From positions 124,001 to 188,000 of the IMG/VR virus record IMGVR_UViG_3300035698_013060: a DNA stretch of 64,000 nt. The stretch is one strand, 5' to 3'. The notes beneath the pieces are model-generated. The model saw only the letters and a program-made list of their open reading frames with translations, was not told where the DNA came from and did not search any database. The position numbers and the translations under genes are program-made. Within the stretch, counting starts at the first letter, position 1, and each line of letters opens with the position of its first letter. Positions 1 to 64,000 of this stretch are shown here, piece by piece.

Positions 1-37
1 CCACATTCGAGACACACATTTTTCATTTTCATCTACT

Positions 38-69
38 AAAAAGGGTTTAGCTCCTTTCTAGGAGCTGAG
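38..69 (-). terminator. intrinsic terminator
   Basis: agctcct-ttct-aggagct stem, followed on the minus strand by cccttttt. Confidence 0.6.
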
Positions 70-381
70 TCAATGATCCCATCCGTGATACTTTGCGACA
101 TCGAGTACCACTTTATGCGGAGCTTTCTGCATTGCATCAAAGGCCTTCTTCGCCTTTCTTCTCAACACATTGGCTTTGGATTTCCATCCTCTCGTTGAGG
201 AGAAAAGCTGCCAGTGTTCCGGTTTAACTACCGGAAAATCTTTCCCTTCTACAGCCTTCCGCATAAGAGCTTCAAAGAAGTGGTCAGGTTCAGTATCACA
301 AGCACCCCAGTCTGAGTACTTGGTCTGAGCTTCCTCAAACTCATCAATGATTTGTCTCAGTTTCAATTCTGCACTAGCCAC
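70..381 (-). CDS. hypothetical protein (103 aa)
   Basis: ORF overlapping the upstream gene's stop; last gene of a minus-strand run, followed by a hairpin. Confidence 0.7.
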   Translation of the reverse strand: MASAELKLRQIIDEFEEAQTKYSDWGACDTEPDHFFEALMRKAVEGKDFPVVKPEHWQLFSSTRGWKSKANVLRRKAKKAFDAMQKAPHKVVLDVAKYHGWDH

Positions 382-1003
382 GCTTTTCCTCCTTGGTTAT
401 CTCATCAAATGGTACTTCTTTCTCAGTAGTCCAGGTCAAGGAGCATATTTCGTTGTCATCGATCCCGATGAATCTGAACCGAACTTGGTTCAGCTCTCCA
501 TTGGGACCGACTCTCATCCTGACCAAATCCCATGGGCCGAAGATCGTGTCCCATCTCTCTTTCATCTCATCGTACAGGGGACCACAAGGACTGCTGTTCT
601 GCATTCCTCCGATCATTCCCTTGACAGCCATGAAGTAGGCTCTTCGGATTCCAGTAGCCAGGAAGAACCGGGCATGCCTGAGAGCCGTCTCATCGTCAGG
701 AAACTTCCCACACAAATCACACTTCTGGATCTCCAAGCCACGAATGTCGCTGTCGAAGATTCCCCATCCAAGACCCTGACATTCTTCACAGTCGTCAGGA
801 TCTAAGAGCTTAAGTTCAAGAAGCTCCATCCTGTTGTGGATGGAGTTGATCACTTTCTCTCTGTGGGCTGCCGAGTATGTGAATATCTCATGACCACCAG
901 AAATCCTGAGTGATCCCATGGTGGTAGCGAGGAGAATCTGTAATTCTGCATATGAAACGTGCATGTAGTACCTCTTTCTAGATCCGTCCAGTTTCCCAGG
1001 CAT
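374..1003 (-). CDS. hypothetical protein with Cys4 Zn finger
   Basis: CEEC-QGLGW...QKCDLC motif; overlaps neighbouring genes. Confidence 0.7.
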   Translation of the reverse strand: MPGKLDGSRKRYYMHVSYAELQILLATTMGSLRISGGHEIFTYSAAHREKVINSIHNRMELLELKLLDPDDCEECQGLGWGIFDSDIRGLEIQKCDLCGKFPDDETALRHARFFLATGIRRAYFMAVKGMIGGMQNSSPCGPLYDEMKERWDTIFGPWDLVRMRVGPNGELNQVRFRFIGIDDNEICSLTWTTEKEVPFDEITKEEKRG

Positions 1004-1385
1004 GGATTATGCATTCTTTATGTCTTTCGTCCATGGTGTCAACGTCAGAAAAAGGGACCTCCGTTCCATGGTGAACAGCGTCGGCGTTACATACCAGCTT
1101 CTTAGCTAGTGTTTTATCATCCTCTCTTCTTCTTTTAATCTGGAAGTCATTGACCATCTTAGCCACTTTGTTCTTACCAAACTTGGGAAGTTTAGACCAT
1201 TCATTACCAAGAGTACAACGAGCAATCGCAATCTCGATACTGTTTCCAGCACCGAGTTCTTCGTTGTCTTTGTTTCGTCTGACGCGCCACCAGCCACTAA
1301 TGACGGTAGCCCGACAAGTATCAGGATTCCTTCCAACAGCAATAGCTGCTGCTCTAACCATCAATGTGGCTGTGTCTACATTCAT
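978..1385 (-). CDS. hypothetical protein (135 aa)
   Basis: AGGAG SD upstream of ATG. Confidence 0.7.
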   Translation of the reverse strand: MNVDTATLMVRAAAIAVGRNPDTCRATVISGWWRVRRNKDNEELGAGNSIEIAIARCTLGNEWSKLPKFGKNKVAKMVNDFQIKRRREDDKTLAKKLVCNADAVHHGTEVPFSDVDTMDERHKECIIHAWETGRI

Positions 1386-1419
1386 ACTACTCTCCTAGTC
1401 GAACTCGTCCTTTTGGTTG

Positions 1420-2637
1420 TTACCTCTTACTCAAGTCCACATCCTGTTTGGTCTTCTTACACCAAACACATCTGTTGCCTCGAAGCCACCGATGTTTACC
1501 AGAAGGGTGTTCCTTACATTCTTCAGTTCGGCGTACTGGAGTCGATCTTGGTTCCTTTGGCTTTTTCATACTACAATGAAGTATGATAGATGGAACTTTC
1601 ATTCCATCTAGAGAGACGACGACCACTAGATCTTCACCCTCGATGGAAACAGTCATCTTGTGCAAGATAACCCCTACGCGACTCAAGAAGGTAGAAAGCC
1701 TATTCCTAACCCATTGGGTATACTTGAGATCATGGATCTCTGCAAAGCTTTCCTTCCAGATCTCCTTCATCTTATTTTCCAAGGCTTGTCTGACCTTGGG
1801 AAACTTTGTCCTAAGTTTCAATTTATCCAAGTTGTCAGTGAATTGTGGAGAATCATCAGGAATATCGTCCACCGGATCCAGAAAACTCTGAGCATCTTCG
1901 ATCTTTTCTTTGTCCACTTCTAGAATGGGTGCATGCGTATTACACAAATTCCTTCGGTGCTTGATTCCAACAGCGTCTAGCTGTCTTTCCAGCCATAACA
2001 ACTTAGGACCGTTCGCATACCTGGTGAAACACTTCCACTCTGTATCTTCGTTCGTCTCACTCTTGTTAATCACATTCAATGCCCACTCATGATAGCCCAT
2101 AGTGGTATCATTAAAAGCGACTTCAGCCTTCCAGTCAACTCTCGGAGCTCTTGGGTCGTCAGTCCAGATATCGGCTGGCATGTGTTTAGAAGACAGCATT
2201 TTCTGTTGCAACACACTCATAGACCCTTCAAACCCAGAAAGTTTCGCCCAGTCAGGAATTTCTCCTGTCTCTATGATGAACCTACCAGTTTCAGACATCT
2301 CCGAGAGAGACTTGCTGACAAACTCCTCGATCTCTTTGTGGGTACTGTTCCTAGCCATGATCGAGATGTTGGCAAGATACATCATCCCCATCATACACTG
2401 GACTAGATTTCCAATGTTGACTCTTTGATGCATTGTGATTGGGCTGAGGGTAACACCCCCTCCGGAGATCCCAGAAGAGAGTTGGACAATCAGCTCATAG
2501 AGGCTTGGAATCTTCATGATTTCCAACCAGCTCTCTCCGTTCCAGGCATTGACTGTACCCGTTTTCCACTCAATGTAGGCTGATCCCGGTTTGGGATCGG
2601 CTGGAGGCTCGGTCTTCGTCATTCTTAGTTCTTTCAT
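1420..2637 (-). CDS. hypothetical multi-module protein (405 aa)
   Basis: long ORF; PRVDWKAEV..DT.MGYHEW module, DUF2007-like LDAVGIKH..ILEV module, C-terminal C/H cluster. Confidence 0.75.
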   Translation of the reverse strand: MKELRMTKTEPPADPKPGSAYIEWKTGTVNAWNGESWLEIMKIPSLYELIVQLSSGISGGGVTLSPITMHQRVNIGNLVQCMMGMMYLANISIMARNSTHKEIEEFVSKSLSEMSETGRFIIETGEIPDWAKLSGFEGSMSVLQQKMLSSKHMPADIWTDDPRAPRVDWKAEVAFNDTTMGYHEWALNVINKSETNEDTEWKCFTRYANGPKLLWLERQLDAVGIKHRRNLCNTHAPILEVDKEKIEDAQSFLDPVDDIPDDSPQFTDNLDKLKLRTKFPKVRQALENKMKEIWKESFAEIHDLKYTQWVRNRLSTFLSRVGVILHKMTVSIEGEDLVVVVSLDGMKVPSIILHCSMKKPKEPRSTPVRRTEECKEHPSGKHRWLRGNRCVWCKKTKQDVDLSKR

Positions 2638-2644
2638 CTTTCCC

Positions 2645-3406
2645 CTAGACTAACGCCGCTATCAACGGCACTAGAAAGTTGCTGTAGTTGTAGATTGGAT
2701 CCATATTTTCCCAACCCGGGAAAATGTCGGAGTAAAACTCATGTCCTGCTAATATCATCTTCATTCGGAATCTGGAGACCCTATTCATCTCCCTGTAACA
2801 CTCTTCATCCAGATCCAGAGAAACATACTTTCCTCTGATTCTCTGAAGTATTCCCATCAAACCTTCATACGGGGCCTCTTCGGCCGATCGCATGATGTTC
2901 TCAAGCACTGCGAGGAAGTACTGAGAGTGTGCCTGTTCCACTGTACTCCCTAGCCCCTTCACCGTGAGCTTGTTGCTCCAGGACGACCAGTAGAACTCGA
3001 CTCCGTTCAAGTTGTAGAACGACGAGTACCTAGCAGCAAGCCTGAACTTCAGGTGTTCACCGATTTTCAATTTCGAGGCCTGGATCGTAGAGAATACTGC
3101 ATCTCTCTTGACGGAGACGATGTCATCCGATGAGATACCATTCTCTCTACAGAAGAGCCTCACGGCTCTCTTGGTTCCTTCCTCGACCCCTTCTAAAATC
3201 TTGTCATCGTCTCTGCACATCAACCCGACACGAACCAACCTTTCTTCTTTAGGAAGAGCGGCAATGGAAGCGGCCTTATCCGCTGAGATAAGGCCTTCTT
3301 CCATTATCACTGATAATCCTGCCGCCGAAAGGTCGTACTCGCGTATGACGAAGTCCCGGACACACGGGGCTTCGGTAGTCCAGCTCTGTCTGTCCGGGAA
3401 CGCCAT
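2645..3406 (-). CDS. stand-alone DNA polymerase palm-like protein (jumbo phage type)
   Basis: IREYDLSAAG (motif A-like) and IVSVKRDAVF (motif C-like); 253 aa, no exonuclease domain. Confidence 0.6.
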   Translation of the reverse strand: MAFPDRQSWTTEAPCVRDFVIREYDLSAAGLSVIMEEGLISADKAASIAALPKEERLVRVGLMCRDDDKILEGVEEGTKRAVRLFCRENGISSDDIVSVKRDAVFSTIQASKLKIGEHLKFRLAARYSSFYNLNGVEFYWSSWSNKLTVKGLGSTVEQAHSQYFLAVLENIMRSAEEAPYEGLMGILQRIRGKYVSLDLDEECYREMNRVSRFRMKMILAGHEFYSDIFPGWENMDPIYNYSNFLVPLIAALV

Positions 3407-3409
3407 TAC

Positions 3410-3673
3410 TTAATCCTCCAGAAGGCCCTTCAACACATCAGTCACGCCCTTGACGACCGGATCCTTTCTGTACGCCCTGATCAACGACTTCCCAGCAGCA
3501 ATTGCCGCTTCGGTCGCTGCTTCAGCGTGATCCATATTCGTCATTTCTTCGAAGGGCACCATAGCTCTCTTGTTCTTCTTACCCTTCTTTTTCTTCTTCC
3601 GTTTCCTACCCTCTTCAAGAGGGAGTTCTTTAGGGGGAATTCGTCCCCCTTTCGATCTGCGCTGGATTGTCAC
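3410..3673 (-). CDS. small basic hypothetical protein
   Basis: GAAGGAGG SD, GTG start, poly-Lys tract. Confidence 0.65.
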   Translation of the reverse strand: MTIQRRSKGGRIPPKELPLEEGRKRKKKKKGKKNKRAMVPFEEMTNMDHAEAATEAAIAAGKSLIRAYRKDPVVKGVTDVLKGLLED

Positions 3674-3688
3674 TTCTTCCTCCTTCTA

Positions 3689-3919
3689 CTAGGGTTCTGC
3701 CCGATACACTGGACTCGGTCTGTCCACGAACAAGGGACCGATATGAAGCTGCCTTACTCCGTCGCTCATGGATTGGTTTTCCGGAGTCCCGATTGCGCTT
3801 CGGGACTGATCAACCATTCTTAATCGAATAAGAGTCTCGACTTGTGCTTCGGTTAATCACTCCGGGATCATCATCTCCATGTGTACCGTCATCTTCTGAG
3901 TTCCGCCCTGATCGATCAT
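3689..3919 (-). pseudogene. 76-codon ORF interrupted by an in-frame TGA (3857-3859)
   Basis: MIDQGGTQKMTVHMEMMIPE*LTEAQVETLIRLRM...YRAEP fills the gap between RNase H and the next gene; AGGA SD. Confidence 0.5.
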
Positions 3920-3953
3920 CTGTCCTAATCCTTTCTCTTCTCCTAAGGCTAAT

Positions 3954-4493
3954 CTATCTTACTTCTGACTGTGCCAACTTGTCTGCTAGCTCGTTTAGTG
4001 GTATTCCTTGATGACCACGGCAATGCTGCCAGATCACTTCAGGACAACACTGGTGTTCCAAGAGTTTTATCAGCTCCTTCCATAAGTCTTGGTTCTTCAC
4101 CGGCTTTCCCTCTCGGGTCTGCCATCCGTTTTTCTGCCACTTGATCAGGTAGTCCTTAGCACTGTTAATGGCGTAGGCTGAGTCCGATACAACCATTATC
4201 CTGTAGGAACCTGGATCCTCATAGTCTTGCACAAAATTCTTCAAGCCTTCGATGATGGCTCTGAGTTCCATTCGGTTGTTTGTGACCTGAGTCGGACACA
4301 TAACCCGAGTTGGACCTTTGTAGCACTTGCTGAATTTGTGGAGAACCGCTTCCTCGTTTGCTAATACTACTCCGATTCCTCCAGTAGCGTTATCTTCTCG
4401 CTGACCGGCTATGGAGCCGTCTGCGAATATAAAGAGCAAGTCTTTATACAGAGGGGCAAACTCTCTACCGTCCCATCCTTCTACTTTTTCCAT
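3954..4493 (-). CDS. rnhA: ribonuclease HI
   Basis: FADGS, TNNRMELRA, SDSAY, W.KNGW, VKNQDLW, HCRGHQG, NELADKLA motifs. Confidence 0.95.
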   Translation of the reverse strand: MEKVEGWDGREFAPLYKDLLFIFADGSIAGQREDNATGGIGVVLANEEAVLHKFSKCYKGPTRVMCPTQVTNNRMELRAIIEGLKNFVQDYEDPGSYRIMVVSDSAYAINSAKDYLIKWQKNGWQTREGKPVKNQDLWKELIKLLEHQCCPEVIWQHCRGHQGIPLNELADKLAQSEVR

Positions 4494-4522
4494 AGATTTT
4501 TCTCCAGCTTGTTTATTGTCAT

Positions 4523-4534
4523 TAAGGGGATGTT
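4523..4534 (-). promoter_or_regulatory. late (nvRNAP-type) promoter AACA-TCCCCT-TA
   Basis: matches AACA-N6-TR; about 30 nt upstream of rnhA. Confidence 0.6.
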
Positions 4535-4546
4535 CCCTTTGTTGAG

Positions 4547-4573
4547 AAACCCCCAGCCCGTGAGGACTGGGGG
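4547..4573 (-). terminator. terminator hairpin
   Basis: cccccag..ctggggg stem followed by tttct on the minus strand. Confidence 0.6.
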
Positions 4574-4584
4574 ATCGTCTTGTA

Positions 4585-4596
4585 CGTAATATGAGT
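4585..4596 (-). promoter_or_regulatory. early-type motif ACTCATATTACG
   Basis: ATATTA core shared with 7 other sites. Confidence 0.4.
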
Positions 4597-4602
4597 TTGG
4601 GT

Positions 4603-5187
4603 CTAGCCGATGCGTTTCTGCCAATCCCGACTATCGTGGATCTTTTCGATTTTGGGATGATGTAGGAGATCGTCAGCTAGGATTGGCTTACCTGGTGTTG
4701 ATGATCCAAGGAATTCATACCATGCTTCCCAGCACAACTCAAAGCAATAGATTTCCTCGTTACCGGACTTGAACTCGAAGTCGTATTCAGTACCTTCAAC
4801 ATTGAGGGCCTTCTGAACAGCCTCCGTACAGTTCTTCTTCTTAGTCCCGGTCATTCGAGCTAGAGCGATCCGGTCTGTCCTGAAGAACGTCAGAATATCT
4901 TCTTTAACGACGTCATGAGTTGTGGCGTGAATGATTGTCTTGTCGTCAACTATCAGGGCAGCATGGCTGAAGTACCCTGGAATGAAGATAGAGTTGATGT
5001 AGCCGTCATATCGCCTGAAGATCATATCCCCGGGCTTCATGATATTGATGACATGTCGTTGTTCAGGTCCTCTCACCTTGTACTTGGTGTTGCCAAACGA
5101 CATCCAGAACGGATACTTGTGGAACTGGATACTACCAAACAACTTGATAGCGAGCTTGGTGGCTCTGTACTTCAAGGATCGTGCCAT
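4603..5187 (-). CDS. permuted NlpC/P60 (YiiX/YebB-like) papain-fold amidase
   Basis: KPGDMIF, GYFSHAAL, IIHA, YDF, IYCFEL motifs (His precedes Cys). Confidence 0.85.
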   Translation of the reverse strand: MARSLKYRATKLAIKLFGSIQFHKYPFWMSFGNTKYKVRGPEQRHVINIMKPGDMIFRRYDGYINSIFIPGYFSHAALIVDDKTIIHATTHDVVKEDILTFFRTDRIALARMTGTKKKNCTEAVQKALNVEGTEYDFEFKSGNEEIYCFELCWEAWYEFLGSSTPGKPILADDLLHHPKIEKIHDSRDWQKRIG

Positions 5188-5245
5188 TGTTCTATCCTCC
5201 TTATTGGAAGAACTGAAAAGGTAAGGGCCGGTCTCCCGGCCCTCT

Positions 5246-5257
5246 CAATGGCATGTT
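5246..5257 (-). promoter_or_regulatory. late promoter AACA-TGCCAT-TG
   Basis: AACA-N6-TG in the intergenic gap. Confidence 0.7.
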
Positions 5258-5263
5258 CTACTC

Positions 5264-5722
5264 TCAATCGTCCTTGGGGAAGCTGATTACCTCACCCCTG
5301 AGCTCAATGGGTTGATGGACTCCCCTGACCTTTCTGATCATGGTAATTTTTCCATCTACTACTCCATAGACCTCTTTCCAAACCTCGTCTGGTGCAGACT
5401 TGGAAGGGATAGAGCAAAATACCATGTCACTTCTGATCCGCCTGATAATCTCGATCTCGTTGGAGCCTTCGAGAAGTTTCACTGATACGATAGATTCTCT
5501 TTCATTTGAGATGAGTGATGCTGCCATGGTAGCAGCGTGTCTTGGCTCAACTTTAACGACACCTTCCTGAGTTTCTGTTTTCATAATTCTTAGGTTCTCC
5601 CTTGCGATTTCTCCCACCGTACTACGTTTTATCCTTTCCACAAGCTGGACGTATCCGTCCATGCTGAGTTCATCACCTGAGTTGTGGTAGGTATCAAAGC
5701 TGACGGTAAGTCTTTCTTTCAT
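5264..5722 (-). CDS. hypothetical protein (152 aa)
   Basis: ATGA overlap with the primase stop. Confidence 0.7.
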   Translation of the reverse strand: MKERLTVSFDTYHNSGDELSMDGYVQLVERIKRSTVGEIARENLRIMKTETQEGVVKVEPRHAATMAASLISNERESIVSVKLLEGSNEIEIIRRIRSDMVFCSIPSKSAPDEVWKEVYGVVDGKITMIRKVRGVHQPIELRGEVISFPKDD

Positions 5723-6741
5723 ACGATTGCTCTTCTGAGCTTGATCTCTTCTCGCTTCATACCGAAGTCCTTTCCGATCGAGTTGTAGTTAACCTCGATC
5801 TTTTCGTGTTTCAAGAGAGAGTCTTCTCTCTTGAGCCACCTGAAGAACGGTAGTCCAACCTCAGCGTCCGCGTAGAAGCGAACGTCTAGATTAAGGAAGC
5901 CCCTTGTCCTAACGGCTTTCAAGGCCGAAGCAAAGTACTTCCCACCGGCTGCTGCGAAGATTACGTCCCTTCTCTCCGCTAGATCGGGGAGTATGTGATA
6001 GGACACTCCGAGCAAATCCATGGCACCTTCAGTCATCACTAATATAACTCGTTCGGTCATGGCTTCAACCTCTTTTGGAACGGCAAAGAGGCTGTTGGAA
6101 AAGGGATCCTCACCATACAACATGCAGGCGTAGTATCTCTTCTTCCAATTTCCGGTTGTATCCCTGATTGCTAACTGTGAATGGTCTGATGAGAGGAATC
6201 CTATTCCTTCTCGAGCCAAACGCTTTATGGTTTTAGGTTCCTCCTCAAGTTTAAGCCCGTTCACCTTGATGAACCAGCCGATATCTGCGATTATACTGTA
6301 GTTCAGCCCTGCCTTGGATGGTGGAATACTGATACCTAACCTGTCCTCTACGTAGCCTAGCCTCCGGCAAGCGTCCCGATCCAGATGGATCGGGAGCTTT
6401 AACCGATGGAACCCTCCTCCAGTCTTCGGACGGAACTTTTTCCTAGCCCTAGATAGGTTGGCATGAGCCATCCTAAGGGCACCGTCATCGAAGCACCTGA
6501 GGTCTCTAACGAAGTCGGGGCTTACTGCCCCCTTCGCCTCACACCTCACGCACCTCCATATGAGGAACTCCGGGTTCTTCAACCGGATATTGAGGTGCGC
6601 ACTCATGGGGTTCTTCTGAGAATCCCCGCAATACGGGCATCTCACCGACGCGTTTCTACCACGCCGGTCCACATAGAGGACGTCGATCCTTTCTTTCAGC
6701 CTCTCCACGAAGCCATCGACGTCTTTTTGTTCCACGGTCAC
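5719..6741 (-). CDS. DNA primase (T4 gp61-like, Zn ribbon plus TOPRIM)
   Basis: RCPYCGDS...H...RCVRC; TEGAMD; YADAE; KDFG. Confidence 0.85.
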   Translation of the reverse strand: MTVEQKDVDGFVERLKERIDVLYVDRRGRNASVRCPYCGDSQKNPMSAHLNIRLKNPEFLIWRCVRCEAKGAVSPDFVRDLRCFDDGALRMAHANLSRARKKFRPKTGGGFHRLKLPIHLDRDACRRLGYVEDRLGISIPPSKAGLNYSIIADIGWFIKVNGLKLEEEPKTIKRLAREGIGFLSSDHSQLAIRDTTGNWKKRYYACMLYGEDPFSNSLFAVPKEVEAMTERVILVMTEGAMDLLGVSYHILPDLAERRDVIFAAAGGKYFASALKAVRTRGFLNLDVRFYADAEVGLPFFRWLKREDSLLKHEKIEVNYNSIGKDFGMKREEIKLRRAIV

Positions 6742-6751
6742 TCCTCGCGCT

Positions 6752-6763
6752 CAATGTCATGTT
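6752..6763 (-). promoter_or_regulatory. late/middle promoter AACA-TGACAT-TG
   Basis: AACA-N6-TG in the 25-nt gap directly before the primase SD. Confidence 0.7.
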
Positions 6764-6766
6764 CGC

Positions 6767-8248
6767 TCAGATGCTTTCCACCAGCTTGAGTACCTCATCC
6801 GTTATCCGGTTTATGGGGTAAGTATTGATATCTTTCGCCGGAACTTCAATCTCGCCCATCTCTTGCTCGTAGCTGGGTAACTCGACCGATGTGTTCACGA
6901 AGATAGTCGAAATAAGCTTGGCCAACACATTGTTACGCGACAGGTTCCCTAACGCATAACGGTACTTGACCTCTGAGAGGTACTTATACGATTGGGAACC
7001 TAAAAGACCGTTCACGAAGTCCTTCGTAGAAACGATTCGGCGCTCCAGGTCTATACCATCCGGGAACGTCGTAGTAACCCACCGGGACAGGAACTCGAAC
7101 CCGTTCGCTCGAAGCCACTTCTTAAAGAACACCAACAGAATGGCATACTCGCCGAACCTAAGGTTATACATGGAGTGGTATCGTCCGACCCTCTTCGCAA
7201 AGAACAGGAACATCAGGTTTGTCTGGACGGTGTTAACCTGGACACCATCCTTGTAATACTCCACTTCTTCTTGGGTGATCTGGATCTTAGGGTGCCTGAG
7301 ACACGATACGATCAAGTCTGACAGTCTGGCTTCCGTGACCAGAGATGCGCTTTCATCAAGCCGGGCCAGTTGGAACTCAAGTCTCTCGAAGTTCGTAAGG
7401 CGTTCGTTCTGTGGGTCCGTTACCTCATACAGATTCTGAGGACGGTAGGTCAGGGCAAAGTTCGCCTTGAACTGATACTGTAGAAGGTTTTTCAACGTCA
7501 CGTGGAGATAACTCACCACAGGCCGCGTCGGTTCTAACTTCGGAATGATGTCGATCATCAACTTCCTGAAGAACTGCGAACTAATGATGTTGGGATCCAC
7601 TGCCATGTTCAACAGTAGGTTCCACATCGTCTTGTCAGAGTACCTTGTAGTACGAACCCGAGAAGACACGATCTTGAAGATCTTGTCCTTGATGTTGACC
7701 CCATCACGGTCTACAGCCTCAAAGCATGGTTCGAAGCACAGTAAGAAGAGTCGATCGTTGCGCCCGTGGCCCCTCTTGGACAGATACTCCGTGATCAACG
7801 GAACCAAAACCTTCATTAGGAAAGAGGCTTTCAGAACGATCTTCGAGTGTTCATCAGTAAACTGAAGCTCGACATTCGCCTTCTTCCTCTTTCTAGTCCC
7901 TTCGCCAGCCGGGACATAGACTTTGTCAATGAACTCTTCAGCTGCATCCTTGCACTCCCATACAAGTTTCCGGCAGTCCCGAGCTAGATCTTCTTCAGAG
8001 TACTCCGGATAACTTTCAATCCGGTGACGAATGCACATGAATTCAATGCCCGCCATCTCCGACTTGTCAAACGATACCTGTATGGATTCCTTGATTCTTC
8101 CTGCACACTCAGGCTTGGCGTATGACCTCTTCTTAGTGAGGCTCATGGTGTCAAACCGATCATCCCCCAACTTATGAATCTCGTTAAAGTTAATGAGAAT
8201 TGATTTCGCATCCTCATCTAATTCGCATACTAGTTTCATACCCTTCAT
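6767..8248 (-). CDS. non-virion RNA polymerase promoter-specificity (sigma-like) subunit, AR9 gp226 / phiKZ gp68 family (493 aa)
   Basis: blocks KKRSY, KKANVELQFTD..KIVLKASFLMKVLVP, KIFKIVSSRV..TRYSD..W, IIPKL...VVSYL, EVLKLV are collinear with AR9 gp226 as I recall it; start moved to ATG 8248 (GGAG/AAGGA SD). Confidence 0.85.
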   Translation of the reverse strand: MKGMKLVCELDEDAKSILINFNEIHKLGDDRFDTMSLTKKRSYAKPECAGRIKESIQVSFDKSEMAGIEFMCIRHRIESYPEYSEEDLARDCRKLVWECKDAAEEFIDKVYVPAGEGTRKRKKANVELQFTDEHSKIVLKASFLMKVLVPLITEYLSKRGHGRNDRLFLLCFEPCFEAVDRDGVNIKDKIFKIVSSRVRTTRYSDKTMWNLLLNMAVDPNIISSQFFRKLMIDIIPKLEPTRPVVSYLHVTLKNLLQYQFKANFALTYRPQNLYEVTDPQNERLTNFERLEFQLARLDESASLVTEARLSDLIVSCLRHPKIQITQEEVEYYKDGVQVNTVQTNLMFLFFAKRVGRYHSMYNLRFGEYAILLVFFKKWLRANGFEFLSRWVTTTFPDGIDLERRIVSTKDFVNGLLGSQSYKYLSEVKYRYALGNLSRNNVLAKLISTIFVNTSVELPSYEQEMGEIEVPAKDINTYPINRITDEVLKLVESI

Positions 8249-8305
8249 ATCCTTCTCTCCCTTCTGCGTTCGGTTATTGTCAAGGGCAATGCTGCCGCTA
8301 GCCCC

Positions 8306-8317
8306 TAATATATGCTC
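8306..8317 (-). promoter_or_regulatory. early promoter GAGCATATATTA
   Basis: TATATTA core about 60 nt upstream of the gp226 homologue. Confidence 0.7.
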
Positions 8318-9095
8318 ACCTACTCCGACGTTTCCCTGTTGAAGATTTAGCCTTCCTCGTAGATTTAGCTTTCCTCGTAGTTGACTTTGACACTCGCTTG
8401 GCAGGCCGAGCCGCCTTAGCCCTCTTTGCAGTCCCAGAAGGTCTTTCCCTTTGGATTCGTTTCTTAGCAGCCTCCCGATCCTTCGTTTTCTTTCTCTCAG
8501 CTGCCTCAATCTTGACCACTCGTTCGTACTTCCTGAAGATTGTCTCGAAGTCTTCTACAGTCTTCGAGACCTCCTTCTCTTTCAGTTCTTGTTTATCCTC
8601 ATGTTTGATAGTGTGAAGCCTGGCATGGAGAATGTACGTAGCAGCGAAGAAGAATGATTTATCAAAACCAAAGATTGCACTCGGGTTTGCAACAACTGGC
8701 TTCTGCTCGTACATCTCCTTGTCGAACTTGTCCTTCAACCACTCGATCAAGAACCAGCCTTTGTTAGCCACATAAGCGTGACCACTAAAGACAAAGGCGG
8801 GGTTGTTGCTAAAGAGTCTCACGTCAGAGTCCATGAGGGACTTCTTGGTTCCGGTTGCCCGAGCCTCGATTAGAACGTCCCACCAGAACCGCTTCTTCTC
8901 CAGAGTCTCAGAAGGGACTTGGATATAGAAGAGGGTAAGATCATCTGTCCTATAGACAGCAGCTCTGAACCTTTTACCAACCTTGATCATCTCCCCGAAC
9001 CGTCGGTTCAGATCATCAATGATTCGGTACCGAGCTGCCGTATGAGCAGTCCCCGGCCCGGTTGGGTTGGTCATGAGCTCTTTCAGCGTAGGCAT
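8316..9095 (-). CDS. conserved jumbo-phage hypothetical protein with Lys/Arg-rich tail
   Basis: GGAG SD; lies between gp226-like and chaperonin genes; tail STTRKAKSTRKAKS encoded by an 18-nt duplication. Confidence 0.8.
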   Translation of the reverse strand: MPTLKELMTNPTGPGTAHTAARYRIIDDLNRRFGEMIKVGKRFRAAVYRTDDLTLFYIQVPSETLEKKRFWWDVLIEARATGTKKSLMDSDVRLFSNNPAFVFSGHAYVANKGWFLIEWLKDKFDKEMYEQKPVVANPSAIFGFDKSFFFAATYILHARLHTIKHEDKQELKEKEVSKTVEDFETIFRKYERVVKIEAAERKKTKDREAAKKRIQRERPSGTAKRAKAARPAKRVSKSTTRKAKSTRKAKSSTGKRRSR

Positions 9096-9114
9096 CTCTA
9101 GCCTCCATGTCTAG

Positions 9115-10821
9115 TCAGAAAGGTCCAGCATTTCCGACAGTTCCTACGAACGATCCTGAGGACATGAACCGAGTACTTCCGGCCAGGAGACCGACAATAC
9201 TGACAGCCGTTCTCAGAGTCTCTATGTCTGCTTCGGTCGAACTGACGACCTTCGTTTCGTTGGCGGGTTCGAAATCCCCAGTGACCACGTTGTAAACCTC
9301 TTCGGAGTCAGTACACCTCTTGATGATCTCAGTACACTCAATTTCTCCGATTCCAGCATTCGCCATGATTCTGGCCACAACCTTGGTATAGGCTGTACCA
9401 ATAGCATGAAGGATTGAAGGACTACATCCTTTCTGGATTTCAGATTCAGGGACTTTGTCACCATCGCCGTAGATTCTGCTGATAATCTGCAGGACTCCCA
9501 TGCAGCAACCTGGAACGATCCCGCTCCGAGCAGCACTTTGCACTGCGAAGACAGCGTCCTCTACCAGGAAGGACGTAGTCCGACGCTCCTGAGGAGAATC
9601 TCCACCGACGAAGATGGTGATCATACCACTCTCACTCAGTCCAGAGAATCGGCGTTTGAGTCTCACCAGCTCTTCGATATTGTCCTTGACTTGATCTTCC
9701 TCGATATCCTTCAAAGCTTCCAAGATGAGAGCATGCCTCTCTTTGGCTGCATCGAAAGACTCAGGGGACATCCCGGAGAACAGAGATTTGTTCTCTTCGA
9801 TAGTGACCTCACCGACAACTCCCAAGAGCATATCGATCGTCTCGACGCTTTGGAATAGATCTTGAAGAGTAGCGTGTTCGTTGATGTCGAACGGAGTCGA
9901 TGACGTAAAAGCTACGAGATCATCGAACACCTCTCTGGCGTGGGGAGACTCGACAGCGATGTCCAACGGACAGATCACCAGCTTTTCCTGGAACTGAGCT
10001 TTGTTCTTGTATAGAAATGAGAAGAACATCTCGTCAAAAGCTGGAGCCATAATGACAAGGGCTTGGTTGGAAGCCATGCAGTGCTGCAAGAGTGGGCTGA
10101 ACATCCGAACATCGTCAGCCGTGAGCTTCTCTCTCGACATAAAGATACGGACGGCTCCGGCCGCTTTAAACTTCTCGCGGTTCTGATCGTTGGCGAAAGA
10201 GTGATGCATCATACCCCTGGGATGCTCGATACCACTCGACTCCTTGATAGAAGAGGATGGACCTGTAGCCTCCTTGACTGTGATAACTCCATGCCCACCA
10301 GACTTACTGAAGGCATCAGCAACGATAGTTCCGATTACCGGGTCGTTGTTGGCAGAGATCGTAGCAACATCCTTCAGGATTTCCTGGAATACTACGTCAG
10401 TGTATTCCCCTTTGGTGTTGTGCAGATTCACGATCTCGGAACACAGAAACTCCGAGGTCTGTTTCATCTCCCGTAGAGTGGCAGCATTGCAACCACCACT
10501 TTCAAGAAGGCTCTTGAGTAGATCAGCGGCTACCAAGACTGCTGTCGTTGTCCCATCTCCGACTGTCCTATTCAACCTGGAGGAAACCCTCTGAAGGAAA
10601 CCGAGGATTGTCCGGTCCAGCTCATTGTTGAACGCCATCTTACTCAGAACGGTATACCCGTCCTTGGTGCAGAAGTGCTGAAGCATTTGGTCCTGAATCA
10701 GGACATTACCACCACCCGGGCCGAGAGTTGCCCCTACTGCATCAGTCACATCATTCAGGACCATCACGATCCTCTCGGCTGTCTCTTCCTGCCCCAGCAG
10801 GTTGCTGTTTTTCTCTGGCAT
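9115..10821 (-). CDS. groEL: phage GroEL-like chaperonin
   Basis: TLGPGG, TKDGYTV, GDGTTT, ISANND, VGG, VEDA..A..GIVPG; no GGM tail. Confidence 0.93.
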   Translation of the reverse strand: MPEKNSNLLGQEETAERIVMVLNDVTDAVGATLGPGGGNVLIQDQMLQHFCTKDGYTVLSKMAFNNELDRTILGFLQRVSSRLNRTVGDGTTTAVLVAADLLKSLLESGGCNAATLREMKQTSEFLCSEIVNLHNTKGEYTDVVFQEILKDVATISANNDPVIGTIVADAFSKSGGHGVITVKEATGPSSSIKESSGIEHPRGMMHHSFANDQNREKFKAAGAVRIFMSREKLTADDVRMFSPLLQHCMASNQALVIMAPAFDEMFFSFLYKNKAQFQEKLVICPLDIAVESPHAREVFDDLVAFTSSTPFDINEHATLQDLFQSVETIDMLLGVVGEVTIEENKSLFSGMSPESFDAAKERHALILEALKDIEEDQVKDNIEELVRLKRRFSGLSESGMITIFVGGDSPQERRTTSFLVEDAVFAVQSAARSGIVPGCCMGVLQIISRIYGDGDKVPESEIQKGCSPSILHAIGTAYTKVVARIMANAGIGEIECTEIIKRCTDSEEVYNVVTGDFEPANETKVVSSTEADIETLRTAVSIVGLLAGSTRFMSSGSFVGTVGNAGPF

Positions 10822-10842
10822 CTCTTCTTTTCTCCTCGTTTG

Positions 10843-11304
10843 TTACGCAATGTCGAAGTCAGTCTCTTCCACGAGAGGATCCTCGTGCCCGGTGATCTTG
10901 ATCAGGAAGTATCCCGTGTCTATATCCAAGACTACACTCCTGATTCTCGCCTTGCTCTTAAAATTCTCTATCTGAGTCTGGATCCACTCAACGATTAGAG
11001 AAGATTCCATCACTGGGATGGTGAAGATCAAGTTTTTGAATTCATGACTTTCAGCGTCATAAGGGTCTAGGTCGACTTCTTCATGAAGTCTTAGACTCTT
11101 GAATCCTTCTCCCACTTCTACTTCCCCGTGTTCCAAGCCCAGCGACTCCTCGATCCATACGAGGAACTCGCTGAGCACTTGGTAGTTCCTGTAGAACTCC
11201 AGACTGTCAGAATAGTTTTGGAGGTCCAGTTCTGGATCCTCTCCGTCAGATACATCAGTCAACTTCTTCAGGTATGGCATTCTTTCCTGGTGAGTCGTCC
11301 CCAT
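10843..11304 (-). CDS. acidic hypothetical protein
   Basis: GGGAG SD before ATG 11304. Confidence 0.7.
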   Translation of the reverse strand: MGTTHQERMPYLKKLTDVSDGEDPELDLQNYSDSLEFYRNYQVLSEFLVWIEESLGLEHGEVEVGEGFKSLRLHEEVDLDPYDAESHEFKNLIFTIPVMESSLIVEWIQTQIENFKSKARIRSVVLDIDTGYFLIKITGHEDPLVEETDFDIA

Positions 11305-11422
11305 TACAAACCTTTCTCCCTTCTGCTTTAAGGAGAGAGACCAGCTCTGAGAGCTGGCCCCTCGCAAGTTTTAGTAGGCCCCTACATTTAGCGAGCCGGA
11401 CCCTACCACGACGGAGGCGGCG

Positions 11423-11626
11423 TTACCTCCTCTGCTTCCTAGCGTTAGCGGCTTCTTGCCGCTTACGCTCGCGTTCCTGATCTTCCATGATCTCACGCCG
11501 CCTCTTGTCCTTCTCTTCAAGCAACCGAGATCGGGCCTCTCCTAGCCGCTGGAGAGTTCCGATCTCATAGCGTTCAAAGACGTCTTCGAGACTAAGCTGC
11601 CCCTCGAAGACGTCCATATAGAACAC
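11423..11626 (-). CDS. gpT-like downstream frame of a tail/baseplate assembly chaperone
   Basis: -1 frame relative to the upstream gene, open from just before GGTTTTT; no SD of its own. Confidence 0.6.
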   Translation of the reverse strand: MFYMDVFEGQLSLEDVFERYEIGTLQRLGEARSRLLEEKDKRRREIMEDQERERKRQEAANARKQRR

Positions 11627-13161
11627 TACGTCGTCTGATTGTCGCTTGTTGAAGGCGTCGAGGTCTGCTCCATCCGAAAAACCAATAGCCGCTCAATGTC
11701 GATATTGATGTCTCCGATGTCCTCTTTACACGAAGGACATGGCATAGCCTTGAGACGGTGAGAAACTGAGTACTCACTTTCCTTCTCGTTGATGCATCTG
11801 TTCAATTCATCAGCATCTTCGGAAGGAAGATCACAGACAACCCTGAACTTCTCAGCCCAGTCTTCGAGAGGGGCGAACACGGGTTTTCCGGTCCTCCTGA
11901 TTGCTTCGATGTTGGGCAGGAACACGTCCTTAATATATATCATCGAACCAAAGGTCTCCCTCTGGCCTTTGATATTACTTGCACTGGTGTAGAAGCCAAG
12001 CATGTTCAAGTGGTCTTGAAGACTGGCCGTACGGACATCGATGACCACTTTGGACTTCGGGAGGATGATTCTTTTCGTCCTGTGGACCAGTGAACGCCCA
12101 AGGAGTTCCATGGGCTTGATCTGGGACTTAATGACCTCATCGATCCACGCAAAGATGGCATCGTCATGTACTTTGATGAACGACGCGGGTTTGACCTTCA
12201 CTTGCACCGGCCTGTGACACTTACCACATGTTACTGTGAATTCAGTGTCGCCTGGATAGGTCTGACAGAAGATGCCAAAGAGAAGCGTATCGAGGTCATC
12301 GAAGGCCGTGACCTTCAAGAACTCAGTAAACGTCATTTCACCAACACTGCAAGGGCCGATCTTGTCATGGACGGTGGAGTAGAACCGCTTCCGCTCATTG
12401 AGTGGGTCAGCACTACTGTTTCGTAGGACATCCTTGTCTTTGAACGTCAACCCTTTCATTCCAGCTGAGTAAGCCGAACGCAGAGCGATCACTTGGTATG
12501 TTGCATCGGTTTCGAGAGCGGTCTGAGCAAACTTGTTCCGTTGAATCAGGTTCGCTTCCTGGATGTCCAGCTGACTCAGATCTACTACGAGAGAATCGAG
12601 GATTTCTCTGTCAGGATTCGGGATAGAATCCCCACCTGATTTCTTTTCAGAGTCCTTCTTCTCTTGGGCTTGTTGATTGGCTGTATCGTATGCAGCTTCC
12701 AAGAAGTTAGGAGTCCCTTCCGGAGCCTTAACGATCTTTTCAGGCTCGGGTGCCAATTCCAGTACCGGAGTAGTATCTTTCAGTCTTTCATCGGATTTAA
12801 CTACCACTTCTGGCTCTCCCTTTTTCGGTTCGATTTTTGTCCCTGGACCAGTCTCTACATCAATCACTGGACCAGTCTCTACAGTAGTCTCTATACCGGT
12901 CTCTACGACAGTTCCTGATTCCGGAAGGTCTTCAACCACTGAATCTCTCAGAGATGCTTCAGCCCGGGCCCTCGCAGTTTCCATCGGGTTGACAGCAGCC
13001 TCTCCATCTTCAGGGTACTGTACTGTACTCGAAGATTCGGCTCTGGCCTTAACCTCTAATTCCTTGCGCGTCTTCTCGAGTTTCTTCCGATCAACCGGAG
13101 GCTTGCGTCTCATTGGGGCTTCTTCGGAGGATCCTTGAGTGTTACTTGCTTCGTTTGCCAT
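11626..13161 (-). CDS. baseplate hub/tail assembly chaperone (T4 gp26/gp51-like or gpG-like)
   Basis: GLTFKD..L, D.D.LLFGI, VTCGKC and CPSC Zn ribbons; long acidic N-terminus; GGGAG SD at ATG 13161. Confidence 0.65.
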   Translation of the reverse strand: MANEASNTQGSSEEAPMRRKPPVDRKKLEKTRKELEVKARAESSSTVQYPEDGEAAVNPMETARARAEASLRDSVVEDLPESGTVVETGIETTVETGPVIDVETGPGTKIEPKKGEPEVVVKSDERLKDTTPVLELAPEPEKIVKAPEGTPNFLEAAYDTANQQAQEKKDSEKKSGGDSIPNPDREILDSLVVDLSQLDIQEANLIQRNKFAQTALETDATYQVIALRSAYSAGMKGLTFKDKDVLRNSSADPLNERKRFYSTVHDKIGPCSVGEMTFTEFLKVTAFDDLDTLLFGIFCQTYPGDTEFTVTCGKCHRPVQVKVKPASFIKVHDDAIFAWIDEVIKSQIKPMELLGRSLVHRTKRIILPKSKVVIDVRTASLQDHLNMLGFYTSASNIKGQRETFGSMIYIKDVFLPNIEAIRRTGKPVFAPLEDWAEKFRVVCDLPSEDADELNRCINEKESEYSVSHRLKAMPCPSCKEDIGDINIDIERLLVFRMEQTSTPSTSDNQTT

Positions 13162-13197
13162 GTCGGAGTATCTCCCGTTTTTCAGTTGGATTCTTCG

Positions 13198-13210
13198 CAA
13201 TTACCATGTT
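13198..13210 (-). promoter_or_regulatory. late promoter variant AACA-TGGTAAT-TG
   Basis: N7 spacing variant upstream of ATG 13161. Confidence 0.45.
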
Positions 13211-13228
13211 CCGCGTGGGATTTCCGCG

Positions 13229-13660
13229 CTAAACGAAGAACTCACCGTGAGTCGTTCCGTCGTCTTCTTTGAAGACTTGGTATATGATCGCCTTTACGCC
13301 ATCGAGGGCTTTCTGTAAAGTTATCACTACATTAAGGACGCTGGTGGCTCTCTCGATTGTCTCAGCCTCAGCCTTCGCTACCGTTACCTTTTCGATGAGG
13401 ATATCAGGTAGATATTCTCTCAACTGAGTCGAGATCCTAAGCTCAAGCCTAGCGATGAGTCCGTCGTCTAAGATCTCGAATAGGTAAGTTCCAATACCAA
13501 CCCCCATGTCGAAATTATCGACACAAGTTCCTGGTTCCATCAGCAATAGCACTTGAGCTCTGGCTGCTATAGCCTGAAGCCCACTGTGATATGCACTTCG
13601 CCTGAAGCTGTCGATTGACAATCTCAGCTCCGGCATGACTTTCGTCCTGTCTCCGGCCAT
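13229..13660 (-). CDS. baseplate wedge protein, gp25-like
   Basis: LLLMEPG..V...DMGVGIGTYLFE...I..QL..YLP pattern. Confidence 0.75.
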   Translation of the reverse strand: MAGDRTKVMPELRLSIDSFRRSAYHSGLQAIAARAQVLLLMEPGTCVDNFDMGVGIGTYLFEILDDGLIARLELRISTQLREYLPDILIEKVTVAKAEAETIERATSVLNVVITLQKALDGVKAIIYQVFKEDDGTTHGEFFV

Positions 13661-13701
13661 GTCACTTGGCTCCTTTTGAATAATTCCCGGATCTATGTTG
13701 C

Positions 13702-13713
13702 CAATGTTCTGTT
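13702..13713 (-). promoter_or_regulatory. late promoter AACA-GAACAT-TG
   Basis: leftward member of a divergent pair. Confidence 0.65.
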
Positions 13714-13783
13714 ACCCGCATGCGAGAAAGCTCCGGAATGAGGGCCTGGTCTCAGCGAAGAAACGCCATTCCATAGAGTCAGC

Positions 13784-13795
13784 AACAACCCATTA
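13784..13795 (+). promoter_or_regulatory. late promoter AACA-ACCCAT-TA
   Basis: rightward member of a divergent pair. Confidence 0.65.
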
Positions 13796-13848
13796 ACGAT
13801 CCAGGGTGAAAGCCCATCCCGGAAAGAGATATACGGAGGCGCAAGCCC

Positions 13849-14580
13849 ATGAGTAGACCTAGAAAATGCCCACTTTGTCGTTCGAAGTTTGTGTCGCAAT
13901 CGACCCTGGAAGGGCACCTCCGAAAGCATCACGAAAAAGAGCTTGGAGGAATGAGCCCCGCTAGGTACATCTTCAATATCAGGAATAACAAGACCCGTGG
14001 TACCTGCATCATCTGTGGTAAAGAGTCAGAATTCAACGAACATACCAAGAAGTACAATAGGCTCTGTAACAGACCGATGTGCCGAGAGCGGTACATCAAG
14101 ATGTTCCGTGAGAGAATGCAACGGAAGTACGGGAAGACCCATCTTTTGGACGATCCTGATGTTCAGAAGAAGATGCTAGCTCGCAGAGGAATTTCTGGTG
14201 AGTATGGTTGGAGTGACGGAACTCCAATGACATTTACTGGACAGTATGAAGAGGAGTTTCTCAAGTACTGTGATATCTTCCTGAACCTTCCGAGTGCTGA
14301 CGTCATCGCCCCATGTCCCTTCCCTGTGGAGTACAACCACGGCGGGAAGAAGCATATCTACCTTGCTGACTTCTTCTTTCCTTCTCTTGATCTGGTCATC
14401 GAAATCAAGGCCACTGATAACAAGGGATACAGAGAGAGGGACATTGAAACTGAGAGGGTTAAAGACAAAGCCATGGTCATGAGCAATCACCATTACTTGA
14501 AAGTGGCTGACAAGAACTATGACGAGTTCTTAGAGGGTCTTATAGAAGGGCGTTGGACTAAGAAGAAATTCAAGAAGTAG
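13849..14580 (+). CDS. C2H2 zinc finger plus PD-(D/E)XK nuclease (TnsA-N / T4 gp4 head-completion-like)
   Basis: CPLC..F.....L..H...H; CIIC..C..C; YLADFF...VIEIK. Confidence 0.8.
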   Translation: MSRPRKCPLCRSKFVSQSTLEGHLRKHHEKELGGMSPARYIFNIRNNKTRGTCIICGKESEFNEHTKKYNRLCNRPMCRERYIKMFRERMQRKYGKTHLLDDPDVQKKMLARRGISGEYGWSDGTPMTFTGQYEEEFLKYCDIFLNLPSADVIAPCPFPVEYNHGGKKHIYLADFFFPSLDLVIEIKATDNKGYRERDIETERVKDKAMVMSNHHYLKVADKNYDEFLEGLIEGRWTKKKFKK

Positions 14581-14600
14581 AAGAAAGATTGCCGAAATCT

Positions 14601-14613
14601 AGACATATATTAC
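14601..14613 (+). promoter_or_regulatory. early promoter AGACATATATTAC
   Basis: contains TATATTAC, the phiKZ early motif as I recall it. Confidence 0.6.
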
Positions 14614-14619
14614 ATCGAC

Positions 14620-14650
14620 AAAGGGATTCCGCTTTAGCGGAATCCCTTTT
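14620..14650. terminator. bidirectional terminator
   Basis: aaagggattccgc-ttta-gcggaatcccttt. Confidence 0.85.
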
Positions 14651-14676
14651 ACTTATCACCGAAACAACAGGACGAA

Positions 14677-14688
14677 AACACTAGATAG
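14677..14688 (+). promoter_or_regulatory. late promoter variant AACA-CTAGAT-AG
   Basis: directly before the AAGGAG SD. Confidence 0.55.
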
Positions 14689-14702
14689 AAGGAGATAACA
14701 CC

Positions 14703-15806
14703 ATGTCAGTTCTAGCTCCCATACTCATATCCAAAATGATCAAGTACGAGAGACTCTCGGAGATTCTGTACCCCTACGGTGACGTTACCGGAGAGGTCAA
14801 TCTGTTCATAGACGTTAGAAGTATCGTTGGTCCACTCTTTACGGAACGATTCAAAGATCTTGGCGAAGTCCTTGATAGAGACGAAGGTCCTTTGTTGTGT
14901 TCTCAGCTCGTCAACCTGTGTGGTCACTACAGAAATTACTTCTGGACCAGACAAGGAGCTAAGACTAACGTTATCATGTTCTACTCGAACCAGGTAAGCG
15001 ACCGATGTCTCAAGCTCGAGCCAACGTACAAAGCCGATTTCAGAGATAGTCGTAACCCTGAAGGAGAGTACTCAGCTACATCAATCTACGTCAATACGAA
15101 TCTGGACCTGCTTAAGTCCATATCTGAAAGGATACCATACGTCTACCTATTGGATACAGGCCAAATGGATCCAGTTGCTCTCCCGTACATGATCCTTTCT
15201 GAGAGGCCCTTCACAGGACATCCTTCTTTGTTGTTGAGTAACAACAAGGTCTACATGCAGTACATTGGGCTCGGACTGGACTGTCACATTCTGACCCTCA
15301 AAGGAGATCACTCTAGGGTTGTTACCAAACTGGATGTATTTAACTACCTGACAGATGGGAAGCACGACGGTGGACCTCTTGGGGTTTCTATGATCCTTCC
15401 AGCTCTGTCCATAGCTGGAACCGCTAACAAGACAGGACTGAGAGGTTGGAGCAGATTTGGTCTGTTGAAAGCGGTGAAGTACCTGGAGAAACTGGCCAAT
15501 GAGCGAGTGATCGTCCAGGGGACTCCGTACGACGCAGCATCATTCTGTAAGGAGTTGGAGAAACTTACCATTAAGGAGCCAGGTAGGATCTCCAAGTTGA
15601 GACGGGAGTGGGAGGCTATCGATGCCACCCGCAATCTGGAGGACGCTGGACCAGCCCTGGCTGAGGCCATCAGAAACCAGATAGTCAACAAGGAGGATAC
15701 TGACTCCCTCTACGCGGCCAACCACAGACATTTCAGCGAGAACCCAATGAAACTCTCTCACCTCTTTGGAGGAGAAGAGAGGACGTACCGTAGAAGGAAG
15801 GCTTAA
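14703..15806 (+). CDS. 5'-3' exonuclease/FEN (PIN)-fold protein, active site apparently degenerate
   Basis: LFID, YKADFR, HhH-like GLRGW.RFG..KA.K; EADD and SxDxD positions appear replaced by MDP and LSNN. Confidence 0.55.
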   Translation: MSVLAPILISKMIKYERLSEILYPYGDVTGEVNLFIDVRSIVGPLFTERFKDLGEVLDRDEGPLLCSQLVNLCGHYRNYFWTRQGAKTNVIMFYSNQVSDRCLKLEPTYKADFRDSRNPEGEYSATSIYVNTNLDLLKSISERIPYVYLLDTGQMDPVALPYMILSERPFTGHPSLLLSNNKVYMQYIGLGLDCHILTLKGDHSRVVTKLDVFNYLTDGKHDGGPLGVSMILPALSIAGTANKTGLRGWSRFGLLKAVKYLEKLANERVIVQGTPYDAASFCKELEKLTIKEPGRISKLRREWEAIDATRNLEDAGPALAEAIRNQIVNKEDTDSLYAANHRHFSENPMKLSHLFGGEERTYRRRKA

Positions 15807-15808
15807 AC

Positions 15809-17134
15809 ATGGCCATTATAGGTAAAGAGAACGTCAGAGAAGCTGATGCCAATATCACTACGGCGTGGAATCAGTATGGTGTAAAGTTTCAGGCCGTTAT
15901 CCAAGGGGATGAAGAACCCTTGGACTTGACTGATCGCTTTGTAACGGTAGTCATGCACTACAACTTCTCTGAAGCAGTCTTTGCATACTTGATGGTGGAA
16001 CTTCGTCTAACAAAGGCGGAACACCTCCGACTTCAGGAACACTCAGACGACGTTCTCTTTACCATAGGAATAAACAAGTTCGATCCGACCGGTGAAACCC
16101 CCGAAGAGTACCATCTCAACTACTATGACGGGGTCTTGCTGAAGCCCATCGACATCTCTAAGGAAGTTATAGAACCTACCGATGAGCTAAATGCGGACGA
16201 TAGCTCGGACCAAGCTGATTCGATGCCACAGTATCCAATGAAGCTCTTTCTCTTCAAGAGAGAACATCTGTATTTCAATAAGACGCTGTGCAGTGGAATC
16301 TTCGCGGAGACTACGCTGTACGACGTCATGTTGTATATGATCAACCAGAACTTCGCTCGGACGGAGATGGACTTTCACATAGGGTCCTTCCATAACCAGA
16401 AGATCTACGAGCAGATCATAGTACCGCCGACAACGTTTGTAGGAGCTGTCAGGTACCTACAGAAAGCCTACGGGATCTACAATAACGGGATCGATCTCTT
16501 CTTCGATTTCAAGGACGTCTGGATCTTGGATAGGAACGCTGTAATTGGGGGAGCTCCGGTCAGTGGTATAACTACAAATGTAGTTATAGAACTGTATTCG
16601 GAGAAAGAGGGAGACAGATCAGCGCTTCCTTCTAGACAGATGACATTCTATGACGCTAAAGCGGATTCCTACGTCGTCAGAACGATCTCCACACCTGGAC
16701 TATCCAGGCCCCATAACTCCCAGAAGGAGATCTACGGGGAAAGGGCAATCGTCAGGAGTAGCACGCAGAAGACTGATGTTGAAAAGAACTTCTTGGATCT
16801 TACATTCGGAACAACTCCGAATGACAACAGACGTCTCAAAGAAGCTGTGTATTGGAACCCGTTCTCACATCCGCAACTAGAGTCCGAGTTCAAGGTAGAG
16901 GCATCTAAGAACTTTCAGACGATCGAATTAGTCATAAGAGACGCCGATCTGGAGGTCTTCGCACTGAACCGTAAATACACCATAATAGACAAAAACGACT
17001 CTTTCGACATGGACCTGGGAGGGGAGTACCGAATAGCAGACCTGGAGTTCATCCTTAACCCAAGGGGAGGTGGACGCGGGACTATCGGAGCGTACGCCCG
17101 TATCAGGCTTCGGAGGATCATACAAACAGAGTAG
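15809..17134 (+). CDS. virion structural protein, probable baseplate hub (gp27-like)
   Basis: YEQIIVPP...AVRYLQ..YGIY..G..LFFD; C-terminal GEYRI...EF. Confidence 0.55.
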   Translation: MAIIGKENVREADANITTAWNQYGVKFQAVIQGDEEPLDLTDRFVTVVMHYNFSEAVFAYLMVELRLTKAEHLRLQEHSDDVLFTIGINKFDPTGETPEEYHLNYYDGVLLKPIDISKEVIEPTDELNADDSSDQADSMPQYPMKLFLFKREHLYFNKTLCSGIFAETTLYDVMLYMINQNFARTEMDFHIGSFHNQKIYEQIIVPPTTFVGAVRYLQKAYGIYNNGIDLFFDFKDVWILDRNAVIGGAPVSGITTNVVIELYSEKEGDRSALPSRQMTFYDAKADSYVVRTISTPGLSRPHNSQKEIYGERAIVRSSTQKTDVEKNFLDLTFGTTPNDNRRLKEAVYWNPFSHPQLESEFKVEASKNFQTIELVIRDADLEVFALNRKYTIIDKNDSFDMDLGGEYRIADLEFILNPRGGGRGTIGAYARIRLRRIIQTE

Positions 17135-17142
17135 GAAACAAT

Positions 17143-17430
17143 ATGAAGAACGATCACTTTGCTCAGCTGGTTAAACAGCTACAGGCTGAGGAGGATGGAG
17201 AGCCTCTTTCAGTTAAGGATATATTCGAAGCCATGGGAATGATGGACCCAGTGGTCGGCATATACTCCGAGCTCTACGACTCCGGAGTCATTGGCATCGA
17301 AGAAGCCCTCCTTAGGTCCATCTCCCACCTGTCGTTAATTGCCAAGCAAGGTGCCCAACAGAACGCCTACCTGTGTGATAAGATACGGATGATCCATGAT
17401 TCTGGGTTGAGAGTGATCAATGTGAACTGA
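17143..17430 (+). CDS. hypothetical protein (95 aa)
   Basis: AGGA SD; operon context. Confidence 0.65.
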   Translation: MKNDHFAQLVKQLQAEEDGEPLSVKDIFEAMGMMDPVVGIYSELYDSGVIGIEEALLRSISHLSLIAKQGAQQNAYLCDKIRMIHDSGLRVINVN

Positions 17431-17447
17431 TGTTTCCATCTGGAAAC

Positions 17448-17483
17448 TTTATGTCTCAACGCCATTGGCGTTGAGGCGTAAAT
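17448..17483. terminator. hairpin / terminator
   Basis: tttatgtctcaacgcc-att-ggcgttgaggcgtaaa. Confidence 0.6.
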
Positions 17484-17495
17484 ACTGTCTCTTTC

Positions 17496-17507
17496 AACAC
17501 ATATTAT
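17496..17507 (+). promoter_or_regulatory. early promoter AACACATATTAT
   Basis: ATATTA core after a terminator, before a stand-alone gene. Confidence 0.6.
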
Positions 17508-17584
17508 GTACGTACATCGGAAACCTTCTGGTGTAATCGGGCGGAACCGATCAAACTACCAATTCCAAGAGGAGTATCATCATC

Positions 17585-18130
17585 ATGGAAGTCATGGACA
17601 AAATTCGTAAAGCCATCGACCCGTTCTACACCCCCTCAGGTGTCACCCCCCATCCGTACGTACGTACAGGAACTCCAGCGCATGCGGAATTCGTGACGGA
17701 ACGGAACGAGGCGGAAGTGGGGCTGAAAGGCCTCATGGACGAATCCCTTCCCACAGTCGAGGCCTTCGCCAAAGCCGAGGCCTTCGCCAAAGCCGCAGCT
17801 GCAGCTTTCGACTCAATGCCCAGCAGAAAATCGTTGGAAGGAAAGGTAAAGGAAGCCAAAGCCAAAGCCGAGACCATTCCAGTCACCGCAACCGAAACTG
17901 CCAAGACCACCGCCACCCAAGCGGTAGTTGCAGCCGAAGCAGCTATCGTGGCGTTCACGGACAGTGAGAAAGCGTTGATCGAGGCAGATAAGGCAGTCGT
18001 CGATTCCGAGAAGGCTAACGAGCCGTTCTTGAAGGCCATCAGGATCCAAGAAGCGTACATCGTATCTCGGTTCGGGAGCAGCGAGGTTGACTCGCCGATC
18101 CTGGCCGAACTGGAAATCCTCGGAATCTAA
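17585..18130 (+). CDS. Ala-rich helical early protein (181 aa)
   Basis: GAGGAG SD; C/G-ending codons; EAFAKA tandem duplication. Confidence 0.8.
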   Translation: MEVMDKIRKAIDPFYTPSGVTPHPYVRTGTPAHAEFVTERNEAEVGLKGLMDESLPTVEAFAKAEAFAKAAAAAFDSMPSRKSLEGKVKEAKAKAETIPVTATETAKTTATQAVVAAEAAIVAFTDSEKALIEADKAVVDSEKANEPFLKAIRIQEAYIVSRFGSSEVDSPILAELEILGI

Positions 18131-18156
18131 ACCTTCCGCCCCCAAAGCAGTACGAA

Positions 18157-18184
18157 GGCCTCACCCGCTCGAGCGGGTGAGGCC
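18157..18184. terminator. palindromic hairpin between convergent genes
   Basis: perfect 28-nt palindrome ggcctcacccgctcgagcgggtgaggcc. Confidence 0.75.
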
Positions 18185-18223
18185 AACGTCTGTCTTCGTC
18201 TTCTTCAACAGGACGGGAACGAC

Positions 18224-19138
18224 TTACTTGTCGTCCTTGGCGCCCTTCTTACTTGCCGAAAGCAGCATTCGACCGGCCGTCGAAGCCTGGGAGATGGCGG
18301 TGCTGTAGGCACTCACAACGGCACCAGCAACACGCTGTTTCCCGGCCAGCGACTTCTTCAGACCTTCGATTTCGGTCTTGGCTTTGGCAGCATCATCGCC
18401 GCCCTTGGCTGCCGAGGAAGCACCGGCCTTGGCCAGGCGCTGTCCGTTCTTGGCGTCGGTACCAGCCGAAGCAACGATGTTCTTGACATGCGCCAAGTAC
18501 TTCGTCGAGCCACTGAGGACGATGGAAACGCCCTGGTCGGTGAACTCTTGTTCGCCTTCAGCACCAAGGATCTTGGCCTTGATCTGGCCAGCAGTCTGGG
18601 ACTCAGCGTCGGGAGCGCCGATGGTATCGATGCTTTTGACAGCGGCGATGAGTTCGTTCGCGACGTTGTTACCGTCTGCGACGTTTGCATTGCCGTTCAT
18701 CTTGATGGACTTCACAGTCACATCGCCACGCACACCGTTCCACCACTTCTCTTGATTGCCGAACTTGGAGAAGAGCTTGGCGACGGTCTTCTTGAACCAA
18801 CCGCTGATGGCGTTCCAGATCTTCATGAAGAAATCGCCGATCGACTTGAAGACTTCTTTCACGCCTTCATCCAAGATCGACTGGTCTTCGTTCACGATCG
18901 CCTGATGCTCAAGGCTCGCGGCGTCGTTAATGATGGCACCCCAGGCAGTCTCCATCTCGAGTGCGACTTCGAGGATACCTTCGGCTCCTTCGCCGAACAC
19001 ATCGTAGTCTTCCTCGCGGATGCCCATTTCCTCAGAGATGTCAGTCATCTCCTTGAAAATCGGATCCTTCAGCATTTCGTCGAGGTTCACAGCGAGTCCG
19101 CCGCCACCGTTGCTTTTTGATTCGTTCAAGAACAGCAT
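18224..19138 (-). CDS. internal head (ejection) protein with acidic propeptide
   Basis: MLFLNE start; acidic N-terminal region with LNE/ISE/ALE/SLE/LDE sites, then the amphipathic F.KIW.AI..WF helix typical of jumbo-phage head proteins. Confidence 0.7.
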   Translation of the reverse strand: MLFLNESKSNGGGGLAVNLDEMLKDPIFKEMTDISEEMGIREEDYDVFGEGAEGILEVALEMETAWGAIINDAASLEHQAIVNEDQSILDEGVKEVFKSIGDFFMKIWNAISGWFKKTVAKLFSKFGNQEKWWNGVRGDVTVKSIKMNGNANVADGNNVANELIAAVKSIDTIGAPDAESQTAGQIKAKILGAEGEQEFTDQGVSIVLSGSTKYLAHVKNIVASAGTDAKNGQRLAKAGASSAAKGGDDAAKAKTEIEGLKKSLAGKQRVAGAVVSAYSTAISQASTAGRMLLSASKKGAKDDK

Positions 19139-19325
19139 GGTCTTTTCTCCGTATCAAGGGTTCAGTAGAAAGTATACCCCCTAGCGGGTCCTCAGGCCTT
19201 TACCGGCCGGTGAACGCGTCTAGGGGGCTCTCGCCAAAAAATCTGTCAAGGAGAGCCAGGGTGCGAGTAGTGTCCCGGGGCTCCTGTGCGCGACTTTCAT
19301 CCGATGCCAGATCCGGTGTCAGTCG

Positions 19326-19364
19326 CATTGTCATGTTGGCCTCTCAAAAACCTAATTTGATGTT
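19326..19364 (-). promoter_or_regulatory. tandem late promoters AACA-TCAAAT-TA (19353-19364) and AACA-TGACAA-TG (19326-19337)
   Basis: two strict AACA-N6-TR matches. Confidence 0.65.
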
Positions 19365-19389
19365 AGTTCTTGGAGGTGGGATTCTTGTG

Positions 19390-20484
19390 TCAGATTAGGG
19401 GGGAGCCACCGGCCGATGCAGGGACGCTATCTTTCGGAACGTGTTCTGTGTTGACCTCTCTCCGTACTGTATCCTTTGAGGTCTTCTCTGCGATATCATT
19501 CTTCACAGAAATGTTGTCAGACAGTTTGGCCATCTGTTTTGCCAACTTAATCTGCTTCTGTTTTACGCCTCCACTCTTCTTAGTGGCAGCGTTGATTTCC
19601 AGAAATTGGGAGACGATCATGAACTCCCTACTGAAATGTCTCCGAAGATTGTAGAAGAAGATGATACTCTTGCGAACAAGATAGATGACGAAGAAGAATG
19701 CTGCAATCGCTGCAACGGTAACTCCGAGAATGGTTCCGAAGTCTTCGTTGACAGACTTCTGGTTCTCTTCATCATCGACCTCTTCACCAATTCCTCTGAG
19801 TTTTATCGGAGCCACCTTTATTGGCTCAACCATCATAGGATCAGTGCCGTCACCAAAAAGGGCTTTCTTACCCTTCTTCCCGGTCTTGATGAACTCAGCA
19901 ATCTTTCCAGACCTGAAAGCCTGGTTATAGTGATGAATGTCTTGGATGACATAGTTGGCCATCAGCCCCCTGTCTTCCATATAGGCAATCGTCATTCCAC
20001 TCTGATCGAGTTGAGTTCTCACTGAAGTAGAGATCGCCAAAACCGTTCCATAGAACAGACTCATGACCATCGATTGGTACAACCAGATTGCTAAGAGATT
20101 GTTCTCTCTGTAGGCCTTCTGGAAGTCGCTCGTATACTCCCTCATCTTTCCTTTCAGCATACTGAGCTCCATCAAGACCTGAGCCTGTCTCCTGGTGAGA
20201 TTCGTCATCGCATTGAGAGCGTCTTCTACGTTGTAGTAGTCCGGGACCTTGGTGATATCACCCTTGGATTTGTCAATCGATCTGGTATCGATGAGATCCT
20301 GCTTCGGAGCCGTTGTGGAAATCATCTTCCGAATCAGCATGTTCATCTGAGTGGTCTTGACTTCCTCGTCCAAGGCCACCAGTTTGTGCCTCTCATGAGG
20401 GCCTTCGCAAAGAAAGAACTCGAGAGACTCGTCTCTCGATGGGTTCTCTGGGAGGGTATATTCGTTTCCTGTAAGTCTGCTCAT
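19390..20484 (-). CDS. virion (head) protein with hydrophobic helix
   Basis: SKGDITK; SVNE followed by FGTILGVTVAAIAAFFFVIYLVR. Confidence 0.6.
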   Translation of the reverse strand: MSRLTGNEYTLPENPSRDESLEFFLCEGPHERHKLVALDEEVKTTQMNMLIRKMISTTAPKQDLIDTRSIDKSKGDITKVPDYYNVEDALNAMTNLTRRQAQVLMELSMLKGKMREYTSDFQKAYRENNLLAIWLYQSMVMSLFYGTVLAISTSVRTQLDQSGMTIAYMEDRGLMANYVIQDIHHYNQAFRSGKIAEFIKTGKKGKKALFGDGTDPMMVEPIKVAPIKLRGIGEEVDDEENQKSVNEDFGTILGVTVAAIAAFFFVIYLVRKSIIFFYNLRRHFSREFMIVSQFLEINAATKKSGGVKQKQIKLAKQMAKLSDNISVKNDIAEKTSKDTVRREVNTEHVPKDSVPASAGGSPLI

Positions 20485-20503
20485 TTTTCTATGCTCCCGT
20501 GCG

Positions 20504-21961
20504 TTACTTGGTCACCGCGAGGATGGTTTTGAGGAGGTCGCCTTGAGTAAGCTCCCTATCCTCCTTCTTGATGCCATCAATGCTCTTCACATCGAAGTCA
20601 GAGTCAGCCTCATCGTACCACCAGATCCTGTCATTTACTTCATCGATGATAACGAGGTTGAGAAGACTCAAGCTTTCGACAACTCCCTTAGCAGTACTAC
20701 TCTTGGAGAGATCGAACTTACCGTCAGTCTCCCGAAGCATTTCCTCGACGTCTTCCATGGAAACCGCCAAGGTGGCTGTGGACATGACGTCTCCACCAAT
20801 CATTCGTCTCATGCTGTTGTCAGACGTCAGGCGTTTCAGTTTGGCATACCAACCGTCTTTTCCAGCTTTCTCTTTACGGAAGCTATCTTTCACTTCCTTA
20901 AGGTTGAAGACGAAATCCTTGAAGAACTTGGTCTCACCAGTCCATAGACGGGCCAGTTTGATCAAGAAGCTCATATCGAACTTGGCCTTCGGGAGGAACT
21001 TCGTCATCTCAGTAGAGGGAACGATGTGGATCACGGTCTTGACCCCAAGAGTGAACTTGGTATTCTTGATGAAGCCGGGAGTATGGTACTCCACGTCGAC
21101 AGAGATCTTCAAGGGCTCAGCCTTGTTAGTTTTCTTTTCGACGTTAGCCCATGATGTCCCAATCTCACCTTTCACTCTAGCCATCTCAGCTCTGACGGCC
21201 TTCTCTTCGGCATCAGCTTCTGCTTCATCTCTCTCGACATTTTTCTTGGTGATTTCGATAGCGACTCTATCAGCAAGATAGGTATTGAGGAAATCGATGT
21301 CACGTTCGAGATTTACCTTCTTAGCCGGAGTGGTAGCGCGTGAATAAGATGCTTCCATCTTCAAGACCTCACGGCGAAGGACAGTCTCTGCAGTCTCTCC
21401 TTTTGGAAGCCTTGCTGCCTTTCCACCGGGTGTAGAAGGGATACCGATCATTTTCTCAATGTCAGCATATGTCAAAGGGGCTGCTTCAACGATGAGGATA
21501 TTTCCATCAATGTCGGTACAGTTGAGGCCGTTTCCGATCTCTTCTGAGAGATCAAATACGCCATCTCCATCAAGTAGAGACCTGAGTTCAGGAACATTCT
21601 CCCATCCCTCCAACTCGTCTCTGAGCATATCGAAGCCAGAGATCTTACTGATAAGCCCTTCTTTACTTTCACCTGTTTCAAGGTTGATGATACCGATTCG
21701 CTCGATCACCATTTTCACCAAGACTGCACTGCGATATTCGATTGCAGTGGCCAAAGCCGATGCCATCTCAAAATCACAGCTATCACTGATGATGAGAGGG
21801 AAGTGCATGATAGACTTCTTAGCGAGCCGACTGATACTTCGTCCCTCACCCTTGATACGCCTTCTCAGCGTATCGAGATTGACGTCAGGCTGCCAGACTT
21901 TATCCTTGAAGTGACCAGCCAGCTTCACAATATCGTTGATTATTCCGCCGTCGACTGCCAT
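20504..21961 (-). CDS. virion (head) structural protein
   Basis: SI..LAK.SIMHFP.IISD; GVKT.IH.V; TGE.KFFKDF; under a late promoter. Confidence 0.6.
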   Translation of the reverse strand: MAVDGGIINDIVKLAGHFKDKVWQPDVNLDTLRRRIKGEGRSISRLAKKSIMHFPLIISDSCDFEMASALATAIEYRSAVLVKMVIERIGIINLETGESKEGLISKISGFDMLRDELEGWENVPELRSLLDGDGVFDLSEEIGNGLNCTDIDGNILIVEAAPLTYADIEKMIGIPSTPGGKAARLPKGETAETVLRREVLKMEASYSRATTPAKKVNLERDIDFLNTYLADRVAIEITKKNVERDEAEADAEEKAVRAEMARVKGEIGTSWANVEKKTNKAEPLKISVDVEYHTPGFIKNTKFTLGVKTVIHIVPSTEMTKFLPKAKFDMSFLIKLARLWTGETKFFKDFVFNLKEVKDSFRKEKAGKDGWYAKLKRLTSDNSMRRMIGGDVMSTATLAVSMEDVEEMLRETDGKFDLSKSSTAKGVVESLSLLNLVIIDEVNDRIWWYDEADSDFDVKSIDGIKKEDRELTQGDLLKTILAVTK

Positions 21962-22008
21962 GATTTAATCTCTCCGATGTTTATATCCCAAGTATAGAGT
22001 TCTCATTG

Positions 22009-22020
22009 CAATAAGATGTT
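22009..22020 (-). promoter_or_regulatory. late promoter AACA-TCTTAT-TG
   Basis: strict match. Confidence 0.7.
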
Positions 22021-22035
22021 CTACCAGTTCGGAAG

Positions 22036-22081
22036 AAAAAAGAGGACTGATGGGGGAGGAGTGACCCTCCCCCACCGTCCT
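22036..22081 (-). terminator. terminator
   Basis: ggggagg..cctcccc stem followed by a U tract on the minus strand. Confidence 0.65.
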
Positions 22082-22230
22082 AGAATTCCTTGTCCCTAGC
22101 CCCCATTGGAACTGCGGCAGTTGATTGTATATCGGGCTCGGTCATAGACTGGCCCTTTGGGATGTTGTCTACCTCTCCTTCAGGGGGATTCGGGTCTTCC
22201 GGGATTTCGGCTCCCGTTGCCACGAACGAG

Positions 22231-22439
22231 TTACATTCTTCGACTGGATGCGAATCCCTCCTCTGATACTTCCCTGAAAGCAAATTTCAGGTGATCCGAT
22301 AGTGAGGGGCGCTTTTTCTCAATCCGAGAATGAAACTTGCGGTCGATCTCTTCTAATCTTTTTCCTTGCCTGAAGACGTTGAACATCTTCCTGGTGGCAG
22401 GGTCAGAATCGAAGTCGATTACCGCCTCCTTTCAGACAT
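22231..22439 (-). pseudogene. small early gene with a one-base frameshift near codon 3
   Basis: AAGGAGG SD plus ATG TCT GAA stops after 6 codons; the -1 frame reads KEAVIDFDSDPATRKMF...RRM. Confidence 0.45.
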
Positions 22440-22508
22440 GATCAGGGCCCTCCTTTGTTAGATCTTTTTGAACTGTCTAGGTAAGACTTAAACCCGTAAG
22501 CTATGACC

Positions 22509-22520
22509 TAATATATGTCT
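22509..22520 (-). promoter_or_regulatory. early promoter AGACATATATTA
   Basis: 12/12 identical to 14601-14612. Confidence 0.7.
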
Positions 22521-22550
22521 CTGTCACTTTTTGTCGTAGATCCATTCCGA

Positions 22551-22562
22551 AACAATCAATAG
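22551..22562 (+). promoter_or_regulatory. late promoter variant AACA-ATCAAT-AG
   Basis: upstream of the baseplate operon. Confidence 0.55.
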
Positions 22563-22602
22563 ACGGAGCTATAAAGAATGAACCGAGACAGGAGACCCAC
22601 CG

Positions 22603-23793
22603 ATGGCTGACGCGAATATCCATACCGGAACGGGTACCGTCAGGGGCGGGATTCAGCAGGACTCCCCGATAAAAGATTCGATGGACCCATCCCGGGTGTT
22701 AGACCCATTCAATGTATACAACAGGACTAGGACCCGTGGGGCCTGGAGAGAACCTGCTACCGGTCCAGTATGGTACGTTTTCATGACAGCTCCTAGCTGT
22801 AACCTGGCCGGACAGAACTTGAAAAACTACCGATACTTCCAGAAACTCTGGGAGGAACACGTAGAAGGGACTGTTACGTCTAGAGGTCGGGCTATCATAG
22901 AGGCTCTCTCGTTCGGTATCGAGGGAAAAGGCGTGTCCAGCATGATCAAACTGCTGACTAACACTGCCATGGGTTTCACTCCTGTAGATACAACCTCAAA
23001 TCCTCACACAATCGCTGAGACTTGGAACAAGCTCAAACATCAATATGCTGGTAATGATAACGACAGTAGGAGTGGTGGGTCATTCAGCATCGAGTATGAA
23101 GAGCTTCAAGGACTTCCCGTTCTGAATCTACACAAGTGCTGGTATGAATACATTCAGAAGGTGAAGAGTGGTAAGGTTCTCCCAGCTGAGTTCTTCCGGA
23201 CCAACCGGATCATAGACTACCAAACGTCTCTTTACTATTTCTTGATAGGACCAGATGGTGAATCCATTGAATTTTGGTCTAAGTTCACTGGGGTCTTTCC
23301 AACGGCGATGCCGTATAGTGCTATGGCCACAGGAGATGGTTCTCCTATCAAAATTTCAATCCCGTATGCCTTTGTGTACAAGGAAGACCTTGAGCCTGAG
23401 ATTTTAACAGACTTCAATGATTCCATCAAAGCCCAATCGGACAGGAATACGGTCTACGATGCTATCGTCTGGCCTGGAGTGTCTGTAGGGAACTTTGTTA
23501 AGGGATCAGGAAAGCTGGCATCTCGAGCAAAGGGAGAGACTTGGGATTGGATAACTGGTCTATTTGGAGCTGGAACAGAGTCATTCACTGATGAAACTTG
23601 GATCAAGCTGAGAGGAATCCAGCATAACGAGTATTCAGGTAGTGGTGGAACTGCTAAAGTTAGAGATGATGTCTTCGGCGCGAGCGCGGTGAAGGTGATC
23701 ATGAAGTCAAGGAACGGAGGCCCGGAAAGGCCCTGTTTAGTCTTCGACAATGTTGGGGATCCGAGCGAGAGTTCTGTACCCGCAATCATATGA
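22603..23793 (+). CDS. tail tube-fold baseplate protein (gp54-like)
   Basis: YVFMTAP.CNL, FSIEY.E, HK.W.EYI, IDY..S.YYF, K.TGVFP. Confidence 0.65.
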   Translation: MADANIHTGTGTVRGGIQQDSPIKDSMDPSRVLDPFNVYNRTRTRGAWREPATGPVWYVFMTAPSCNLAGQNLKNYRYFQKLWEEHVEGTVTSRGRAIIEALSFGIEGKGVSSMIKLLTNTAMGFTPVDTTSNPHTIAETWNKLKHQYAGNDNDSRSGGSFSIEYEELQGLPVLNLHKCWYEYIQKVKSGKVLPAEFFRTNRIIDYQTSLYYFLIGPDGESIEFWSKFTGVFPTAMPYSAMATGDGSPIKISIPYAFVYKEDLEPEILTDFNDSIKAQSDRNTVYDAIVWPGVSVGNFVKGSGKLASRAKGETWDWITGLFGAGTESFTDETWIKLRGIQHNEYSGSGGTAKVRDDVFGASAVKVIMKSRNGGPERPCLVFDNVGDPSESSVPAII

Positions 23794-23805
23794 ACGAGGT
23801 GAGAG

Positions 23806-26721
23806 ATGGCGACGACAACTGACACGACCCCAGTCGTCAGAGACGACACCTACGGGGTAGAAGAAGACCTCCTCAGCCTCGCGAAGACATTCTTCTTCGA
23901 CGAGAATGAGGATATTGCGATATCGACGTTGAAGCCTAGTATCTTTGGCTTCTTCGCACAAGCGGCGTCGACGATTGTAAAGACTGGAGTCTTCCACAGA
24001 AATGTTTTCTACGATGAGTTCTTTTTGAACACAGCTTCAATGGACTCCAGTATCTACAACTTTGCCAAGCTATACAATTACGAGGTGGCGAACGCCTTCT
24101 CGTCCAAAGTATATCTGTCCATGGCAATACGTGAGAGTGAGATACTGAAGTATAGTAATTTGAATCCCGATGACGACGGAGCAACAAGGCTGTTCAAAAT
24201 CAACAAGGCCACGAAGTTCGTCTTCGGTGAGTTTGAGTTCTTACTTCCATGCTCAGTTTTCGTCACCATCTCCAGGATGGATGAGTCTGTTCCCATTTCT
24301 GACTTCGCCAACAACAGATGGGTATTCCAGGCTCGTTACGACTTGAATGATTACAATCTCCAAGAGTACAAAACTACTAACCCGTACATCAAGATGTACA
24401 GCAATGTCATCGGCGGGGAGAAATGGTATATCTTCAAGCTCGAAGCTTGGCAGATGACCCTGAACGAGTACGTATTTGATGTACTCACTAGTGACGTTGA
24501 CCAACTTGTCTCGTACACGACAGAATTCGAAGACCAGTTGGCAGGATTCAAAGTAGAGGTCCAGGATCCAACAAGATCAACACCTGACTCTCAATACATG
24601 GAGATCTCTAAGGAATTCAATAACGCCGTTGCATTTACTGAGGATGGAGAACCTATCTCAGCAGCGGAAGAGGAAACCCTTACCGGGGACTACTACGACT
24701 GGACCAGACTGAGTTACTTCGCTTATCCGGCTGAAGAGTCCGTTCAGGTCTACTTCCCAACCCTCTCAGCAGAGAGACCTGGTTTTGGCTCGTCCGTTAG
24801 AATTAGAGTGTTCACTACCAAGGGCGTACTCGGTAATTTTCAGTATGATGGCAACATCGGCATTCAATTCGTGAGGGAAGAAGGAGATCCTAACTCTACT
24901 AGTGAGAAGGATAAGTCTGCGATGGAGGTCGTAGTCTCTAACCTATCAGATGCTGCTGGTGGTAAAGACAGACTCGGGGTTCTAGAGCTGAAACGGGAGC
25001 TGATTAAGAAAATCCTGGTCCGAAATAACTTGATCACTGAGAAAGACTTGGAGTATTTCTTCGAGAATCTCGTCGAGACCAGTTCGATCAATCAGGGTAA
25101 GTTAATGTTCGTCAAACAGAGAGACGACATTCTACGAAGGCTCTTCACAGTCTTCTTACTTCTAAGAGATGGTGATGGTAGGGTGGTCCCTACTAACACA
25201 GTGGACTTGAAGGCTGACTATGAATGGATCTCGTCCCGGGACTTTGTCATTAGACCCGGGGAGATCGTCGTATACGATCCGGACAGAGCTGGCTACAGAT
25301 TCCTACAGGAAGGAGAGTTTCCAGAGGCATATCTCGGAGACTCGAGATCCTTTGTCTATTCGATTCCTCATCTCATGTATGTGAAGCTAGACCCATTCCC
25401 ACGTATTGTCTATTATAGAACAACCGTGGCTAATGGGATTACTGTGGAGTTTGACCAGTACTCAGACTTCCGCTTCCCATTCGAAGTTATCGTCAACACT
25501 GTTAACGCTAGGCGTAACGGACTGTATGATAACTTCTACACGTTCTACTTGGACATGGCGACGAATATCGACGAAGACGAGAACTATCATCCCAATAACG
25601 CTGATATCTTGAAGTCCTCCAACATGAGAGTCGTGTTGGCCCTGAGAGATCGCTCCAGCAATGAAATCATCTGCTATGTCGCCCTTGGGAAAAAGAAAGG
25701 AAGCGACACTGAGTGGTTTGTCAAGATCGAGACTGAGGATGTTATCGTCAACGACACAGCTGGTGAAGGCCGGTTACAACTGGTTAATCCTTCTCTGACA
25801 GGAAATCTTCTGGACTCGGCTGGAAATCCATTAGCCTTGATCAATGTTCCAGAAGAGTTTGATATCGAAACTCTCGTACTGTATGATCCGTACGAAGTCG
25901 AGACTGTCGATAACGAGAGGGTGATGATCAACAAAGCCCAAGACAGTCGGAAGAACAGAGAAGACTATTTGGAACTAATGGAAGGTCTGTCGGACTCCAA
26001 ATGGTCTTGGAATGGAACCGAATGGTATTGGGATGGTAGTCCTTGGAACGGAGTTGATAGCGGGAGCTTCTTTGGGATGGTTGCAGTGTTTGTACACGCT
26101 AGCTCTGACTACTTCACTCTACATCAACCACTGGCCAATCTGATCTTGTCTGACATTCTACTCAACAGCGATGGTACGTTGGTCCTTAGGAGCGTCCCGA
26201 TTATCGGGACAAAGTACTTCTCAGACTACGATGCCAGTGTTGATGTCCATGAGACTCTTCAACAATATGAGGATATCCTTCGTTCTAACATGGCTCTATT
26301 GGAGAACAATACGCAAGTTAGCATGAAGTTCTTCAATACCTATGGAGTGGCGAGGCATCACAGTACAACCTCTTCCAACATCTTCATGGAGATCAAAATC
26401 AGGTTGGTTGGAACAGACACAAGCATCGACAGTGATATCATCGCAGCCATTGCGGCACATGTCGAGTCGTCCAATGATATCGGCGTACTCTCTATGTCGA
26501 ACGTTGTCACCATGTTGGAAACCACCTTCCCAGAGGTCAGGTTCATTAATGTGGTGGGGATGAATCAGTTGGGTCAACAGTCTATCGAGAGGACGAGCCC
26601 TGACGACCTATCTGAGATGACAAAGGAGGAGTTGGTGGCATACGTGCCTGAGTTCCTTAACTTGAATACCGAAGTGGTTGACAACAGACTGGCATACTCG
26701 GTGAAAATCGAACACATCTAG
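23806..26721 (+). CDS. baseplate wedge subunit (gp6-like)
   Basis: E.FLNTA...SIYN.AK, TTKG..GN, A.GGKD, LITE.DL. Confidence 0.8.
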   Translation: MATTTDTTPVVRDDTYGVEEDLLSLAKTFFFDENEDIAISTLKPSIFGFFAQAASTIVKTGVFHRNVFYDEFFLNTASMDSSIYNFAKLYNYEVANAFSSKVYLSMAIRESEILKYSNLNPDDDGATRLFKINKATKFVFGEFEFLLPCSVFVTISRMDESVPISDFANNRWVFQARYDLNDYNLQEYKTTNPYIKMYSNVIGGEKWYIFKLEAWQMTLNEYVFDVLTSDVDQLVSYTTEFEDQLAGFKVEVQDPTRSTPDSQYMEISKEFNNAVAFTEDGEPISAAEEETLTGDYYDWTRLSYFAYPAEESVQVYFPTLSAERPGFGSSVRIRVFTTKGVLGNFQYDGNIGIQFVREEGDPNSTSEKDKSAMEVVVSNLSDAAGGKDRLGVLELKRELIKKILVRNNLITEKDLEYFFENLVETSSINQGKLMFVKQRDDILRRLFTVFLLLRDGDGRVVPTNTVDLKADYEWISSRDFVIRPGEIVVYDPDRAGYRFLQEGEFPEAYLGDSRSFVYSIPHLMYVKLDPFPRIVYYRTTVANGITVEFDQYSDFRFPFEVIVNTVNARRNGLYDNFYTFYLDMATNIDEDENYHPNNADILKSSNMRVVLALRDRSSNEIICYVALGKKKGSDTEWFVKIETEDVIVNDTAGEGRLQLVNPSLTGNLLDSAGNPLALINVPEEFDIETLVLYDPYEVETVDNERVMINKAQDSRKNREDYLELMEGLSDSKWSWNGTEWYWDGSPWNGVDSGSFFGMVAVFVHASSDYFTLHQPLANLILSDILLNSDGTLVLRSVPIIGTKYFSDYDASVDVHETLQQYEDILRSNMALLENNTQVSMKFFNTYGVARHHSTTSSNIFMEIKIRLVGTDTSIDSDIIAAIAAHVESSNDIGVLSMSNVVTMLETTFPEVRFINVVGMNQLGQQSIERTSPDDLSEMTKEELVAYVPEFLNLNTEVVDNRLAYSVKIEHI

Positions 26722-26733
26722 GCCATCGACAGT

Positions 26734-26745
26734 AACATAGAATTA
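26734..26745 (+). promoter_or_regulatory. late promoter AACA-TAGAAT-TA
   Basis: strict match. Confidence 0.7.
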
Positions 26746-26804
26746 AACGTACTAAATCACCTGCCGTGGCGCGGGCTGTGAAGAAAAGAAAGAGGAACAC
26801 TGAA

Positions 26805-27662
26805 ATGAGTATACTCAAAGACATGCTGCGGCCAGACCGAACTTCGAGACGCCGGGCTGAGCAAAGATCCAAGGCCGAACAGGTTTTGGCTGAACAGGCA
26901 GTCAAGAATCAGAACGAATTTGGTCCCAATGCTACGGCTATCGCCGCTGGTAAGAAGGCCCAGGTGTTGTCTGAGGAAGGGACCTGTGCCCTGTCCAGTA
27001 AGTCTACCGCGAAGACAAAGAGGCTTCGTGAGAGGGACAAAAAGACGACCGAGGCTAGGACCGTAGTGGCTGAGATGGTTGCTGGTGTTGTGATTCGGGG
27101 TCTCCCGCTTGATGAGTCAGCCATTGATCAGTTTGGCGAGAGAATCAAAGACAATACCGTCAGCTTCGTGACCGGACTTCTCGAGGATGGTACACTGAAG
27201 TTGCGGGACTTCACTGAGAGCGAATCTCAGGTTGTCAAGGACCTCGTGGCTTGCTCCTTCTTGGAGCCCAATAACAATCTTGCCATCAGAGAAGCTGGAG
27301 ACCAGATCTCTGAGATGGTCAAAGAGAAGGCCAAGAAAGCAATCAAGGCTGAGATTCGTGCCGCCAAGGTCCAGAAGAAGATGGAAGAAGACATCGACGG
27401 TGAGACACCTGCAAAGGCTGATGCAGGCCTTGGAGAAGGCATGGAACTCTATCGGAGTAAGAGGATCAAACCCGGCGAGAGGACCTTCATGTCCAAGATC
27501 TTGCGGGAGACTTCGAAGACTCTGGTGAGAGCTGAAGGCGAGCTCGATATGGACAGAGCTGTCGGTGAAGCATCGGTACAGTTCTGCATCGTCGAGACCC
27601 TCAATACCATGAATCTGGTCAAGGACTTGGACAATATGGTGGAGAGAGTCCTAGCCTGCTAG
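26805..27662 (+). CDS. probable head/core structural protein
   Basis: GAGGA SD at ATG 26805; late promoter; several L/I-x-E sites; C-terminal ETLNTM.L. Confidence 0.6.
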   Translation: MSILKDMLRPDRTSRRRAEQRSKAEQVLAEQAVKNQNEFGPNATAIAAGKKAQVLSEEGTCALSSKSTAKTKRLRERDKKTTEARTVVAEMVAGVVIRGLPLDESAIDQFGERIKDNTVSFVTGLLEDGTLKLRDFTESESQVVKDLVACSFLEPNNNLAIREAGDQISEMVKEKAKKAIKAEIRAAKVQKKMEEDIDGETPAKADAGLGEGMELYRSKRIKPGERTFMSKILRETSKTLVRAEGELDMDRAVGEASVQFCIVETLNTMNLVKDLDNMVERVLAC

Positions 27663-27682
27663 GATTGGTCCAGAAACGATTA

Positions 27683-27718
27683 CAAAGGGGCTAACGGCAA
27701 TGCCGTTAGCCTCCTTTG
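27683..27718. terminator. bidirectional terminator
   Basis: ggctaacggca-a-tgccgttagcc between convergent genes. Confidence 0.8.
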
Positions 27719-27737
27719 CTTCCTCGACGAGAGCTTC

Positions 27738-28241
27738 TTAGCTCTTCTTTTTCTTCTTGGTCTTGGGCTTATCATCAGAGATCCGAGGTTCAGGAGAATC
27801 GGTTTCCTCGACGGTCTCGGGAACAGGAGTTACCGGAGTTTCGACTACACCAGCCCCAGGAGGAACCGTGATATTCGCCTGGTCTTGAACGTCTGCCTTG
27901 TCCTCGACCTTCTTCGGAGCGGGGATCTGAGCCATCTTCTGTTGCTGCTGAAGCTGCGCGGCCGGGACTGTAACCAGCTTGTGGTGGTCGATGAGATTGT
28001 CCACCATCGTTCTGGCAAAGCTCATGACGTCCATCGTCGTGCGCATCAACCAGTTGTACTTGATGTACATGTCAGCGTTCCGCTTCTCCAGGTGAGGAGC
28101 GATGAACAACAGGTGTGCAGTTCCCTTGTCCTCTTCCTTTGAGTCTTCTACCCTTCCGGCGCAGATGACGTAGTCGAGACCGAATTCTTCGCAGAGTTCG
28201 ATAAGCTTCTTACGGGCTACGGTGACCTGTTCTGCCTTCAT
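27738..28241 (-). CDS. hypothetical protein (167 aa)
   Basis: AAGGAG SD. Confidence 0.75.
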   Translation of the reverse strand: MKAEQVTVARKKLIELCEEFGLDYVICAGRVEDSKEEDKGTAHLLFIAPHLEKRNADMYIKYNWLMRTTMDVMSFARTMVDNLIDHHKLVTVPAAQLQQQQKMAQIPAPKKVEDKADVQDQANITVPPGAGVVETPVTPVPETVEETDSPEPRISDDKPKTKKKKKS

Positions 28242-28270
28242 TCCGATTTGTCTCCTTCGTTTTTCTTTCT

Positions 28271-28849
28271 TTACGGGACGTATTCCATGATAACGAGATC
28301 TCCCTTGACGCTCTCTACCAACACCTTGAAAATGTTGGGAATGAGGAAACGTCCAAGATCCTCTTCATCTGGGAGGGTTTTGAAAACTTCTTCTCTTTCA
28401 ACAGAGAGAGTCTCATCCTCTTCACTGAGTCTGTTAACCTTCTCAAGTAAGAGGGTGAGAAGAGGGTCCATCACTTCATAGTGAAGAACCGTAAGTTTGA
28501 AAGCAGTTGCCGCCTCTAGATGTGGGGCACTCTCAACTTTCAACCCTTTCGTCATCATTCTTTCCAGTCTTCCATCAGGATAAGCCTTTAGGGCTTCATC
28601 AGTAATGGGGACCTTGAGACGGAAGACAGGCTGATCGTCACTGATAAATTTTCTGGCCCTGGAATTGAAGAAATCAACGTAAGAAGATTCTTCCACCAGT
28701 CCCACTATCAGGTTCTTGATGTACCCTATCTCGAAAGACTTTGTAAGCTTGTTCCGGAAACTAAGCAGTTTTCGAAGCGCTTTCTCATGCTCTGGAGAGA
28801 ATCTCCCGTCGAGCTTTTTGATGATTCTATCTATTCTTCTATCGGCCAT
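28271..28849 (-). CDS. hypothetical protein (192 aa)
   Basis: AAGGA SD; late promoter upstream. Confidence 0.75.
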   Translation of the reverse strand: MADRRIDRIIKKLDGRFSPEHEKALRKLLSFRNKLTKSFEIGYIKNLIVGLVEESSYVDFFNSRARKFISDDQPVFRLKVPITDEALKAYPDGRLERMMTKGLKVESAPHLEAATAFKLTVLHYEVMDPLLTLLLEKVNRLSEEDETLSVEREEVFKTLPDEEDLGRFLIPNIFKVLVESVKGDLVIMEYVP

Positions 28850-28889
28850 GACCGTTTTTCCTTTTTTCGTTCATGGTGGAGCTGCCACT

Positions 28890-28901
28890 CATTAAGATGT
28901 T
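28890..28901 (-). promoter_or_regulatory. late promoter AACA-TCTTAA-TG
   Basis: strict match. Confidence 0.7.
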
Positions 28902-28933
28902 TCTCTAACGAATACAGAAAGATGGTCGGACCA

Positions 28934-29677
28934 CTAGGTCCAAACAACAGACAAGTCGTTGTCGGATCCAAGGGCATCTGGTTCGATAGCTAATCCTCTT
29001 ATCTGGTGCCCGTCGATCTCATATGGAACCGTAACATGGACATACGACTTCATTCTGATGATTCCTCCGAAGTCCACCCCAATCAAGCCGTCAGCTATGT
29101 CTCGGAAAAGTTGTTCTACACTGACACCGAGGATCCTGAAATCTACAGCTCTGCCAACAACATGCTGACTTGCCATGTGTCCTGAAATAGAACTCACCAC
29201 ATTCTCTTGAGATGAAAGTCCGTTAACGATAACCAGTCTACAACCATTCTCTGCGGGACCGTAGAACTGGACTACTGGTGTAAGGATAGTATCGTATACC
29301 TCTCTGAGTTTCGACACCCTCTCAGGGGTAACTACCATCCTGTCTGCGTTAGATACAAAATGGTTAAGATCGAAACTATCTTCGGGACAAGTTCTATAAG
29401 TACCCTCAGCCGTCCCGATGATAGCGCTGTTTCTGGATTCTTCTTCAATTATCTCTTGAATCTCTAGATCAGTGAGAGGTCTCGATAAATACTCAGCTCT
29501 TTCAGCGACAGCCGCCTTGACAGCCTTCTGAATGTCGGCGTCTGGTCCTCCGTCTGCAGGAGATCCTAATTCAACCATAGCTTTCTCAGCAAGTTCTACT
29601 GATTCGTTGATACTGACCACATCTGGGCCTGAAGTATGAACGAAGTCCTCTTCTCTCAAGTACGTTCCACTGGTCAT
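28934..29677 (-). CDS. peptidase M15 (LAS) family peptidoglycan peptidase
   Basis: F.L..F..S, SQH..G.AVDF, YVHV. Confidence 0.8.
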   Translation of the reverse strand: MTSGTYLREEDFVHTSGPDVVSINESVELAEKAMVELGSPADGGPDADIQKAVKAAVAERAEYLSRPLTDLEIQEIIEEESRNSAIIGTAEGTYRTCPEDSFDLNHFVSNADRMVVTPERVSKLREVYDTILTPVVQFYGPAENGCRLVIVNGLSSQENVVSSISGHMASQHVVGRAVDFRILGVSVEQLFRDIADGLIGVDFGGIIRMKSYVHVTVPYEIDGHQIRGLAIEPDALGSDNDLSVVWT

Positions 29678-29940
29678 AGTATAATCCTCCCCTTCAACCC
29701 GCCGGACGACGTATAGTTCCGAGACGTCAGCCCTTCAGCATCAAAGGCAAAGTACTTGATGAGGAGTTTTCTCTTAAGAAAGGTTACTCTGTCGACAGTC
29801 TTGATGGCGGTACCTTCAGGAGTAAAGGACTCCCCGGACATCTTGTCCACAGCCTCTCTAAGATCTCCAAAATGTCCCTCTAGTAGACCTGAGAGTCTCT
29901 TAATCAAAGCAGGTATCTTGGTTACTTCTTCGATAGCCAT
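29674..29940 (-). CDS. hypothetical protein (88 aa)
   Basis: tight operon packing. Confidence 0.65.
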   Translation of the reverse strand: MAIEEVTKIPALIKRLSGLLEGHFGDLREAVDKMSGESFTPEGTAIKTVDRVTFLKRKLLIKYFAFDAEGLTSRNYTSSGGLKGRIIL

Positions 29941-29942
29941 GT

Positions 29943-30935
29943 TCAGATCCTGATTACCCTGAACTTCCCGAGGACATTAGTAGTCCTGAGAAAGTTGACG
30001 GCGTTGGTTTCAGATACCACGAAGGACTCACTCTCGAAGCTATCTTCTAGTCCACCCTCTCTAGTTTCAACAATCTCAGAGACGTACTTACTCCTAATAC
30101 GTCTCGTCGTTAGTTCAGTACGACTATACCCCCACTCCACAAAATACCTATCACCATCTCCCCATGTCACAGGAAGTATGAGGTCGATCACGGAATCTTC
30201 AGTGACGTACTTACCACCCATGAATGAAGGAGTAAATACCCATTTCTCATCCGGATATTTGGGAGGAGTTATCTCAGGTTCCCATTCATCAGTAGTAACT
30301 GTGAATAGATCTTCATAAGTATCATCTGCTTCAAGAAAGTAGAATAGGTCCACTCTACCAACGGCTTCCTCTGAGGCAGTCCAATCCACATACGCTAAAG
30401 GCTCTCCTTCGGCACGAGCCATGGCATCTGCTACTCCCTCGACAGAGGTGGCAGCTGGAACGTAGTGATTAGGTACCGGAGGTGAGTAGGTACTTATAGC
30501 AGTCTCCCACATCTCCCGAAGTATCTTCTGATTTCTAGTCTCTATTTCCTGAGAGATGGATAGCTTGGTGCGGAAGGGCTTTAGTGAAGTAGTGATCTTA
30601 TCAGGATATTCACGAAAAGTTCCAGCAGCTAGATTGGTTAGAATCTCTGTCAAAGGTCTCTTGTTTTCCAATTCACCAAGAGCTACGAACCTGAATAGTC
30701 CCAATGACTTGTCCCTGGAAAGAGCTTGGAGTTCTCCTACATACTTTAGTCCAAGAATCTCAGCTGCCTCTTCTATTCTTCCACCCGTCGTTACTTCTCC
30801 CGTCCCCTCTTCAGGGAGAAGTAGAGCATTGACCGCATCGAACGCGATCTTATGGGCGGCGACCCTTGTGGAATCGACGCCCCTGGACAGCCTCTCCAAG
30901 GAAAGGCCATCTACGGTGAAATCTCTGACGGGCAT
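29943..30935 (-). CDS. hypothetical protein, probably virion-associated (330 aa)
   Basis: AAGGA SD; operon context. Confidence 0.7.
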   Translation of the reverse strand: MPVRDFTVDGLSLERLSRGVDSTRVAAHKIAFDAVNALLLPEEGTGEVTTGGRIEEAAEILGLKYVGELQALSRDKSLGLFRFVALGELENKRPLTEILTNLAAGTFREYPDKITTSLKPFRTKLSISQEIETRNQKILREMWETAISTYSPPVPNHYVPAATSVEGVADAMARAEGEPLAYVDWTASEEAVGRVDLFYFLEADDTYEDLFTVTTDEWEPEITPPKYPDEKWVFTPSFMGGKYVTEDSVIDLILPVTWGDGDRYFVEWGYSRTELTTRRIRSKYVSEIVETREGGLEDSFESESFVVSETNAVNFLRTTNVLGKFRVIRI

Positions 30936-30944
30936 GTCTATTCC

Positions 30945-31340
30945 TTACTTGAAATCCAACTGTTCTTTTACTAGCCCCTTTTTCAGGCCAGCAACTATAG
31001 CGGCTTTCTTGCCCTTCGCATCTGCGATCTGGTACAGACGGAATTCATCTGTGAAGACAACGAACTCCTCACCACTATCATCCTTCCGGAGGACAAAGTA
31101 GTAAGGAACTTCCTTACTGTCCGGATCTTCAGTGCACTCTTTGAAAAACTCTGCGACTGTCTCGGTGGTGACAGCCTTTTTCGTTGCAACCACAGCTATC
31201 CACGGATCATCATCATCGAGATCTTCAGTGACCTTCAAGTCAAACTTCTTCTTAGCTTTTTCAGGAGAGGAAAAGCAGCCGAGAACAGCTCCAAAGATAT
31301 GGTACTTGACGGGTTCTTCAGCTTTTTCGTAGAAGATCAT
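30945..31340 (-). CDS. hypothetical protein with MIFYE leader
   Basis: AGGA SD. Confidence 0.75.
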   Translation of the reverse strand: MIFYEKAEEPVKYHIFGAVLGCFSSPEKAKKKFDLKVTEDLDDDDPWIAVVATKKAVTTETVAEFFKECTEDPDSKEVPYYFVLRKDDSGEEFVVFTDEFRLYQIADAKGKKAAIVAGLKKGLVKEQLDFK

Positions 31341-31349
31341 GTCTGTTTC

Positions 31350-31889
31350 CTATATGTCCAGTCTGTCCTGTCGGTACTCCATGTAAACCTCTACTCGGGG
31401 CTTTTGGCTGTAAAACTTCTCACAACTCTCAAGAGTACACTGGTTGTCATCAACCCAGACCACCCCTTTCATCGCATCCAGTATGGACTTGACGTAGTTG
31501 TCGGTATCGGGGGTCTTCTCTGGTTGGAGATGACCTCTCTCCATGAGAACAAGTCTCGATCTAGCTGTGCCTTTCGGTGGCATCTTGAAGACCTCAGCCC
31601 ATACCCTGATCTGTCCCTGGATTGGTATGTAGTCCTCCGGGAGCTCTCTCCTGAGATAGTTCTGGAGTCCAGTCTGCCACTTTTCCAAGTCCTTGTCAAC
31701 GTACTTCCATCTAGCCCCATCCTTGTGCCTTTTGTACTGGACACACGGTCCAATGAGGACAAAGTCAAACGAGAACCAAGGGTTGTTCTCCTCCCAGTCG
31801 GTCCACATCTTGTCAGCCCGCGCCACGTCCTTATGATCGAACGTTGCCAGGACGGTTTTTCTTATAGCCGCGCCCTGTTCTGTCAACAT
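31350..31889 (-). CDS. rusA: RusA-family Holliday junction resolvase
   Basis: KTPDTDNYVKSILDAM..V.W.DDNQ, K.Y...PRVEV. Confidence 0.9.
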   Translation of the reverse strand: MLTEQGAAIRKTVLATFDHKDVARADKMWTDWEENNPWFSFDFVLIGPCVQYKRHKDGARWKYVDKDLEKWQTGLQNYLRRELPEDYIPIQGQIRVWAEVFKMPPKGTARSRLVLMERGHLQPEKTPDTDNYVKSILDAMKGVVWVDDNQCTLESCEKFYSQKPRVEVYMEYRQDRLDI

Positions 31890-31893
31890 TAGC

Positions 31894-32106
31894 TTACTCC
31901 TCGTTATCGTCAGTTTCTTCCTTCCGAGTCATCATTGTGCCGCACTTCGGACACTTCTTATCGGTACAGGGTTCTGTCCTATCGTGGTCCTCTGTATGAC
32001 CACACTTCGGACAAACACAAGTTCCACCAGGTCCAGCTGCGGCTTTTCCACCCATCCGACCACGACCCTTGGCCTCTTCAATGATGTCACTGTTGTAGAA
32101 TAACAT
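31894..32106 (-). CDS. small Zn-ribbon protein (GRGRMGG..AGPGG.CVCP.CG...PC...CPKCG) with MLFY leader
   Basis: AAGGAG SD; two CPKCG motifs. Confidence 0.8.
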   Translation of the reverse strand: MLFYNSDIIEEAKGRGRMGGKAAAGPGGTCVCPKCGHTEDHDRTEPCTDKKCPKCGTMMTRKEETDDNEE

Positions 32107-32118
32107 TACGTCTCTCCT

Positions 32119-33483
32119 TTAAAATATCCTATCTGCGATGTGTTCGACGACGTCCTTAGCACTGGTCACAGCAGAATCTGCCGCTCCAGTAAAAAGCGAG
32201 ACTTTGCCCATGATGGTTGCCCTGAGAGAGTCAGCGATATGTGCTTCCATCACATTAAGCCCGCACATGTTGTCCAGGAACGTCGAGAGTCCGATGTTCT
32301 GGCGAAGTAGGGCTTGGTTGGTGGCCACAGCCATGGACGGATACATGTCGGTTACAGTGGCCGTTACATCGATAACTCGGGGTAGTCCATTCGCCGCCCA
32401 ACTATTACTAGCTCCACCCCTAACAAAGCTAAAGCTGGTAAACATCCCCATGTCACAGCTCATTAAACCTGGAGAGTCCAGACGCACCAGCATTGGGGCC
32501 TTGAATGAATCAGGCTTGACCTGCCTGGGGAGAGCGAACGTCAGAAGCATCAAGAACGGGAGGTACACGAATTCGAAGATGGATTGAGGGTCTCCATACG
32601 GAGTCTCGAACTTGAAGCTCAGGTTATAGCTCTTCTCGAACTGAGAGCTCTTCCACATCTTCGGATAGATGATCTGCTCACCTTTCGAAGCCGCATCTTT
32701 CATCGTAGCATTAAGGCCAGTGATTACAGCTCCGATATCTTGAGAGGCGGCAGCAGCGGCTCCCATAGCACTCTGAGCCCTCTGAGCCATCGCTACTGCG
32801 CTGGCTCCAAAGTTACTTCCACCTTGTTCCAGTTCTCCAGTAGATCTTCTGAAGGCGAATCCTCGACTAAATGCCACTTCACGGGCTTTAGCTTGGATCT
32901 CTTTGGTAGACTGTGCCAACGAAGATTCGCTGACTTCATTACTGGCTGATTCCGACACAGTAGTAGCAGCTTCACAAAAGAAGTGAAGTCCATCGTTATG
33001 CCAGTTAGTCGTATCCAGAAAGGCCTCGATGTTATGTCCGAGAGAAAATCCAGCCAGTTTGGCTCCAATTTCGTTCAGGAGAACGTTGATGATTCGGCGG
33101 TACTCTGAAAAGTCCACATCAAAAGAATAGAACCTAACATCTCTCTCTTCATATTCCTTGTCGATTTTACCAGAATCCTCATCCTTGTAATAATCGACAT
33201 TCATTTTCGGAACCGGTTGTCCGTCATTCCCAAATGAACCTGTTTTCCAAAGACCGTCCATGTCACCATTAGGCTCGTTGCGAATCAGCTCCATCAAGGC
33301 TTTATACTTGGCATCCCTGATCGTTCCATCGTTAAAGCCAGGTCTTCCTGGGATGATATTGATTATGTTAGCGTTCTGGATAAACGTCTTGGCAAATACC
33401 CGGTAGTTGGGATCCGTAACTTGGGTGAATCCCAAGGGGAGCCCAACTATCGACCTATTAAGCCTCATTGGTGTCGTAGCCAT
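32119..33483 (-). CDS. baseplate/tube initiator protein (gp48-like)
   Basis: follows the tape measure gene; IIYPK.W..S.F..SY...FKF..PYGD, ALPRQ. Confidence 0.65.
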   Translation of the reverse strand: MATTPMRLNRSIVGLPLGFTQVTDPNYRVFAKTFIQNANIINIIPGRPGFNDGTIRDAKYKALMELIRNEPNGDMDGLWKTGSFGNDGQPVPKMNVDYYKDEDSGKIDKEYEERDVRFYSFDVDFSEYRRIINVLLNEIGAKLAGFSLGHNIEAFLDTTNWHNDGLHFFCEAATTVSESASNEVSESSLAQSTKEIQAKAREVAFSRGFAFRRSTGELEQGGSNFGASAVAMAQRAQSAMGAAAAASQDIGAVITGLNATMKDAASKGEQIIYPKMWKSSQFEKSYNLSFKFETPYGDPQSIFEFVYLPFLMLLTFALPRQVKPDSFKAPMLVRLDSPGLMSCDMGMFTSFSFVRGGASNSWAANGLPRVIDVTATVTDMYPSMAVATNQALLRQNIGLSTFLDNMCGLNVMEAHIADSLRATIMGKVSLFTGAADSAVTSAKDVVEHIADRIF

Positions 33484-33538
33484 GGAGTACTCTCCGGTTC
33501 GTTTCTTCTTTCGTCAATCCTAAGTTGGCCTAACCGGA

Positions 33539-36500
33539 TCATCCTTTCGCGATTCTGAGTATGGTCCCAGGAACTGCGAGGGAAGCGTTAGCTGTTTTAT
33601 CCCGACCTTCAGCATCTGATTGGCCCGGACCTTGTCCTCCGACAAACATATTGGGTCCAGACGACATAGAGCTATCTGTACTTCTCTTTTCACTCCCAGC
33701 CTCTGAGCTAGTTACCTTCAGGTTAACCGGGATTCCACTCTCGATGTTATCTGCCGTCCTATTGGTGTTGCTGGCGATAGCTTCAAGGAGTGTCAGCATC
33801 TTACTCTGATCGCCAACTATTGAGCTAGCGAGCATCTTAGTCTTGATGTCTTCCTTACGACTGAACATTTCTCTCGGAGACATCTCTACCGTTGGCCTGT
33901 TTGCCGTCGTCGGCATTTTAACAACCGAGACAGGAGTGGCTGTCGGAGAACGCTTCGGGATAGGTCCACCAGATGTACTAAGCTTCGATGACCCTAACAA
34001 CATATCCGGTTTTATCATACCCGGAGTCTTGTCCATGACAGGCTCGATCTCAGAGGCCTCTTCAGGACTCTCTGGCATACCCATCTTCCCAAAACCAGAC
34101 TGCATCTTGTTCCACTTAGCGTCCTTTTCAGCCTTGTGTTTCCTAAAGGTCTCTTCATCGACTGAAACGCCGTTGATTATGAAGGTTTTGCTGACCCTGC
34201 GCTTAACTCCATTTTCTGAAAGACCTCTGGTCTCAGGTTTAGCAACTGACTCAGAAGCACCTGTCGCCTGTTCATCGCTCTTCGGACCTGATCCCTTGAG
34301 CCTAGCAACGGACTCATTGAAGGCGGCAGTATCTTCTTCTCCGCCCTCTTCTTTACCAAACAGCTTGTTCCAGATGCCCTTGATAGCATTCTTAATTGCA
34401 TCCTTCAACATGCCGGGGATTTTAATGAAGAAGTCTTTGATCTTGCCCATGAACCCAAAGAACTTCTCCTTGATGTTAGCAACGAAGTCCTTGCCCATAT
34501 TCCAGATAGCTTTACCCCAGTCCTTGAATGCCCCGAGAATCTCTCCAGGAGCCTTGGCTATATTGCTGACCAGATTTTTTCCTGAGTCGAGTAGACCCTT
34601 TCCAAAACCTTTGATGAAAGCCCCAGCTGCAGCAGACTTCTGTTTGGTCATGTCCCAGGCTTTGCCGACAGCTTCCTTAGACTTGGTAAGTGCGGCCGAA
34701 GCCTTGTCCTTGATCTTATCGATCCCAGTCTTGTCATCTTCACGCTCTTCCTTATCGATCGTCTTACCAGCAGCCTTGGCTATGAGGTCGATCCTTCTCT
34801 TAGAGTAACTACTGATCTTCGAAGACTGTTGCAAGAGCCTGAGCTTATCCGGAGGAAGCTTACCGATGGCATCCCAATCCAAGACTTTCCACTTGCCCCA
34901 CCCGAAGGTATTCTTGAGTACTCCGACTTTCTCCAGTCCAACAGCAAGAGCATCACCCTCTTCTTCACTCTTAGAACCAGTAAGCCAACCATAAAGTTCA
35001 GAAATACCGTAAGTTGGTATTGCAGCACTACCAACGATACGAATAGCTTTGAAATCATCGGACTCTTTATCCTTGGCATCTTTATCGGCCTTTATAGCCT
35101 CTTTGGACTTGTCTTCTTCTTCCTTCTCTACGGTGCCCTTGGATTTGGCGATAGCTGCCATTTTCTCTTTGGTGGCCTTACCAAACTTACTCGACTTCGA
35201 GAGGAGATCTAGTTTATCTCCAGGTAGATTGCCGATAGCGTCCCAATCAGTGACTTTCCACTTTCCCCACCCAAGCGGATCTTTAACGACCCCTTCAGTA
35301 GTCAGAGCCTTAGCTAGTGCATCAGCTTCCCTGGTTTCCTTACCTCTGAAAAGCCACTTACCTATACTCGGAACTATCGACATAATGGATTTCCCAGCCA
35401 TCCATGCCAGCTTGAGACCAGCAATCGGGCTAAAGACTGCCTTGGCGAGCTTTTTACCGATACTTTCCTCTTCATCGAGGATAGCTTGTTCTCTCTCTTC
35501 TTCTTTGACAAATTCCCCAAACCCACGCTTCTTAGCGATATCTTTGAACTTATCTTTAGTCCTACCACTGAATAGGTTCGACCTAGTAAGCTCCATCAGA
35601 TTCGCTGGAGGCATCATCGCTACTGAATCCCAGTCCATGACCTTGTATTTGCCTGGGCCGAACGGATCTCTAACGACACCGCGTTCTTTCAGAGCTAGTA
35701 CAAGTGTATTGGCCTTGATCACTGATTCATCTGGAGCCATCACGAGTTTCCGAGCCTGCATTATCCCGCCGATTCCAGCGCCGACAGCAGCTCCTGCGGC
35801 AGTACCGGCTCCAGGGATGATCGATCCCAAAGTAGCACCGATCATAGCTCCTCGACCAGTAGATCCGACCATTCCAGCAGCCGCTTCACCAACCCCACCC
35901 TCTTTAGTACGAAAAACCTTTGCCAGAGTGCCTCTCTTCTTAGCACTCCCAGTCAACATTCCAGATATCATCCCCTCAACTTCACCAACTCCAGCTTCTT
36001 CAGAACCCCTGTGTCCTGTGAATCCACCTCTGGCGAGTTCTACACCAGCAAGAATCGCAGACAGAGCAGCTCCACCGCCAACCTTAGTGAGACCCTTACC
36101 CATGGTCTTAATGCCACCCTTACCAAACATCTTAAGTAGAGCACGCTCACCAGCCCGTTTGGCTCCATACTTCATTATACTTCGGCCTGCTCGCCAAACA
36201 GCTTTCCCCTTCCGACCAATGTTCCTGATTCTTCCACCTTTCCTCTGAGCTGGAACGCCAACGGTATCTAATACATCATCGTCAGCATCATCGTCAGCGG
36301 CAGTCATTCCCCCTATAGCTGCAGTGTCAGCTAAGTCTCCACTATCAGTAACATCTCTCTCTTCCTTGACCTTATCACGACGTTTAGCAACTCTAGCTGC
36401 CCTTGCAGCTTTTCTGTCCTTGAGCTTGGCGTCCATCCTAGTACTATCACGATCTCTGTCAGCCTCTTCAGCAATAGCCTTTCTCTCACTAGACTCTGCC

Positions 36501-39500
36501 TTTTGGTCCATAGTCTCGTCTTTTTCGTCAGCTGCTCGCTCTGTATCAGCCGTCCTGGTAACTAACGTTACTGATCTGACGATCTCAACCTGTTGGACTG
36601 AAGTAGCTTCTGCTTTTGTCGGGGTAGAAGTCTCTCTTGGAGAAGGATTGGTCATAGACGCAGAACCGCCAAACACGGCGCTAGCTCCTTCAGAGATCGC
36701 AGATGCAGTTCCTCTGACAGCCCTTCCTATGAAACCTCCGATTCTTCCCAAGACCCCCGGACCACTAGAACCAGCTGAGACTTCATCTTCACTCAAATCT
36801 CCCAAGCCAGGTCCTTCAACTCCGTACATCGGAATGGCTACTGAACCTATAATCTTAACCAGCTGGACTTTACCCCCGCTAGCAAGACCGCTTACAGCAT
36901 CAGCTCCTATTCCAAAGATACTACCAATACCTCGACCGAGGGCTTTGACACCATCCCAGAGTCCGTTAACGACCTTAGTCACACCGCTCCATAGGGCTGG
37001 AATGACATCATCCTTCAAAGCACCCCATAGACCTGTAGTAACAGCCTTTACACCATTCCAGAGTTCCGGAACTATAGCTTGGGCTGCACTCCACATCGTC
37101 TTAGTAACAGACACACCAGCATCCCAGAGACCCTTAGCGGCTATTTCAGCACCCTTCCAAAGAGTCTTCGTTATGGCAGTGACACCTTTCCATAGCTCAG
37201 GTACTACAGTTTGGACAGCCTTCCAAGCTTCTCCCGTCACCGTCTTGGTGACGTCCCATACTTCTGTCGCGATGGCCTTGACCCCTTCCCAAATATCCTG
37301 AGCTCTGTCCTTGATCCATGAGAATGAATCAGTAACGATGTCTTTAATCTTGTTCATCAGACGCTTCGGAGCATCCAGGACAGCCTGAATTCCATCCTTG
37401 AGCTTTCGTCCAATATCCTTGAACGGAGAAGTCAGCTTATCGAACATTCGACCGAAGAAGCCCCGATGCTTCCCAAGGGCACTCTCATCGACTTCATCCT
37501 TGTCAATGCCAAGCTTCTTAACGAGCCTAGCGAGATTCTTTCCAGTACCTGACAAGTGATCCTTCATGAAGTTGAGCATATCTTTGGTGTGACGCTCAGT
37601 CTCCACCATAGAACCAAAACCTTGAGCAGGACTTGCAGTTGTTCCGGATGCAGAAGCTGAAGTAGCACTTGCAAGAGCCGGAGCTTGAGCAGCAGGAGAA
37701 GCTTTAAGAGATGCTTCCTTTCTAGCTTGTCTAGCATCAGCTTTTTCTTTGAGTTTGATATCCAAATCTGCATCTCTAGTGGCTCTCGATGTCCTACGCC
37801 TCTCATCTCTATCCACTCTAGAAGTGCGACGATCTCTAGCAGCAGCATCTCTTTCAGTTATCCTAGCAGCAGCTATCGAAGCTCGCTCCTTAGACTGGGA
37901 ATCAATACCCGTCTTTTCTACAGTGGAAGTAGTGCTAGTATCTTGTTTTTCTGTCGGGATGGGTGGAGGCTTGGCGGATTCAGTAGCAGTAACTTCAGCA
38001 GTAGGTTCGTTTACTGTTCCATCCTTAGAAGTGACTTTTCCAGCCAACTTATCAGGAACACCCATACGCTTCTGCCATTCAGATTGAGCTTCTTCCGTTC
38101 TAGTTTCCGTCAGCTTAGGAGCAGCCTTCTCAGTTGAGGTACCACCGACTCCCATATGCTTCTGCCATGCTGTCTGAGTTTCCGTCCCTTCAGGTTTAAG
38201 AGACGTAGCAGCTCTAGCAGCAGCACCCTTTCTAGCGGCCTGTTTCTCTCTAAGGGCTGCAGCCTTCTCTTGTAAGAAGGAAACCCCCCTCTTCATTATT
38301 CCTCCAAGCCCTTTACCAAGCCAGTCCCGGAAGCTTTTTATATGGGCCCCGAAAGGCTCTAGGAAGTTCTCTTTGATCATCTCTCCGAACGGCTTACCGA
38401 AACTAGTTTCGAACATGGTACCCATGAACTCACTAACGGCACTCATCCCTTCCTTGATACCGTTTTTCACGATATCTGTCAGAGAGTTGAATCCTGCCTT
38501 CATCTCCTCCATGAATGGGTCAAAGACCCCCTTCATCGGATCAATGACGTTCTTACGAGTCCAGTCGGCGGTAGCTGTCCATGTCTCTGTAAAGAAAGTC
38601 CTGGCGGGATCTATGATATTCTCACCTACCCAGACGTTCAGAGCATCGAATTTTCCACCCTCACCGAATAGACCACCATCACCAGTCTTTTCGTTACCGA
38701 AGAGGTAATCAGTGGCCTTGGTGTAAATGGCTGTGATCTTTCCTTCTTCACCAAAGAGGTAATCTTGGACCTTCTGACTTCCAAGAGCATAACCGGCCCC
38801 GGCTCCAATGATCATGCCGACCGGACCAAATCCAGCCAGACTTGCACCGATACCGCCCAGGCCTGCGCCCCACAATTCTCCCTCATGATCCTTCATCCAG
38901 ATCTTAGCTTTACCAATAACTCCAGGATCACCTTCTTCGTCTGGATTACCGAAGAGCCAATTCTGGACTTTGTCAGTCTGTAAGGCATAGCCCGCACCAG
39001 CCCCGACAATCATACCAACAGGACCACCGAACATATACCCGGCAGTACCGCCGCCAAGCATTTTAGCGTTACCTTGAACCCAGTCTCCAGCCTTCTTGAT
39101 AATCCCTGGATCTCCATCATCACCCTCTTTACCGAACAGCCAGTTCTTAACCTTGTCAGTAGTCAAGGCATAGCCCGCACCAGCTCCAACGATCATGCCA
39201 ATGGGACCTCCGATGATACCAAGAGAAGCACCTCCACCAAAGGTAGCAGCTACTTTACCCATGTGCGGTTGGGCTTTCTTCCAAAACTTGTTAAGAGCCC
39301 CTTCCTTCCCAAAGAGAGACTCTCTAACGTTAGTCAGAGCTGTACCAGTTTGTTTCAAAGCTCTTGAGGCGAAGTTACTAACTGGATCTAGGACTTTGTC
39401 CTTCATCCAAGCTTTAATACCCCCACCTTCTTTGTCACCAGACCACAGTTCACTGAGTCCTTTACTAACGCCTTCGAAACTTCTTTGTGCGAAACCCTTG

Positions 39501-42208
39501 ATTGGATCCCATACTTGGGTCTGAAGAGAGTCTTTGAGACCACCTTTCTTAGACCAGAAGTCAGTGATAGGTTTGAAAGCCCCAATCACTGCATCAGCAC
39601 CACCACCGTCCTGAGACCACCAACTCTTGATCCCATCGACCATACCAGTCCACTTATTCTTAATCCAATCAAAAGCAATCCGGACAGGTTTAGTCATCCT
39701 ATCCATCAAGGAACCACCCTCTGGAGCATCAGGTTTGCCGAAGAACCATCTACCAACTTGATCTCCAACTCTATCAGTCATGTCAGCAATGGCTTGAATT
39801 GGATGCAAGAGCATCTCTTTGATGGACATCCTGTCGGCTTCTCGACGATCTTCTTGTTCCGTGTACTCTTCGTTAGGACCGATGGCTTCAGCAGCCTTAT
39901 TAACAGACGTTACTCTATCTAGTACTTCTTGTGCGTCTTTACCGTCCTTGAAACGCTTGTCGATCTCTCCAGACTTAGTCTTACGGATCTCACCGGTTTC
40001 AAGCTTGGCTTGGATTTCTTTCGCCTTCTCCATATCAGCCTTCTGATCTTGGAAGAAGGAGAGTAATGGATCTGGAGGAGGCTCTGGAAGAGCAGCGATA
40101 GAGGCTTCAGAGGCCCTATTGATCCTACCCTCTCTAGCAGCAGCTGAGACATCAATCCTCATCGCTCGACCATTTTTATCTCTGATCGTCGGCTCACCGC
40201 CATTTGCGCGGACAATATCCCTGAGAAGTCCGGGGATAGTATGGATGATAGCGCTTCTAACGTCGGCATCAAACGGAACTGGCTTGACTCTCCCGACGGC
40301 TTGCGCTGAAGAGACACTTCCCCCGACTTCGTAGGCCTGGATGTCACGGGAAGACCTGATGCTAGATATTTCTTGCTCCAGATCCCTGGACTCTCGGACA
40401 ATCTTTTTCTCGTCTTTGTCAAGCCCACCCTTAGCTTGTCTCTTCCTAAATTTGTCTTCCCCAGTCTGCCTTCTGATATCGTCCAATCGTCTCTGGGCTT
40501 CGATCTCCCTGGAAGAGACCATACTGGAGTCAGACATTACTTGTCTGAAAGCAGAGCCCTTGATATCACTTCCAACCTTATCACCGAATTCTGCACCGCT
40601 AGCCCTGAAGGCAAGTTTCTCTTTTTGTAACTGTGTCAGTCCGGAGACCCCAAGGCCCTTAACAGACTTGTTCCAAGCATCTACGAGCTCGACATTCAAG
40701 CCCGGAGCTGAAAGATCCCCGACAGACTTACCACTAGCAGCCATCTCAGCGCTACGAATCTTTTCCAGTTCTTTTTCAGCTACTTTTCTCTGTTCTGGAT
40801 TGAATTTGAAGGAATCCAGGACATTCCTACTCATATCTGTAGTAAAGCCTACACCACGTGTGGCGGCACTTCTCTCAACATTTAGTTGATCGACGACCTC
40901 TGTTCGAGTCCTCATCTTCCCGGTACCGTAGTCGAAGATCTGTTCATCTCCCTCAGTACCACCATTAATGGCATTGAGAATAAGGGAGAGGTACTTCGGG
41001 ATCACCTCAGTGATCGCCTTTTTGGTATGGGCATCGAACGGAACAGCTTTATCCAGAGTCCCCAATCTAGCGTCTACCCTGGTGTCGTCTCTGTCCATCC
41101 CGAGAAACCTACCAGCACCCCTCTTCAGAGTGTTGAGTACGCCATCATCAGTGATATTAGCCCACTCTTCAAGCTGAAGCATAAGTGTGGCCGGGAGTCC
41201 ACCGATGATGTTATCCATCCTCTGGAATGACTTCTGTAGACTTTCCGGGAAGAATTTCTCAGCGAGGGAGTCCATTGCCAACTCGAGAGGATTCGTGAGC
41301 ATGTCCTTGAACATGTTCATATCTTCGAGTGTAGTCTTGATCCTATCACTGACAGTCCTGACATAGTTTTCCGGACTGAAACCACCGTACTCAGTAAAGA
41401 TCTTATCATACTTGGTTTCAATACCATCACTAGCTCTGCCATCAACAGTCAAGCCAAGTGCCCCTAGATGGGCCTGAGATGCCCTATTGATCTCCTGAAG
41501 CTGGACTGCCATCTCGGAGATACCCGTCATAAGGGAACTCCGGTGCGAATCCAAACCAGTCTGATGGTTGTAGCCCGCTATTACTGCATGTTTCTGTTCT
41601 TGAATCAGACTCCGGATATTGTCCAAGATCGTATTGGTTGCAGTGATTCCTCTACCAAGAGCTCTACTGCTACCAATGACGGCGGAGGCTTGTACTGTAC
41701 CAGCAGCACCGATAGCCGTACCGACCTTACTTCCAAGTGAGGAAGCTTCCGATGAGATGGAAAACTTGTTGGAGACGTTAGTCACTCTGTTATCAGAGAC
41801 TTGAACTGGAGTAGAAGAATCTCCTCCGAAGTCTCCCATATCAATGTCGCTGTCACCCCCGTCGTCGCCTCTACCTACCATATCAGAAGTATCAAAATCT
41901 GACATCATATCGTCGTCGAAACCGAGAGCGGAAGCCATAGCGGCTCCCTTTTCCTCTTCCGACCTATAGAACTTCCCAGTACGAACGGCCTCCGTGGTGT
42001 TCTTCACCATGGCAGCCCCTACGTCCTTGACGACGTTCTCTTTGATCAGGCTTGTGACTTCGGATGCGACCTCTTTGACACTATCGCCCGAGGAGAAGAC
42101 CTCCTCGATCAGCTCGGCTGTTTGACCGAACATTTGAGTCTTGATCGCCCCGGCGGCCGCAAAGCCCAAACTTTTAGCAGCGTTCTTTGTAAAGCTGAAC
42201 GCACCCAT
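33539..42208 (-). CDS. tape measure protein (2889 aa)
   Basis: very long, Ala/Gly-rich; FD..T...I...IP..L motif twice, Gly-zipper repeats, 11-residue Trp repeats. Confidence 0.85.
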   Translation of the reverse strand: MGAFSFTKNAAKSLGFAAAGAIKTQMFGQTAELIEEVFSSGDSVKEVASEVTSLIKENVVKDVGAAMVKNTTEAVRTGKFYRSEEEKGAAMASALGFDDDMMSDFDTSDMVGRGDDGGDSDIDMGDFGGDSSTPVQVSDNRVTNVSNKFSISSEASSLGSKVGTAIGAAGTVQASAVIGSSRALGRGITATNTILDNIRSLIQEQKHAVIAGYNHQTGLDSHRSSLMTGISEMAVQLQEINRASQAHLGALGLTVDGRASDGIETKYDKIFTEYGGFSPENYVRTVSDRIKTTLEDMNMFKDMLTNPLELAMDSLAEKFFPESLQKSFQRMDNIIGGLPATLMLQLEEWANITDDGVLNTLKRGAGRFLGMDRDDTRVDARLGTLDKAVPFDAHTKKAITEVIPKYLSLILNAINGGTEGDEQIFDYGTGKMRTRTEVVDQLNVERSAATRGVGFTTDMSRNVLDSFKFNPEQRKVAEKELEKIRSAEMAASGKSVGDLSAPGLNVELVDAWNKSVKGLGVSGLTQLQKEKLAFRASGAEFGDKVGSDIKGSAFRQVMSDSSMVSSREIEAQRRLDDIRRQTGEDKFRKRQAKGGLDKDEKKIVRESRDLEQEISSIRSSRDIQAYEVGGSVSSAQAVGRVKPVPFDADVRSAIIHTIPGLLRDIVRANGGEPTIRDKNGRAMRIDVSAAAREGRINRASEASIAALPEPPPDPLLSFFQDQKADMEKAKEIQAKLETGEIRKTKSGEIDKRFKDGKDAQEVLDRVTSVNKAAEAIGPNEEYTEQEDRREADRMSIKEMLLHPIQAIADMTDRVGDQVGRWFFGKPDAPEGGSLMDRMTKPVRIAFDWIKNKWTGMVDGIKSWWSQDGGGADAVIGAFKPITDFWSKKGGLKDSLQTQVWDPIKGFAQRSFEGVSKGLSELWSGDKEGGGIKAWMKDKVLDPVSNFASRALKQTGTALTNVRESLFGKEGALNKFWKKAQPHMGKVAATFGGGASLGIIGGPIGMIVGAGAGYALTTDKVKNWLFGKEGDDGDPGIIKKAGDWVQGNAKMLGGGTAGYMFGGPVGMIVGAGAGYALQTDKVQNWLFGNPDEEGDPGVIGKAKIWMKDHEGELWGAGLGGIGASLAGFGPVGMIIGAGAGYALGSQKVQDYLFGEEGKITAIYTKATDYLFGNEKTGDGGLFGEGGKFDALNVWVGENIIDPARTFFTETWTATADWTRKNVIDPMKGVFDPFMEEMKAGFNSLTDIVKNGIKEGMSAVSEFMGTMFETSFGKPFGEMIKENFLEPFGAHIKSFRDWLGKGLGGIMKRGVSFLQEKAAALREKQAARKGAAARAATSLKPEGTETQTAWQKHMGVGGTSTEKAAPKLTETRTEEAQSEWQKRMGVPDKLAGKVTSKDGTVNEPTAEVTATESAKPPPIPTEKQDTSTTSTVEKTGIDSQSKERASIAAARITERDAAARDRRTSRVDRDERRRTSRATRDADLDIKLKEKADARQARKEASLKASPAAQAPALASATSASASGTTASPAQGFGSMVETERHTKDMLNFMKDHLSGTGKNLARLVKKLGIDKDEVDESALGKHRGFFGRMFDKLTSPFKDIGRKLKDGIQAVLDAPKRLMNKIKDIVTDSFSWIKDRAQDIWEGVKAIATEVWDVTKTVTGEAWKAVQTVVPELWKGVTAITKTLWKGAEIAAKGLWDAGVSVTKTMWSAAQAIVPELWNGVKAVTTGLWGALKDDVIPALWSGVTKVVNGLWDGVKALGRGIGSIFGIGADAVSGLASGGKVQLVKIIGSVAIPMYGVEGPGLGDLSEDEVSAGSSGPGVLGRIGGFIGRAVRGTASAISEGASAVFGGSASMTNPSPRETSTPTKAEATSVQQVEIVRSVTLVTRTADTERAADEKDETMDQKAESSERKAIAEEADRDRDSTRMDAKLKDRKAARAARVAKRRDKVKEERDVTDSGDLADTAAIGGMTAADDDADDDVLDTVGVPAQRKGGRIRNIGRKGKAVWRAGRSIMKYGAKRAGERALLKMFGKGGIKTMGKGLTKVGGGAALSAILAGVELARGGFTGHRGSEEAGVGEVEGMISGMLTGSAKKRGTLAKVFRTKEGGVGEAAAGMVGSTGRGAMIGATLGSIIPGAGTAAGAAVGAGIGGIMQARKLVMAPDESVIKANTLVLALKERGVVRDPFGPGKYKVMDWDSVAMMPPANLMELTRSNLFSGRTKDKFKDIAKKRGFGEFVKEEEREQAILDEEESIGKKLAKAVFSPIAGLKLAWMAGKSIMSIVPSIGKWLFRGKETREADALAKALTTEGVVKDPLGWGKWKVTDWDAIGNLPGDKLDLLSKSSKFGKATKEKMAAIAKSKGTVEKEEEDKSKEAIKADKDAKDKESDDFKAIRIVGSAAIPTYGISELYGWLTGSKSEEEGDALAVGLEKVGVLKNTFGWGKWKVLDWDAIGKLPPDKLRLLQQSSKISSYSKRRIDLIAKAAGKTIDKEEREDDKTGIDKIKDKASAALTKSKEAVGKAWDMTKQKSAAAGAFIKGFGKGLLDSGKNLVSNIAKAPGEILGAFKDWGKAIWNMGKDFVANIKEKFFGFMGKIKDFFIKIPGMLKDAIKNAIKGIWNKLFGKEEGGEEDTAAFNESVARLKGSGPKSDEQATGASESVAKPETRGLSENGVKRRVSKTFIINGVSVDEETFRKHKAEKDAKWNKMQSGFGKMGMPESPEEASEIEPVMDKTPGMIKPDMLLGSSKLSTSGGPIPKRSPTATPVSVVKMPTTANRPTVEMSPREMFSRKEDIKTKMLASSIVGDQSKMLTLLEAIASNTNRTADNIESGIPVNLKVTSSEAGSEKRSTDSSMSSGPNMFVGGQGPGQSDAEGRDKTANASLAVPGTILRIAKG

Positions 42209-42252
42209 GGACGTTATCTCCAGGATTGGTTCTCAAAAAGTGGTAGAGTTTT

Positions 42253-42264
42253 CAATAGGATGTT
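42253..42264 (-). promoter_or_regulatory. late promoter AACA-TCCTAT-TG (tape measure)
   Basis: strict match; back-to-back with 42275. Confidence 0.75.
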
Positions 42265-42274
42265 CTTTGATCGG

Positions 42275-42286
42275 AACAACTCATTG
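42275..42286 (+). promoter_or_regulatory. late promoter AACA-ACTCAT-TG
   Basis: strict match; divergent partner. Confidence 0.75.
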
Positions 42287-42319
42287 AGAGTCCTATACGA
42301 TAGCTAACGAAGAGATACT

Positions 42320-43072
42320 ATGGCTTACCTACCAGAACAGGACATACTGACCAAAGTTCTCCATAAGGCCCAAGAAATCGCGGGCGCACGTGAGGACAGG
42401 ACCGGCGACATTATCAATGTAGCAACCTCCCAGATTTCGGAGGTAGTTCCTGATATCGCAGGTTCGCTGATAGATTGCGGATTCTTAGATCTTAGCAAGA
42501 TAGGCGAGATCTGCGATCTCTTGGCTGAGATCTCCACAGTCTCGTTTGCATTAAAGGATGGAGTTCTTTTTCATGTGGACCAAAGTGAGGATCTGTTGGG
42601 AGGAACTGAACTAGAATTGGACGGCGGAGCTGACATAGACGTAGATTTCCTTTCCGGAATGGCTGAGAAACTTACGGGAGCTTCCAAGAGCTTAGCCTAC
42701 ATTCCTAATCTATTTGAAGATTGCATGAACATCCCGACTTTCGATCCCATATCAGGGATACTAGGAGACCTTACTGGACTACTCTCAGATATCATCGGTC
42801 TGAAAAGTCTAGGTGACATCGGATTATCTGGAAAGGAAGACTCCATCAGGTCCATGCTCTTAAGTCGGGTTCAATCTATCCTAAGTTCTTGCAATCTGAT
42901 TCATGGTTCCATCAACTCAGAGATAGCTAATGGTCTACGGGCTCTTGCTATGGTTGGAGATCTATGCTCCGGTTCTCTGGTCAATCCAGAAGTAGATGGG
43001 AGTCCAATACAGGTAGAGGGTATCCCAGACATAGACTACGACATCCTCGATCGAGTAAGTAGGACGGTGTGA
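42320..43072 (+). CDS. acidic late hypothetical protein
   Basis: ORF under a late promoter. Confidence 0.7.
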   Translation: MAYLPEQDILTKVLHKAQEIAGAREDRTGDIINVATSQISEVVPDIAGSLIDCGFLDLSKIGEICDLLAEISTVSFALKDGVLFHVDQSEDLLGGTELELDGGADIDVDFLSGMAEKLTGASKSLAYIPNLFEDCMNIPTFDPISGILGDLTGLLSDIIGLKSLGDIGLSGKEDSIRSMLLSRVQSILSSCNLIHGSINSEIANGLRALAMVGDLCSGSLVNPEVDGSPIQVEGIPDIDYDILDRVSRTV

Positions 43073-43073
43073 T

Positions 43074-43907
43074 ATGAAGACCATCAGAGAGTATGACGAG
43101 TGGAGCACCGAGGTAGACTCTCTCATGCTCCTTAGAGAAGAAGATAAGGAGGCCTACTTTAGGTCAGTCCTGTCTAATGACTTCAAGCTCTCGTGTGAGA
43201 TCCTAGGAAGAACATTCTTCTCCGGGATTTACTCACTGAGCATTCTATATGAAAAGTCAAGAGAAATTCTGGATATGTCTAGGAGGTTGGCTGTATCCCC
43301 GGCTACCCTTCCCAGTCTACCCATAGAATCGTACGTGACTTCTAGTGAGACGAGAGCCATTGGCGGAAGATGTGAAATCGCCAGGTTCTTTGATGGGATG
43401 GACTCAGAGATAGTCTTCCCAGGAATGTCAGCATCAGTCGCCATACTAGAGACTAGCGAATTCTTCGAGAGAACATCAGTGTTATTCTTGGAGTGGTTTT
43501 TACCTCTTGGAAGGAGAAAAAAGATTACAGTTATCAGAGATGCTGTAGCTTTTGTATCTAAATCCAAGAAGGATATGAATATTCCAGCTCATGCTGTTAC
43601 TATCAGATTATCATCCACTGGAGTATTCGCTATACTCAAGGGGATTAGAGATGGTGTCGTGACTGAAGCTCCTGGGGGATGGTACGAAGAAGTTGTTGGT
43701 TCTATAGAATACGTTCTAGAGCGCGAGTCTCTAGTCGACGCTGGTCTTACAGTTGTCTCTGATACATGGAATGCGCTGTTTAGAGACGAAGCTTATCCAA
43801 CTTTGTCTATTCTAAAAGGAGGTGGAAACGAAGAGTTCACTACCTTCATAAACTCTTTGATACCCCATTTTGGAACGGGGGTCGCCAACGCACTAGCGTT
43901 AGCGTAA
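43074..43907 (+). CDS. late hypothetical protein
   Basis: 1-nt gap after the previous gene. Confidence 0.7.
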   Translation: MKTIREYDEWSTEVDSLMLLREEDKEAYFRSVLSNDFKLSCEILGRTFFSGIYSLSILYEKSREILDMSRRLAVSPATLPSLPIESYVTSSETRAIGGRCEIARFFDGMDSEIVFPGMSASVAILETSEFFERTSVLFLEWFLPLGRRKKITVIRDAVAFVSKSKKDMNIPAHAVTIRLSSTGVFAILKGIRDGVVTEAPGGWYEEVVGSIEYVLERESLVDAGLTVVSDTWNALFRDEAYPTLSILKGGGNEEFTTFINSLIPHFGTGVANALALA

Positions 43908-43928
43908 TCTAAGAGAAAGAAGAAAAAG

Positions 43929-43962
43929 AGACGGGAACTTGGCCGAAGCCAGGTTCCCGTCT
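43929..43962. terminator. terminator between convergent genes
   Basis: agacgggaacttggc-cgaa-gccaggttcccgtct with flanking A tract. Confidence 0.8.
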
Positions 43963-43996
43963 TGGGTATTAAAACCCCTGAAACATCGAGATGGGA

Positions 43997-44851
43997 CTAG
44001 TCTTCGGGAACGAAATCCCCGTCTTCATCTATCTCACCGCGAACAGACTCCACGCCTTCGATGTTCCGGTCGTACTTGGAACGACAATGAGCGGGCATCA
44101 GGCTGCTGGATGCGCCATCGATGATACTGCCGAAGAAACGCTCTTGGATGAATACCCGACGGAACATGGCGTCCATGAACTTGAGCGAGTAGTCGCCGGT
44201 CACGGCGATCAGAGTGTCTTCGATCAGAGTCACGAGGTCAGCTGTGATCTTCTTGGACTCAGGAGCGCCGAGGTCGGAAGTCTCGAGGTATTCGTGCACG
44301 ATGCTCATCAACGTGTCACGCGGAATCCGGCTTCCCTCTTCGGGGAGCTCACCGGGGACCGTCAACTCGATGTCATTGACAGTGAACTTAAAAGACTTCT
44401 TGCCAGCCGAACGGCCGCCCAGAACAATACCACGGCGTTTCCCGGCCGTCTTCTTGGCAGCGGGCTTTGCAGTAGTCTTCTTCGTGGCAGGCTTGCCCTT
44501 CTTGGTCGGAGGAGCCTTCTTGACAGGCTTCTTCTTCCCAACGACCTTCTTGATCACGAGCTTCTTCTCGATGACCTTCTTCTTCTTCTTCGGGGGAGGA
44601 GCTTCCTCGACCTCTTCCTCGACTTCCTCGACCTCTTCCTCGACTTCTTCGACCTCTTCCTCGACCTCTTCGGTCTCTTCCTCGACTTCTTCGACCTCTT
44701 CCTCGACCTCTTCGGTCTCTTCCTCGACTTCTTCGACCTCTTCGACTTCCTCAGGCGGAGCCGCAGCGACCTTCTTGCGAGGAACGATTTTCTTCTTCGG
44801 AGCGGAACCGGATTTCGTTCCGACTACTTTTTTCTTGGGACGGATGGCCAT
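43997..44851 (-). CDS. histone-like protein: Lys-rich / poly-Glu / Lys-rich / HU-like domain
   Basis: KKK-rich arms, (EEV/T)n tract, C-terminal RDTLMSIVHE...SKKITADLV..IEDTL.......LKF....F resembling HU/IHF; AAGGA SD at ATG 44851. Confidence 0.65.
   Translation of the reverse strand: MAIRPKKKVVGTKSGSAPKKKIVPRKKVAAAPPEEVEEVEEVEEETEEVEEEVEEVEEETEEVEEEVEEVEEEVEEVEEEVEEAPPPKKKKKVIEKKLVIKKVVGKKKPVKKAPPTKKGKPATKKTTAKPAAKKTAGKRRGIVLGGRSAGKKSFKFTVNDIELTVPGELPEEGSRIPRDTLMSIVHEYLETSDLGAPESKKITADLVTLIEDTLIAVTGDYSLKFMDAMFRRVFIQERFFGSIIDGASSSLMPAHCRSKYDRNIEGVESVRGEIDEDGDFVPED
44601..44752. repeat. imperfect tandem coding repeat (9/12-nt units, EEV/EEEV/EEET)
   Basis: cttcctcgac/ctcttcctcgac units in tandem. 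Confidence 0.9.
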
Positions 44852-45050
44852 GTGATGCATTCCTTGTTTTTCTGATAGGTCATGGCATTTAGATCGAAAG
44901 GGTGCCACCCTCTCTCTTCGTAAGGACTGTCATACAAACTTGGCTTAGTTTGCAAAAAGCTGCCTCTTCTCTCAGATTCTCCTTTCATTTCATAGATCAT
45001 TATTTGGCCGGGTTGGAAATTAACGGGTAAGCCTACAACCGTGCAATCCC

Positions 45051-45063
45051 ATTATATATGTCT
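45051..45063 (-). promoter_or_regulatory. early promoter AGACATATATAAT
   Basis: shares AGACATATAT with the 14601 and 22509 sites. Confidence 0.65.
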
Positions 45064-45254
45064 AATCAAGAAGTTCCCAGTTGGTATGCGACTGAGATCC
45101 GCGCGTCACCATTTGCTTGTTAGCTTCACCTGCGTCAAAAAATTTCCTCAAGAAAAAAAGAAATTATAACCCATAAAGGCGAATGGAAGCTTTCGGACCC
45201 CTCTTTATATCAAGGACCTCCTTAGTTTCTCTTGAGTACTCTTATTTTCTTGTC

Positions 45255-45293
45255 AAAAAGAAAAGAGACGATACGGCGGTATGCCGTATCGTC
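45255..45293 (-). terminator. intrinsic terminator of the fibre operon
   Basis: gacgatacggc..gccgtatcgtc plus U tract. Confidence 0.85.
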
Positions 45294-45322
45294 CCTAAAA
45301 CTCAAGATTTCTGTGTTCCTGA

Positions 45323-46480
45323 TTAGGTCAACTGTATGCCTACATGTGTAGTACCATCAGCCTTCTTAGCGACCAAGAATAGGTTGTCACTATCATCCTG
45401 CCAGAACGCTGCCCTTTCACCAGAGGCAGCCAAATCAGGAATCAGAGTCTGGTCGTACATGTTAATGGAAAGCTTGATGGCATCCCTGACGGCCTTTTCT
45501 GTAGCAGACTGCGTGTCATCAGCAGCACCATCAGCCCTGATAGAAGTGGTGGAAAACAGACGTCCAGTATCCATCCTCGCAATGGCTGTTCCTGAAATCG
45601 CTGAATCAGTCTTGATAGAACCGATGACAGTCGGAGCTGAACCAGTAGCGATCGTTCCTCCGATGACGACGACACCGTTGATGGAGTTCGGAAGAGGATT
45701 CCCCGTTGTGTTCTGTAGAGTGATACCTCCGCCGGATCCGGAGTTCACTACCATCAAGTCGAAGAGACTCGCGAAACCAGCCGTAAGACCAATCACCGGA
45801 GCGGAGTCTGAATCCACCAGTAGGTGACCATCATTGATCGCGAGTACTCCAACTCCGGAGATTGTCCCGGCCCCGGAGTAGTTCAGGTTGGTACATACCA
45901 GATTCATACCACTGTAGAGGATGATATTCGCTTCCTCAACGTTCACATGGTCAAGGTATGTACTTCCCTTGATATCGATCCTGGCACAAGACAACCGACT
46001 GAACTGAACGTATGAGTTCCTCAAGTCGAGGTAGGTGTCAGCCGTGATCCAGATATCACGCAGATAACAAGTTGTCTGGAAAGCACACTGACCTGCAAAA
46101 GTGAGATGAGCATCATTTCCGTTGATAGTCATCCCAATGTGATTCCAGTCCACACCTGCTGGGTGACTGAGCTCACACCCAGGCTGAAGATTCACAACGA
46201 GATCAGGGACGTCGTCGGGTGGAACGGAATCGAGGGCTTGGATAAACGTAACCAGCTCGGTCAGAGTATCGAGATAGGTCGGATCCTGTCCAGGAACGAT
46301 GACCTCGATATTTCCAGCCCATACGGGTGAGGACGCTACGTCCTCTACATCGTTAATACCCATCCCCACCCCAGTGGTGACTAGCTTTCTTCCAGCCGGA
46401 AGGTTTCCTCCAGCAGGAACGGGCAAGCTCGGCCTCTTGGGGAGCTCTGTATTGACAAACTGTTCGAATTGTGTAGCCAT
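45323..46480 (-). CDS. tail fibre / tailspike-like protein
   Basis: FEQFVNTELPKR N-terminus; beta-helix-like G/I/T-rich body. Confidence 0.65.
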   Translation of the reverse strand: MATQFEQFVNTELPKRPSLPVPAGGNLPAGRKLVTTGVGMGINDVEDVASSPVWAGNIEVIVPGQDPTYLDTLTELVTFIQALDSVPPDDVPDLVVNLQPGCELSHPAGVDWNHIGMTINGNDAHLTFAGQCAFQTTCYLRDIWITADTYLDLRNSYVQFSRLSCARIDIKGSTYLDHVNVEEANIILYSGMNLVCTNLNYSGAGTISGVGVLAINDGHLLVDSDSAPVIGLTAGFASLFDLMVVNSGSGGGITLQNTTGNPLPNSINGVVVIGGTIATGSAPTVIGSIKTDSAISGTAIARMDTGRLFSTTSIRADGAADDTQSATEKAVRDAIKLSINMYDQTLIPDLAASGERAAFWQDDSDNLFLVAKKADGTTHVGIQLT

Positions 46481-46503
46481 GTCAGTATCTCCTAGGTAAT
46501 CTC

Positions 46504-48168
46504 TTAGATTACTTCTTCGAGCTCGGCCTGCATCGTCCCTGCCGTGTTAGACACGGCATTAGGAAGATCACAGTTGTACCATACGGTTCCCTGAGGATCG
46601 ACCGATCCACCAAGGCCATCCAAGATGGTGTACTCATCCAGAGTATCATCCTGATCAGCCCTGTGATCGAAGTTGAGAGAACCAGAAGGACTCTTCGAGA
46701 GGTTCGTACATTCCAACTTCATTACATCCAAGACGGAGGTCTCTATGGCAACCTCTCTGTTAGGCCATGCTGAGATGGTGAGCGTCCTAAGGACGAATCC
46801 TCCGATGATGTAGTTCACACCATTGGTAGGAACGTTGATGACCTTTCCAGCCAGGTTGACGGCATCGAAGCTCCCCCACGCGTGGGATCCCTTCACGTCG
46901 TCATCATGGACCTGAAGATCTCTTGTCCAGACCATCGGTCCCCCTGCGAAAGCTGCTCCTTGGAACGTCCCAGACGGAGCGACCATTGTGGGAGGCTGGA
47001 GGAATTCCTGATTTCCAGTGACGGTGATGATATGATCTTGTGCGACAGTACCAGCATTACCACCACTTCTGAGTCTGGCAGCCGGAACGGCGATATCTAC
47101 CGTCATGTCAACATGTGCAATCTGGATGATGACATTTTCCACGGTGGATGCATCGTTAGCTGTTCTTGTCGCAGTGGCTCTGAGATTGTCAACGGAAACA
47201 TTGTAGTTTCCGGAGATTCTCTCAACTGTCTTGCTCGCTTCCACGACTGAAGGATTGGTAATGAGTAGCTCTGCACTGGGCGAGTCGAATAGTACAACAT
47301 CCAGATCTGAGGTGGTGATTACCACTGAAGCCGTCTCAGAGTCCTTGAGGGCTTCCTGTGCTCCGGGGTATGTGGTAATCCCGAATGAGACCGTTGGATG
47401 CAGATTGTTGAGCGGAAGGGTGTTCCCTGTTTCAAAGGCTGCCCCAAGGCTTCCACTGGCGTCTACGGCTTGAATCCGTGCAGTGAGGTTTTGTAGCGTC
47501 GTCCCTCTGTTGGCGATCGTAACCTGAATAGTCGTGTTCGTCGTTGATGCAAAGCTGTGTGAGGATGCTTGGCATGCACCAAAGCCTTCGACCTCGATCC
47601 CTATCATGGGCTCAACAGAATCGATGACGAGGTTGACTACGTCTCCTTCCTTGAGTTCTGTCTGAGTTCCAGGAAGTGCTCCAAACAGAGCTCCTGATAC
47701 TTCAGGTCCAACTTGGATGGTAACGTCACACGCGTTGATCGGACCATCAGAATGGATGGCTGTTACATCTCCGGAAGCTCCAAGAGTGATGTCCACTGTA
47801 CCAGCCCACATCGGTTGATCCGGGAGCTGAGTAAGTGTCACTGAGATACCGTTGACCGTGACTGAAGGTAACAGAGTTGTTCCTCCACTGATAGCCATGA
47901 CGCTAACGGCAATTTCACCGTCGTCAGAGGTACAAGAGATAAGCTCCAATCCGTCTGATCTGGTGACCTTTGAGCCAACATTTCCACCTGCTGCAGGAGC
48001 GATGTCTGTGATGAATATCCCACCAGAGATTCCACCAGCCGTCAGTCCTGCCATGATGGCGTCAATGGACCTAACGGCGTTGTTGAGAATCTGTCCCCAG
48101 TTGTCACTGTCGCCACCAATGTCTGGGAGCTCGATATCGTAATTCGGCGTGTGTTCGTTCTGTGCCAT
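46504..48168 (-). CDS. tail fibre / Ig-like beta-rich structural protein
   Basis: TPNY.I.LP.....W...LN anchor; YPG.Q.ALK..E; T/V/S-rich. Confidence 0.7.
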   Translation of the reverse strand: MAQNEHTPNYDIELPDIGGDSDNWGQILNNAVRSIDAIMAGLTAGGISGGIFITDIAPAAGGNVGSKVTRSDGLELISCTSDDGEIAVSVMAISGGTTLLPSVTVNGISVTLTQLPDQPMWAGTVDITLGASGDVTAIHSDGPINACDVTIQVGPEVSGALFGALPGTQTELKEGDVVNLVIDSVEPMIGIEVEGFGACQASSHSFASTTNTTIQVTIANRGTTLQNLTARIQAVDASGSLGAAFETGNTLPLNNLHPTVSFGITTYPGAQEALKDSETASVVITTSDLDVVLFDSPSAELLITNPSVVEASKTVERISGNYNVSVDNLRATATRTANDASTVENVIIQIAHVDMTVDIAVPAARLRSGGNAGTVAQDHIITVTGNQEFLQPPTMVAPSGTFQGAAFAGGPMVWTRDLQVHDDDVKGSHAWGSFDAVNLAGKVINVPTNGVNYIIGGFVLRTLTISAWPNREVAIETSVLDVMKLECTNLSKSPSGSLNFDHRADQDDTLDEYTILDGLGGSVDPQGTVWYNCDLPNAVSNTAGTMQAELEEVI

Positions 48169-48195
48169 TTCTTTACTCCTTTACGTCGATAAAAC

Positions 48196-48345
48196 TTATG
48201 CTCCGAAGTTCTTGGAGGCAAAACTGGGTGAGTCGGAGCCGTCGTCTCCGTAGTGGAGCTCGTTTCCGCTTACTCCAATGATACTCTGCCAATCAGCTCC
48301 AGGTTGGTTCACATCAGGAATTTCTGTGGTATAACTCGGAGGCAT
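48196..48345 (-). CDS. 49-aa mini-protein MPPSYTTEIPD...GNELHYGDDGSDSPSFASKNFGA (not in ORF track)
   Basis: AAGGAG SD; paralogous to the adjacent 44-aa ORF. Confidence 0.75.
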   Translation of the reverse strand: MPPSYTTEIPDVNQPGADWQSIIGVSGNELHYGDDGSDSPSFASKNFGA

Positions 48346-48369
48346 AATAACGACTCCTTCTTACGGGTC

Positions 48370-48504
48370 TTAGCCCCCGAAGTTTTTGTCCTTGAAACTC
48401 TCTTCGTCGGAACCATTGACTCCTCCATGGAGCTCAGTTCCCTCAATAGTATGATCAGTCTTGTATTGCTCGAGGTATTCTGATCTGGTGACGTCGTCAG
48501 CCAT
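48370..48504 (-). CDS. 44-aa mini-protein MADDVTRSEY...GTELHGGVNGSDEESFKDKNFGG (not in ORF track)
   Basis: AAGGAG SD; paralogous to the adjacent 49-aa ORF. Confidence 0.75.
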   Translation of the reverse strand: MADDVTRSEYLEQYKTDHTIEGTELHGGVNGSDEESFKDKNFGG

Positions 48505-48515
48505 TTCGTCTCTCC

Positions 48516-50336
48516 TTACAATCCAACGACGAAGCGTTCGGCCACGACTTCGCTGCTGTCATAGTTGCCTTCGTCCAGGTTCTCGCCAGACGCTTTGATT
48601 CTGAATATCTGGGACTCAGGATTACCGTAATTCCTGGTCTCATCGTAAAGATCATTTCCGACGTTGTGTTCATACAGGTCAGTCGGAGTGAACGCCCCTG
48701 TCGCTTTCACGGTAAAGTCATCGGCGTGTAGATCATTGATTGAGAAGATACCAGGTATCGTGGTCGGATCAACGTAGAAACCAATCAAGTACAGGTACTT
48801 CTCAAGGTCAGACCTGTAATAATCAGAGTTCAGGTTCATCTCTTTAGTGATACCGTTCTTCGGCACCGTGTACTTGACGTACAAGTACTCGTTCGACGGG
48901 AAGTTAGTAATCCTGAAAGCACCATCGGAGATGTTTTCCAGCTTGCCTTTGTCGACATACTGGTTGTTCATCACGACGTCGGTGTAGGTAACCCCCACTG
49001 GGAAATTCTCATGTCTGAGAAGGGTGATGATTCCATCTGTCGGAGTAGTGGTCACCTTGGTCTCGGTCATGAACCAGTTACTCGGCTCCTGCTTGATAAT
49101 CCTGACCTTTGATCCTATCGGCAGAGTGCCGTTGATCAGTCTGAGCTGAACTGGACTACCTGAACTACCAGTGTTCTCAATGAGATTGAAATCCCATCCA
49201 GGAACGAGTCTGTAACCGGCTGGAGAAGCTCCTGGTACGTGGATCGTTACCGCAATTTCACTCTCACTTTCAACTGGGAGCGGCATCTTGTCGATCATGG
49301 CCTGAGACCCGCTCGGGTCCAGGTCATTAAAATCAGTAGTGTCTCTGCCAGTGAATACGTCCGGATCCCCGGTAGGATCTCGCTCGTATCCCTCTGAGAT
49401 CAAGTCGAAATCCGTCTGACCACCTGAAGTGGTCTCGACATCGATGATCCAACCTGCTGAATTCGGGACAATGAAGACTTCATCACCAAAAGCAATGCCA
49501 TGACCTGTACTAAAGGTCAGTACTAATTGCTTGGCAACGGCACCGTCTTCTCTGGCAGTGTAGAAACTCCGGCTAAGTCTCTTGAAATAGGTCTCCCCAG
49601 AATGCCTGACATAGACGAGAAAATCGCCAAGGTCGTCAGCAGACTCATCATAGCAGTAGGGATAACCAATCTTGTCGATCTCAGTAAGCATGAAAGGATC
49701 GATTTCGTTCCATCCAGCACCGACGGTCAATCTATGCCACTTGGGAATATTCCAATGCCGTCTCATTTCGATCGAGATGACGTCATCATCGTCAACCTCT
49801 TCGATCGGTACGAACAGCGAATACCCAATTCCCTGACTGTGCAGATCGAAAGCGTCTGTTGGGAGCGGTCTACCGTTTTTGTAGACGAGCGTGTAGTAAT
49901 CCCCTTCTTCGAGCCTTTTGGCTCCATGCATTTGAAAGAAGACCACATCCGCCGCCGTCGGAAAGACGGAAGCCCAATCATATGCTGCACCATTCGCGTC
50001 AAAGACGCTGTCGTAAACGTATCCTGCAACACTGGGATACTGGAAATCTCTCTGGAAGTACGGATTGCAGAGGCTATTCAGATAATTCTGGATGTACCCT
50101 GGTACCCGTACCCCTGTTTCGTTGACATGGTTCTCAACTTGTTGCAACCGGTTCCAGACTTGTCCTAACCGATTGTTGATAACCAAATCGACCCAGTTGT
50201 TGAACGCCGTAGCGTCCTGTAGATCCAACTGACTGATTCCCTCGGCCTCTGGGACCATCGGGACGTAGCCGCTGTACATGTTCGTATCGAACAAGTCCCG
50301 GAGCAGCCTCTCTTGTCTTATCCAATTCGTGCTCAT
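48516..50336 (-). CDS. virion structural protein (baseplate/fibre-associated)
   Basis: acidic, beta-rich, VYKNGR-type repeats; late operon. Confidence 0.6.
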   Translation of the reverse strand: MSTNWIRQERLLRDLFDTNMYSGYVPMVPEAEGISQLDLQDATAFNNWVDLVINNRLGQVWNRLQQVENHVNETGVRVPGYIQNYLNSLCNPYFQRDFQYPSVAGYVYDSVFDANGAAYDWASVFPTAADVVFFQMHGAKRLEEGDYYTLVYKNGRPLPTDAFDLHSQGIGYSLFVPIEEVDDDDVISIEMRRHWNIPKWHRLTVGAGWNEIDPFMLTEIDKIGYPYCYDESADDLGDFLVYVRHSGETYFKRLSRSFYTAREDGAVAKQLVLTFSTGHGIAFGDEVFIVPNSAGWIIDVETTSGGQTDFDLISEGYERDPTGDPDVFTGRDTTDFNDLDPSGSQAMIDKMPLPVESESEIAVTIHVPGASPAGYRLVPGWDFNLIENTGSSGSPVQLRLINGTLPIGSKVRIIKQEPSNWFMTETKVTTTPTDGIITLLRHENFPVGVTYTDVVMNNQYVDKGKLENISDGAFRITNFPSNEYLYVKYTVPKNGITKEMNLNSDYYRSDLEKYLYLIGFYVDPTTIPGIFSINDLHADDFTVKATGAFTPTDLYEHNVGNDLYDETRNYGNPESQIFRIKASGENLDEGNYDSSEVVAERFVVGL

Positions 50337-50351
50337 CGGCGCGCTCCCGCT

Positions 50352-51296
50352 TTACTTTGTGAGCCTGAAGAACTCGAGGAAAGAGGCCTGGACCTGCTTG
50401 TCCGCGAGATTGTTGATCAACACTTCCGAATTGACACCTGAAAGGGTGGCAGCCCAGAAGACATTAACCACGAAGTAATGGAACGACTCAACGGCCAAAA
50501 GCGCCGACGGGCCGAACATTTTGGTCCATGCCTCGGTCAGAGATCTCAACGTAAGATGCTGGATCTTATCAACCGTTCCAGCAAGAGAGACGACGAAAGA
50601 TGAAAGGGAGTCATACTCCATAATCATCTCATCATCGGTCCTCTCGATGATACTCTTCGGGGTGTCATTCGGGATAATCCCGAAAGCAATCCCCTTGGTA
50701 GACGGGGTATCGGCTCGGCCCATCACACCAATCTGGAAGTACTTCGCTACGAGGTAATTTACCTTATCGGTCTGGAGTGGGTCTAGGTTAAGAGAATAGA
50801 GCCTATCCAAGCATCTGACGAACATTCTGGTGTAGACATGAGTCAAGTTCTTCACCAGATTAACGTTGTTTGTCAGCTTGTTCTCGTTGTGATAAATCCT
50901 CATCAGGACAAGCGCGGATTGGAGAAGCCCGAAGAGCTTCTTCGTATCGATGTCGAGTTCCTTCTCACCCTGTTTGGCATACGGAGAGAGATTAGAAACT
51001 GCTACTACTCGGTTCTTTTCGTTGTAAATCAACCACGACGGGATCGATGTCGGGATGATTGAACCGTTGTCGAAGACTGGAATTATCTCCGCTGAGCCAA
51101 CGGCCTCTATCACAGAAGGCCTTGACACATACTTGTATCTTCTCTGAATGATCCCCATGCCCTCACTGATCTTCTCCAGGGATACGGTAAAGTGCCCCAA
51201 CAGGAGATCGCCGGTCATGGCCTTGATGATGCTGTTCTTATAAGCTGAGGGGAAGCTATTGAACAGATCAAGTTCTGTCAGTTTCTTCAGGCTCAT
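50352..51296 (-). CDS. conserved jumbo-phage (virion) protein
   Basis: first gene after a late promoter; start uncertain (51296 or 51332). Confidence 0.65.
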   Translation of the reverse strand: MSLKKLTELDLFNSFPSAYKNSIIKAMTGDLLLGHFTVSLEKISEGMGIIQRRYKYVSRPSVIEAVGSAEIIPVFDNGSIIPTSIPSWLIYNEKNRVVAVSNLSPYAKQGEKELDIDTKKLFGLLQSALVLMRIYHNENKLTNNVNLVKNLTHVYTRMFVRCLDRLYSLNLDPLQTDKVNYLVAKYFQIGVMGRADTPSTKGIAFGIIPNDTPKSIIERTDDEMIMEYDSLSSFVVSLAGTVDKIQHLTLRSLTEAWTKMFGPSALLAVESFHYFVVNVFWAATLSGVNSEVLINNLADKQVQASFLEFFRLTK

Positions 51297-51351
51297 GGCT
51301 CTTCTCTCTTCTTTGTCTGGGTTGCTTGCCAACCATTTATTCTGTTCGGAT

Positions 51352-51363
51352 TAATTCCTTGTT
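51352..51363 (-). promoter_or_regulatory. late promoter AACA-AGGAAT-TA
   Basis: strict match. Confidence 0.7.
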
Positions 51364-51414
51364 CCGCCGACGTGCGTCCTTCATGTGCTCAGAGTCCTTA
51401 GTAACGTCCGTCAT

Positions 51415-51427
51415 AAACCAATATTAC
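51415..51427 (+). promoter_or_regulatory. early promoter variant AAACCAATATTAC
   Basis: ATATTAC core heading the replication operon. Confidence 0.5.
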
Positions 51428-51584
51428 GAGGGTGTATCGTAAGGCCTGGAATCTTCCTCCGGTAGTAAACAGCCGGTGGAGACGACTGGGATCAGATGGA
51501 CGGACTTGAAGCGGGTCCGGCCTAGTGGCCGAAGAGCTCGCCAAGAAACTAGGTATTGGCTAAAACCCGAGAAAGGAGGCGCTA

Positions 51585-52820
51585 ATGTTTTTGATTGCCA
51601 AGAATAGAAAAGATTTCGTCAAGACCTTGATAGCTGAGGTAGAGACCGCTAGGTCGGAGAGGAGCTTCGCTAAAAGAGTAAAGGGTCTTAAAAGGCTGGC
51701 ATTCCTGGACTTGAGTAAGTTTCGGGTGACCGGGACTGACAGGACAGAACCTTCATTCAAACGCATCCGTTTCAAGGTGACCCCTCAGAAGGTGGCGACT
51801 CATACAGTCAGCCTTGTGACAGGTCCGGAGACGTACAGATGTATCGCAGCCCATGGAATCGAAAGGATCGTCAGGGCTTTCTTTGTCGACCACCATATCA
51901 GAAAGGTCATTGAACTGATTGTGAAAGGTGATGAGGTCTTAGCAGAAGCCATCCGCCGAGGCCGATGTTACATGGACATGTGGGATCACAACTCAGAAGA
52001 TCTGGAAGATAACGATAGAGTCAGTCTACTCCCAGTGGACGTACTTGGTCCGGAAAACCAGATAATGATCACAGGAGAGATGCCCTCTACATACCTGAAG
52101 GATCTGAGCTTGTTGGCCGTATTCTACTCAGTAGTACACGGACGTCCACAGATACCTCTTGGAATTTACAAAGTAACCTCCACAGAGGCAGAGACTGCTG
52201 AGACTCCTCCTGAAGTTGATGCCAGAGGGTTTGTCCCGTTTATCATTGAGCCCAGACTCGAAACCTTCAAGCCGTTCGAGAAAGAAACTATACACGAGAA
52301 ACTGTTCAACGCAAGTCTAGGTAACACTTACTTTGCGAAGTCAGGACTGTTGTGTACGATCGGTAAGGTTATCATGGAAAACATCCAGAGTAGCGAAGTA
52401 CTTAAGAGAGTACTCATCCTGCTGTGCAGCCTTACTGGAACTCATGATGATGAGGATATTGTATTTGATCTGATAAGGAAGACCCTTGGATTCCTTGAAA
52501 GTACCCTAGACTATGAGATCAAGAATCTTACCTTCACAGGAAAGAGACGGATCACTAACAGGGTGTTCTACAACACCATGGCTGATTTGGAGGATGAAAC
52601 TCTGTTCTCTATAGCCAAGGATCCTGGGATGCTCCGAGTGGTGGATGAGTTCGGGGTAGAGAACCAGAATGTCCAACAGTACATCCTCCGGGAACAGATT
52701 CGAAGGTTCCGCAACCGCCCAGAGCTCGATGAAAATGTGAGACACCTGATGAACAGGCTTGACTTCGGAGGGAAGCAATCTCTAATGGAGTTAGCATTCC
52801 TAAAAGAAAGGAAGATATGA
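51585..52820 (+). CDS. hypothetical protein (411 aa)
   Basis: AAAGGAGG SD. Confidence 0.8.
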   Translation: MFLIAKNRKDFVKTLIAEVETARSERSFAKRVKGLKRLAFLDLSKFRVTGTDRTEPSFKRIRFKVTPQKVATHTVSLVTGPETYRCIAAHGIERIVRAFFVDHHIRKVIELIVKGDEVLAEAIRRGRCYMDMWDHNSEDLEDNDRVSLLPVDVLGPENQIMITGEMPSTYLKDLSLLAVFYSVVHGRPQIPLGIYKVTSTEAETAETPPEVDARGFVPFIIEPRLETFKPFEKETIHEKLFNASLGNTYFAKSGLLCTIGKVIMENIQSSEVLKRVLILLCSLTGTHDDEDIVFDLIRKTLGFLESTLDYEIKNLTFTGKRRITNRVFYNTMADLEDETLFSIAKDPGMLRVVDEFGVENQNVQQYILREQIRRFRNRPELDENVRHLMNRLDFGGKQSLMELAFLKERKI

Positions 52821-53023
52821 AGAAGTTGATCATTGCAACGATCGTGATTGTAGTGTCCTTGTGCGTAGTCCTTCCTCTCGCGACAGGCTTTTTACAGGCT
52901 GCCAGAGAAGAACAAACGTCATGGGATCGTTACGTAGCGGCAGCACTAACCAACGGTTAAAGTCCTGAGAAGGCGGCCATTATAGCCGACAAGACTTTAT
53001 CAGAAAAAAGGAGAAGATTCTAA
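52817..53023 (+). pseudogene. membrane-anchored small gene interrupted by an in-frame TAA (52958-52960)
   Basis: ATGA overlap at the start and TAATG overlap at the end; reads WDRYVAAALTNG*SPEKAAIIADKTLSEKRRRF. Confidence 0.65.
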
Positions 53024-53604
53024 TGAGTAAATTCCCTGAAGTTGAAGAAATGCTGAGACAGATGGTGTTCTTTGACACCGAAACGTCTGGCCTGTTGGAT
53101 TACAAGCACGAGATCATTCAGATCGGTGCTATATCCGGTAACAGTGAGTTCGAAGTCAAGTTACGCTTCGACATGGACAAGGCTGACCCGAAAGCCTTGG
53201 AGATGAATTGTTACAACGAGGATGTTTGGGCCGAGGAAGCCGTGGATCCCGAGGAAGCGATGAACGCATTCTCGGAGTTCCTGGAAGACTTCAAGTTTGT
53301 AGGAAAAGTCGGTAAGAAGTCCGGAAAGCCTTACAAAGTTGCTAGACTTGTAGGTCACAATGCATCTACGTTCGATAAGGGCTTCATGATGGCTCTCTAC
53401 AGAACTTATGATGCCTTTATGCCGTTCGAGTTCAAGATCTGGGATACTCAACAGTTGGCTATGTGGAGCCTTCCAGACGCTGAGCATCACAAGCTCGAGG
53501 TTCTGTGTGAGTACTACAACATTGACATCGGCAATGCTCATGACGCTCTAGCTGATGCGATCGCCACTCGACGGGTAGCTTGGTGTCTCATGACTGAGGA
53601 GTGA
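53023..53604 (+). CDS. DEDDh 3'-5' exonuclease (DnaQ-like)
   Basis: FFDTETSG, GHNA.FD, DT, AHDALADA. Confidence 0.93.
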   Translation: MSKFPEVEEMLRQMVFFDTETSGLLDYKHEIIQIGAISGNSEFEVKLRFDMDKADPKALEMNCYNEDVWAEEAVDPEEAMNAFSEFLEDFKFVGKVGKKSGKPYKVARLVGHNASTFDKGFMMALYRTYDAFMPFEFKIWDTQQLAMWSLPDAEHHKLEVLCEYYNIDIGNAHDALADAIATRRVAWCLMTEE

Positions 53605-53609
53605 GACGA

Positions 53610-53810
53610 GTGAAGACGTACATTATTTACCATGAAATGGGCCTCTGCCAAGATATTATCGTCAGTGACGAGTCGGAAGCTGATTCCGAAAAAAGACTGG
53701 CCTGAATCAAATCACGTTCTGACTTTCAAGTCATTGCCGTGATAAGAGGAATACTCATGGAAGGACATGAAGCATGCCTGAATCAACGAAAGACGACGGA
53801 CCCGTCATAG
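53610..53810 (+). pseudogene. small ORF with an in-frame TGA (53703-53705)
   Basis: GAGGAG SD plus GTG; MKTYIIYHE...EKRLA*IKSRSDFQVIAVIRG... Confidence 0.4.
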
Positions 53811-53983
53811 GGACGTTTGTAGTACATGCTCTCAAAAGTCGTGTGAGAACGCGAGATGAATTAAACGGGGATGGTAAAAGGTTCTGTGTTACCCCTCTTG
53901 AAGGGAAGCACCTGAAGCCATACTCCGAGTACTACGGCAACCTGGATCAATTCAAAAGTGTCTGGGGAGAACCCATAGACTAG
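53774..53983 (+). CDS. hypothetical protein (69 aa)
   Basis: AAGGA SD; operon context. Confidence 0.6.
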   Translation: MPESTKDDGPVIGTFVVHALKSRVRTRDELNGDGKRFCVTPLEGKHLKPYSEYYGNLDQFKSVWGEPID

Positions 53984-53993
53984 AGGAGAAACT

Positions 53994-55175
53994 ATGACAA
54001 ATGATGGAAAGATGTTGATATACATCGTGAGTGATATCCACTTTCACGACACGATTGCTAGAAGGCTCTATGAAGAGCTAGAGGGTAGCTTCCTGCATCA
54101 CTTGGAACAGGAAGCTCCGGAAGTCGATATGGTGGTAATTGCCGGAGACCTCTTTGACCGCAAGGTCATGTTCAACTCCGATGCTGCCATGTTGGCATTG
54201 AAGTTCGTAGGACGCATCGTTGACCTCATGCATGATGATCTCACTGATGGCCACAAGCCAGTCAGAATCCTCAAGGGTACCAGGACACACGACCACGACC
54301 TCTTAAACACGTTCAATTTCATGGACAAGGGAAAGAATGTTGAGGTAGTGAATACCATCACAGGTGAAGAAGTGGTCCCTCACTTCAACGTACTGTATAT
54401 CCCTGAGGAATATCCTGTCGATTGGCAGGAGTACTATTCAGACTGGTTGGCCTGTACTGAGACGGAGATAGAAGCTGAGTCGGAGAGTCCGGCCTGGGAT
54501 GTGATCTTCCTTCACGGGATGATCGACTTTGAGGCCCACTCTTCGATCGTCATCGACTCGGAAAGGCCGGTCCACTCAGCCCCAGTGTTCCCCACTGACG
54601 TACTACTAGCCAGCGGCTACGTGACTATCGCAGGTCATGTCCATGTCCCTAGTTCCAGGCAGGACAGGATCTTCTATTGCGGTTCGTACACGCGCTTCGC
54701 CTATGGTGAAGATCACCCAAAAGGCTGGATTAGACTCGAGTACGACGCTGAAATTGGAGCATCCAAGGTTCTCAGGATCGAGAACACGGCTGCCCCTGAG
54801 TACAAGACTGTGCGTCTGTCTGAAGTCTATGATCCTGAAGCGGATGTGGATGAGAACGTTAAGTCCATCCAAGAAGTCGCCGAAGGTATCCATCTCAGGC
54901 TTGACGTTGACATGGAGCAGGGAGAAAAAGTGAGAAGCGACCTAGCTGTAGTCAGAGAGCGGTTTGCTGATGACGATAGGTTGAAATTGAAGATAGATAG
55001 GCGAGGAGTCCTCCCGAAACCGGAAGACTCAGAAGACCAGCGAACCGAGTTCCTAGCTAAGCCAGGTACCACGGTGGCAGAAGCTGTCCACGGCTACGTT
55101 GGAGTCACGTCGCCTGATGTGTCGATCACCCTGGACGAGGTCAAGCAAATCATCAGTCCTGAAAAGGAATCTTGA
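53994..55175 (+). CDS. SbcD/Mre11-like metallophosphoesterase nuclease
   Basis: SDIH, AGDLFD, GTRTHD, LHG, GHVH, YCGS. Confidence 0.9.
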   Translation: MTNDGKMLIYIVSDIHFHDTIARRLYEELEGSFLHHLEQEAPEVDMVVIAGDLFDRKVMFNSDAAMLALKFVGRIVDLMHDDLTDGHKPVRILKGTRTHDHDLLNTFNFMDKGKNVEVVNTITGEEVVPHFNVLYIPEEYPVDWQEYYSDWLACTETEIEAESESPAWDVIFLHGMIDFEAHSSIVIDSERPVHSAPVFPTDVLLASGYVTIAGHVHVPSSRQDRIFYCGSYTRFAYGEDHPKGWIRLEYDAEIGASKVLRIENTAAPEYKTVRLSEVYDPEADVDENVKSIQEVAEGIHLRLDVDMEQGEKVRSDLAVVRERFADDDRLKLKIDRRGVLPKPEDSEDQRTEFLAKPGTTVAEAVHGYVGVTSPDVSITLDEVKQIISPEKES

Positions 55176-55248
55176 AGCTGAGACGCTCCGACCAATAACC
55201 AAATGGGGCAAGAGAGTCTCAGATAGAATAATAAAGGAGAAGTTGCCT

Positions 55249-57000
55249 GTGGCGAAAAAACAAGACAGAAAACACCTCCAAATGGTAGCCGATAACCTGG
55301 CTGTTGGCTTCTTAGAGACCGTGGTGTTCTACTTGATGTCGAGCAACCTCTCAATCAACCGCCGGTCGATGAGGAGGGTTAAGGAGTTTTTCGAGCTCTT
55401 CGAGCCCGACGACTTCGCTCGAAGTAGAGATCGCGAGGTCAGGTTTCACCTAATCCAGAGGCTGGCAGCTGCCAGGGTCGATAAAAGACTGGATGATCCT
55501 AACAACATCCTCCAGGCATGCCTCGACGGATCTAGTTATGATGATGAAGTCAACGCAGTCTTCGACGAGTTTGACGAGATCGGGGAGATTGGTAACGATG
55601 ACGTCAACTTTGTCGATGAGACGATAGCGGCGAGATTGAAGTTCGCTAACTTCTCTAACGTGGCTGGGAGACTGCAGGACGTAGTAATTAGGTACCAGAA
55701 TAACGAATTCCGGAACTTGATGACGTTCATGGAAGAAGAATTGAGTCCAGTAGTAGCTGAAGCAAATGCTGAGCTCAGACGAGTACAGGTATCTGGTAAA
55801 GAATCTGCACTGGACTTCGACATGAGTCGTGAGAGTCTCATGAATATCTATACTCACACGATTGATGTTAGGAATCGTGGAGGCTCCTGTATCACAACTG
55901 GAGTCCAGATGCTCAATGAAATGCTTGGTGGAAATGGTTTTGAAGCTCCAAGAGTTTATACAGCTCTAGGTGCTAGTGGAAAATGGAAGTCTGGATTCCT
56001 CTTCAATGCGTCGATGTGGTCCAAGAAGTACAACGCTAATACAGAATGCATGGATCCGACGAAGAAGCCCTGTACTCTATTCATGAATCTGGAGAATGAC
56101 AATCCGGAGACGGCTGAACGGATGCTATCATACGTCGTGAACGACGGTGATATGCAACATGCAGACGTAAGAGAATGGGATGCTTCAGATCTGGTGGACC
56201 AGATCGTTGACGAAGGGGTCGGTCACGAGGATGATAGTGAAGACTACCAGATATTCTACCGCTACAAATCCAACAGATCGATTGACGCCAATGACATCGA
56301 GGGAATAATTGAAGAACTTGCTGAAGATGGATATGAGGTCAGATTCCTGATCATTGACTATCTACGCAGGCTCAACTCCGTGACCAGAGAGACAGAGGAA
56401 AGATTCAGGTTGGCATCAATCGTTGATCAACTGAAAACCCTTGCTATTGCACATTGCATCCCTGTGCTCACAGCAGCTCAGTTGAATCGGACGGCTATGG
56501 CCATCATCGAGGAGATGTCCGAGAAAGGACATGGTAACATCGGACAGAAACTCATGAGCAGCCAGATCGGAGAGGCCTGGGGTATCATGGAGAACTCCGA
56601 TATGTGCATCATTGGAAATCCTGAGACGGTCATAACTGGTAGGAAGGAGATTAAGTACTACACGTTCAAGCGATGTAAGATGCGCGGGAGAGAGAAAGGT
56701 CCAAGCTATTTCGCGCATCCATACGTCTCGGGGAACGATATGCGCCTGATAGAGGATATCGATGAGGCTAAACCGCTTTCTGAGATGAATCTAAAGGACA
56801 GTTTCCCTGATGCCGCTTCACTTCCATCAGACGACGCCTCTGACCCGAGTAGCAACATAGTCAGTCGTAAAAAGAACAAGATGGTGAAGGGAAGAGAACA
56901 GAAGGAGAAACCTCCAAAGAAAAAGAAAGAACAGAATGGAGTCGTTGACGGGTTCCTGGGTGAAAATGAAGGAAAGTTTTTACTACCTGAAGAGAAATGA
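55249..57000 (+). CDS. DnaB-like replicative helicase
   Basis: TGV..LN.MLGG.G, Walker A GASGKWKS, LEN, IIDYL, TAAQLNR, K.R; start set at GTG after AAGGAG. Confidence 0.9.
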   Translation: MAKKQDRKHLQMVADNLAVGFLETVVFYLMSSNLSINRRSMRRVKEFFELFEPDDFARSRDREVRFHLIQRLAAARVDKRLDDPNNILQACLDGSSYDDEVNAVFDEFDEIGEIGNDDVNFVDETIAARLKFANFSNVAGRLQDVVIRYQNNEFRNLMTFMEEELSPVVAEANAELRRVQVSGKESALDFDMSRESLMNIYTHTIDVRNRGGSCITTGVQMLNEMLGGNGFEAPRVYTALGASGKWKSGFLFNASMWSKKYNANTECMDPTKKPCTLFMNLENDNPETAERMLSYVVNDGDMQHADVREWDASDLVDQIVDEGVGHEDDSEDYQIFYRYKSNRSIDANDIEGIIEELAEDGYEVRFLIIDYLRRLNSVTRETEERFRLASIVDQLKTLAIAHCIPVLTAAQLNRTAMAIIEEMSEKGHGNIGQKLMSSQIGEAWGIMENSDMCIIGNPETVITGRKEIKYYTFKRCKMRGREKGPSYFAHPYVSGNDMRLIEDIDEAKPLSEMNLKDSFPDAASLPSDDASDPSSNIVSRKKNKMVKGREQKEKPPKKKKEQNGVVDGFLGENEGKFLLPEEK

Positions 57001-57045
57001 GACAAGCCCCATACGCTTCGGCGTATGGGGCTTGTCGTCTTTTTC
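57001..57045. terminator. terminator with cUUCGg tetraloop
   Basis: gacaagccccatacgc-ttcg-gcgtatggggcttgtc plus T tract. Confidence 0.9.
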
Positions 57046-57051
57046 TTCTCT

Positions 57052-57522
57052 TTACAGGTCGACGTCGATCGGAGTCAAGGTCCTATCAGATACGTCAGTA
57101 GGAGTTTTTCGGCTAACCTCGATCTCTTCTCTAGCCTTATTCACTGATCTCAAGAAGTTACCAACGAACCTAGGAGGTACCACTTTGATAGTACCAACAA
57201 CGAGTTCTGTTGGCCTGAACATGTTGTTGCCCCTAAGAACCATGTACCATAGGTCAGGTGTACCATAAAGAGCCTCAGAGACAGATTCAGGTCTGTATTG
57301 GAGTGTCTCATCCACCTCAAAATCGTCCATAAAAGCAAAGAGTGTCCGCATCTCTTCATGAAGAATACCGTGGGGTTCGCTCATTACGAAAAGCCCCTTG
57401 AAGAAGATCTTCATTGAAGTATTATTCAACGCCAAAGTATTGTCTTTGGAGTGGTCGACACTATCAGCGATGTCGGTGAATCGCCCCGAGTTAAATCTCG
57501 GGTTACTAGGTATATCTGCCAT
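57052..57522 (-). CDS. baseplate wedge protein, gp53/LysM-like
   Basis: YRPE.VS..LYGTPDLWY.VL..N. Confidence 0.8.
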   Translation of the reverse strand: MADIPSNPRFNSGRFTDIADSVDHSKDNTLALNNTSMKIFFKGLFVMSEPHGILHEEMRTLFAFMDDFEVDETLQYRPESVSEALYGTPDLWYMVLRGNNMFRPTELVVGTIKVVPPRFVGNFLRSVNKAREEIEVSRKTPTDVSDRTLTPIDVDL

Positions 57523-57525
57523 TCA

Positions 57526-58119
57526 TCACCTCTTCAGGTATTCCTTGACATGAGACTCCATTTGATGGTGGTCCCAGTAGCGGCTCTCCTCAAGGATAAA
57601 CCGCCTCAGTTGATTCTTATTCTCCAAAGCTTTCTCAGCAGCATTTGGAGCTAAGGCATCATCAAAGAACCTCACTCGGTTCACTGCCATACCATATTCT
57701 CTCATCATCGGAGTTATCAAGAAATTGGCAATTCCTTGGAGCATCCTCCTATCAGGAACACCCTCCCTAAAGTCATCATTCAAGACGATCAGTATGTCGT
57801 CCTTTCTACCATGCGGGATAGCTCCAGTGGCAGCTAGTTCATAGAGAAACCAAGAGACTTGGCTCCTTCCTATCCCGGAAAAGAAAACATAATCATCTTC
57901 AAGAAACTCAACGTAAAAATGGCAAGGAGGTTGACTAGCTTGAAGGTCTTCGTAGAAGTACCGTTGGTACTTGCCCCACGAATATCTATAGGAACTCCGG
58001 AGCATCCTAGGCTCCCAAACTGTTCCTCTGACCATGAGGTTGTGGAGCGGGACCAGAAGAATCCCAGTAGGCTCTCTGACCCGCTTCCACTTCTTGTCGT
58101 TGAGTATCGTGTTTCTCAC
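57526..58119 (-). CDS. amidase_2-like fold protein (likely non-catalytic)
   Basis: PPCHFYV and I.I.L..DF....P pattern; Zn ligands incomplete. Confidence 0.45.
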   Translation of the reverse strand: MRNTILNDKKWKRVREPTGILLVPLHNLMVRGTVWEPRMLRSSYRYSWGKYQRYFYEDLQASQPPCHFYVEFLEDDYVFFSGIGRSQVSWFLYELAATGAIPHGRKDDILIVLNDDFREGVPDRRMLQGIANFLITPMMREYGMAVNRVRFFDDALAPNAAEKALENKNQLRRFILEESRYWDHHQMESHVKEYLKR

Positions 58120-58120
58120 G

Positions 58121-58672
58121 TTATCCCTTGATGGACTGGTAGAACTGTTCCTTCATGGCAGCCACTTCGGCCTTGCGCTTCGGATCCTTGGTCGCTTTCT
58201 CGAGGTCATCCAAAGCTCTTTCTGCTTTCTTGACCTGCTTCGTGGCGTCCTTGCTGGCGAAGAAAGCTGCAGTCCCTACTCCAACGAGCGCGATCATGTT
58301 CAAGGTCAGACCGTAAATGGAGTAGAAGAAAGCGAGAACGAGAGCAGCTTGGAGAGCACCGATGGTAGCCAGAATGGCGACCATGATATATACTCCAACC
58401 GGAACGAGAAGCAAAGCGATTGTCGCCTTTTGAACTCCATCAGCTGTCTTATTGGCCTTCTTAGCCTTCGACATAAAGTCGTAGACCTTCGCTCCGAGGA
58501 CGTCGATGGATTCTTCGGTGAGAACTCCATTCTCGACAATGAGCGAACCCTTTTCAAAGGGCTCCAACTCAGCATCTTCCATAAGAGTTCTACCCTCTTC
58601 TGATTCGAAGAAGACCACACACTCTTCAATGGACAGATTGGCTTCACCGGCAGTTCCTTGGTAAAACAGCAT
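58121..58672 (-). CDS. head/ejection protein with MLFY leader, acidic propeptide and hydrophobic helices
   Basis: AGGAG SD; SIEE/LME/IVE/LTEE sites; roughly 60-aa hydrophobic segment. Confidence 0.65.
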   Translation of the reverse strand: MLFYQGTAGEANLSIEECVVFFESEEGRTLMEDAELEPFEKGSLIVENGVLTEESIDVLGAKVYDFMSKAKKANKTADGVQKATIALLLVPVGVYIMVAILATIGALQAALVLAFFYSIYGLTLNMIALVGVGTAAFFASKDATKQVKKAERALDDLEKATKDPKRKAEVAAMKEQFYQSIKG

Positions 58673-58693
58673 CTCGACATCTCCTGATTTTCG

Positions 58694-60289
58694 TTACACC
58701 CACTCGTCGCAATACTCTACGAGAGTACTTGTGTAGTTCACCTTCTGATTCAGTCTGTCAGCTAAGGCATCAAGCATGTCTGCCTCCATATCGGGAAGGT
58801 CAGCATTTGCCATAGATTCCAGTGGGACTCTAGTGCCGATCTGCGACACATTATCCTCTCGAAGGCGGTTGATGTTCACTAATCTACTGTTTAGCTCCAG
58901 GAAACGCTGCCTGCTCATGAGGACGTCGCCGTTAGCATCATACCCATCGTACTTGTCGTACTCTGTTCCAGGCAAATCTGGAAGATTCATAAGGGTCTTA
59001 CCGAGAGTAAGCGAGCTTACTAAGGTATACCCTGGATCAGAGTCTGGTACCACATTGACTACGGAGAAGTAGACGTATTCCCAAAAACGAGAACCGTCAT
59101 CTTCGTTCGACGGATCTCTGACAGGAAGATCTCTACTATCAGCTGTAATATGATCAATATCCAGTTGTCCGATGAAATTAGGATGGATCATGTTGTTGGT
59201 CAAAATGACGTTGGTTGGATAGCTAACAGTAGCAGCAGCAGGTAAGACCAGATTACCGACGTTAGTCTCCACGATTTGCATAGCGTAGCTAGCTTCAGCT
59301 GCCGGGAGCTCTGGATCTAGAACGGGATAGAAGAAACCTCCATCATTAAGGATGAGTCCCATATGTGAAGGATCATCAGCAATCATGACAACGTTGTGTC
59401 TACGCAGCATGACATTGGTGATAACAGCGTCGTACCACGAGTCACCACCCCATGGTGGTCCTATCGGATCTGGATTACCGGGCTGGTCTGGTTCGTCGAT
59501 GATAGAGTCAGAAATACAATCCGTTATGGCTATCCATATCTCGTCCCAGTATCGGACCATTTCTCTGACATAGTTGATATCTTTATCTGCTTTCGCAACC
59601 TCTCCGGAAGCTAGTATCTTGTCATACATGTACTCTGTGGGAGTCTGTGCTCCTGGGGTCGGTTCACTGATACTATCCAACGGGTTGCCGTCATCATCAT
59701 GAATCATATTTTGTATACTCTGGTCCTGGGATTTAGACAGGTGGTCCACTGCATATCCAGTAATGAGAGATGTGATGTCGAAAGCGGAAGCGAACCCGTT
59801 CTGTACCATCAGCGAGTGATATAGTGTGTACAAGTCGGCGAAATCCTGGGTTGAGAGCCGGGTGATCCTGGACATGTAGTCCTGCTCCCAGTCGAGGTAG
59901 AGTTCGTCGTTCTCAGGGTCATCCGGATACTTGGGCGTAATAATCCACGCCTTAAAGGCTATTATTCTATCCCCCACTAATTCTTCGTAGTTCCTTTCAA
60001 TGATGACATCTTCGTCATTCTTCTGAAGTTGATCATCTTGCGTTCTGATATACCTATCAAGGAATACCAGTTCGTTCTGTACCCAAGCCCAGTGATTTCT
60101 TGGGACCGTTACATCAGGATCTGTCTCTCCGTCAGCTTCTTCCGTAGGAGAGAACTGTCCATCCAGAGACCAGAGCTTCATCTTGAGGTAGTTAGCATCT
60201 TCTTCGTCAGAGTAGTCCCTCACGAGGAGTTGTTCCTCGATCCATTGTCTGGGATTGATGAAGTTGTCATTGTCTCTGATATTGGCCAT
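58694..60289 (-). CDS. acidic virion structural protein
   Basis: GGAG SD; heads a baseplate-gene run. Confidence 0.65.
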   Translation of the reverse strand: MANIRDNDNFINPRQWIEEQLLVRDYSDEEDANYLKMKLWSLDGQFSPTEEADGETDPDVTVPRNHWAWVQNELVFLDRYIRTQDDQLQKNDEDVIIERNYEELVGDRIIAFKAWIITPKYPDDPENDELYLDWEQDYMSRITRLSTQDFADLYTLYHSLMVQNGFASAFDITSLITGYAVDHLSKSQDQSIQNMIHDDDGNPLDSISEPTPGAQTPTEYMYDKILASGEVAKADKDINYVREMVRYWDEIWIAITDCISDSIIDEPDQPGNPDPIGPPWGGDSWYDAVITNVMLRRHNVVMIADDPSHMGLILNDGGFFYPVLDPELPAAEASYAMQIVETNVGNLVLPAAATVSYPTNVILTNNMIHPNFIGQLDIDHITADSRDLPVRDPSNEDDGSRFWEYVYFSVVNVVPDSDPGYTLVSSLTLGKTLMNLPDLPGTEYDKYDGYDANGDVLMSRQRFLELNSRLVNINRLREDNVSQIGTRVPLESMANADLPDMEADMLDALADRLNQKVNYTSTLVEYCDEWV

Positions 60290-60318
60290 AAGAGTTCTCC
60301 GTAAATAACAGCTTTTTC

Positions 60319-60330
60319 ATCACATATTAA
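60319..60330 (+). promoter_or_regulatory. early promoter ATCACATATTAA
   Basis: CACATATTA identical to the 17498-17506 site. Confidence 0.6.
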
Positions 60331-60370
60331 AGCGATGTATGATACGAAATCCACAACAAGGAGAATAGAA

Positions 60371-60604
60371 ATGTTCACAGGATCACTCGCAAATGTCACT
60401 AATGATTTGGTCCATGTCAACGACGTGGCCGAAGCAGCCGTGGCTCAGAGAAGAGACATGCTGCGCGGTACTCTGCTCGAGGGAGATCCCCGGATTGAGC
60501 AGATGAATCAGAATGCTCTCGCCGGGATTCGCAAGGCTACTGAGAAGATCTTCATGGCTGAAGCTTCAGCCAGGACACCCAGGGATCGGAAATCTACCTG
60601 GTAG
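60371..60604 (+). CDS. early hypothetical protein
   Basis: AAGGAG SD before ATG 60371. Confidence 0.7.
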   Translation: MFTGSLANVTNDLVHVNDVAEAAVAQRRDMLRGTLLEGDPRIEQMNQNALAGIRKATEKIFMAEASARTPRDRKSTW

Positions 60605-60705
60605 AAGATTAGGGGGAGCTCTGGCTCCCGGGGAGGCTTTGCCTTCTTCCCGTGAATACATCCTAAATGAGACTGATATTAGTGATCTATCAAGGGAGGT
60701 GTTCC

Positions 60706-60870
60706 ATGAAGATACAGACTCCAGGCACGATGACCCTCGTAGTGATTGCTATCCTGTGGATTGATGTTCTGATCATCTGGAAGCTTGGCTTCTGGGCGTT
60801 CTGTGGCATCACCCTCGCTGGCAACACGTTCAATCACTGGCTCAGAACCAGGAAAGGAAGTGGATCATGA
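60706..60870 (+). CDS. small membrane protein
   Basis: GGGAGG SD; hydrophobic. Confidence 0.6.
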   Translation: MKIQTPGTMTLVVIAILWIDVLIIWKLGFWAFCGITLAGNTFNHWLRTRKGSGS

Positions 60871-61055
60871 TGGACTTGGGAGAAGCCGCCGAGGCTATAA
60901 ACCGGGAGACGGAGAGGATGACGAAGGAATTCGCCATCAAACGTTCCGCAAGGAAGATCAACGTTGAACGAGCCTGCAAGCTGATGTGTCAGCTCACAGC
61001 TGGTGAGATCAACGGTGAAGACTTCCAAACCAGGCTGAATGAGATCTCAGCCTGA
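60867..61055 (+). CDS. hypothetical protein (62 aa)
   Basis: ATGA overlap. Confidence 0.65.
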   Translation: MMDLGEAAEAINRETERMTKEFAIKRSARKINVERACKLMCQLTAGEINGEDFQTRLNEISA

Positions 61056-61095
61056 TGAAAATGAACTTGAAAAGGAGGCGTCTAATGCTTCTTCT

Positions 61096-61395
61096 CTATC
61101 CTCCAGTAATTACAGTTCCAGCTCCTGTTACTACGTTGCCGATGAAACACCCTACGAAGAGATCTCCTATTCGACAAACGTTACTCCCTTCAGCTATGAC
61201 TGTAGAAGAGCCGGTGACCATGATCCCGACATGCCCACAGAATCCGAGCATAACATCTCCGATCCTAGATGTAGGCATCCCCTCAGCAATCACTGTTCCA
61301 GCTCCAGTTACGAGCACACCGACCATCCCTATGCAGCTCTTATGACAGCAGCAGACGCCGACACCGAGATCGGATATTCTTGCCGTTGGTGGCAT
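61096..61395 (-). CDS. PAAR-repeat spike-tip protein (gp5.4-like)
   Basis: three repeats PTARISD / PTSRIGD / VCRIGD with TG..TV..EG; Cys/His metal site. Confidence 0.9.
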   Translation of the reverse strand: MPPTARISDLGVGVCCCHKSCIGMVGVLVTGAGTVIAEGMPTSRIGDVMLGFCGHVGIMVTGSSTVIAEGSNVCRIGDLFVGCFIGNVVTGAGTVITGG

Positions 61396-62555
61396 CAGTT
61401 ATCCTCTTTTTCTTCAGTGTTTACAACGCAGAACCTTATCTCCCCCTTCTTCCTTCCACTTTTCTCGAAATTCAGTATTCTATTGACTACTGTTTCATAA
61501 CCCCAAGTTCCAATCCCAGTCTCTCTACTGACCTTCCCGATCTCATCTAGGGTTCTCTTAGCAGCGTCTAGAGTTTTTGGAGTCCATCCGTCACCACACG
61601 GATCCAACCTTCCGAGACCGTTTTCTTCGAGCCACGGACCTCTGTAAGGTGCAAAGCACACTGACTTCATTCCGTTCTTAGCACCCCACCTCATAAGGTC
61701 TGGCCCATCCGTCAACGTCTCGGTTGTGATAAGACTTCCAAGAAAGATCCCGTGATTGGGGTCCCTGCGAAAGATTTCTTCCAGATTCCCCTTGACTATA
61801 CTAAGATCTTTCAGTCTGTGAGTCTTGTAATGTTCAGGGTCTACGGTATCAAGACTCACGGATATCCTTGTTAGAGGACCATTCCTCACCCATTTCTCCC
61901 ACTTCTCTGGAGTCATCCCGATCCCATTAGTAATCGTCATTATCTCGGTCCCCGGATTGGGAAGATCCAAGACTTTTTTGATATAGGAGTCAGGATGAGC
62001 AAAGAGGTCCCCACCCATGAACTGTGTGTACCTCACATTCTTGAATACCGGTTTCAGCTTCTCAAAGTTCTTATCGTTCAGTTGATTCTTGACGTTAGGA
62101 ATGTAAGTGGACCAACAGAAAGGACACGCTGTGTTACACTTGCGTCCTATGAAAAGGAAAACCATGAGAGGCTGTGTATCGATCTTTGATTTTCCAGAGA
62201 GAATACTCTTCTCTATCTCATCGATCTCTGGACAATTTTTAAATCTCTTACGAAGTAAGTCCATTTGCTCTTTGACCGTTTGTCCGTTACCTCTACATAT
62301 CGGACAAGACATCTCAACAGGACAGGCTTTCTTGTATCCAACTGCCAACATCTTCTCACGAAACTTGACGAACCCTTCACAATTCCATTGTACTTCACCG
62401 CTGTACGGACCACCCTCTAGGTATTCGTGCTTAACTAGATCAGGAACGTAACAGCAGGGACTGACTCCCCATCCACCAATTCCAAGATATGTCCATGGGT
62501 CAACACAGATGTCTCTCCTCAAACTGAGATCTTCAGTACTTGCTTCGTTAATCAT
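61395..62555 (-). CDS. radical SAM enzyme with N-terminal SPASM/twitch-like domain
   Basis: CNTACPFC, MGGD, TNG, ISVSLD; N-terminal CVDPW...VSPCC...WN...FR...C....CPIC. Confidence 0.9.
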   Translation of the reverse strand: MINEASTEDLSLRRDICVDPWTYLGIGGWGVSPCCYVPDLVKHEYLEGGPYSGEVQWNCEGFVKFREKMLAVGYKKACPVEMSCPICRGNGQTVKEQMDLLRKRFKNCPEIDEIEKSILSGKSKIDTQPLMVFLFIGRKCNTACPFCWSTYIPNVKNQLNDKNFEKLKPVFKNVRYTQFMGGDLFAHPDSYIKKVLDLPNPGTEIMTITNGIGMTPEKWEKWVRNGPLTRISVSLDTVDPEHYKTHRLKDLSIVKGNLEEIFRRDPNHGIFLGSLITTETLTDGPDLMRWGAKNGMKSVCFAPYRGPWLEENGLGRLDPCGDGWTPKTLDAAKRTLDEIGKVSRETGIGTWGYETVVNRILNFEKSGRKKGEIRFCVVNTEEKEDN

Positions 62556-62917
62556 TTTATTTCATGACTTTTATCGTAGTCTTCTTTGCACACTGGAAGC
62601 ATGTCTACAGTCTTCCCAGCGAATTTATGAGTACAGTCGCTAAGAAACCTGACCTTCCCATTCTCGATGAAGCAGTGACACCTCATCAACTCTTCTCCCC
62701 TGGATTGGCTCAAGAGAGAAGGACTGAGTGTCGGCTTATCAAGAGACTCATTCCAAAACCAACACGGTCCTTTGCTCTCTTTCTTTCCAGTATGGAAAGG
62801 TACCACGCACAATCCGACCCATCCCTGAAGACGGATCCTGATATGAGATGCCTCTGGAATAGGGCACTCTACATATGCATGGTCTAGCAGTTTTACAGGC
62901 TGTGCTAATTTGATCAT
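62552..62917 (-). CDS. DUF6527-like protein
   Basis: W.WN...DKPTLSPS.L...CH.FI.NG.V.FLSDCTH..AG.TVD. Confidence 0.75.
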   Translation of the reverse strand: MIKLAQPVKLLDHAYVECPIPEASHIRIRLQGWVGLCVVPFHTGKKESKGPCWFWNESLDKPTLSPSLLSQSRGEELMRCHCFIENGKVRFLSDCTHKFAGKTVDMLPVCKEDYDKSHEIK

Positions 62918-62926
62918 GGTTTTCTC

Positions 62927-63292
62927 TTAGACGGGTAATATCGGAGAAAAGTAAACTCCTTCAGAGTAGAGTTTCTCTCTAATCTCCTCAGAGACGGCTT
63001 GAAGTTCTTTACAAACCTTGTCAGCTTCCCCAAGATTCATGCCTGCGGTAAAGGTCATCGTAGGATGCCCATGTTGAGTAAACTGTATCAACCTGATCTT
63101 GAAGGTTGGCTTGCCTAAAAACCTCTTACCGGAGCAATCATAGACTGGATGATAGTAGAACGCCTCTTTGTAGACCTGTTGGTGAGGATCCCGCGTCTCT
63201 CTCATGAGTTTTTCCATGGCTTCTCTTCCACTCAAAGCCTTCGGGAAAACTCGACGAAAGAGAGCTATCATCTTTTTCAACTTACTCATCAT
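62927..63292 (-). CDS. hypothetical protein (121 aa)
   Basis: GGGGG SD; directly after the spike gene. Confidence 0.7.
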   Translation of the reverse strand: MMSKLKKMIALFRRVFPKALSGREAMEKLMRETRDPHQQVYKEAFYYHPVYDCSGKRFLGKPTFKIRLIQFTQHGHPTMTFTAGMNLGEADKVCKELQAVSEEIREKLYSEGVYFSPILPV

Positions 63293-63297
63293 TCCCC

Positions 63298-64000
63298 CTA
63301 GCTGTTCAAGTAGATCATTCCAGCCGTCTGTCTGATAGTGGCTCCAGCCTGTACGTCCACAGCAGAGCCAGCCTTGACATTGACCTGACTTCCAGATTCT
63401 ACGTTAACGGTAGATCCAGTCTTAATGTTGATCACAGTACCCTGGTTAAGCTCGATCAGTGATCCGCTGTACGTGTAGATATGCACGAGATCCGCCACAT
63501 CATCCATGAGCATGTAGTGGCCTTTGACTGTCCTGACGTGGATCTTCTCGTATCCAGCGTTGTCATCCATCGTAATGAAATGACCGGCGCTAGTCTCGAG
63601 CTTCACAAAGGTCCCGTGGTTCACTCCGTCTTCGTCGTTGGCATCCAACGGGTTATCATCGCCCACAGCCGACGACTTGTCGACCAACTTCAACTGATGC
63701 CCGCTCTGAGTATTCAAGGTCACGACTGAAGAGTCCGCATTGAACTCCAACTTGAGCCTATGACCGTTGGCGAACTTCAGGATGAAAGTGTTTCTATCGT
63801 TGTTAGTGTCAGCATACAGAACGTTCCCATTCTGCCACTCTCTTAGGACGTGGATGTTGACCTTCGTCTGCATGGTGTCCCTATTAGCGAACGATTCTAC
63901 GTTAGCCATCGGAGTCACCTCACCATACAGTGTGGGTGAGAAGGGAAGGAAGTAGCACTTCTGCGGATCTCCGTCCTCGAATAGGACGAACACCGTAGAT
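63298..64000 (-). CDS. baseplate central spike (gp5/VgrG-like), 5' end outside the window
   Basis: end of OB fold V.F..GDP; repeated T..GH.I.MDD; 8-residue beta-helix repeats. Confidence 0.8.
   Translation of the reverse strand, partial: STVFVLFEDGDPQKCYFLPFSPTLYGEVTPMANVESFANRDTMQTKVNIHVLREWQNGNVLYADTNNDRNTFILKFANGHRLKLEFNADSSVVTLNTQSGHQLKLVDKSSAVGDDNPLDANDEDGVNHGTFVKLETSAGHFITMDDNAGYEKIHVRTVKGHYMLMDDVADLVHIYTYSGSLIELNQGTVINIKTGSTVNVESGSQVNVKAGSAVDVQAGATIRQTAGMIYLNS

What the first reader, a model, noticed from the sequence alone, without database searches (positions are those of the whole stretch)
4523..51363. Complete late-promoter regulon readable from sequence: AACA-N6-T(A/G)
Seen: strict copies at 4523, 5246, 6752, 13702, 19326, 19353, 22009, 28890, 42253, 51352 (minus strand) and 13784, 26734, 42275 (plus strand), all intergenic or start-proximal and correctly oriented. 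Variants lie at 13198, 14677 and 22551. The local consensus is AACA-N4-A-W-W-R. Established (recalled): the AR9 late consensus is AACA-N6-TA/G. Inference: the nvRNAP promoter is conserved across a large compositional distance, and it drives primase and RNase H as well as structural genes.
Basis: partly seen in the sequence, partly recalled or inferred. Interest (0 to 1): 0.65.

Follow-up and report, generated by a model that had tools for sequence, protein, structure and literature searches.

The report
AR9-type late promoters in a salt-lake jumbo phage
A giant phage genome from a salt lake carries, in front of its late genes, a sharp DNA motif with the same layout as the experimentally mapped late promoters of Bacillus phage AR9, and it encodes the matching phage RNA polymerase, so this is a real but already known kind of promoter in a new, distant relative.

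Summary
The loose pattern AACA-N6-TR is barely above chance in the window (68 found, 50 expected). The tighter local form AACA-N4-ATT-R is not chance: 11 in the window against 2.9 expected, and 40 in the 241-kb genome, 31 of them in the 7.9% that is intergenic. An unbiased enumeration of gapped dyads ranks AACA-N4-ATTG first genome-wide (22 of 24 intergenic, p about 1e-22). The sites point at the downstream gene (17 to 1 in tandem gaps), and the final purine lies a median 44 nt before the start codon.

The genome is a distant AR9/PBS1 relative: 60 shared ORFs in synteny, GC 48% against 28%. It has all five nvRNAP subunits, and the gp226 sigma-like subunit lies inside the window (6767-8509, minus strand). 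Genes whose AR9 orthologue has a mapped late start site carry the motif 17 times out of 31; the others 2 out of 28 (p = 8e-5). AR9 primase and RNase H also have late promoters, so that part is not new. "Complete regulon" is an overclaim, and sites 4523 and 19326 are doubtful. No RNA data exist, so +1 is inferred. The critical Val206 of gp226 is Thr here.

The parts
5246..5257 (-). Late-promoter motif AACATGCCATTG. Predicted +1 is G at 5246, 59 nt before the Peptidase_C92-like gene 4603-5187. A terminator-like hairpin follows at +3 to +24.
   Evidence: (19.8 bits)
6752..6763 (-). Late-promoter motif AACATGACATTG between the gp226-like stop and the primase gene 5719-6741. The leader is 11-17 nt and contains GAGGAG.
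   Evidence: 17.9 bits; AR9 g225 has a mapped late start site
13702..13713 (-). Late-promoter motif AACAGAACATTG, 42 nt before the baseplate-wedge gene 13229-13660 (AR9 g232 orthologue). It forms a divergent pair with 13784.
13784..13795 (+). Late-promoter motif AACAACCCATTA, 54 nt before the endonuclease gene 13849-14580 (AR9 g233 orthologue).
19353..19364 (-). Late-promoter motif AACATCAAATTA, 20 nt before a roughly 47-aa ORF starting at 19333 and upstream of virion gene 18224-19138 (AR9 g216 orthologue).
19326..19337 (-). AACATGACAATG. Doubtful: it overlaps the ATG of the small ORF and scores 9.2 bits.
22009..22020 (-). Late-promoter motif AACATCTTATTG, 48 nt before virion gene 20504-21961 (AR9 g214 orthologue).
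22551..22562 (+). Variant AACAATCAATAG (A at -1), 41 nt before virion gene 22603-23793 (AR9 g213 orthologue).
26734..26745 (+). Late-promoter motif AACATAGAATTA before gene 26766-27662 (AR9 g211 homologue). The true ATG is probably at 26805.
28890..28901 (-). Late-promoter motif AACATCTTAATG, 41 nt before gene 28271-28849.
   Evidence: 13.5 bits
42253..42264 (-). Late-promoter motif AACATCCTATTG, 45 nt before the 2889-aa gene 33539-42208 (in the tape-measure position). It sits back to back with 42275; the two AACA boxes are 10 nt apart.
   Evidence: 19.0 bits
42275..42286 (+). Late-promoter motif AACAACTCATTG, 34 nt before gene 42320-43072.
   Evidence: 19.6 bits
51352..51363 (-). Late-promoter motif AACAAGGAATTA, 20 nt before virion gene 50352-51332 (AR9 g281 orthologue).
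4523..4534 (-). Weak variant AACATCCCCTTA (C at -3), 30 nt before RNase H 3954-4493. An early-type ACTCATATTA motif lies about 94 nt upstream of the same gene.
   Evidence: (9.0 bits)
13198..13210 (-). Variant with spacer 5 (AACATGGTAATTG), about 46 nt before the likely ATG (13151) of gene 11626-13200 (AR9 g231 orthologue).
14677..14688 (+). Variant AACACTAGATAG, 15 nt before gene 14703-15806.
58880..58891 (-). It may be an internal promoter.
6767..8509 (-). Gene for the nvRNAP promoter-specificity (sigma-like) subunit, a homologue of AR9 gp226. The real start is probably the ATG near 8247. The 2.1bis helix reads YSDKTMWNLL, with Thr at the Val206 position and Leu at the Tyr210 position.

Best explanation
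The motif (G)AACA-N4-A-T-T-R is the late (non-early) promoter of this phage's own non-virion multisubunit RNA polymerase.

Shown:
- The motif is real, directional, and sits at a fixed short distance upstream of genes.
- The genome encodes homologues of all five AR9 nvRNAP subunits, including the gp226 sigma-like subunit.
- The motif has the same layout and the same fine structure as the 93 experimentally mapped AR9 late promoters.
- It sits in front of orthologues of AR9 late-promoter genes.

Inferred from AR9 biochemistry and structure:
- The gp226-like subunit, together with the beta-N subunit, reads the complement of AACA (3'-TTGT/UUGU-5') at -11 to -8 on the template strand.
- Transcription starts at the final purine.
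- The nvRNAP subunit genes themselves carry a different, AT-rich early-type motif (AC-N2-ATATTA). This gives the cascade: virion RNAP at early promoters, then nvRNAP, then AACA promoters.
For: Statistics:
- Window 11 against 2.9 expected; genome 31 of 40 intergenic.
- Top-ranked de novo dyad, p 1e-22.
- Every fixed position and the spacer are required.
- Orientation 17 to 1 in tandem gaps.
- Median 44 nt from +1 to the start codon, 26 of 31 within 0-100 nt.

Enzyme:
- The window 6767-8509(-) protein hits only AR9 gp226 in the PDB (7S01_A, E 4.8e-37).
- It hits only gp226 homologues of the AR9/PBS1, phiR1-37, Staphylococcus and Listeria jumbo phages in GenBank phages.
- The gene order GroEL - X - gp226 - primase is conserved.
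- Beta-N, beta-C, beta'-N and beta'-C homologues are 34-37% identical.
- Beta-N Arg363, which stacks on -10U in AR9, is conserved.

Promoter likeness. AR9 start sites re-extracted from Table S3 coordinates give:
- AACA at 93 of 94 consensus-class sites. The counts below are out of those 93.
- C at -7 only once
- A at -3 in 68
- A or T at -2 in 92
- T at -1 in 88
- A or G at +1 in 92
These are the same preferences as here.

Positional orthology: 17 of 31 against 2 of 28, Fisher p 8e-5.

Regulatory logic:
- Virion-RNAP genes at genome 46965 and 86215 carry strong late motifs, as AR9 g145 and g189 do.
- The nvRNAP subunit genes carry the early-type motif instead.
- Sigma-70-like promoters are at chance level (17 against 16.5).
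Against: - There is no transcript data. Only DNA metagenomes from salt lakes hold this phage, so promoter activity, timing and +1 are untested.
- The gp226 helix that forms the base pockets differs at the two best-characterised contact residues (Val206 to Thr, Tyr210 to Leu). Identical recognition chemistry cannot be assumed.
- The highest-scoring window site (5246) is followed at once by a terminator-like hairpin.
- Gene calls came from a crude longest-ORF caller.
- The orthology test is partly confounded, because first genes of operons tend to be first genes in both phages.
Confidence: 0.85

Rival explanations
1. The motif is an RNA-level element of the 5' leaders, such as a processing site, a stability signal or a translation signal, and not a DNA promoter.
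For: It is directional and lies 20-70 nt before start codons. A leader element would do the same.
Against: - Back-to-back divergent pairs (42253/42286, 13702/13784, genome 115648/115683) leave only 10-70 nt between the two motifs. There is no room for upstream promoters that would transcribe them.
- The predicted leaders share no structure (mean z -0.35).
- No Rfam family matches.
- The identical layout is a DNA promoter in AR9, proven in vitro.
Confidence: 0.04
2. The motif is the binding site of a phage transcription factor, or a promoter read by another polymerase (the host RNAP with a phage factor, or the virion RNAP), and not by the nvRNAP.
For: Sequence alone cannot assign a motif to a protein. 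The gp226 contact residues differ from AR9.
Against: - A separate AT-rich motif that shares the ATATTA core with AR9's early promoter fills the early/vRNAP role.
- Host-type -35/-10 matches are at chance level.
- The motif is non-palindromic and matches the nvRNAP promoter of the nearest studied relative position by position.
Confidence: 0.08
3. The pattern is a chance or compositional artefact picked out by eye.
For: AACA-N6-TR as written is only 68 against 50 +/- 7.5 in the window, and about four fifths of its matches lie in coding DNA.
Against: The tight form is enriched about tenfold in intergenic DNA. It is the top de novo dyad, is strand-consistent, and is positionally orthologous to AR9 late promoters.
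Confidence: 0.01

Closest known systems
Late promoters of Bacillus phage AR9/PBS1 (A-11ACA-N6-T-A/G+1), read on the template strand by the nvRNAP holoenzyme with gp226 (Lavysh 2017 PMC5312081; Sokolova 2017 PMC5449584; Fraser 2022 PMC9209446)
   Same: - AACA box and spacing to the start-site T-purine.
- No C at -7, A at -3, A or T at -2.
- Short leaders and frequent back-to-back divergent pairs.
- The same gene set is served: capsid, protease, sheath, vRNAP subunits, baseplate, primase, endonuclease.
- A homologous five-subunit polymerase in conserved synteny.
- A separate AT-rich early motif with the ATATTA core.
   Different: - Genome GC is 48% against 28%.
- The start-proximal part is much stricter here (A-T-T almost invariant) and +1 is mostly G (22 of 31), where AR9 has A (76 of 93).
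- About 32-44 sites are recognisable, against 118 mapped start sites in AR9.
- gp226 has Thr for the 'absolutely conserved' Val206 and Leu for Tyr210.
- Uracil content of the DNA is unknown.
- Nothing has been tested experimentally.
phiKZ late promoters (T-3ATG+1), read by the phiKZ nvRNAP with gp68
   Same: A multisubunit phage nvRNAP with a fifth specificity subunit, and a conserved element at the start site ending in T-G.
   Different: - phiKZ has no AACA box at -11 to -8.
- The window protein shows no detectable hit to phiKZ-group phages.
- The start-site element here is ATTG/ATTA, not TATG.
Bacterial sigma-70 -10 element
   Same: A short element about 10 nt upstream of +1, recognised by a sigma-like subunit.
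   Different: In AR9 the element is read on the template strand, not the non-template strand (inferred here). There is no -35 element, and sigma-70-type matches are at chance in the window.

Membership tests
AR9-type nvRNAP late promoter | AACA at -11 to -8, followed by N6 and then T(-1) and purine(+1) | tested here: met
   31 intergenic AACA-N4-ATTR sites. The spacer is strictly 4+2 and every fixed base is required.
AR9-type nvRNAP late promoter | Secondary preferences of mapped AR9 promoters: no C at -7, A at -3, A or T at -2 | tested here: met
   AR9 counts out of 93: C at -7 once, A at -3 in 68, A or T at -2 in 92. Here: C at -7 in 1 of 40, with A at -3 and T at -2 required.
AR9-type nvRNAP late promoter | The genome encodes the cognate enzyme: split beta and beta' nvRNAP subunits plus a gp226 homologue | tested here: met
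   tblastn against AR9; PDB hit to 7S01_A at E 4.8e-37; conserved synteny.
AR9-type nvRNAP late promoter | Located upstream of late (virion and other non-early) genes, orthologous to those with mapped AR9 late start sites | tested here: met
   17 of 31 against 2 of 28, Fisher p 8e-5.
AR9-type nvRNAP late promoter | Transcription starts at the final purine, late in infection and dependent on phage protein synthesis | not testable with these tools
   No RNA run holds the phage, and the host is unknown.
AR9-type nvRNAP late promoter | Template-strand recognition that requires deoxyuridine at -11 and -10 | not testable with these tools
   Indirect evidence only:
- No ThyA, ThyX or dUTPase in the genome.
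- dCMP deaminase and an AR9 g151-like nucleotidase are present.
- The discriminating Val206 is Thr here.
gp226 family (nvRNAP sigma-like subunit of dU-DNA jumbo phages) | 2.1bis helix with an 'absolutely conserved' Val206 (PMC9209446) | tested here: not met
   The window protein has YSDKTMWNLL, with Thr at 206 and Leu at 210. L022-L025 show the same; most other relatives keep Val. Full-length homology is otherwise met.

The most novel reading that the evidence does not exclude
The Thr206/Leu210 form of the gp226 helix, shared by this phage and four AT-rich IMG/VR relatives, could mark a natural lineage whose nvRNAP reads the AACA complement in ordinary thymine DNA. That would be a natural counterpart of the engineered V206G enzyme. 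Its unusually strict ATT-purine start element would then compensate for the lost uracil discrimination. The evidence does not exclude this, but it leans the other way. Thr is isosteric with Val and keeps the C-beta that is said to clash with the thymine methyl, and the gene content looks like that of a dU phage.
Probability: 0.2. Interest if true: 0.7.

Novelty: new member of a known kind. Interest (0 to 1): 0.45.

Why it matters
The AR9 nvRNAP is the only known multisubunit RNA polymerase that reads its -10-like element on the template strand. Its promoter has been defined in one AT-rich phage group.

This genome shows the same promoter, down to its secondary preferences, in a relative with 25-40% protein identity and a neutral base composition. 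The AACA/T-purine code is therefore old and stable in this lineage.

Late promoters can here be predicted from sequence. A 2020 review (PMC7598289) says bioinformatics fails to do this for RNAP-encoding jumbo phages.

The near-invariant A-T-T-purine start element gives a clean substrate for a question left open in the AR9 structure paper: how the start-site part of the consensus is recognised.

The Thr206/Leu210 variant and a Lys206 class among metagenomic relatives show that the 'absolutely conserved valine' is not universal. They offer natural variants for testing uracil against thymine discrimination.

Tried and rejected
- Megablast of 8 kb of the window against GenBank phages found nothing. 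The phage has no close sequenced relative.
- The search for related loci with the single protein found only an identical 17.6-kb fragment from another sample. An alignment query was needed.
- RNA evidence: the run search returned 12 salt-lake DNA metagenomes and no RNA. Read laying was not used, because contigs cannot show transcript ends.
- Positional conservation of the gp226-primase intergenic promoter across 28 relatives: only AR9, L029 and L044 share it. This does not help.
- De novo dyad enumeration in two higher-GC relatives (G003 at 55% GC, G002 at 66%). The top motifs are terminators and an early-type TATATTAT. AACA-N6-TR is only 2-2.6-fold enriched in intergenic DNA. The exceptional sharpness is a property of this genome and is not general.
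- RNA-structure explanation: Rfam gave nothing and the leaders are unstructured.
- Host sigma-70 promoters are at chance level.
- A uracil-DNA glycosylase inhibitor homologous to AR9 g104 was not found by tblastn. This is uninformative for so small and fast-evolving a protein.
- No structure prediction or complex prediction was run. The claims do not rest on them.


Full report
**What the window is.**
- The window is bases 124001-188000 of a 241,176-bp IMG/VR virus record with direct terminal repeats and 48.4% GC. It is found only in salt-lake DNA metagenomes.
- Sixty of about 267 ORFs have tblastn hits in Bacillus phage AR9 (27.8% GC) at 23-58% identity, with long-range synteny.
- All five subunits of the AR9 non-virion RNA polymerase (nvRNAP) have homologues:

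| Subunit | Coordinates |
|---|---|
| beta-N | genome 3209-4708(+) |
| beta-C | genome 236532-238607(+) |
| beta'-N | genome 109638-110993(-) |
| beta'-C | genome 60977-62821(+) |
| promoter-specificity subunit gp226 | window 6767-8509(-) |

- The gp226-like protein hits only gp226 homologues of the AR9/PBS1, phiR1-37, Staphylococcus S6-like and Listeria LPJP1 phages in GenBank.
- In the PDB it hits only the AR9 gp226 chains (7S01_A, 7UM0, 7UM1; E 4.8e-37).
- The gene order GroEL - small ORF - gp226 - primase is the same as in AR9 g228-g225, and GroEL - X - gp226 recurs in the other relatives.

**The observation.**
- As written, AACA-N6-TR is a weak signal: 68 matches in the window against 50.4 +/- 7.5 in shuffles, and 273 in the genome, of which only 50 are intergenic.
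AACA-N4-ATTR occurs 11 times in the window against 2.9 +/- 1.8. It occurs 40 times in the genome, 31 of them in the 7.9% of DNA left intergenic by a crude ORF caller.
- I enumerated all 4-mer/gap 0-8/4-mer dyads without any prior. AACA-N4-ATTG came first for intergenic enrichment (22 of 24, p 1.3e-22), followed by its own sub-patterns such as GAAC-N5-ATTG.
- Substituting any fixed base, or changing the spacer, abolishes the enrichment. C is avoided at -7.
- In gaps between tandem genes the motif points with the genes 17 times and against them once. Thirteen further sites lie in divergent gaps.
- The final purine lies a median 44 nt before the start codon, and 26 of 31 sites fall within 0-100 nt.

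**Link to AR9.**
- The recalled AR9 consensus is confirmed in the literature: 94 of 118 late start sites carry AACA-N6-T-A/G, with the last base as +1 (PMC5312081; PMC7598289).
- I re-extracted the AR9 promoters from the Table S3 coordinates.
- They share the finer features of the present motif (counts out of 93):
  - C at -7 once
  - A at -3 in 68
  - A or T at -2 in 92
  - T at -1 in 88
  - a purine at +1 in 92
- Two differences stand out. The start-proximal A-T-T is nearly invariant here. G is preferred at +1 here (22 of 31), whereas AR9 prefers A (76 of 93).
- Of 59 genes with an AR9 homologue, those whose homologue has a consensus late start site directly upstream carry the motif (9 bits or more, within 250 nt) in 17 of 31 cases. 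The rest do so in 2 of 28 (Fisher p 8e-5).
- The shared set includes the major capsid protein, prohead protease, tail sheath, both large virion-RNAP subunits, baseplate wedge g232, endonuclease g233, virion proteins g213, g214, g216 and g281, and primase g225.
- AR9 RNase H g241 has both an early promoter and a late start site. Here RNase H has an early-type motif plus the weak 4523 variant.

**Regulatory logic.**
- A second intergenic motif, AC-N2-ATATTA, often has CGTAAATA about 14 nt upstream. It occurs 27 times, 19 of them intergenic.
- It shares the ATATTA core with AR9's early promoter AAATATATATTAT.
- It precedes the genes for nvRNAP beta-N, beta'-C and beta-C, both DNA polymerase pieces, RNase H, and the gp226-like gene. 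For the last, GAGCATATATTAG lies about 65 nt before the probable true ATG near 8247.
- None of the five nvRNAP subunit genes has a recognisable late motif, whereas two of the four virion-RNAP genes carry strong ones.
- This is the AR9 cascade. Sigma-70-type promoters are at chance level.

**Limits.**
- 'Complete regulon' is not supported.
  - The PWM finds about 32 intergenic sites at 12 bits or more and about 44 at 8 bits or more. AR9 has 118 late start sites.
  - Fourteen orthologues of AR9 late-promoter genes have no recognisable site.
  - Operons such as 57052-60289(-), 2645-3406(-) and 45323-48168(-) lack a strict copy.
- The best-scoring window site, 5246, is followed at +3 to +24 by a GC-rich hairpin and a T-rich tract (z -4.5). 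Its output is uncertain.
- No RNA data exist, so promoter activity, timing and +1 rest on homology.
- Gene calls are crude.

**The sigma-like subunit differs where it matters.**
- In AR9 the 2.1bis helix (D204-VVIWTY-L211) forms the pockets for template-strand -10U and -9G.
  - Val206 excludes thymine, and V206G accepts it.
  - Tyr210 stacks on -9G.
  - The valine is described as absolutely conserved in dU phages (PMC9209446).
- The window protein reads D-KTMWNL-L, with Thr206 and Leu210.
- Among 39 IMG/VR loci with gp226 homologues (GC 19-66%), residue 206 falls into three classes:

| Residue 206 | Loci |
|---|---|
| Val | most loci |
| Thr (with Leu210) | this phage and L022-L025 (28% GC) |
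| Lys | L044, L046-L049, L051 |

- The Thr-class relatives also concentrate AACA-N4-AWTR in intergenic DNA: 8 of 10, 9 of 11 and 9 of 12. AACA recognition therefore survives the substitution.
- Beta-N Arg363 is conserved.
- Whether the DNA contains uracil is open.
  - There is no ThyA, ThyX or dUTPase.
  - A dCMP deaminase and a homologue of the AR9 g151 deoxyribonucleotidase are present.
  - Thr is isosteric with Val.
  - I lean towards a dU genome (about two in three, an inference).

**Verdict.** This is a correct and well-read observation of a known promoter class in a new, compositionally distant relative. Two points take it beyond confirmation. The late promoters are unusually sharp and can be predicted from sequence. 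The contact helix of the specificity subunit is a natural variant. 

Noticed in passing
window 4580-4589(-), 8306-8318(-), 14603-14612(+), 17497-17506(+), 22509-22518(-), 60320-60329(+); genome-wide list: A second intergenic motif, AC-N2-ATATTA, often has CGTAAATA about 14 nt upstream. It shares its core with AR9's early promoter and precedes the nvRNAP subunit, DNA polymerase and RNase H genes. It is probably the virion-RNAP early promoter. At 14603 it lies between a stop codon and a hairpin, which is odd for a promoter.
   Followed up: partly
window 6767-8509(-), residues about 290-300; loci L022-L025, L044, L046-L051: The 'absolutely conserved' Val206 of gp226 is Thr (with Leu for Tyr210) in this phage and four relatives at 28% GC. 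It is Lys in another metagenomic group, whose loci show no intergenic enrichment of the AACA motif.
   Followed up: partly
window 8247-8509(-) against 8316-9095(-): The 580-aa gp226-like ORF overlaps the upstream 259-aa ORF by about 190 nt. Its first roughly 90 residues have no counterpart in AR9 gp226. The real start is probably the ATG near 8247, behind a GGAGAGAAGG ribosome-binding site.
   Followed up: partly
window about 19190-19333(-): An unannotated ORF of roughly 47 aa follows directly after the late motif at 19353. It lies in what looks like a 250-nt gap before virion gene 18224-19138.
   Followed up: no
window 5222-5243(-); genome 2968(-): Two strong late motifs are followed within 3 nt by a stable GC-rich hairpin and a T-rich tract (z -3.3 to -4.5). 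This could be a promoter placed just upstream of the preceding operon's terminator, or a 5' stabilising hairpin.
   Followed up: partly
whole genome G000; L084 (33341-34333,-), L085 (46204-46950,+): No thymidylate synthase (ThyA or ThyX) and no dUTPase in 241 kb. A dCMP deaminase and a homologue of the AR9 5'(3')-deoxyribonucleotidase are present. This gene content is compatible with a deoxyuridine genome in a salt-lake phage of neutral GC.
   Followed up: partly
window 9115-10821(-): A GroEL-type chaperonin gene sits two genes upstream of the sigma-like subunit gene in this phage, AR9, phiR1-37, Madawaska and LPJP1. This linkage is conserved across the whole group.
   Followed up: no
genome 200000-241176: The last 40 kb (mostly plus-strand, with gyrase, UvsX-like and nvRNAP beta-C genes) has only one strong late motif (230014) but several early-type motifs. 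It is probably the early region.
   Followed up: no
G003 (record behind L033, 263 kb, 55% GC): In this relative the top intergenic dyads are T-runs, hairpins and a TATATTAT-type early motif. The late motif looks like YAACA-N6-TA-G, with little constraint at -3 and -2 (47 of 233 AACA-N6-TR intergenic).
   Followed up: partly
genome 84466-86124(-): A free-standing homologue of the AR9 Hef-like homing endonuclease g146 lies next to the virion-RNAP beta gene (86215-90426). In AR9 that endonuclease sits inside an intron of a virion-RNAP gene.
   Followed up: no

What the first reader, a model, noticed from the sequence alone, without database searches (positions are those of the whole stretch)
6767..8248. 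AR9 gp226-type sigma-like subunit with an apparently conserved deoxyuridine-reading pocket in a non-AT-rich jumbo phage
Seen: a 493-aa ORF with the blocks TRYSDKTMW (T codon at 7628-7630) and VVSYL (7508-7513). Established, from my recall of the AR9 nvRNAP structure and not re-checked: AR9 gp226 reads dU in the template strand of AACA promoters; V206 in YSDVVIW excludes the thymine methyl (V206G relaxes this), and S245/Y246 help melt DNA. Here the aligned residues are Thr (beta-branched, isosteric with Val) and S-Y. Inference: this lineage may carry uracil-DNA, or it shows how the reader adapted to thymine. Known uracil-DNA jumbo phages are very AT-rich, whereas this window looks near 45-50% GC by eye.
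Basis: partly seen in the sequence, partly recalled or inferred. Interest (0 to 1): 0.8.

Follow-up and report, generated by a model that had tools for sequence, protein, structure and literature searches.

The report
AR9-type phage RNA polymerase specificity subunit
This gene encodes the promoter-recognition subunit of a giant phage's own RNA polymerase, of the type that reads uracil in DNA in Bacillus phage AR9, and the complete genome of this salt-lake phage (48% GC) carries the matching promoters and thymine-depleting enzymes, so it probably also has uracil-DNA, which has not been measured.

Summary
Window 6767-8248 (-) is a 493-aa ORF that matches AR9 gp226 (PDB 7S01_A) at E 3.8e-37 over 90% of its length. 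An AlphaFold model has 7S01_A as its top Foldseek hit. AR9 V206 aligns to Thr207 and S245/Y246 are kept, but I207 is Met and Y210 is Leu.

I rebuilt the whole genome from overlapping public contigs: circular, 241,049 bp, 48.4% GC, from salt-lake metagenomes. It carries both AR9 promoter classes. AACA-N4-ATT-G/A has the spacing of AR9's late consensus AACA-(6N)-U-A/G. An ATATTA early-type motif sits upstream of this gene, as in AR9.

The genome also encodes an ortholog of the experimentally proven PBS1/AR9 dTMP phosphatase. In GenBank phages that protein occurs in 19 records, all from the dU-type jumbo phage groups that carry gp226. There is a dCMP/dCTP-deaminase-family protein and no detectable ThyA, ThyX or dUTPase.

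The gene is a true gp226 ortholog (about 0.9). Uracil-DNA is likely (about 0.65) but unproven.

The "critical valine" is not conserved in this clade (A/P/S/T/V/Y) and is valine in only 77 of 139 aligned family members. This is a new member of a known kind, notable mainly for its GC content.

The parts
6767..8248 (-). CDS of the gp226-type promoter-specificity (sigma-like) subunit of the non-virion RNA polymerase, 493 aa
   Evidence: PDB 7S01_A E 3.8e-37. PHROG 25005 'RNA polymerase' E 4.7e-47. AF2 model pLDDT 87.4, top Foldseek hits 7S01_A at E 2.7e-18 and phiKZ gp68 (8QUE_B) at E 3.8e-7.
7622..7648 (-). Helix 2.1bis motif TRYSDKTMW, equivalent to AR9 TKYSDVVIW, which forms the -10 base pocket
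   Evidence: Ungapped alignment. T201, S204, D205 and W209 are at least 90% conserved in 54 homologs. Coordinates verified.
7628..7630 (-). Codon ACG for Thr207, aligned to AR9 Val206, the residue whose side chain excludes the thymine methyl
   Evidence: structural role from PMC9209446. The sequence is identical in the contigs of the two public runs that cover the codon (X1, X3).
7508..7513 (-). Ser246-Tyr247, equivalent to AR9 S245/Y246 (non-template strand groove, needed on double-stranded templates)
   Evidence: function from PMC9209446.
8304..8317 (-). Early-type promoter candidate GAGCATATATTAGG (core ATATTA at 8306-8311), between the gp227-like gene and this gene
   Evidence: Sequence verified. 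AR9 has an annotated early promoter in the same gap between g227 and g226. The consensus of 25 AR9 early promoters is AAATATATATTAT. ATATTA occurs 30 times in intergenic DNA against 4.5 expected. The extended form ACNNATATTA occurs 6 times in the window against 0.70 expected; this site has G-C where that pattern has A-C and is not among the 6.
6753..6763 (-). Late-type promoter motif AACATGACATT, followed by G, just downstream of this gene's stop and upstream of the primase gene
   Evidence: It belongs to the AACA-N4-ATT-G/A class.
8316..9095 (-). gp227-like gene (phrog_20045), upstream neighbour as in AR9
   Evidence: AR9 gene order is g228 GroEL, g227, g226, g225 primase.
5719..6741 (-). DNA primase gene, downstream neighbour as in AR9 (g225)
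   Evidence: PHROG 19847 E 4.3e-45. tblastn to AR9 g225 E 1e-29.
9115..10821 (-). GroEL-like chaperonin, syntenic with AR9 g228
42254..42264 (-). Late-type promoter AACATCCTATT, followed by G, upstream of the tape-measure gene. It is one of 10 intergenic, sense-oriented instances in the window; the others start at 5247, 13703, 13784, 19354, 22010, 26734, 42275 and 51353, plus 6753 listed above.

Best explanation
The ORF encodes the fifth, promoter-specificity subunit of an AR9-type phage-encoded multisubunit RNA polymerase (the non-virion RNAP). By analogy with AR9, the gene is transcribed early from an ATATTA-type promoter by the virion-packaged RNAP. The protein then joins the split beta/beta' core. 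Its helix 2.1bis (TRYSDKTMW), together with the betaN subunit, captures the flipped bases of the template-strand element 3'-(U/T)(U/T)G(U/T)-5', the complement of AACA, about 10 nt upstream of the start site, and so switches on late genes. Shown here: homology, fold, synteny, presence of core-subunit homologs, and the existence and placement of an AACA-N6-T-G/A motif upstream of structural genes. Inferred: that this protein reads that motif, and that it does so in the template strand. The phage most likely has thymine replaced by uracil in its DNA (my estimate 0.65), so Thr207, like Val206 in AR9, would exclude a 5-methyl group and restrict late transcription to phage DNA.
For: Homology and fold:
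- PDB 7S01_A at E 3.8e-37 over 90% of the length.
- AF2 model pLDDT 87.4, top Foldseek hit 7S01_A at E 2.7e-18, then phiKZ gp68.

Synteny and core subunits:
- Gene order GroEL, gp227-like, gp226-like, primase, as in AR9.
- Homologs of AR9 nvRNAP betaN g105 (E 1e-88, R363 and N382 kept), betaC g089 and beta'C g154, and of the vRNAP subunits g145 and g189, are present; 49 ORFs in total hit the first 200 kb of AR9.

Promoters:
- AACA-N4-ATT occurs 49 times genome-wide. 27 of these lie in upstream-sense regions that make up 5.8% of strand-bases (2.8 expected, binomial p 5e-21).
- The 13 one-base variants of AACA tested give 0-6 each.
- The next base is mostly G or A, so the motif equals AR9's A(-11)ACA-(6N)-U-A/G(+1).
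- It precedes the capsid, protease, sheath, tape-measure, tail-fibre and vRNAP beta genes.
- The early-type ATATTA motif precedes this gene and the betaN, beta'C, DNA polymerase and RNR genes.

Evidence for dU:
- A reciprocal-best-hit, syntenic ortholog of AR9 g151 is present. The g151 termini match the cloning primers of the biochemically proven Dtm_PBS1 dTMP phosphatase. The DxD, K and DD motifs of the HAD (haloacid dehalogenase-type phosphatase) fold are invariant across six homologs.
- Homologs exist in only 19 of 50,697 GenBank phage records, all AR9/PBS1, S6-like, LPJP1 or phiR1-37.
- A dCMP_cyt_deam_1 protein is present at E 1e-23 and is the reciprocal best hit of AR9 g221.
- No ThyA, ThyX or dUTPase was found by precomputed Pfam, PHROGs, Pfam on 67 ORFs, or motif scans.
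- All 21 GenBank records with a gp226 homolog are known or presumed dU phages.
- In the gp226 tree the query is closer to AR9 (patristic distance 2.63) than phiR1-37 is to AR9 (3.12).
- GC-only 6-bp palindromes are depleted relative to A/T-containing ones (median O/E 0.62 vs 0.935, p 0.008), the pattern also seen in AR9.
Against: - The valine described as 'absolutely conserved' in dU phages is Thr here. It varies within the clade (A/P/S/T/V/Y), I207 is Met and Y210 is Leu, so U-versus-T discrimination cannot be assumed.
- betaN K375 aligns to Thr next to a gap.
- There is no Ugi homolog, including at the syntenic HU/betaN gap.
- The deaminase is of the bacterial ComEB / 2HVV type, which is common in thymine-DNA phages, and its substrate is unknown.
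- The substrate of the Dtm ortholog is untested. Its AF2 model failed (pLDDT 42), and neither Pfam nor PDB sequence profiles recognise the family.
- 48% GC is far from the AU-rich AR9 (72.25% AU, PMC5449584).
- The genome assembled completely from ordinary metagenome libraries, whereas dU-DNA of roseophage DSS3_VP1 failed Nextera library preparation (PMC8323127). The library chemistry here is not on record.
- Within the window alone the count of AACANNNNATT (12 vs 7.2 expected) is not significant; only its placement is.
Confidence: 0.8

Rival explanations
1. The phage has ordinary thymine DNA. Its gp226 ortholog has adapted to read 3'-TTGT-5', and the Dtm-like and deaminase genes serve general nucleotide salvage or pool balancing.
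For: Three pocket residues differ from AR9 (V206T, I207M, Y210L) and the Val206 column is unconstrained in this clade. GC is 48%. There is no Ugi homolog. The deaminase type is widespread in thymine-DNA phages. The genome was recovered completely from standard metagenome libraries in several samples.
Against: The only substitution shown to admit thymine is Gly, which removes the C-beta. Thr keeps the C-beta and a beta-branched side chain (PMC9209446). Exclusion of T at -11 comes from the DNA backbone, not from a side chain. A dTMP phosphatase ortholog found only in dU jumbo phages would work against a thymine-DNA phage that encodes no thymidylate synthase.
Confidence: 0.25
2. The DNA carries a different base modification, such as a hypermodified pyrimidine made from dUMP or an adenine modification, and the deaminase feeds that pathway.
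For: The closest phage deaminase hit is Bacillus phage SP-10, which from my own recall has hypermodified thymine. There is a weak Mom-family hit at E 6e-5. Three radical SAM proteins, a TylF-type methyltransferase and a glycosyltransferase are encoded.
Against: No ThyA-like dUMP hydroxymethylase and no other pyrimidine-modifying enzyme was detected. The Mom hit is weak. This reading does not explain the Dtm ortholog any better than dU does, and it is not exclusive of dU.
Confidence: 0.08
3. The ORF is a decayed or repurposed gp226 relic that no longer acts as a specificity factor.
For: None beyond the substitutions in helix 2.1bis.
Against: The ORF is full length and intact, the model is confident, and the near-invariant family residues are kept. 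It has an early-type promoter. The cognate promoter motif is maintained upstream of about 27 genes. The sequence is identical in four independent runs.
Confidence: 0.02

Closest known systems
Bacillus phage AR9 gp226 (PDB 7S01, 7UM0, 7UM1), promoter-specificity subunit of the non-virion RNAP
   Same: Same family and fold, similar length (493 vs 464 aa). Same gene neighbourhood (GroEL, gp227, gp226, primase). An early-type promoter lies upstream. The helix 2.1bis motif T-x-Y-S-D-x-x-x-W and the Ser-Tyr of the non-template groove are kept. The genome carries the same late-promoter architecture, AACA-(6N)-T-G/A.
   Different: Only about 26-27% identical. V206 is Thr, I207 is Met, Y210 is Leu, and F261/K262/Y263 are A/N/F. 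The genome is 48% GC rather than about 28%, has no Ugi homolog, and comes from a salt lake rather than from a Bacillus host.
Yersinia phage phiR1-37 g245, Staphylococcus phage S6 S6_1200 and Listeria phage LPJP1 gp226 homologs
   Same: Same family. These phages also carry the Dtm-like gene (phiR1-37 g177, S6_0540, LPJP1 gene 00124). In the gp226 tree the query is closer to AR9 than phiR1-37 is.
   Different: All four cultured lineages keep Val at the 206 position. The query clade, known only from metagenomes, does not.
Pseudomonas phage phiKZ gp68 (PDB 8QUE_B, 7OGR_B), fifth subunit of the phiKZ nvRNAP
   Same: Structurally related (Foldseek E 3.8e-7, TM about 0.54) and has the same role as a sigma-like fifth subunit.
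   Different: 14% identity over the structural alignment. phiKZ has thymine DNA (my own recall). phiKZ does not appear among the tblastn hits in GenBank phages.
Bacterial sigma-70 family factors
   Same: The functional analogy: a dissociable subunit that reads a -10-like element as flipped single-stranded bases and nucleates melting.
   Different: No detectable sequence similarity (no Pfam hit). The AR9-type factor reads the template strand rather than the non-template strand.
Dtm_PBS1 / AR9 g151 dTMP phosphatase and Dcd_PBS1 / AR9 g221 dCTP deaminase (PMC12697855)
   Same: The genome encodes reciprocal-best-hit homologs of both. The Dtm homolog is syntenic, two genes downstream of the DNA polymerase catalytic subunit, and keeps the invariant HAD catalytic motifs.
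   Different: 23% (Dtm) and 31% (Dcd) identity. The deaminase carries extra N- and C-terminal domains and is closer to bacterial ComEB-type dCMP deaminases. Neither activity has been tested.

Membership tests
AR9 gp226-type nvRNAP specificity subunit | Significant full-length sequence similarity to gp226 | tested here: met
   phmmer E 3.8e-37, residues 9-447 vs 9-432. PHROG 25005 E 4.7e-47. Reciprocal best hit.
AR9 gp226-type nvRNAP specificity subunit | Same three-dimensional fold | tested here: met
   AF2 pLDDT 87.4. Foldseek top hits 7S01_A at E 2.7e-18 (TM 0.56/0.59) and 7UM0_A. The high rmsd suggests that domain arrangement differs.
AR9 gp226-type nvRNAP specificity subunit | Helix 2.1bis motif T-x-Y-S-D-x-V-I-W | tested here: met
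   TRYSDKTMW. T, Y, S, D and W are kept.
AR9 gp226-type nvRNAP specificity subunit | 'Absolutely conserved' valine at the 206 position (stated for dU phages in PMC9209446) | tested here: not met
   Thr207 here. The clade shows A/P/P/S/T/T/V/V/Y. Across the family, Val is found in 77 of 139 aligned members. This feature defines the U-specific pocket, not the protein family.
AR9 gp226-type nvRNAP specificity subunit | Ser-Tyr of the non-template strand groove (S245/Y246) | tested here: met
   S246/Y247.
AR9 gp226-type nvRNAP specificity subunit | Cognate split beta/beta' core subunits in the same genome | tested here: met
   Homologs of AR9 g105, g089 and g154 (nvRNAP) and of g145 and g189 (vRNAP) are present. 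nvRNAP beta'N (AR9 g270 by my recall) was not tested because AR9 200-251 kb was not fetched.
AR9 gp226-type nvRNAP specificity subunit | Late promoters with AACA-(6N)-T/U-A/G upstream of late genes | tested here: met
   27 upstream-sense instances against 2.8 expected, with correct spacing and +1 purine.
AR9 gp226-type nvRNAP specificity subunit | Template-strand, uracil-dependent promoter recognition | not testable with these tools
   Needs in vitro transcription on dU and dT templates.
dU-DNA jumbo phages (AR9/PBS1, S6, LPJP1, phiR1-37 group) | dTMP- or dTTP-degrading enzyme (Dtm or Dtt) | tested here: met
   A 248-aa ortholog of AR9 g151 / Dtm_PBS1 with invariant catalytic motifs. Its GenBank distribution is confined to this phage group. 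Activity not tested.
dU-DNA jumbo phages (AR9/PBS1, S6, LPJP1, phiR1-37 group) | dCTP deaminase (Dcd) | tested here: inconclusive
   A PF00383 deaminase is present (E 1e-23) and is the reciprocal best hit of AR9 g221. It is of the ComEB / 2HVV type, and whether it acts on dCTP or dCMP is unknown.
dU-DNA jumbo phages (AR9/PBS1, S6, LPJP1, phiR1-37 group) | No phage thymidylate synthase or dUTPase | tested here: met
   None found by precomputed Pfam tables, PHROGs, Pfam on 67 ORFs, or motif scans of all six frames.
dU-DNA jumbo phages (AR9/PBS1, S6, LPJP1, phiR1-37 group) | Uracil-DNA glycosylase inhibitor (Ugi; annotated in AR9 as g104) | tested here: not met
   No blastp or tblastn hit, and no ORF was called in the syntenic HU/betaN gap. 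An unrelated inhibitor cannot be excluded.
dU-DNA jumbo phages (AR9/PBS1, S6, LPJP1, phiR1-37 group) | dU replaces dT in virion DNA | not testable with these tools
   Sequence reads do not distinguish U from T.

The most novel reading that the evidence does not exclude
This is the first non-AT-rich (48% GC), hypersaline-environment member of the uracil-DNA jumbo phages. It would show that complete dT-to-dU replacement and U-gated late transcription do not require an AU-rich genome. In that case the 'critical valine' of the uracil pocket could be replaced by Thr, Ser, Ala or Pro without loss of function. The more than 350 gp226 clusters seen in metagenomes would then mark a much larger hidden diversity of dU-DNA phages.
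Probability: 0.55. Interest if true: 0.6.

Novelty: new member of a known kind. Interest (0 to 1): 0.5.

Why it matters
The cultured phages with this transcription system come from a few host genera (Bacillus, Staphylococcus, Listeria, Yersinia). AR9, the best studied, is AU-rich, and the structural paper calls Val206 absolutely conserved among them. This genome is complete, 241 kb and 48% GC, and comes from salt lakes. It has the full AR9-type apparatus (two phage RNAPs, both promoter classes, a Dtm ortholog, a deaminase, no thymidylate synthase), but Thr sits at the key position and the residue varies in its clade.

If the DNA is dU, GC content could no longer be used to rule out dU-DNA phages. 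It would also give natural variants for testing what really sets U-versus-T discrimination. The family is large in metagenomes: 351 clusters at 50% identity with E up to 0.001. A paired gp226 plus Dtm signature could therefore be used to find candidate dU phages that standard library preparation may under-sample.

Tried and rejected
- Pfam on the ORF gave no family.
- Megablast of 25 kb of the window against GenBank phages gave no match, so no close cultured relative exists.
- One look-up of encoding contigs failed because my start codon differed from the recorded gene call.
- The AF2 model of the Dtm candidate, built from a 2-sequence alignment, had pLDDT 42. I discarded it and ran no fold search on it.
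- Pfam at E up to 10 does not recognise the Dtm candidate. Even AR9 g151 gets only a weak HAD hit at E 0.045.
- A 6-sequence Dtm profile has no significant PDB sequence hit. The top hit, a phosphatase from the HAD-fold FCP/SCP group, is insignificant (E 0.48) and matches on motif I only.
- The window-only shuffle test of AACANNNNATT was not significant (12 vs 7.2 expected), so I relied on placement and variant controls.
- No RNA runs were listed, so transcription start sites could not be mapped.
- Laying DNA contigs showed identical sequence in four runs but gave no information on base chemistry or library type.
- I considered a haloarchaeal host because of the Volactin hit and thought it less likely: the genome has Shine-Dalgarno-type motifs, HU, a peptidoglycan hydrolase and a GTA-type holin. 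I did not pursue it further.
- The last 51 kb of AR9 were not fetched, so AR9 g270 and other genes there were not compared.
Full report
OBSERVATION. The minus-strand ORF from ATG 8248 to the stop at 6767 encodes 493 aa. The longer TTG-initiated reading overlaps the upstream gene. JGI's gene call is the same 493 aa and ENA's is 490 aa. TRYSDKTMW is at 7622-7648, the Thr codon ACG at 7628-7630, and the Ser-Tyr of VVSYL at 7508-7513. The window is 48.6% GC with no AT-rich stretches at 4-kb resolution.

IDENTITY. Pfam finds nothing. PHROG 25005 ('RNA polymerase') matches at E 4.7e-47. The only significant PDB sequence hit is chain A of 7S01, 7UM0 and 7UM1, which is AR9 gp226, at E 3.8e-37 over residues 9-447. 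An AlphaFold2 model built on 54 homologs has mean pLDDT 87.4. Its best Foldseek hits in the PDB are 7S01_A (E 2.7e-18) and 7UM0_A, followed by the phiKZ fifth subunit gp68 (8QUE_B, E 3.8e-7). The neighbourhood matches AR9. The order is GroEL-like chaperonin 9115-10821, gp227-like 8316-9095, this gene, then DNA primase 5719-6741. AR9 has g228, g227, g226, g225 in the same order.

WHAT THE LITERATURE SAYS.
- The -10U base is wedged between gp226 I207 and betaN gp105 R363. It hydrogen-bonds to gp105 K375 and to the main-chain N of V206 and I207.
- Its C5 lies 3.9 A from the C-beta of V206.
- V206G makes U and T templates equivalent.
- T at -11 is excluded by the DNA backbone, not by a side chain.
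- Y210 stacks on -9G.
- Y246A and S245E impair transcription on double-stranded templates.
- The authors call the valine 'absolutely conserved' in close homologs from dU phages.

THE POCKET HERE. In the ungapped alignment V206 becomes T207, I207 becomes M208, and Y210 becomes L211. S245/Y246 are kept. F261/K262/Y263, which contact the DNA through main-chain atoms, become A/N/F. The betaN homolog (genome 120258-121757, E 1e-88 to AR9 g105) keeps R363 and N382. K375 falls next to a gap and aligns to Thr. The pocket is therefore recognisable but not identical.

An exhaustive HMMER search of 1.84 billion cluster representatives finds 351 relatives at E up to 0.001 and 235 at E up to 1e-10. In an alignment of 139 of them the 206 column holds V 77, T 10, I 9, K 8, P 6, G 6 and A 5. 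All four cultured lineages (AR9, phiR1-37, S6, LPJP1) have Val. The query's own clade has 9 members and support 0.998, and it reads A, P, P, S, T, T, V, V, Y. Thr is thus one of several residues tolerated in this clade, and none of those nine is Gly. Because the clash described for AR9 involves the C-beta, a Thr, like Val, should still crowd a 5-methyl group. That is an inference, not a test.

PROMOTERS. Upstream regions in the window showed two recurring motifs. To test them I needed the whole genome. The window is part of IMG/VR contig IMGVR_UViG_3300035698_013060 (241,176 bp) and of ENA contig k141_119043 (237,607 bp). Walking with exact-protein look-ups and tblastn-confirmed scans gave overlapping loci. 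They merged with zero mismatches into a circle of 241,049 bp and 48.4% GC.

The late-type motif:
- AACA-N4-ATT occurs 49 times genome-wide on both strands.
- 27 of these lie in sense orientation in upstream intergenic regions that make up 5.8% of strand-bases. The expectation is 2.8 and the binomial p is 5e-21.
- The 13 one-base variants of AACA that I tested give 0-6 in the same regions.
- The following base is usually G or A. The element therefore reads AACA-(6N)-T-G/A, which is AR9's late consensus A(-11)ACA-(6N)-U-A/G(+1) (PMC5449584), with extra conservation at -3 and -2.
- It precedes the major capsid, prohead protease, sheath, tape-measure, tail-fibre and virion-RNAP beta genes.
- In the window alone there are 12 matches. 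That count is not significant (7.2 expected), but 10 of the 12 are intergenic and sense to the next gene.

The early-type motif:
- ATATTA is the most enriched intergenic hexamer (30 vs 4.5 expected). The extended form ACNNATATTA occurs 6 times in the window against 0.70 expected.
- It matches the core of the 25 annotated AR9 early promoters that I collected, whose consensus is AAATATATATTAT.
- One copy (GAGCATATATTAGG, 8304-8317) lies between the gp227-like gene and this gene, where AR9 also has an annotated early promoter. This copy has G-C where the extended pattern has A-C, so it is not one of the 6 window matches.
- Other copies precede the betaN, beta'C, DNA polymerase and RNR genes.

The regulatory logic therefore looks like AR9's. 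Early genes, including the nvRNAP subunits, have vRNAP-type promoters. Late structural genes have AACA promoters.

IS THE DNA URACIL-DNA? Sequence cannot show this directly, so I tested gene content against the markers established biochemically in PMC12697855. Those markers are a dCTP deaminase (Dcd) plus a dTMP phosphatase (Dtm; PBS1, DSS3_VP1) or a dTTP pyrophosphatase (Dtt; phiR1-37).

(a) Genome 163253-163999 (L024:15403-16149, 248 aa) is the reciprocal best hit of AR9 g151.
- The g151 N- and C-termini (MFSIKEP... and ...TEEKAV) match the cloning primers given for Dtm_PBS1, so g151 is the ortholog of the proven enzyme.
- The gene lies two genes downstream of the DNA polymerase catalytic subunit and just upstream of the vRNAP beta' gene. 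This matches the AR9 order g152, g151 ... g145.
- The DxD nucleophile motif, the conserved Lys, K-S-D and the acidic motif IV are invariant across six homologs.
- Among 50,697 GenBank phage records its homologs occur in only 19, all S6-like, LPJP1, phiR1-37 (g177) or PBS1/AR9. These are the same phage groups that carry gp226.

(b) Genome 150390-151382 (330 aa) carries a dCMP_cyt_deam_1 domain (E 1.2e-23) and is the reciprocal best hit of AR9 g221. It is nearer to bacterial ComEB-type enzymes (2HVV, E 5e-33) and to the deaminases of many thymine-DNA phages, so on its own it is neutral evidence.

(c) No ThyA, ThyX or dUTPase was found. I checked the precomputed Pfam tables of the fetched loci, PHROGs on 50 window ORFs, Pfam on the 67 ORFs of 100 aa or more in the otherwise unannotated 61 kb, and signature-motif scans of all six frames. 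The 200 kb of AR9 that I fetched show the same complement: RNR, deaminase and deoxyribonucleotidase, with no Thy or dUTPase annotated.

(d) GC-only 6-bp palindromes are more depleted than A/T-containing ones (median O/E 0.62 vs 0.935, one-sided Mann-Whitney p 0.008; GCCGGC 2 observed vs 19 expected). AR9 shows the same pattern in extreme form (GGCC 0 vs 44). This is what one expects if T-containing restriction sites are protected, but it is weak evidence.

(e) In the gp226 tree the query is closer to AR9 (patristic distance 2.63) than phiR1-37 is to AR9 (3.12). It therefore sits inside the diversity spanned by experimentally verified dU phages.

Evidence against dU:
- No Ugi homolog was found.
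- Pocket residues have diverged.
- The genome is 48% GC.
- It was recovered as a complete circle from ordinary metagenome libraries in several samples. dU-DNA of roseophage DSS3_VP1 failed Nextera library preparation (PMC8323127). The library type here is not on record.
- The enzymatic activities are inferred only. The AF2 model of the Dtm candidate failed (pLDDT 42), and neither Pfam nor PDB profiles recognise this divergent family.

I put uracil-DNA at about 0.65.

COMPARISON AND NOVELTY. The protein is a bona fide member of the gp226 family. The genome is an AR9-like jumbo phage with no close cultured relative: megablast finds nothing and the best protein identity is about 27%. Three things are new:
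- The setting: salt-lake metagenomes, at least 11 runs.
- The base composition.
- The finding that the 'critical valine' is replaceable in this clade.

None of this changes the known mechanism, so I rate it a new member of a known kind with moderate interest.

STATUS OF THE STEPS. Shown: homology, fold, synteny, presence and placement of the promoter motifs, gene content. Inferred: that this protein reads the AACA element in the template strand, that Thr207 excludes thymine, and that the DNA contains dU.

Noticed in passing
Genome outside the window, one ORF of alignment A2 (loci L028, L029, L031, L033; about 180-212 kb on the assembled circle): A strong Pfam Volactin hit (PF25216, E 6.4e-85), meaning an actin-like protein encoded by this jumbo phage. 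I did not identify which ORF carries it.
   Followed up: no
Same A2 set of ORFs (about 180-212 kb): A weak Mom-family hit (PF25680, E 6e-5) and a phosphoribosyltransferase domain. Together with the radical SAM, TylF-methyltransferase and glycosyltransferase genes elsewhere, these could point to an additional DNA or nucleotide modification.
   Followed up: no
L003:10001-11374 (just left of the window): A 457-aa fusion of SAICAR synthase and the AIR carboxylase/mutase domain (PurC-PurE), a purine-biosynthesis auxiliary gene.
   Followed up: no
L016:11201-12889: A 562-aa reverse transcriptase (RVT_1) inside the phage genome. It could belong to a group II intron, a diversity-generating element or a defence-type element; this was not resolved. 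A small RRM_1 protein lies a few kb upstream.
   Followed up: no
L008:1460-2638, 8420-9790 and 12526-13761: Three RCC1 / WD40_RLD repeat proteins flank a 750-aa class II-like ribonucleotide reductase gene. AR9 instead has class I NrdEF plus NrdI, placed next to its primase.
   Followed up: no
L021:6927-7919 (genome 150390-151382): The deaminase has an extra N-terminal region of about 100 aa and a Cys-rich C-terminal region of about 90 aa (weak B-box-like zinc-finger hits). This architecture is unusual for a dCMP/dCTP deaminase.
   Followed up: partly
Window 61395-62555 and L015:16555-17391: Radical SAM domain proteins of unknown role. The one in the window sits next to a BubE-family gene at 62552-62917.
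   Followed up: no
Whole genome: The assembled circle is 241,049 bp. The IMG/VR contig is 241,176 bp, so it appears to carry a terminal overlap. The ENA contig, at 237,607 bp, lacks about 3.4 kb. The phage sequence is identical in contigs from four salt-lake runs at low word depth (about 3-10).
   Followed up: partly
Window 13849-14580: An endonuclease gene (phrog_15137, weak homing-endonuclease similarity) with its own AACA-type motif upstream. AR9 carries many intron- or intein-type homing endonucleases inside its RNAP genes, whereas the RNAP genes here look uninterrupted.
   Followed up: no

Follow-up and report, generated by a model that had tools for sequence, protein, structure and literature searches.

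A short N-terminal leader on unrelated proteins of an AR9/phiKZ-related jumbo phage as a candidate virion-incorporation signal

In the 181.7 kb surveyed of the genome IMGVR_UViG_3300035698_013060, about 76% of its length, 10 of the 203 called genes encode proteins that start with M[LI]F[YL]. This leader is a real feature, under selection at the peptide level and present on many unrelated proteins. As to its function, we give about an even chance to a virion-incorporation leader resembling the capsid-targeting sequence (CTS) of phage T4, of the form M-[L/I]-F-[Y/L]-[D/E/N/Q], which would be cut after a nearby Glu.

Under this proposal, the leader would mark a set of late, virion-associated proteins in an AR9/phiKZ-related jumbo phage, most likely steering its carriers into the assembling particle, be it the prohead core or another internal, ejected part. 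A morphogenetic protease of the T4 gp21 type would then probably trim the leader after the Glu of an [L/I/A/S/G]-x-E site at residues 6-13. The leader seems ancestral to the internal-head-protein-like family of P0001, gene D and AR9 g216, and in this lineage has spread to at least eight other proteins, which would ride as cargo on the same route; the putative cargo comprises a zinc ribbon, small ORFans, two hairpin membrane proteins and a PrsW-like intramembrane protease. Targeting, cleavage and ejection of the carriers are what we infer from these data. A bolder version, which we hold tentatively and think more probably wrong than right, is a genome-wide sorting code independent of the T4 CTS, in which MLFY plus an amide or acid residue would load at least 10 unrelated proteins into the virion for co-injection, including the hairpin membrane proteins, the PrsW-like intramembrane protease and the zinc-ribbon protein.

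The leader and the genes that carry it

The window, a stretch of 64,000 nucleotides of this genome, holds four of the carriers (Table 1). A sequence-only reading of the window had described four dispersed genes sharing the leader behind clear Shine-Dalgarno sites, and they lie on the minus strand exactly where it had placed them: in all four, the leader Met is the first ATG/GTG/TTG past the upstream stop, and a GGAG-type Shine-Dalgarno site is found 6-10 nt upstream of every start. Six further carriers were found by extending along the source genome to 181.7 kb. The count of M[LI]F[YL] starts over the proteome, which that reading had proposed as a check, came out, for the 203 genes called, at 10 observed against 0.13 expected from the internal tripeptide frequency (Poisson P about 4e-16). 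MLFY is the exact start of eight of the ten carriers, and LFY alone was observed 8 times against 0.023 expected (P about 2e-18). When residues 2-4 were shuffled 20,000 times with columns preserved, the biggest class reached at most 5 genes against the 8 observed. All ten carriers have D, E, N or Q at residue 5 (background 26%). An in-frame MLFYDP within a UvsX-like ATPase was judged internal and not a start.

Table 1. Positions, in the window, of the leader-bearing genes and of other genes discussed in the text.
Feature	Position	Strand	Description
Phage GroEL	9115-10821		
P0001	18224..19138	-	304 aa, leader MLFLNE (MLFLNESKS)
P0001 leader codons	19121..19138	-	ATG CTG TTC TTG AAC GAA
Two conserved virion-protein genes upstream of P0001	19390..21961	-	364 aa and 485 aa; equivalents of AR9 g215 and g214
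P0002	30945..31340	-	131 aa, acidic ORFan, leader MIFYEKAEE (MIFYEKAEEP)
RusA resolvase gene	31350..31889	-	Between ORFans P0002 and P0003; context only, not in the leader set
P0003	31894..32106	-	70 aa, N-terminus MLFYNSDIIEEA, leader MLFYNSDIIEE
P0004	58121..58672	-	183 aa, leader MLFYQGTAGE (MLFYQGTAGEA)

Hydrophobic/small-x-E sites soon after the leader, also claimed in the earlier reading, are enriched among the carriers: [LIVAGS]-x-E ending at residues 6-13 occurs in 8/10 carriers against 45/193 other genes (23%; Fisher P = 4e-4), an enrichment for which the acidic composition of the carrier N-termini could account in part. That the bodies of the carriers are unrelated holds by BLASTP for the four window genes but not genome-wide, where two paralogous pairs were found (P0004/P0019 and P0001/gene D); otherwise, the bodies showed no mutual BLASTP similarity among the six carriers compared, carriers A, B and C being left out.

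Past its leader, P0003 has a basic Gly-rich stretch followed by a CxxC...CxxC zinc ribbon, and its start lies 12 nt downstream of the gene for a 454-aa virion protein; P0002 starts 9 nt downstream of the RusA gene. Orthologues of P0002 and P0003 are absent from the syntenic relatives examined, and both genes are lineage-specific insertions. P0002 was considered as the detached N-terminus of its 470-aa neighbour and rejected as such, a 330-aa gene being the N-terminal orthologue of that neighbour. In P0004, an acidic region of ~75 aa at the N-terminus precedes hydrophobic transmembrane segments, and the C-terminus is a charged helix; the protein is distantly paralogous to P0019, encoded outside the window. 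Searches for homologues of P0002, P0004 and P0074 by word-indexed searches, IMG/VR scans and tblastn returned only self-matches, P0004 had no match in the ESM Atlas, and no close relatives by DNA were found in the phage collection.

The P0001 family and the phiKZ internal head proteins

By its sequence, P0001 is a member of the family of AR9 g216 and PBS1 gp107, both annotated as virion proteins. It matches phrog_26049 (E = 3.3e-7), an exhaustive phmmer search recovered 50 homologues at 24-40% identity, and members of the family match AR9 g216 at 3e-11 with 90% of their length covered. Nearly all of the ~50 homologues keep M(L/I)FLxE, MFLxE or MxxLF(L/F)xE, such that the leader is the best-conserved N-terminal element of the family, and its E6 is among only three near-invariant residues. 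In the AlphaFold2 model of P0001, residues 1-15 are disordered and the remainder forms long helices; the leader is thus predicted to be accessible. Gene D, which starts with MLFYQD and sits after a gene that resembles a subunit of virion RNA polymerase, is a second member of the family in this genome (hhalign probability 84%, E = 7.6e-6), and a tandem duplicate with the same leader occurs in L033. A metagenome profile scan from a 10-sequence alignment of the family found five loci only.

The family appears to be weakly related, by sequence and fold, to the internal head (ejection) proteins of phiKZ and SPN3US. The Pfam family PF12699 (phiKZ_IP) was matched by 22 of 44 P0001-family members at E <= 1, with a best E of 9.9e-7; P0001 itself had no match, and the individually checked members scored 10.6-21.3 bits, under the gathering threshold of 27 bits. 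For most members the link stays below threshold, and membership of P0001 in PF12699 is not secure. A Foldseek search against BFVD placed AR9 paralogues at the top, followed by phiKZ-like virion and internal head proteins (E about 1e-2 to 1e-3, probability >0.9). An hhalign comparison of the P0001 family with five phiKZ proteins was not significant (probability 1%), and a PDB sequence search with the family gave coiled-coil noise only.

The 485-aa protein encoded upstream of P0001 weakly matches the phiKZ head protein gp89 (E = 9e-6) and a 396-aa neighbour weakly matches phiKZ gp88 (E = 3e-6); gp88 and gp89 adjoin the IP genes in phiKZ, and P0001 lies beside their counterparts here. The trio of P0001 and the genes for the 364-aa and 485-aa proteins is kept in all the relatives examined (AR9, BpSp, L013 and L014). 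No BLAST similarity was found between the 364-aa protein and phiKZ gp90, or between a 971-aa protein and phiKZ gp87, which is also of 971 aa.

Genome context and known packaging leaders

Translational coupling to virion-structure operons is seen for seven of the ten carriers, and most carriers lie among tail and baseplate genes or operons. No capsid, portal, terminase or protease gene was found by tblastx with AR9 genes on the first 145 kb or by PHROG scans of selected larger proteins within 181.7 kb; AR9 encodes a gp21-like protease, g114. A genome-wide check of AR9 showed the leader only on g216 and, loosely, on g217, the other annotated virion proteins being devoid of it, and in about 110 kb of the relatives' contigs it was seen only on the P0001 orthologues. 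Several transmembrane segments, as present in three carriers, are unusual for cargo of a capsid interior.

One close parallel in design is the T4 CTS, found on IPI, IPII, IPIII and Alt and removed by the prohead protease gp21. IPII and IPIII start with MKTYQEFIAE, in which residues 4 and 7 are needed for targeting and residues 8 and 10 for cleavage. As in our phage, this is a short N-terminal leader on proteins with unrelated mature parts, encoded by lineage-specific small cargo genes dispersed over the genome; it has an aromatic residue 4 followed by Q or K (MKTYQEFIAE, MKTFKEF), comparable with MLFY[QNDE], and a hydrophobic-x-Glu site near residue 10. However, the two leaders have no sequence homology, the conservation here is concentrated in residues 2-5 while the distance to the Glu ranges from 6 to 18, the carriers here include membrane proteins, and the phage is a member of the AR9/phiKZ-related jumbo group and not of the Straboviridae. 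Moreover, targeting and cleavage have been demonstrated in T4, whereas for the leader described here they are predicted from sequence.

A second parallel is provided by the internal head proteins of phiKZ and SPN3US, in which the prohead protease cuts a short conserved leader that lies at the N-terminus and ends in x-x-E; in phiKZ, gp93, gp94 and gp95 have an SLE-terminated leader in common, and the cut in gp93 is at SLE-13. In these pfam12699 proteins (phiKZ gp93, gp94 and gp95; SPN3US gp53 and gp54), a conserved N-terminal stretch ending in S/A-x-E (MSLLKMLDKLSLE, MNLNKLLDSLE, MANFVKSKLARESVE) is followed by a long acidic propeptide. The P0001 family is weakly linked to them by Pfam matches and by fold, and its neighbouring genes resemble theirs; in contrast, the phiKZ/SPN3US leader stays within one paralogue family, whereas the one described here is also present on at least eight proteins outside it, and the motif here is LF[LY] as opposed to LDxLSLE. 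The earlier reading had proposed an undescribed, portable packaging tag, a proposal that the evidence backs in part. The motif is indeed undescribed, with no mention of an MLFY-type motif in the literature searched, and it sits on many unrelated proteins, but the principle was already known from T4 and the phiKZ gp93-95 family.

Encapsulin cargo-loading peptides likewise bring unrelated cargo into an HK97-fold shell by means of a short terminal peptide; they differ in being usually C-terminal, in not being removed and in binding the shell protein directly.

Alternative readings and significance

It is unlikely, in our judgement, that the leader serves a different process as an N-terminal recognition signal, such as membrane or compartment sorting, regulated turnover as a degron for a host or phage protease, or chaperone hand-off. 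Polytopic membrane proteins make up three of the ten carriers and include the PrsW-like intramembrane protease, and the carriers have no visible linkage to head genes, both of which would suit such a signal. The leader has, however, only three hydrophobic residues, followed by D/E/N/Q and a net-negative sequence. It is not a signal peptide of the Sec, Tat or lipoprotein type: it has neither a basic n-region nor the hydrophobic core of 7-15 residues expected of one, and no Cys lipobox or twin-Arg motif. Bacterial N-end-rule adaptors favour bulky residues such as L, F and Y, which would fit a degron, but Met-Leu is not a substrate of methionine aminopeptidase, and therefore these residues are not expected to be exposed at the N-terminus. 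For chaperone hand-off, the GroEL encoded by the phage is a candidate partner, and the N-terminus of the T4 major head protein has been reported to direct proteins to GroEL. Against all these variants stands the nature of the oldest carriers: the P0001-family proteins are helical and soluble, and their annotation is that of virion proteins.

Less probable still is common descent as the main cause of the leader, gene starts having been duplicated or recombined time and again and the copied 5' end being kept for efficient initiation or a stable N-terminus, with no part in sorting. The two paralogous pairs, the tandem duplicate in L033 and the insertions P0002 and P0003 agree with it, as does the occurrence of both MLFYNS and MLFYQD twice among the carrier starts. 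Nevertheless, similarity between carriers ends after 4-6 residues and their codons differ, which speaks against a common DNA cassette; MLFYQ is retained exactly in paralogues at 25% identity, and the persistence of the leader over the ~50 P0001 homologues, with its near-invariant E6, indicates purifying selection on the peptide.

We consider it very improbable that the conserved element is the RNA, that is, a translational operator or enhancer over AUG-YUN-UUY-UAC read by a RegA-like repressor or the ribosome. The element does lie on the initiation region, the Tyr codon is TAC at 9/9 carrier positions (63% genome-wide), and Phe is encoded by TTT in 6/10 carriers, though the genome prefers TTC (71%). 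Codon 2, however, varies among CTT, CTG, CTC, TTA and ATC, and a Shine-Dalgarno site is the sole element common to the upstream DNA of the carriers. Residue 5 is kept as a chemical class and not as nucleotides, and the P0001 orthologues, on contigs of 28-61% GC, encode the same leader peptide with nearly every codon changed. It is from this synonymous variation that selection at the level of the peptide follows.

Finally, chance coincidence, for which one could cite the four genes of the first 88 kb taken by themselves (conservative column-shuffle P = 0.046, with the motif defined post hoc), is already refuted by the ten genes in 181.7 kb, with 0/20,000 shuffles reaching the observed value and Poisson P of about 1e-16 to 1e-18, and by the deep conservation of the motif in the P0001 family.

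The phage is uncultivated and, as far as sampled, this is the only lineage in which the leader extends past a single protein family. If the leader is indeed a packaging tag, sequence would suffice to list the internal or injected proteins of a jumbo phage lineage, for which virion proteomics is so far the only means. Should the sorting code hold, the tag alone would list the injected effectors and provide a minimal handle for loading foreign cargo. A virion-incorporation role would also mean that giant phages of an unrelated group evolved the T4 strategy anew, with a single short leader serving many cargoes and with a far shorter motif. It would point as well to cargo of an unusual kind, membrane proteins along with an intramembrane protease, which might have the host envelope as their target when the phage enters.

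Source phage and carriers of the leader

As judged from their sequences, the window genes identify the source phage as a jumbo myophage, distant kin of AR9/PBS1, BpSp, phiR1-37 and the Staphylococcus jumbo phages, to which they show about 30% amino-acid identity; no close DNA relatives of the window were found among deposited phages. The record, IMGVR_UViG_3300035698_013060, has a length of 241,176 bp and contains the window at about positions 124,004-188,003; an ENA contig of 237,607 bp is a second assembly of the same phage. The window encodes a tail sheath, a 2889-aa tape-measure-like protein and baseplate wedge proteins, together with GroEL, split RNA polymerase subunits, a primase and a RusA resolvase. 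The GroEL-type chaperonin gene (window 9115-10821) is conserved in AR9 (g228) and the relative L013, where it occupies the corresponding position. Outside the window, a gene at L031:6326-8014 (some 101,800-103,500 in window coordinates) encodes a reverse transcriptase of 562 aa (Pfam RVT_1), and auxiliary genes (L009:11992-13365, L012:18426-19661, L019:13972-15342, L021:8770-9948) specify a SAICAR synthase fused to an AIR carboxylase as well as RCC1-repeat (WD40_RLD) proteins, of which there are at least three.

The sequence-only reading had described four window ORFs, P0001-P0004, with unrelated bodies and a shared M[LI]F[YL] start, and both points were borne out: in none of the four does another possible start codon come between the upstream stop and the leader Met, a GGAG-type ribosome-binding site lies upstream of each, and BLASTP found no similarity between the four bodies. 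We surveyed 181.7 kb stitched outward from the window (about 76% of the genome, roughly record positions 58,000-240,000, with 203 called genes), where six further carriers raised the total to ten; public gene callers had independently placed the same starts for all six.

Genes of the source phage that begin with the leader
Gene	Position	Strand	Length (aa)	Start	Remarks
P0001	window 18224-19138	minus	304	MLFLNESKS	
P0002	window 30945-31340	minus	131	MIFYEKAEEP	
P0003	window 31894-32106	minus	70	MLFYNSDIIEEA	
P0004	window 58121-58672	minus	183	MLFYQGTAGEA	
P0019	L009:19781-20401		206	MLFYQDQDGLDE	distant paralogue of P0004
P0074	L018:10515-11369	minus	284	MLFYNSTPDV	~110-aa N-terminal extension, then PrsW-like intramembrane protease body
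A	L030:8195-8740		181	MLFYDTDILQE	actin-like gene upstream
B	L031:11720-11851		43	MLFYDRNVIG	
C	L031:11918-12268		116	MLFYESRSVE	
D	L031:14162-15298		378	MLFYQDRIKPALE	second P0001-family member

P0004 and P0019 align end to end (25% identity, E = 1e-4). For gene D, hhalign gives a match to the P0001 family (probability 84%, E = 7.6e-6); the gene directly before it resembles one for a subunit of a virion RNA polymerase. The P0074 locus sits about 3.9-4.7 kb past the right end of the window; its product, a PrsW-like intramembrane metalloprotease, carries EExxKR and HxxxN motifs, and the ESM Atlas relates it to a viral cluster (80 members) with a score of 0.91. The actin-like gene (Pfam Volactin, 349 aa; L030:7141-8190) lies 4 nt upstream of gene A. 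Two further starts, MFLIAK (window 51585-52820, plus strand) and MFLGNW of a tail-fibre-like repeat protein (L019:17310-19334, minus strand), show a looser likeness to the leader in its MFLxE variant, as seen in the P0001 family, and were not counted as carriers.

The count of such N-termini against expectation, proposed in the earlier reading, gave 10 of the 203 genes versus 0.13 predicted from the internal tripeptide frequency (Poisson P ~4e-16). Eight genes have LFY at residues 2-4; across 20,000 column-preserving shuffles the biggest class reached 5. The signal therefore grew with sampling, the P values having been weaker in the earlier, smaller samples (0.046 at 88 kb and 0.006 at 145 kb). 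All ten carriers have D, E, N or Q at residue 5, as do 26% of other genes. A [LIVAGS]-x-E site with its Glu at residues 6-13 is present in 8 of 10 versus 45 of 193 others (Fisher P = 4e-4), and residues 5-40 tend to be acidic.

The P0001 family and phiKZ internal head proteins

An exhaustive phmmer search recovered 50 homologues of P0001 of about 300 aa (24-40% identity), almost all of which start with MLFLNE, MIFLNE, MFLxE, MSLFFE or similar. AR9 g216 (MKNLFLLEDVE, annotated as a virion protein), PBS1 gp107 (annotated as a virion structural protein) and BpSp gp272 (MKSLFFEDTE) are members. Only E6, E61 and E77 are near-invariant in a 44-sequence alignment. The AlphaFold2 model of P0001 is confident and helical (pLDDT 89, pTM 0.84) and disordered at residues 1-15 only, so the leader and E6 are predicted to be exposed; E61 and E77 are placed within a long helix.

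A weak but consistent set of matches links the family to the phiKZ internal head proteins (pfam12699). This Pfam model was matched by 22 of the 44 members in constant register, with a best E of 9.9e-7 and most matches under the gathering threshold, and hhalign of the family against five phiKZ proteins gave no significant match. Foldseek placed AR9 g217 and g096 at the top for P0001, followed by many phiKZ-like virion or internal head proteins. Two neighbouring proteins, of 396 and 485 aa, resemble phiKZ gp88 and gp89 weakly; in phiKZ, gp88 and gp89 flank the internal protein genes. A 971-aa protein (phrog_18960, window 23806-26721) is exactly as long as phiKZ gp87 and, relative to the gp88/gp89-like genes, is encoded in the same place and direction; the two proteins show no BLASTP similarity. 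In a relative of 28% GC the IP-like gene is tandemly duplicated (L033:1720-2634 and 2824-2940), both copies starting MIFLNEDTQYISSDNDSA, and in another (L014:4044-5859) a resolvase/MerR gene and an IS605 OrfB/TnpB (Cas12f-like) gene are inserted a few kb upstream of the IP-like cluster.

Possible functions of the leader

Ten N-terminal residues of IPIII are enough for packaging in T4, with positions 4 and 7 important for targeting and 8 and 10 for cleavage by gp21, and this capsid targeting sequence (CTS) is thought to allow T4-like phages to load varied proteins (PMC9026906). In the T4 record IPII and IPIII start MKTYQEFIAE and IPI starts MKTFKEFTS. In giant phages, the pfam12699 proteins occur in abundance as internal or ejection proteins whose propeptides are long and acidic; SPN3US gp53 and gp54 have their first 15 residues in common, with sites AxE-12 and SxE-15, and phiKZ gp93 is cleaved at SLE-13 (PMC5694885). 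The phiKZ starts are MSLLKMLDKLSLE (gp93), MNLNKLLDSLE (gp94) and MTFKLNEYLDSLE (gp95). AR9 encodes a T4-gp21-like 'prohead core scaffold protein and protease'. The MLFY leader goes unmentioned in the literature searched.

The simplest account, to which we give about even chances, is a CTS-like virion-incorporation leader: the IP-like family would have had it ancestrally, other proteins of this phage would have received copies, and it would be removed by a cut after a nearby Glu, predicted for instance at E6 of P0001 and E10 of P0004. The packaging tag proposed from sequence alone is of the same kind. Tail and baseplate operons harbour most of the carriers, three carriers are membrane proteins, and no head module was found in the 181.7 kb. 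A gene for a possible gp6-like protein precedes P0004, and P0002 and P0003, both small ORFans, flank the RusA resolvase gene (window 30945-32106) behind the tape-measure gene. Of the AR9 products that carry a virion-protein annotation, g216 alone has the leader. These points, together with the pattern in the relatives, count against a packaging leader or leave it open. Some other N-terminal recognition function is a possible, if unlikely, explanation of the shared starts.

In about 110 kb of relatives' sequence the leader was found on P0001 orthologues only, and P0002 and P0003 have no counterparts in three relatives of 45-50% identity (L005, L007, L008) whose corresponding region is otherwise syntenic; the spread of the leader is therefore lineage-specific as far as sampled. 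That the leader is a footprint of repeated 5'-end copying appears improbable to us, and an RNA operator as the conserved element is more doubtful still. Codon 2 of the carriers is CTT, CTG, CTC, TTA or ATC, the Phe codon is TTT or TTC, and a Shine-Dalgarno site is all that the upstream regions have in common. P0001 orthologues on contigs of 28-61% GC keep M-L/I-F-L-N-E while nearly all codons differ, which indicates that the target of selection is the leader peptide. We give chance coincidence practically no weight.

Returning to virion incorporation, the evidence partly supports the leader as a new form, in an AR9/phiKZ-related jumbo phage, of the CTS-like kind already known.
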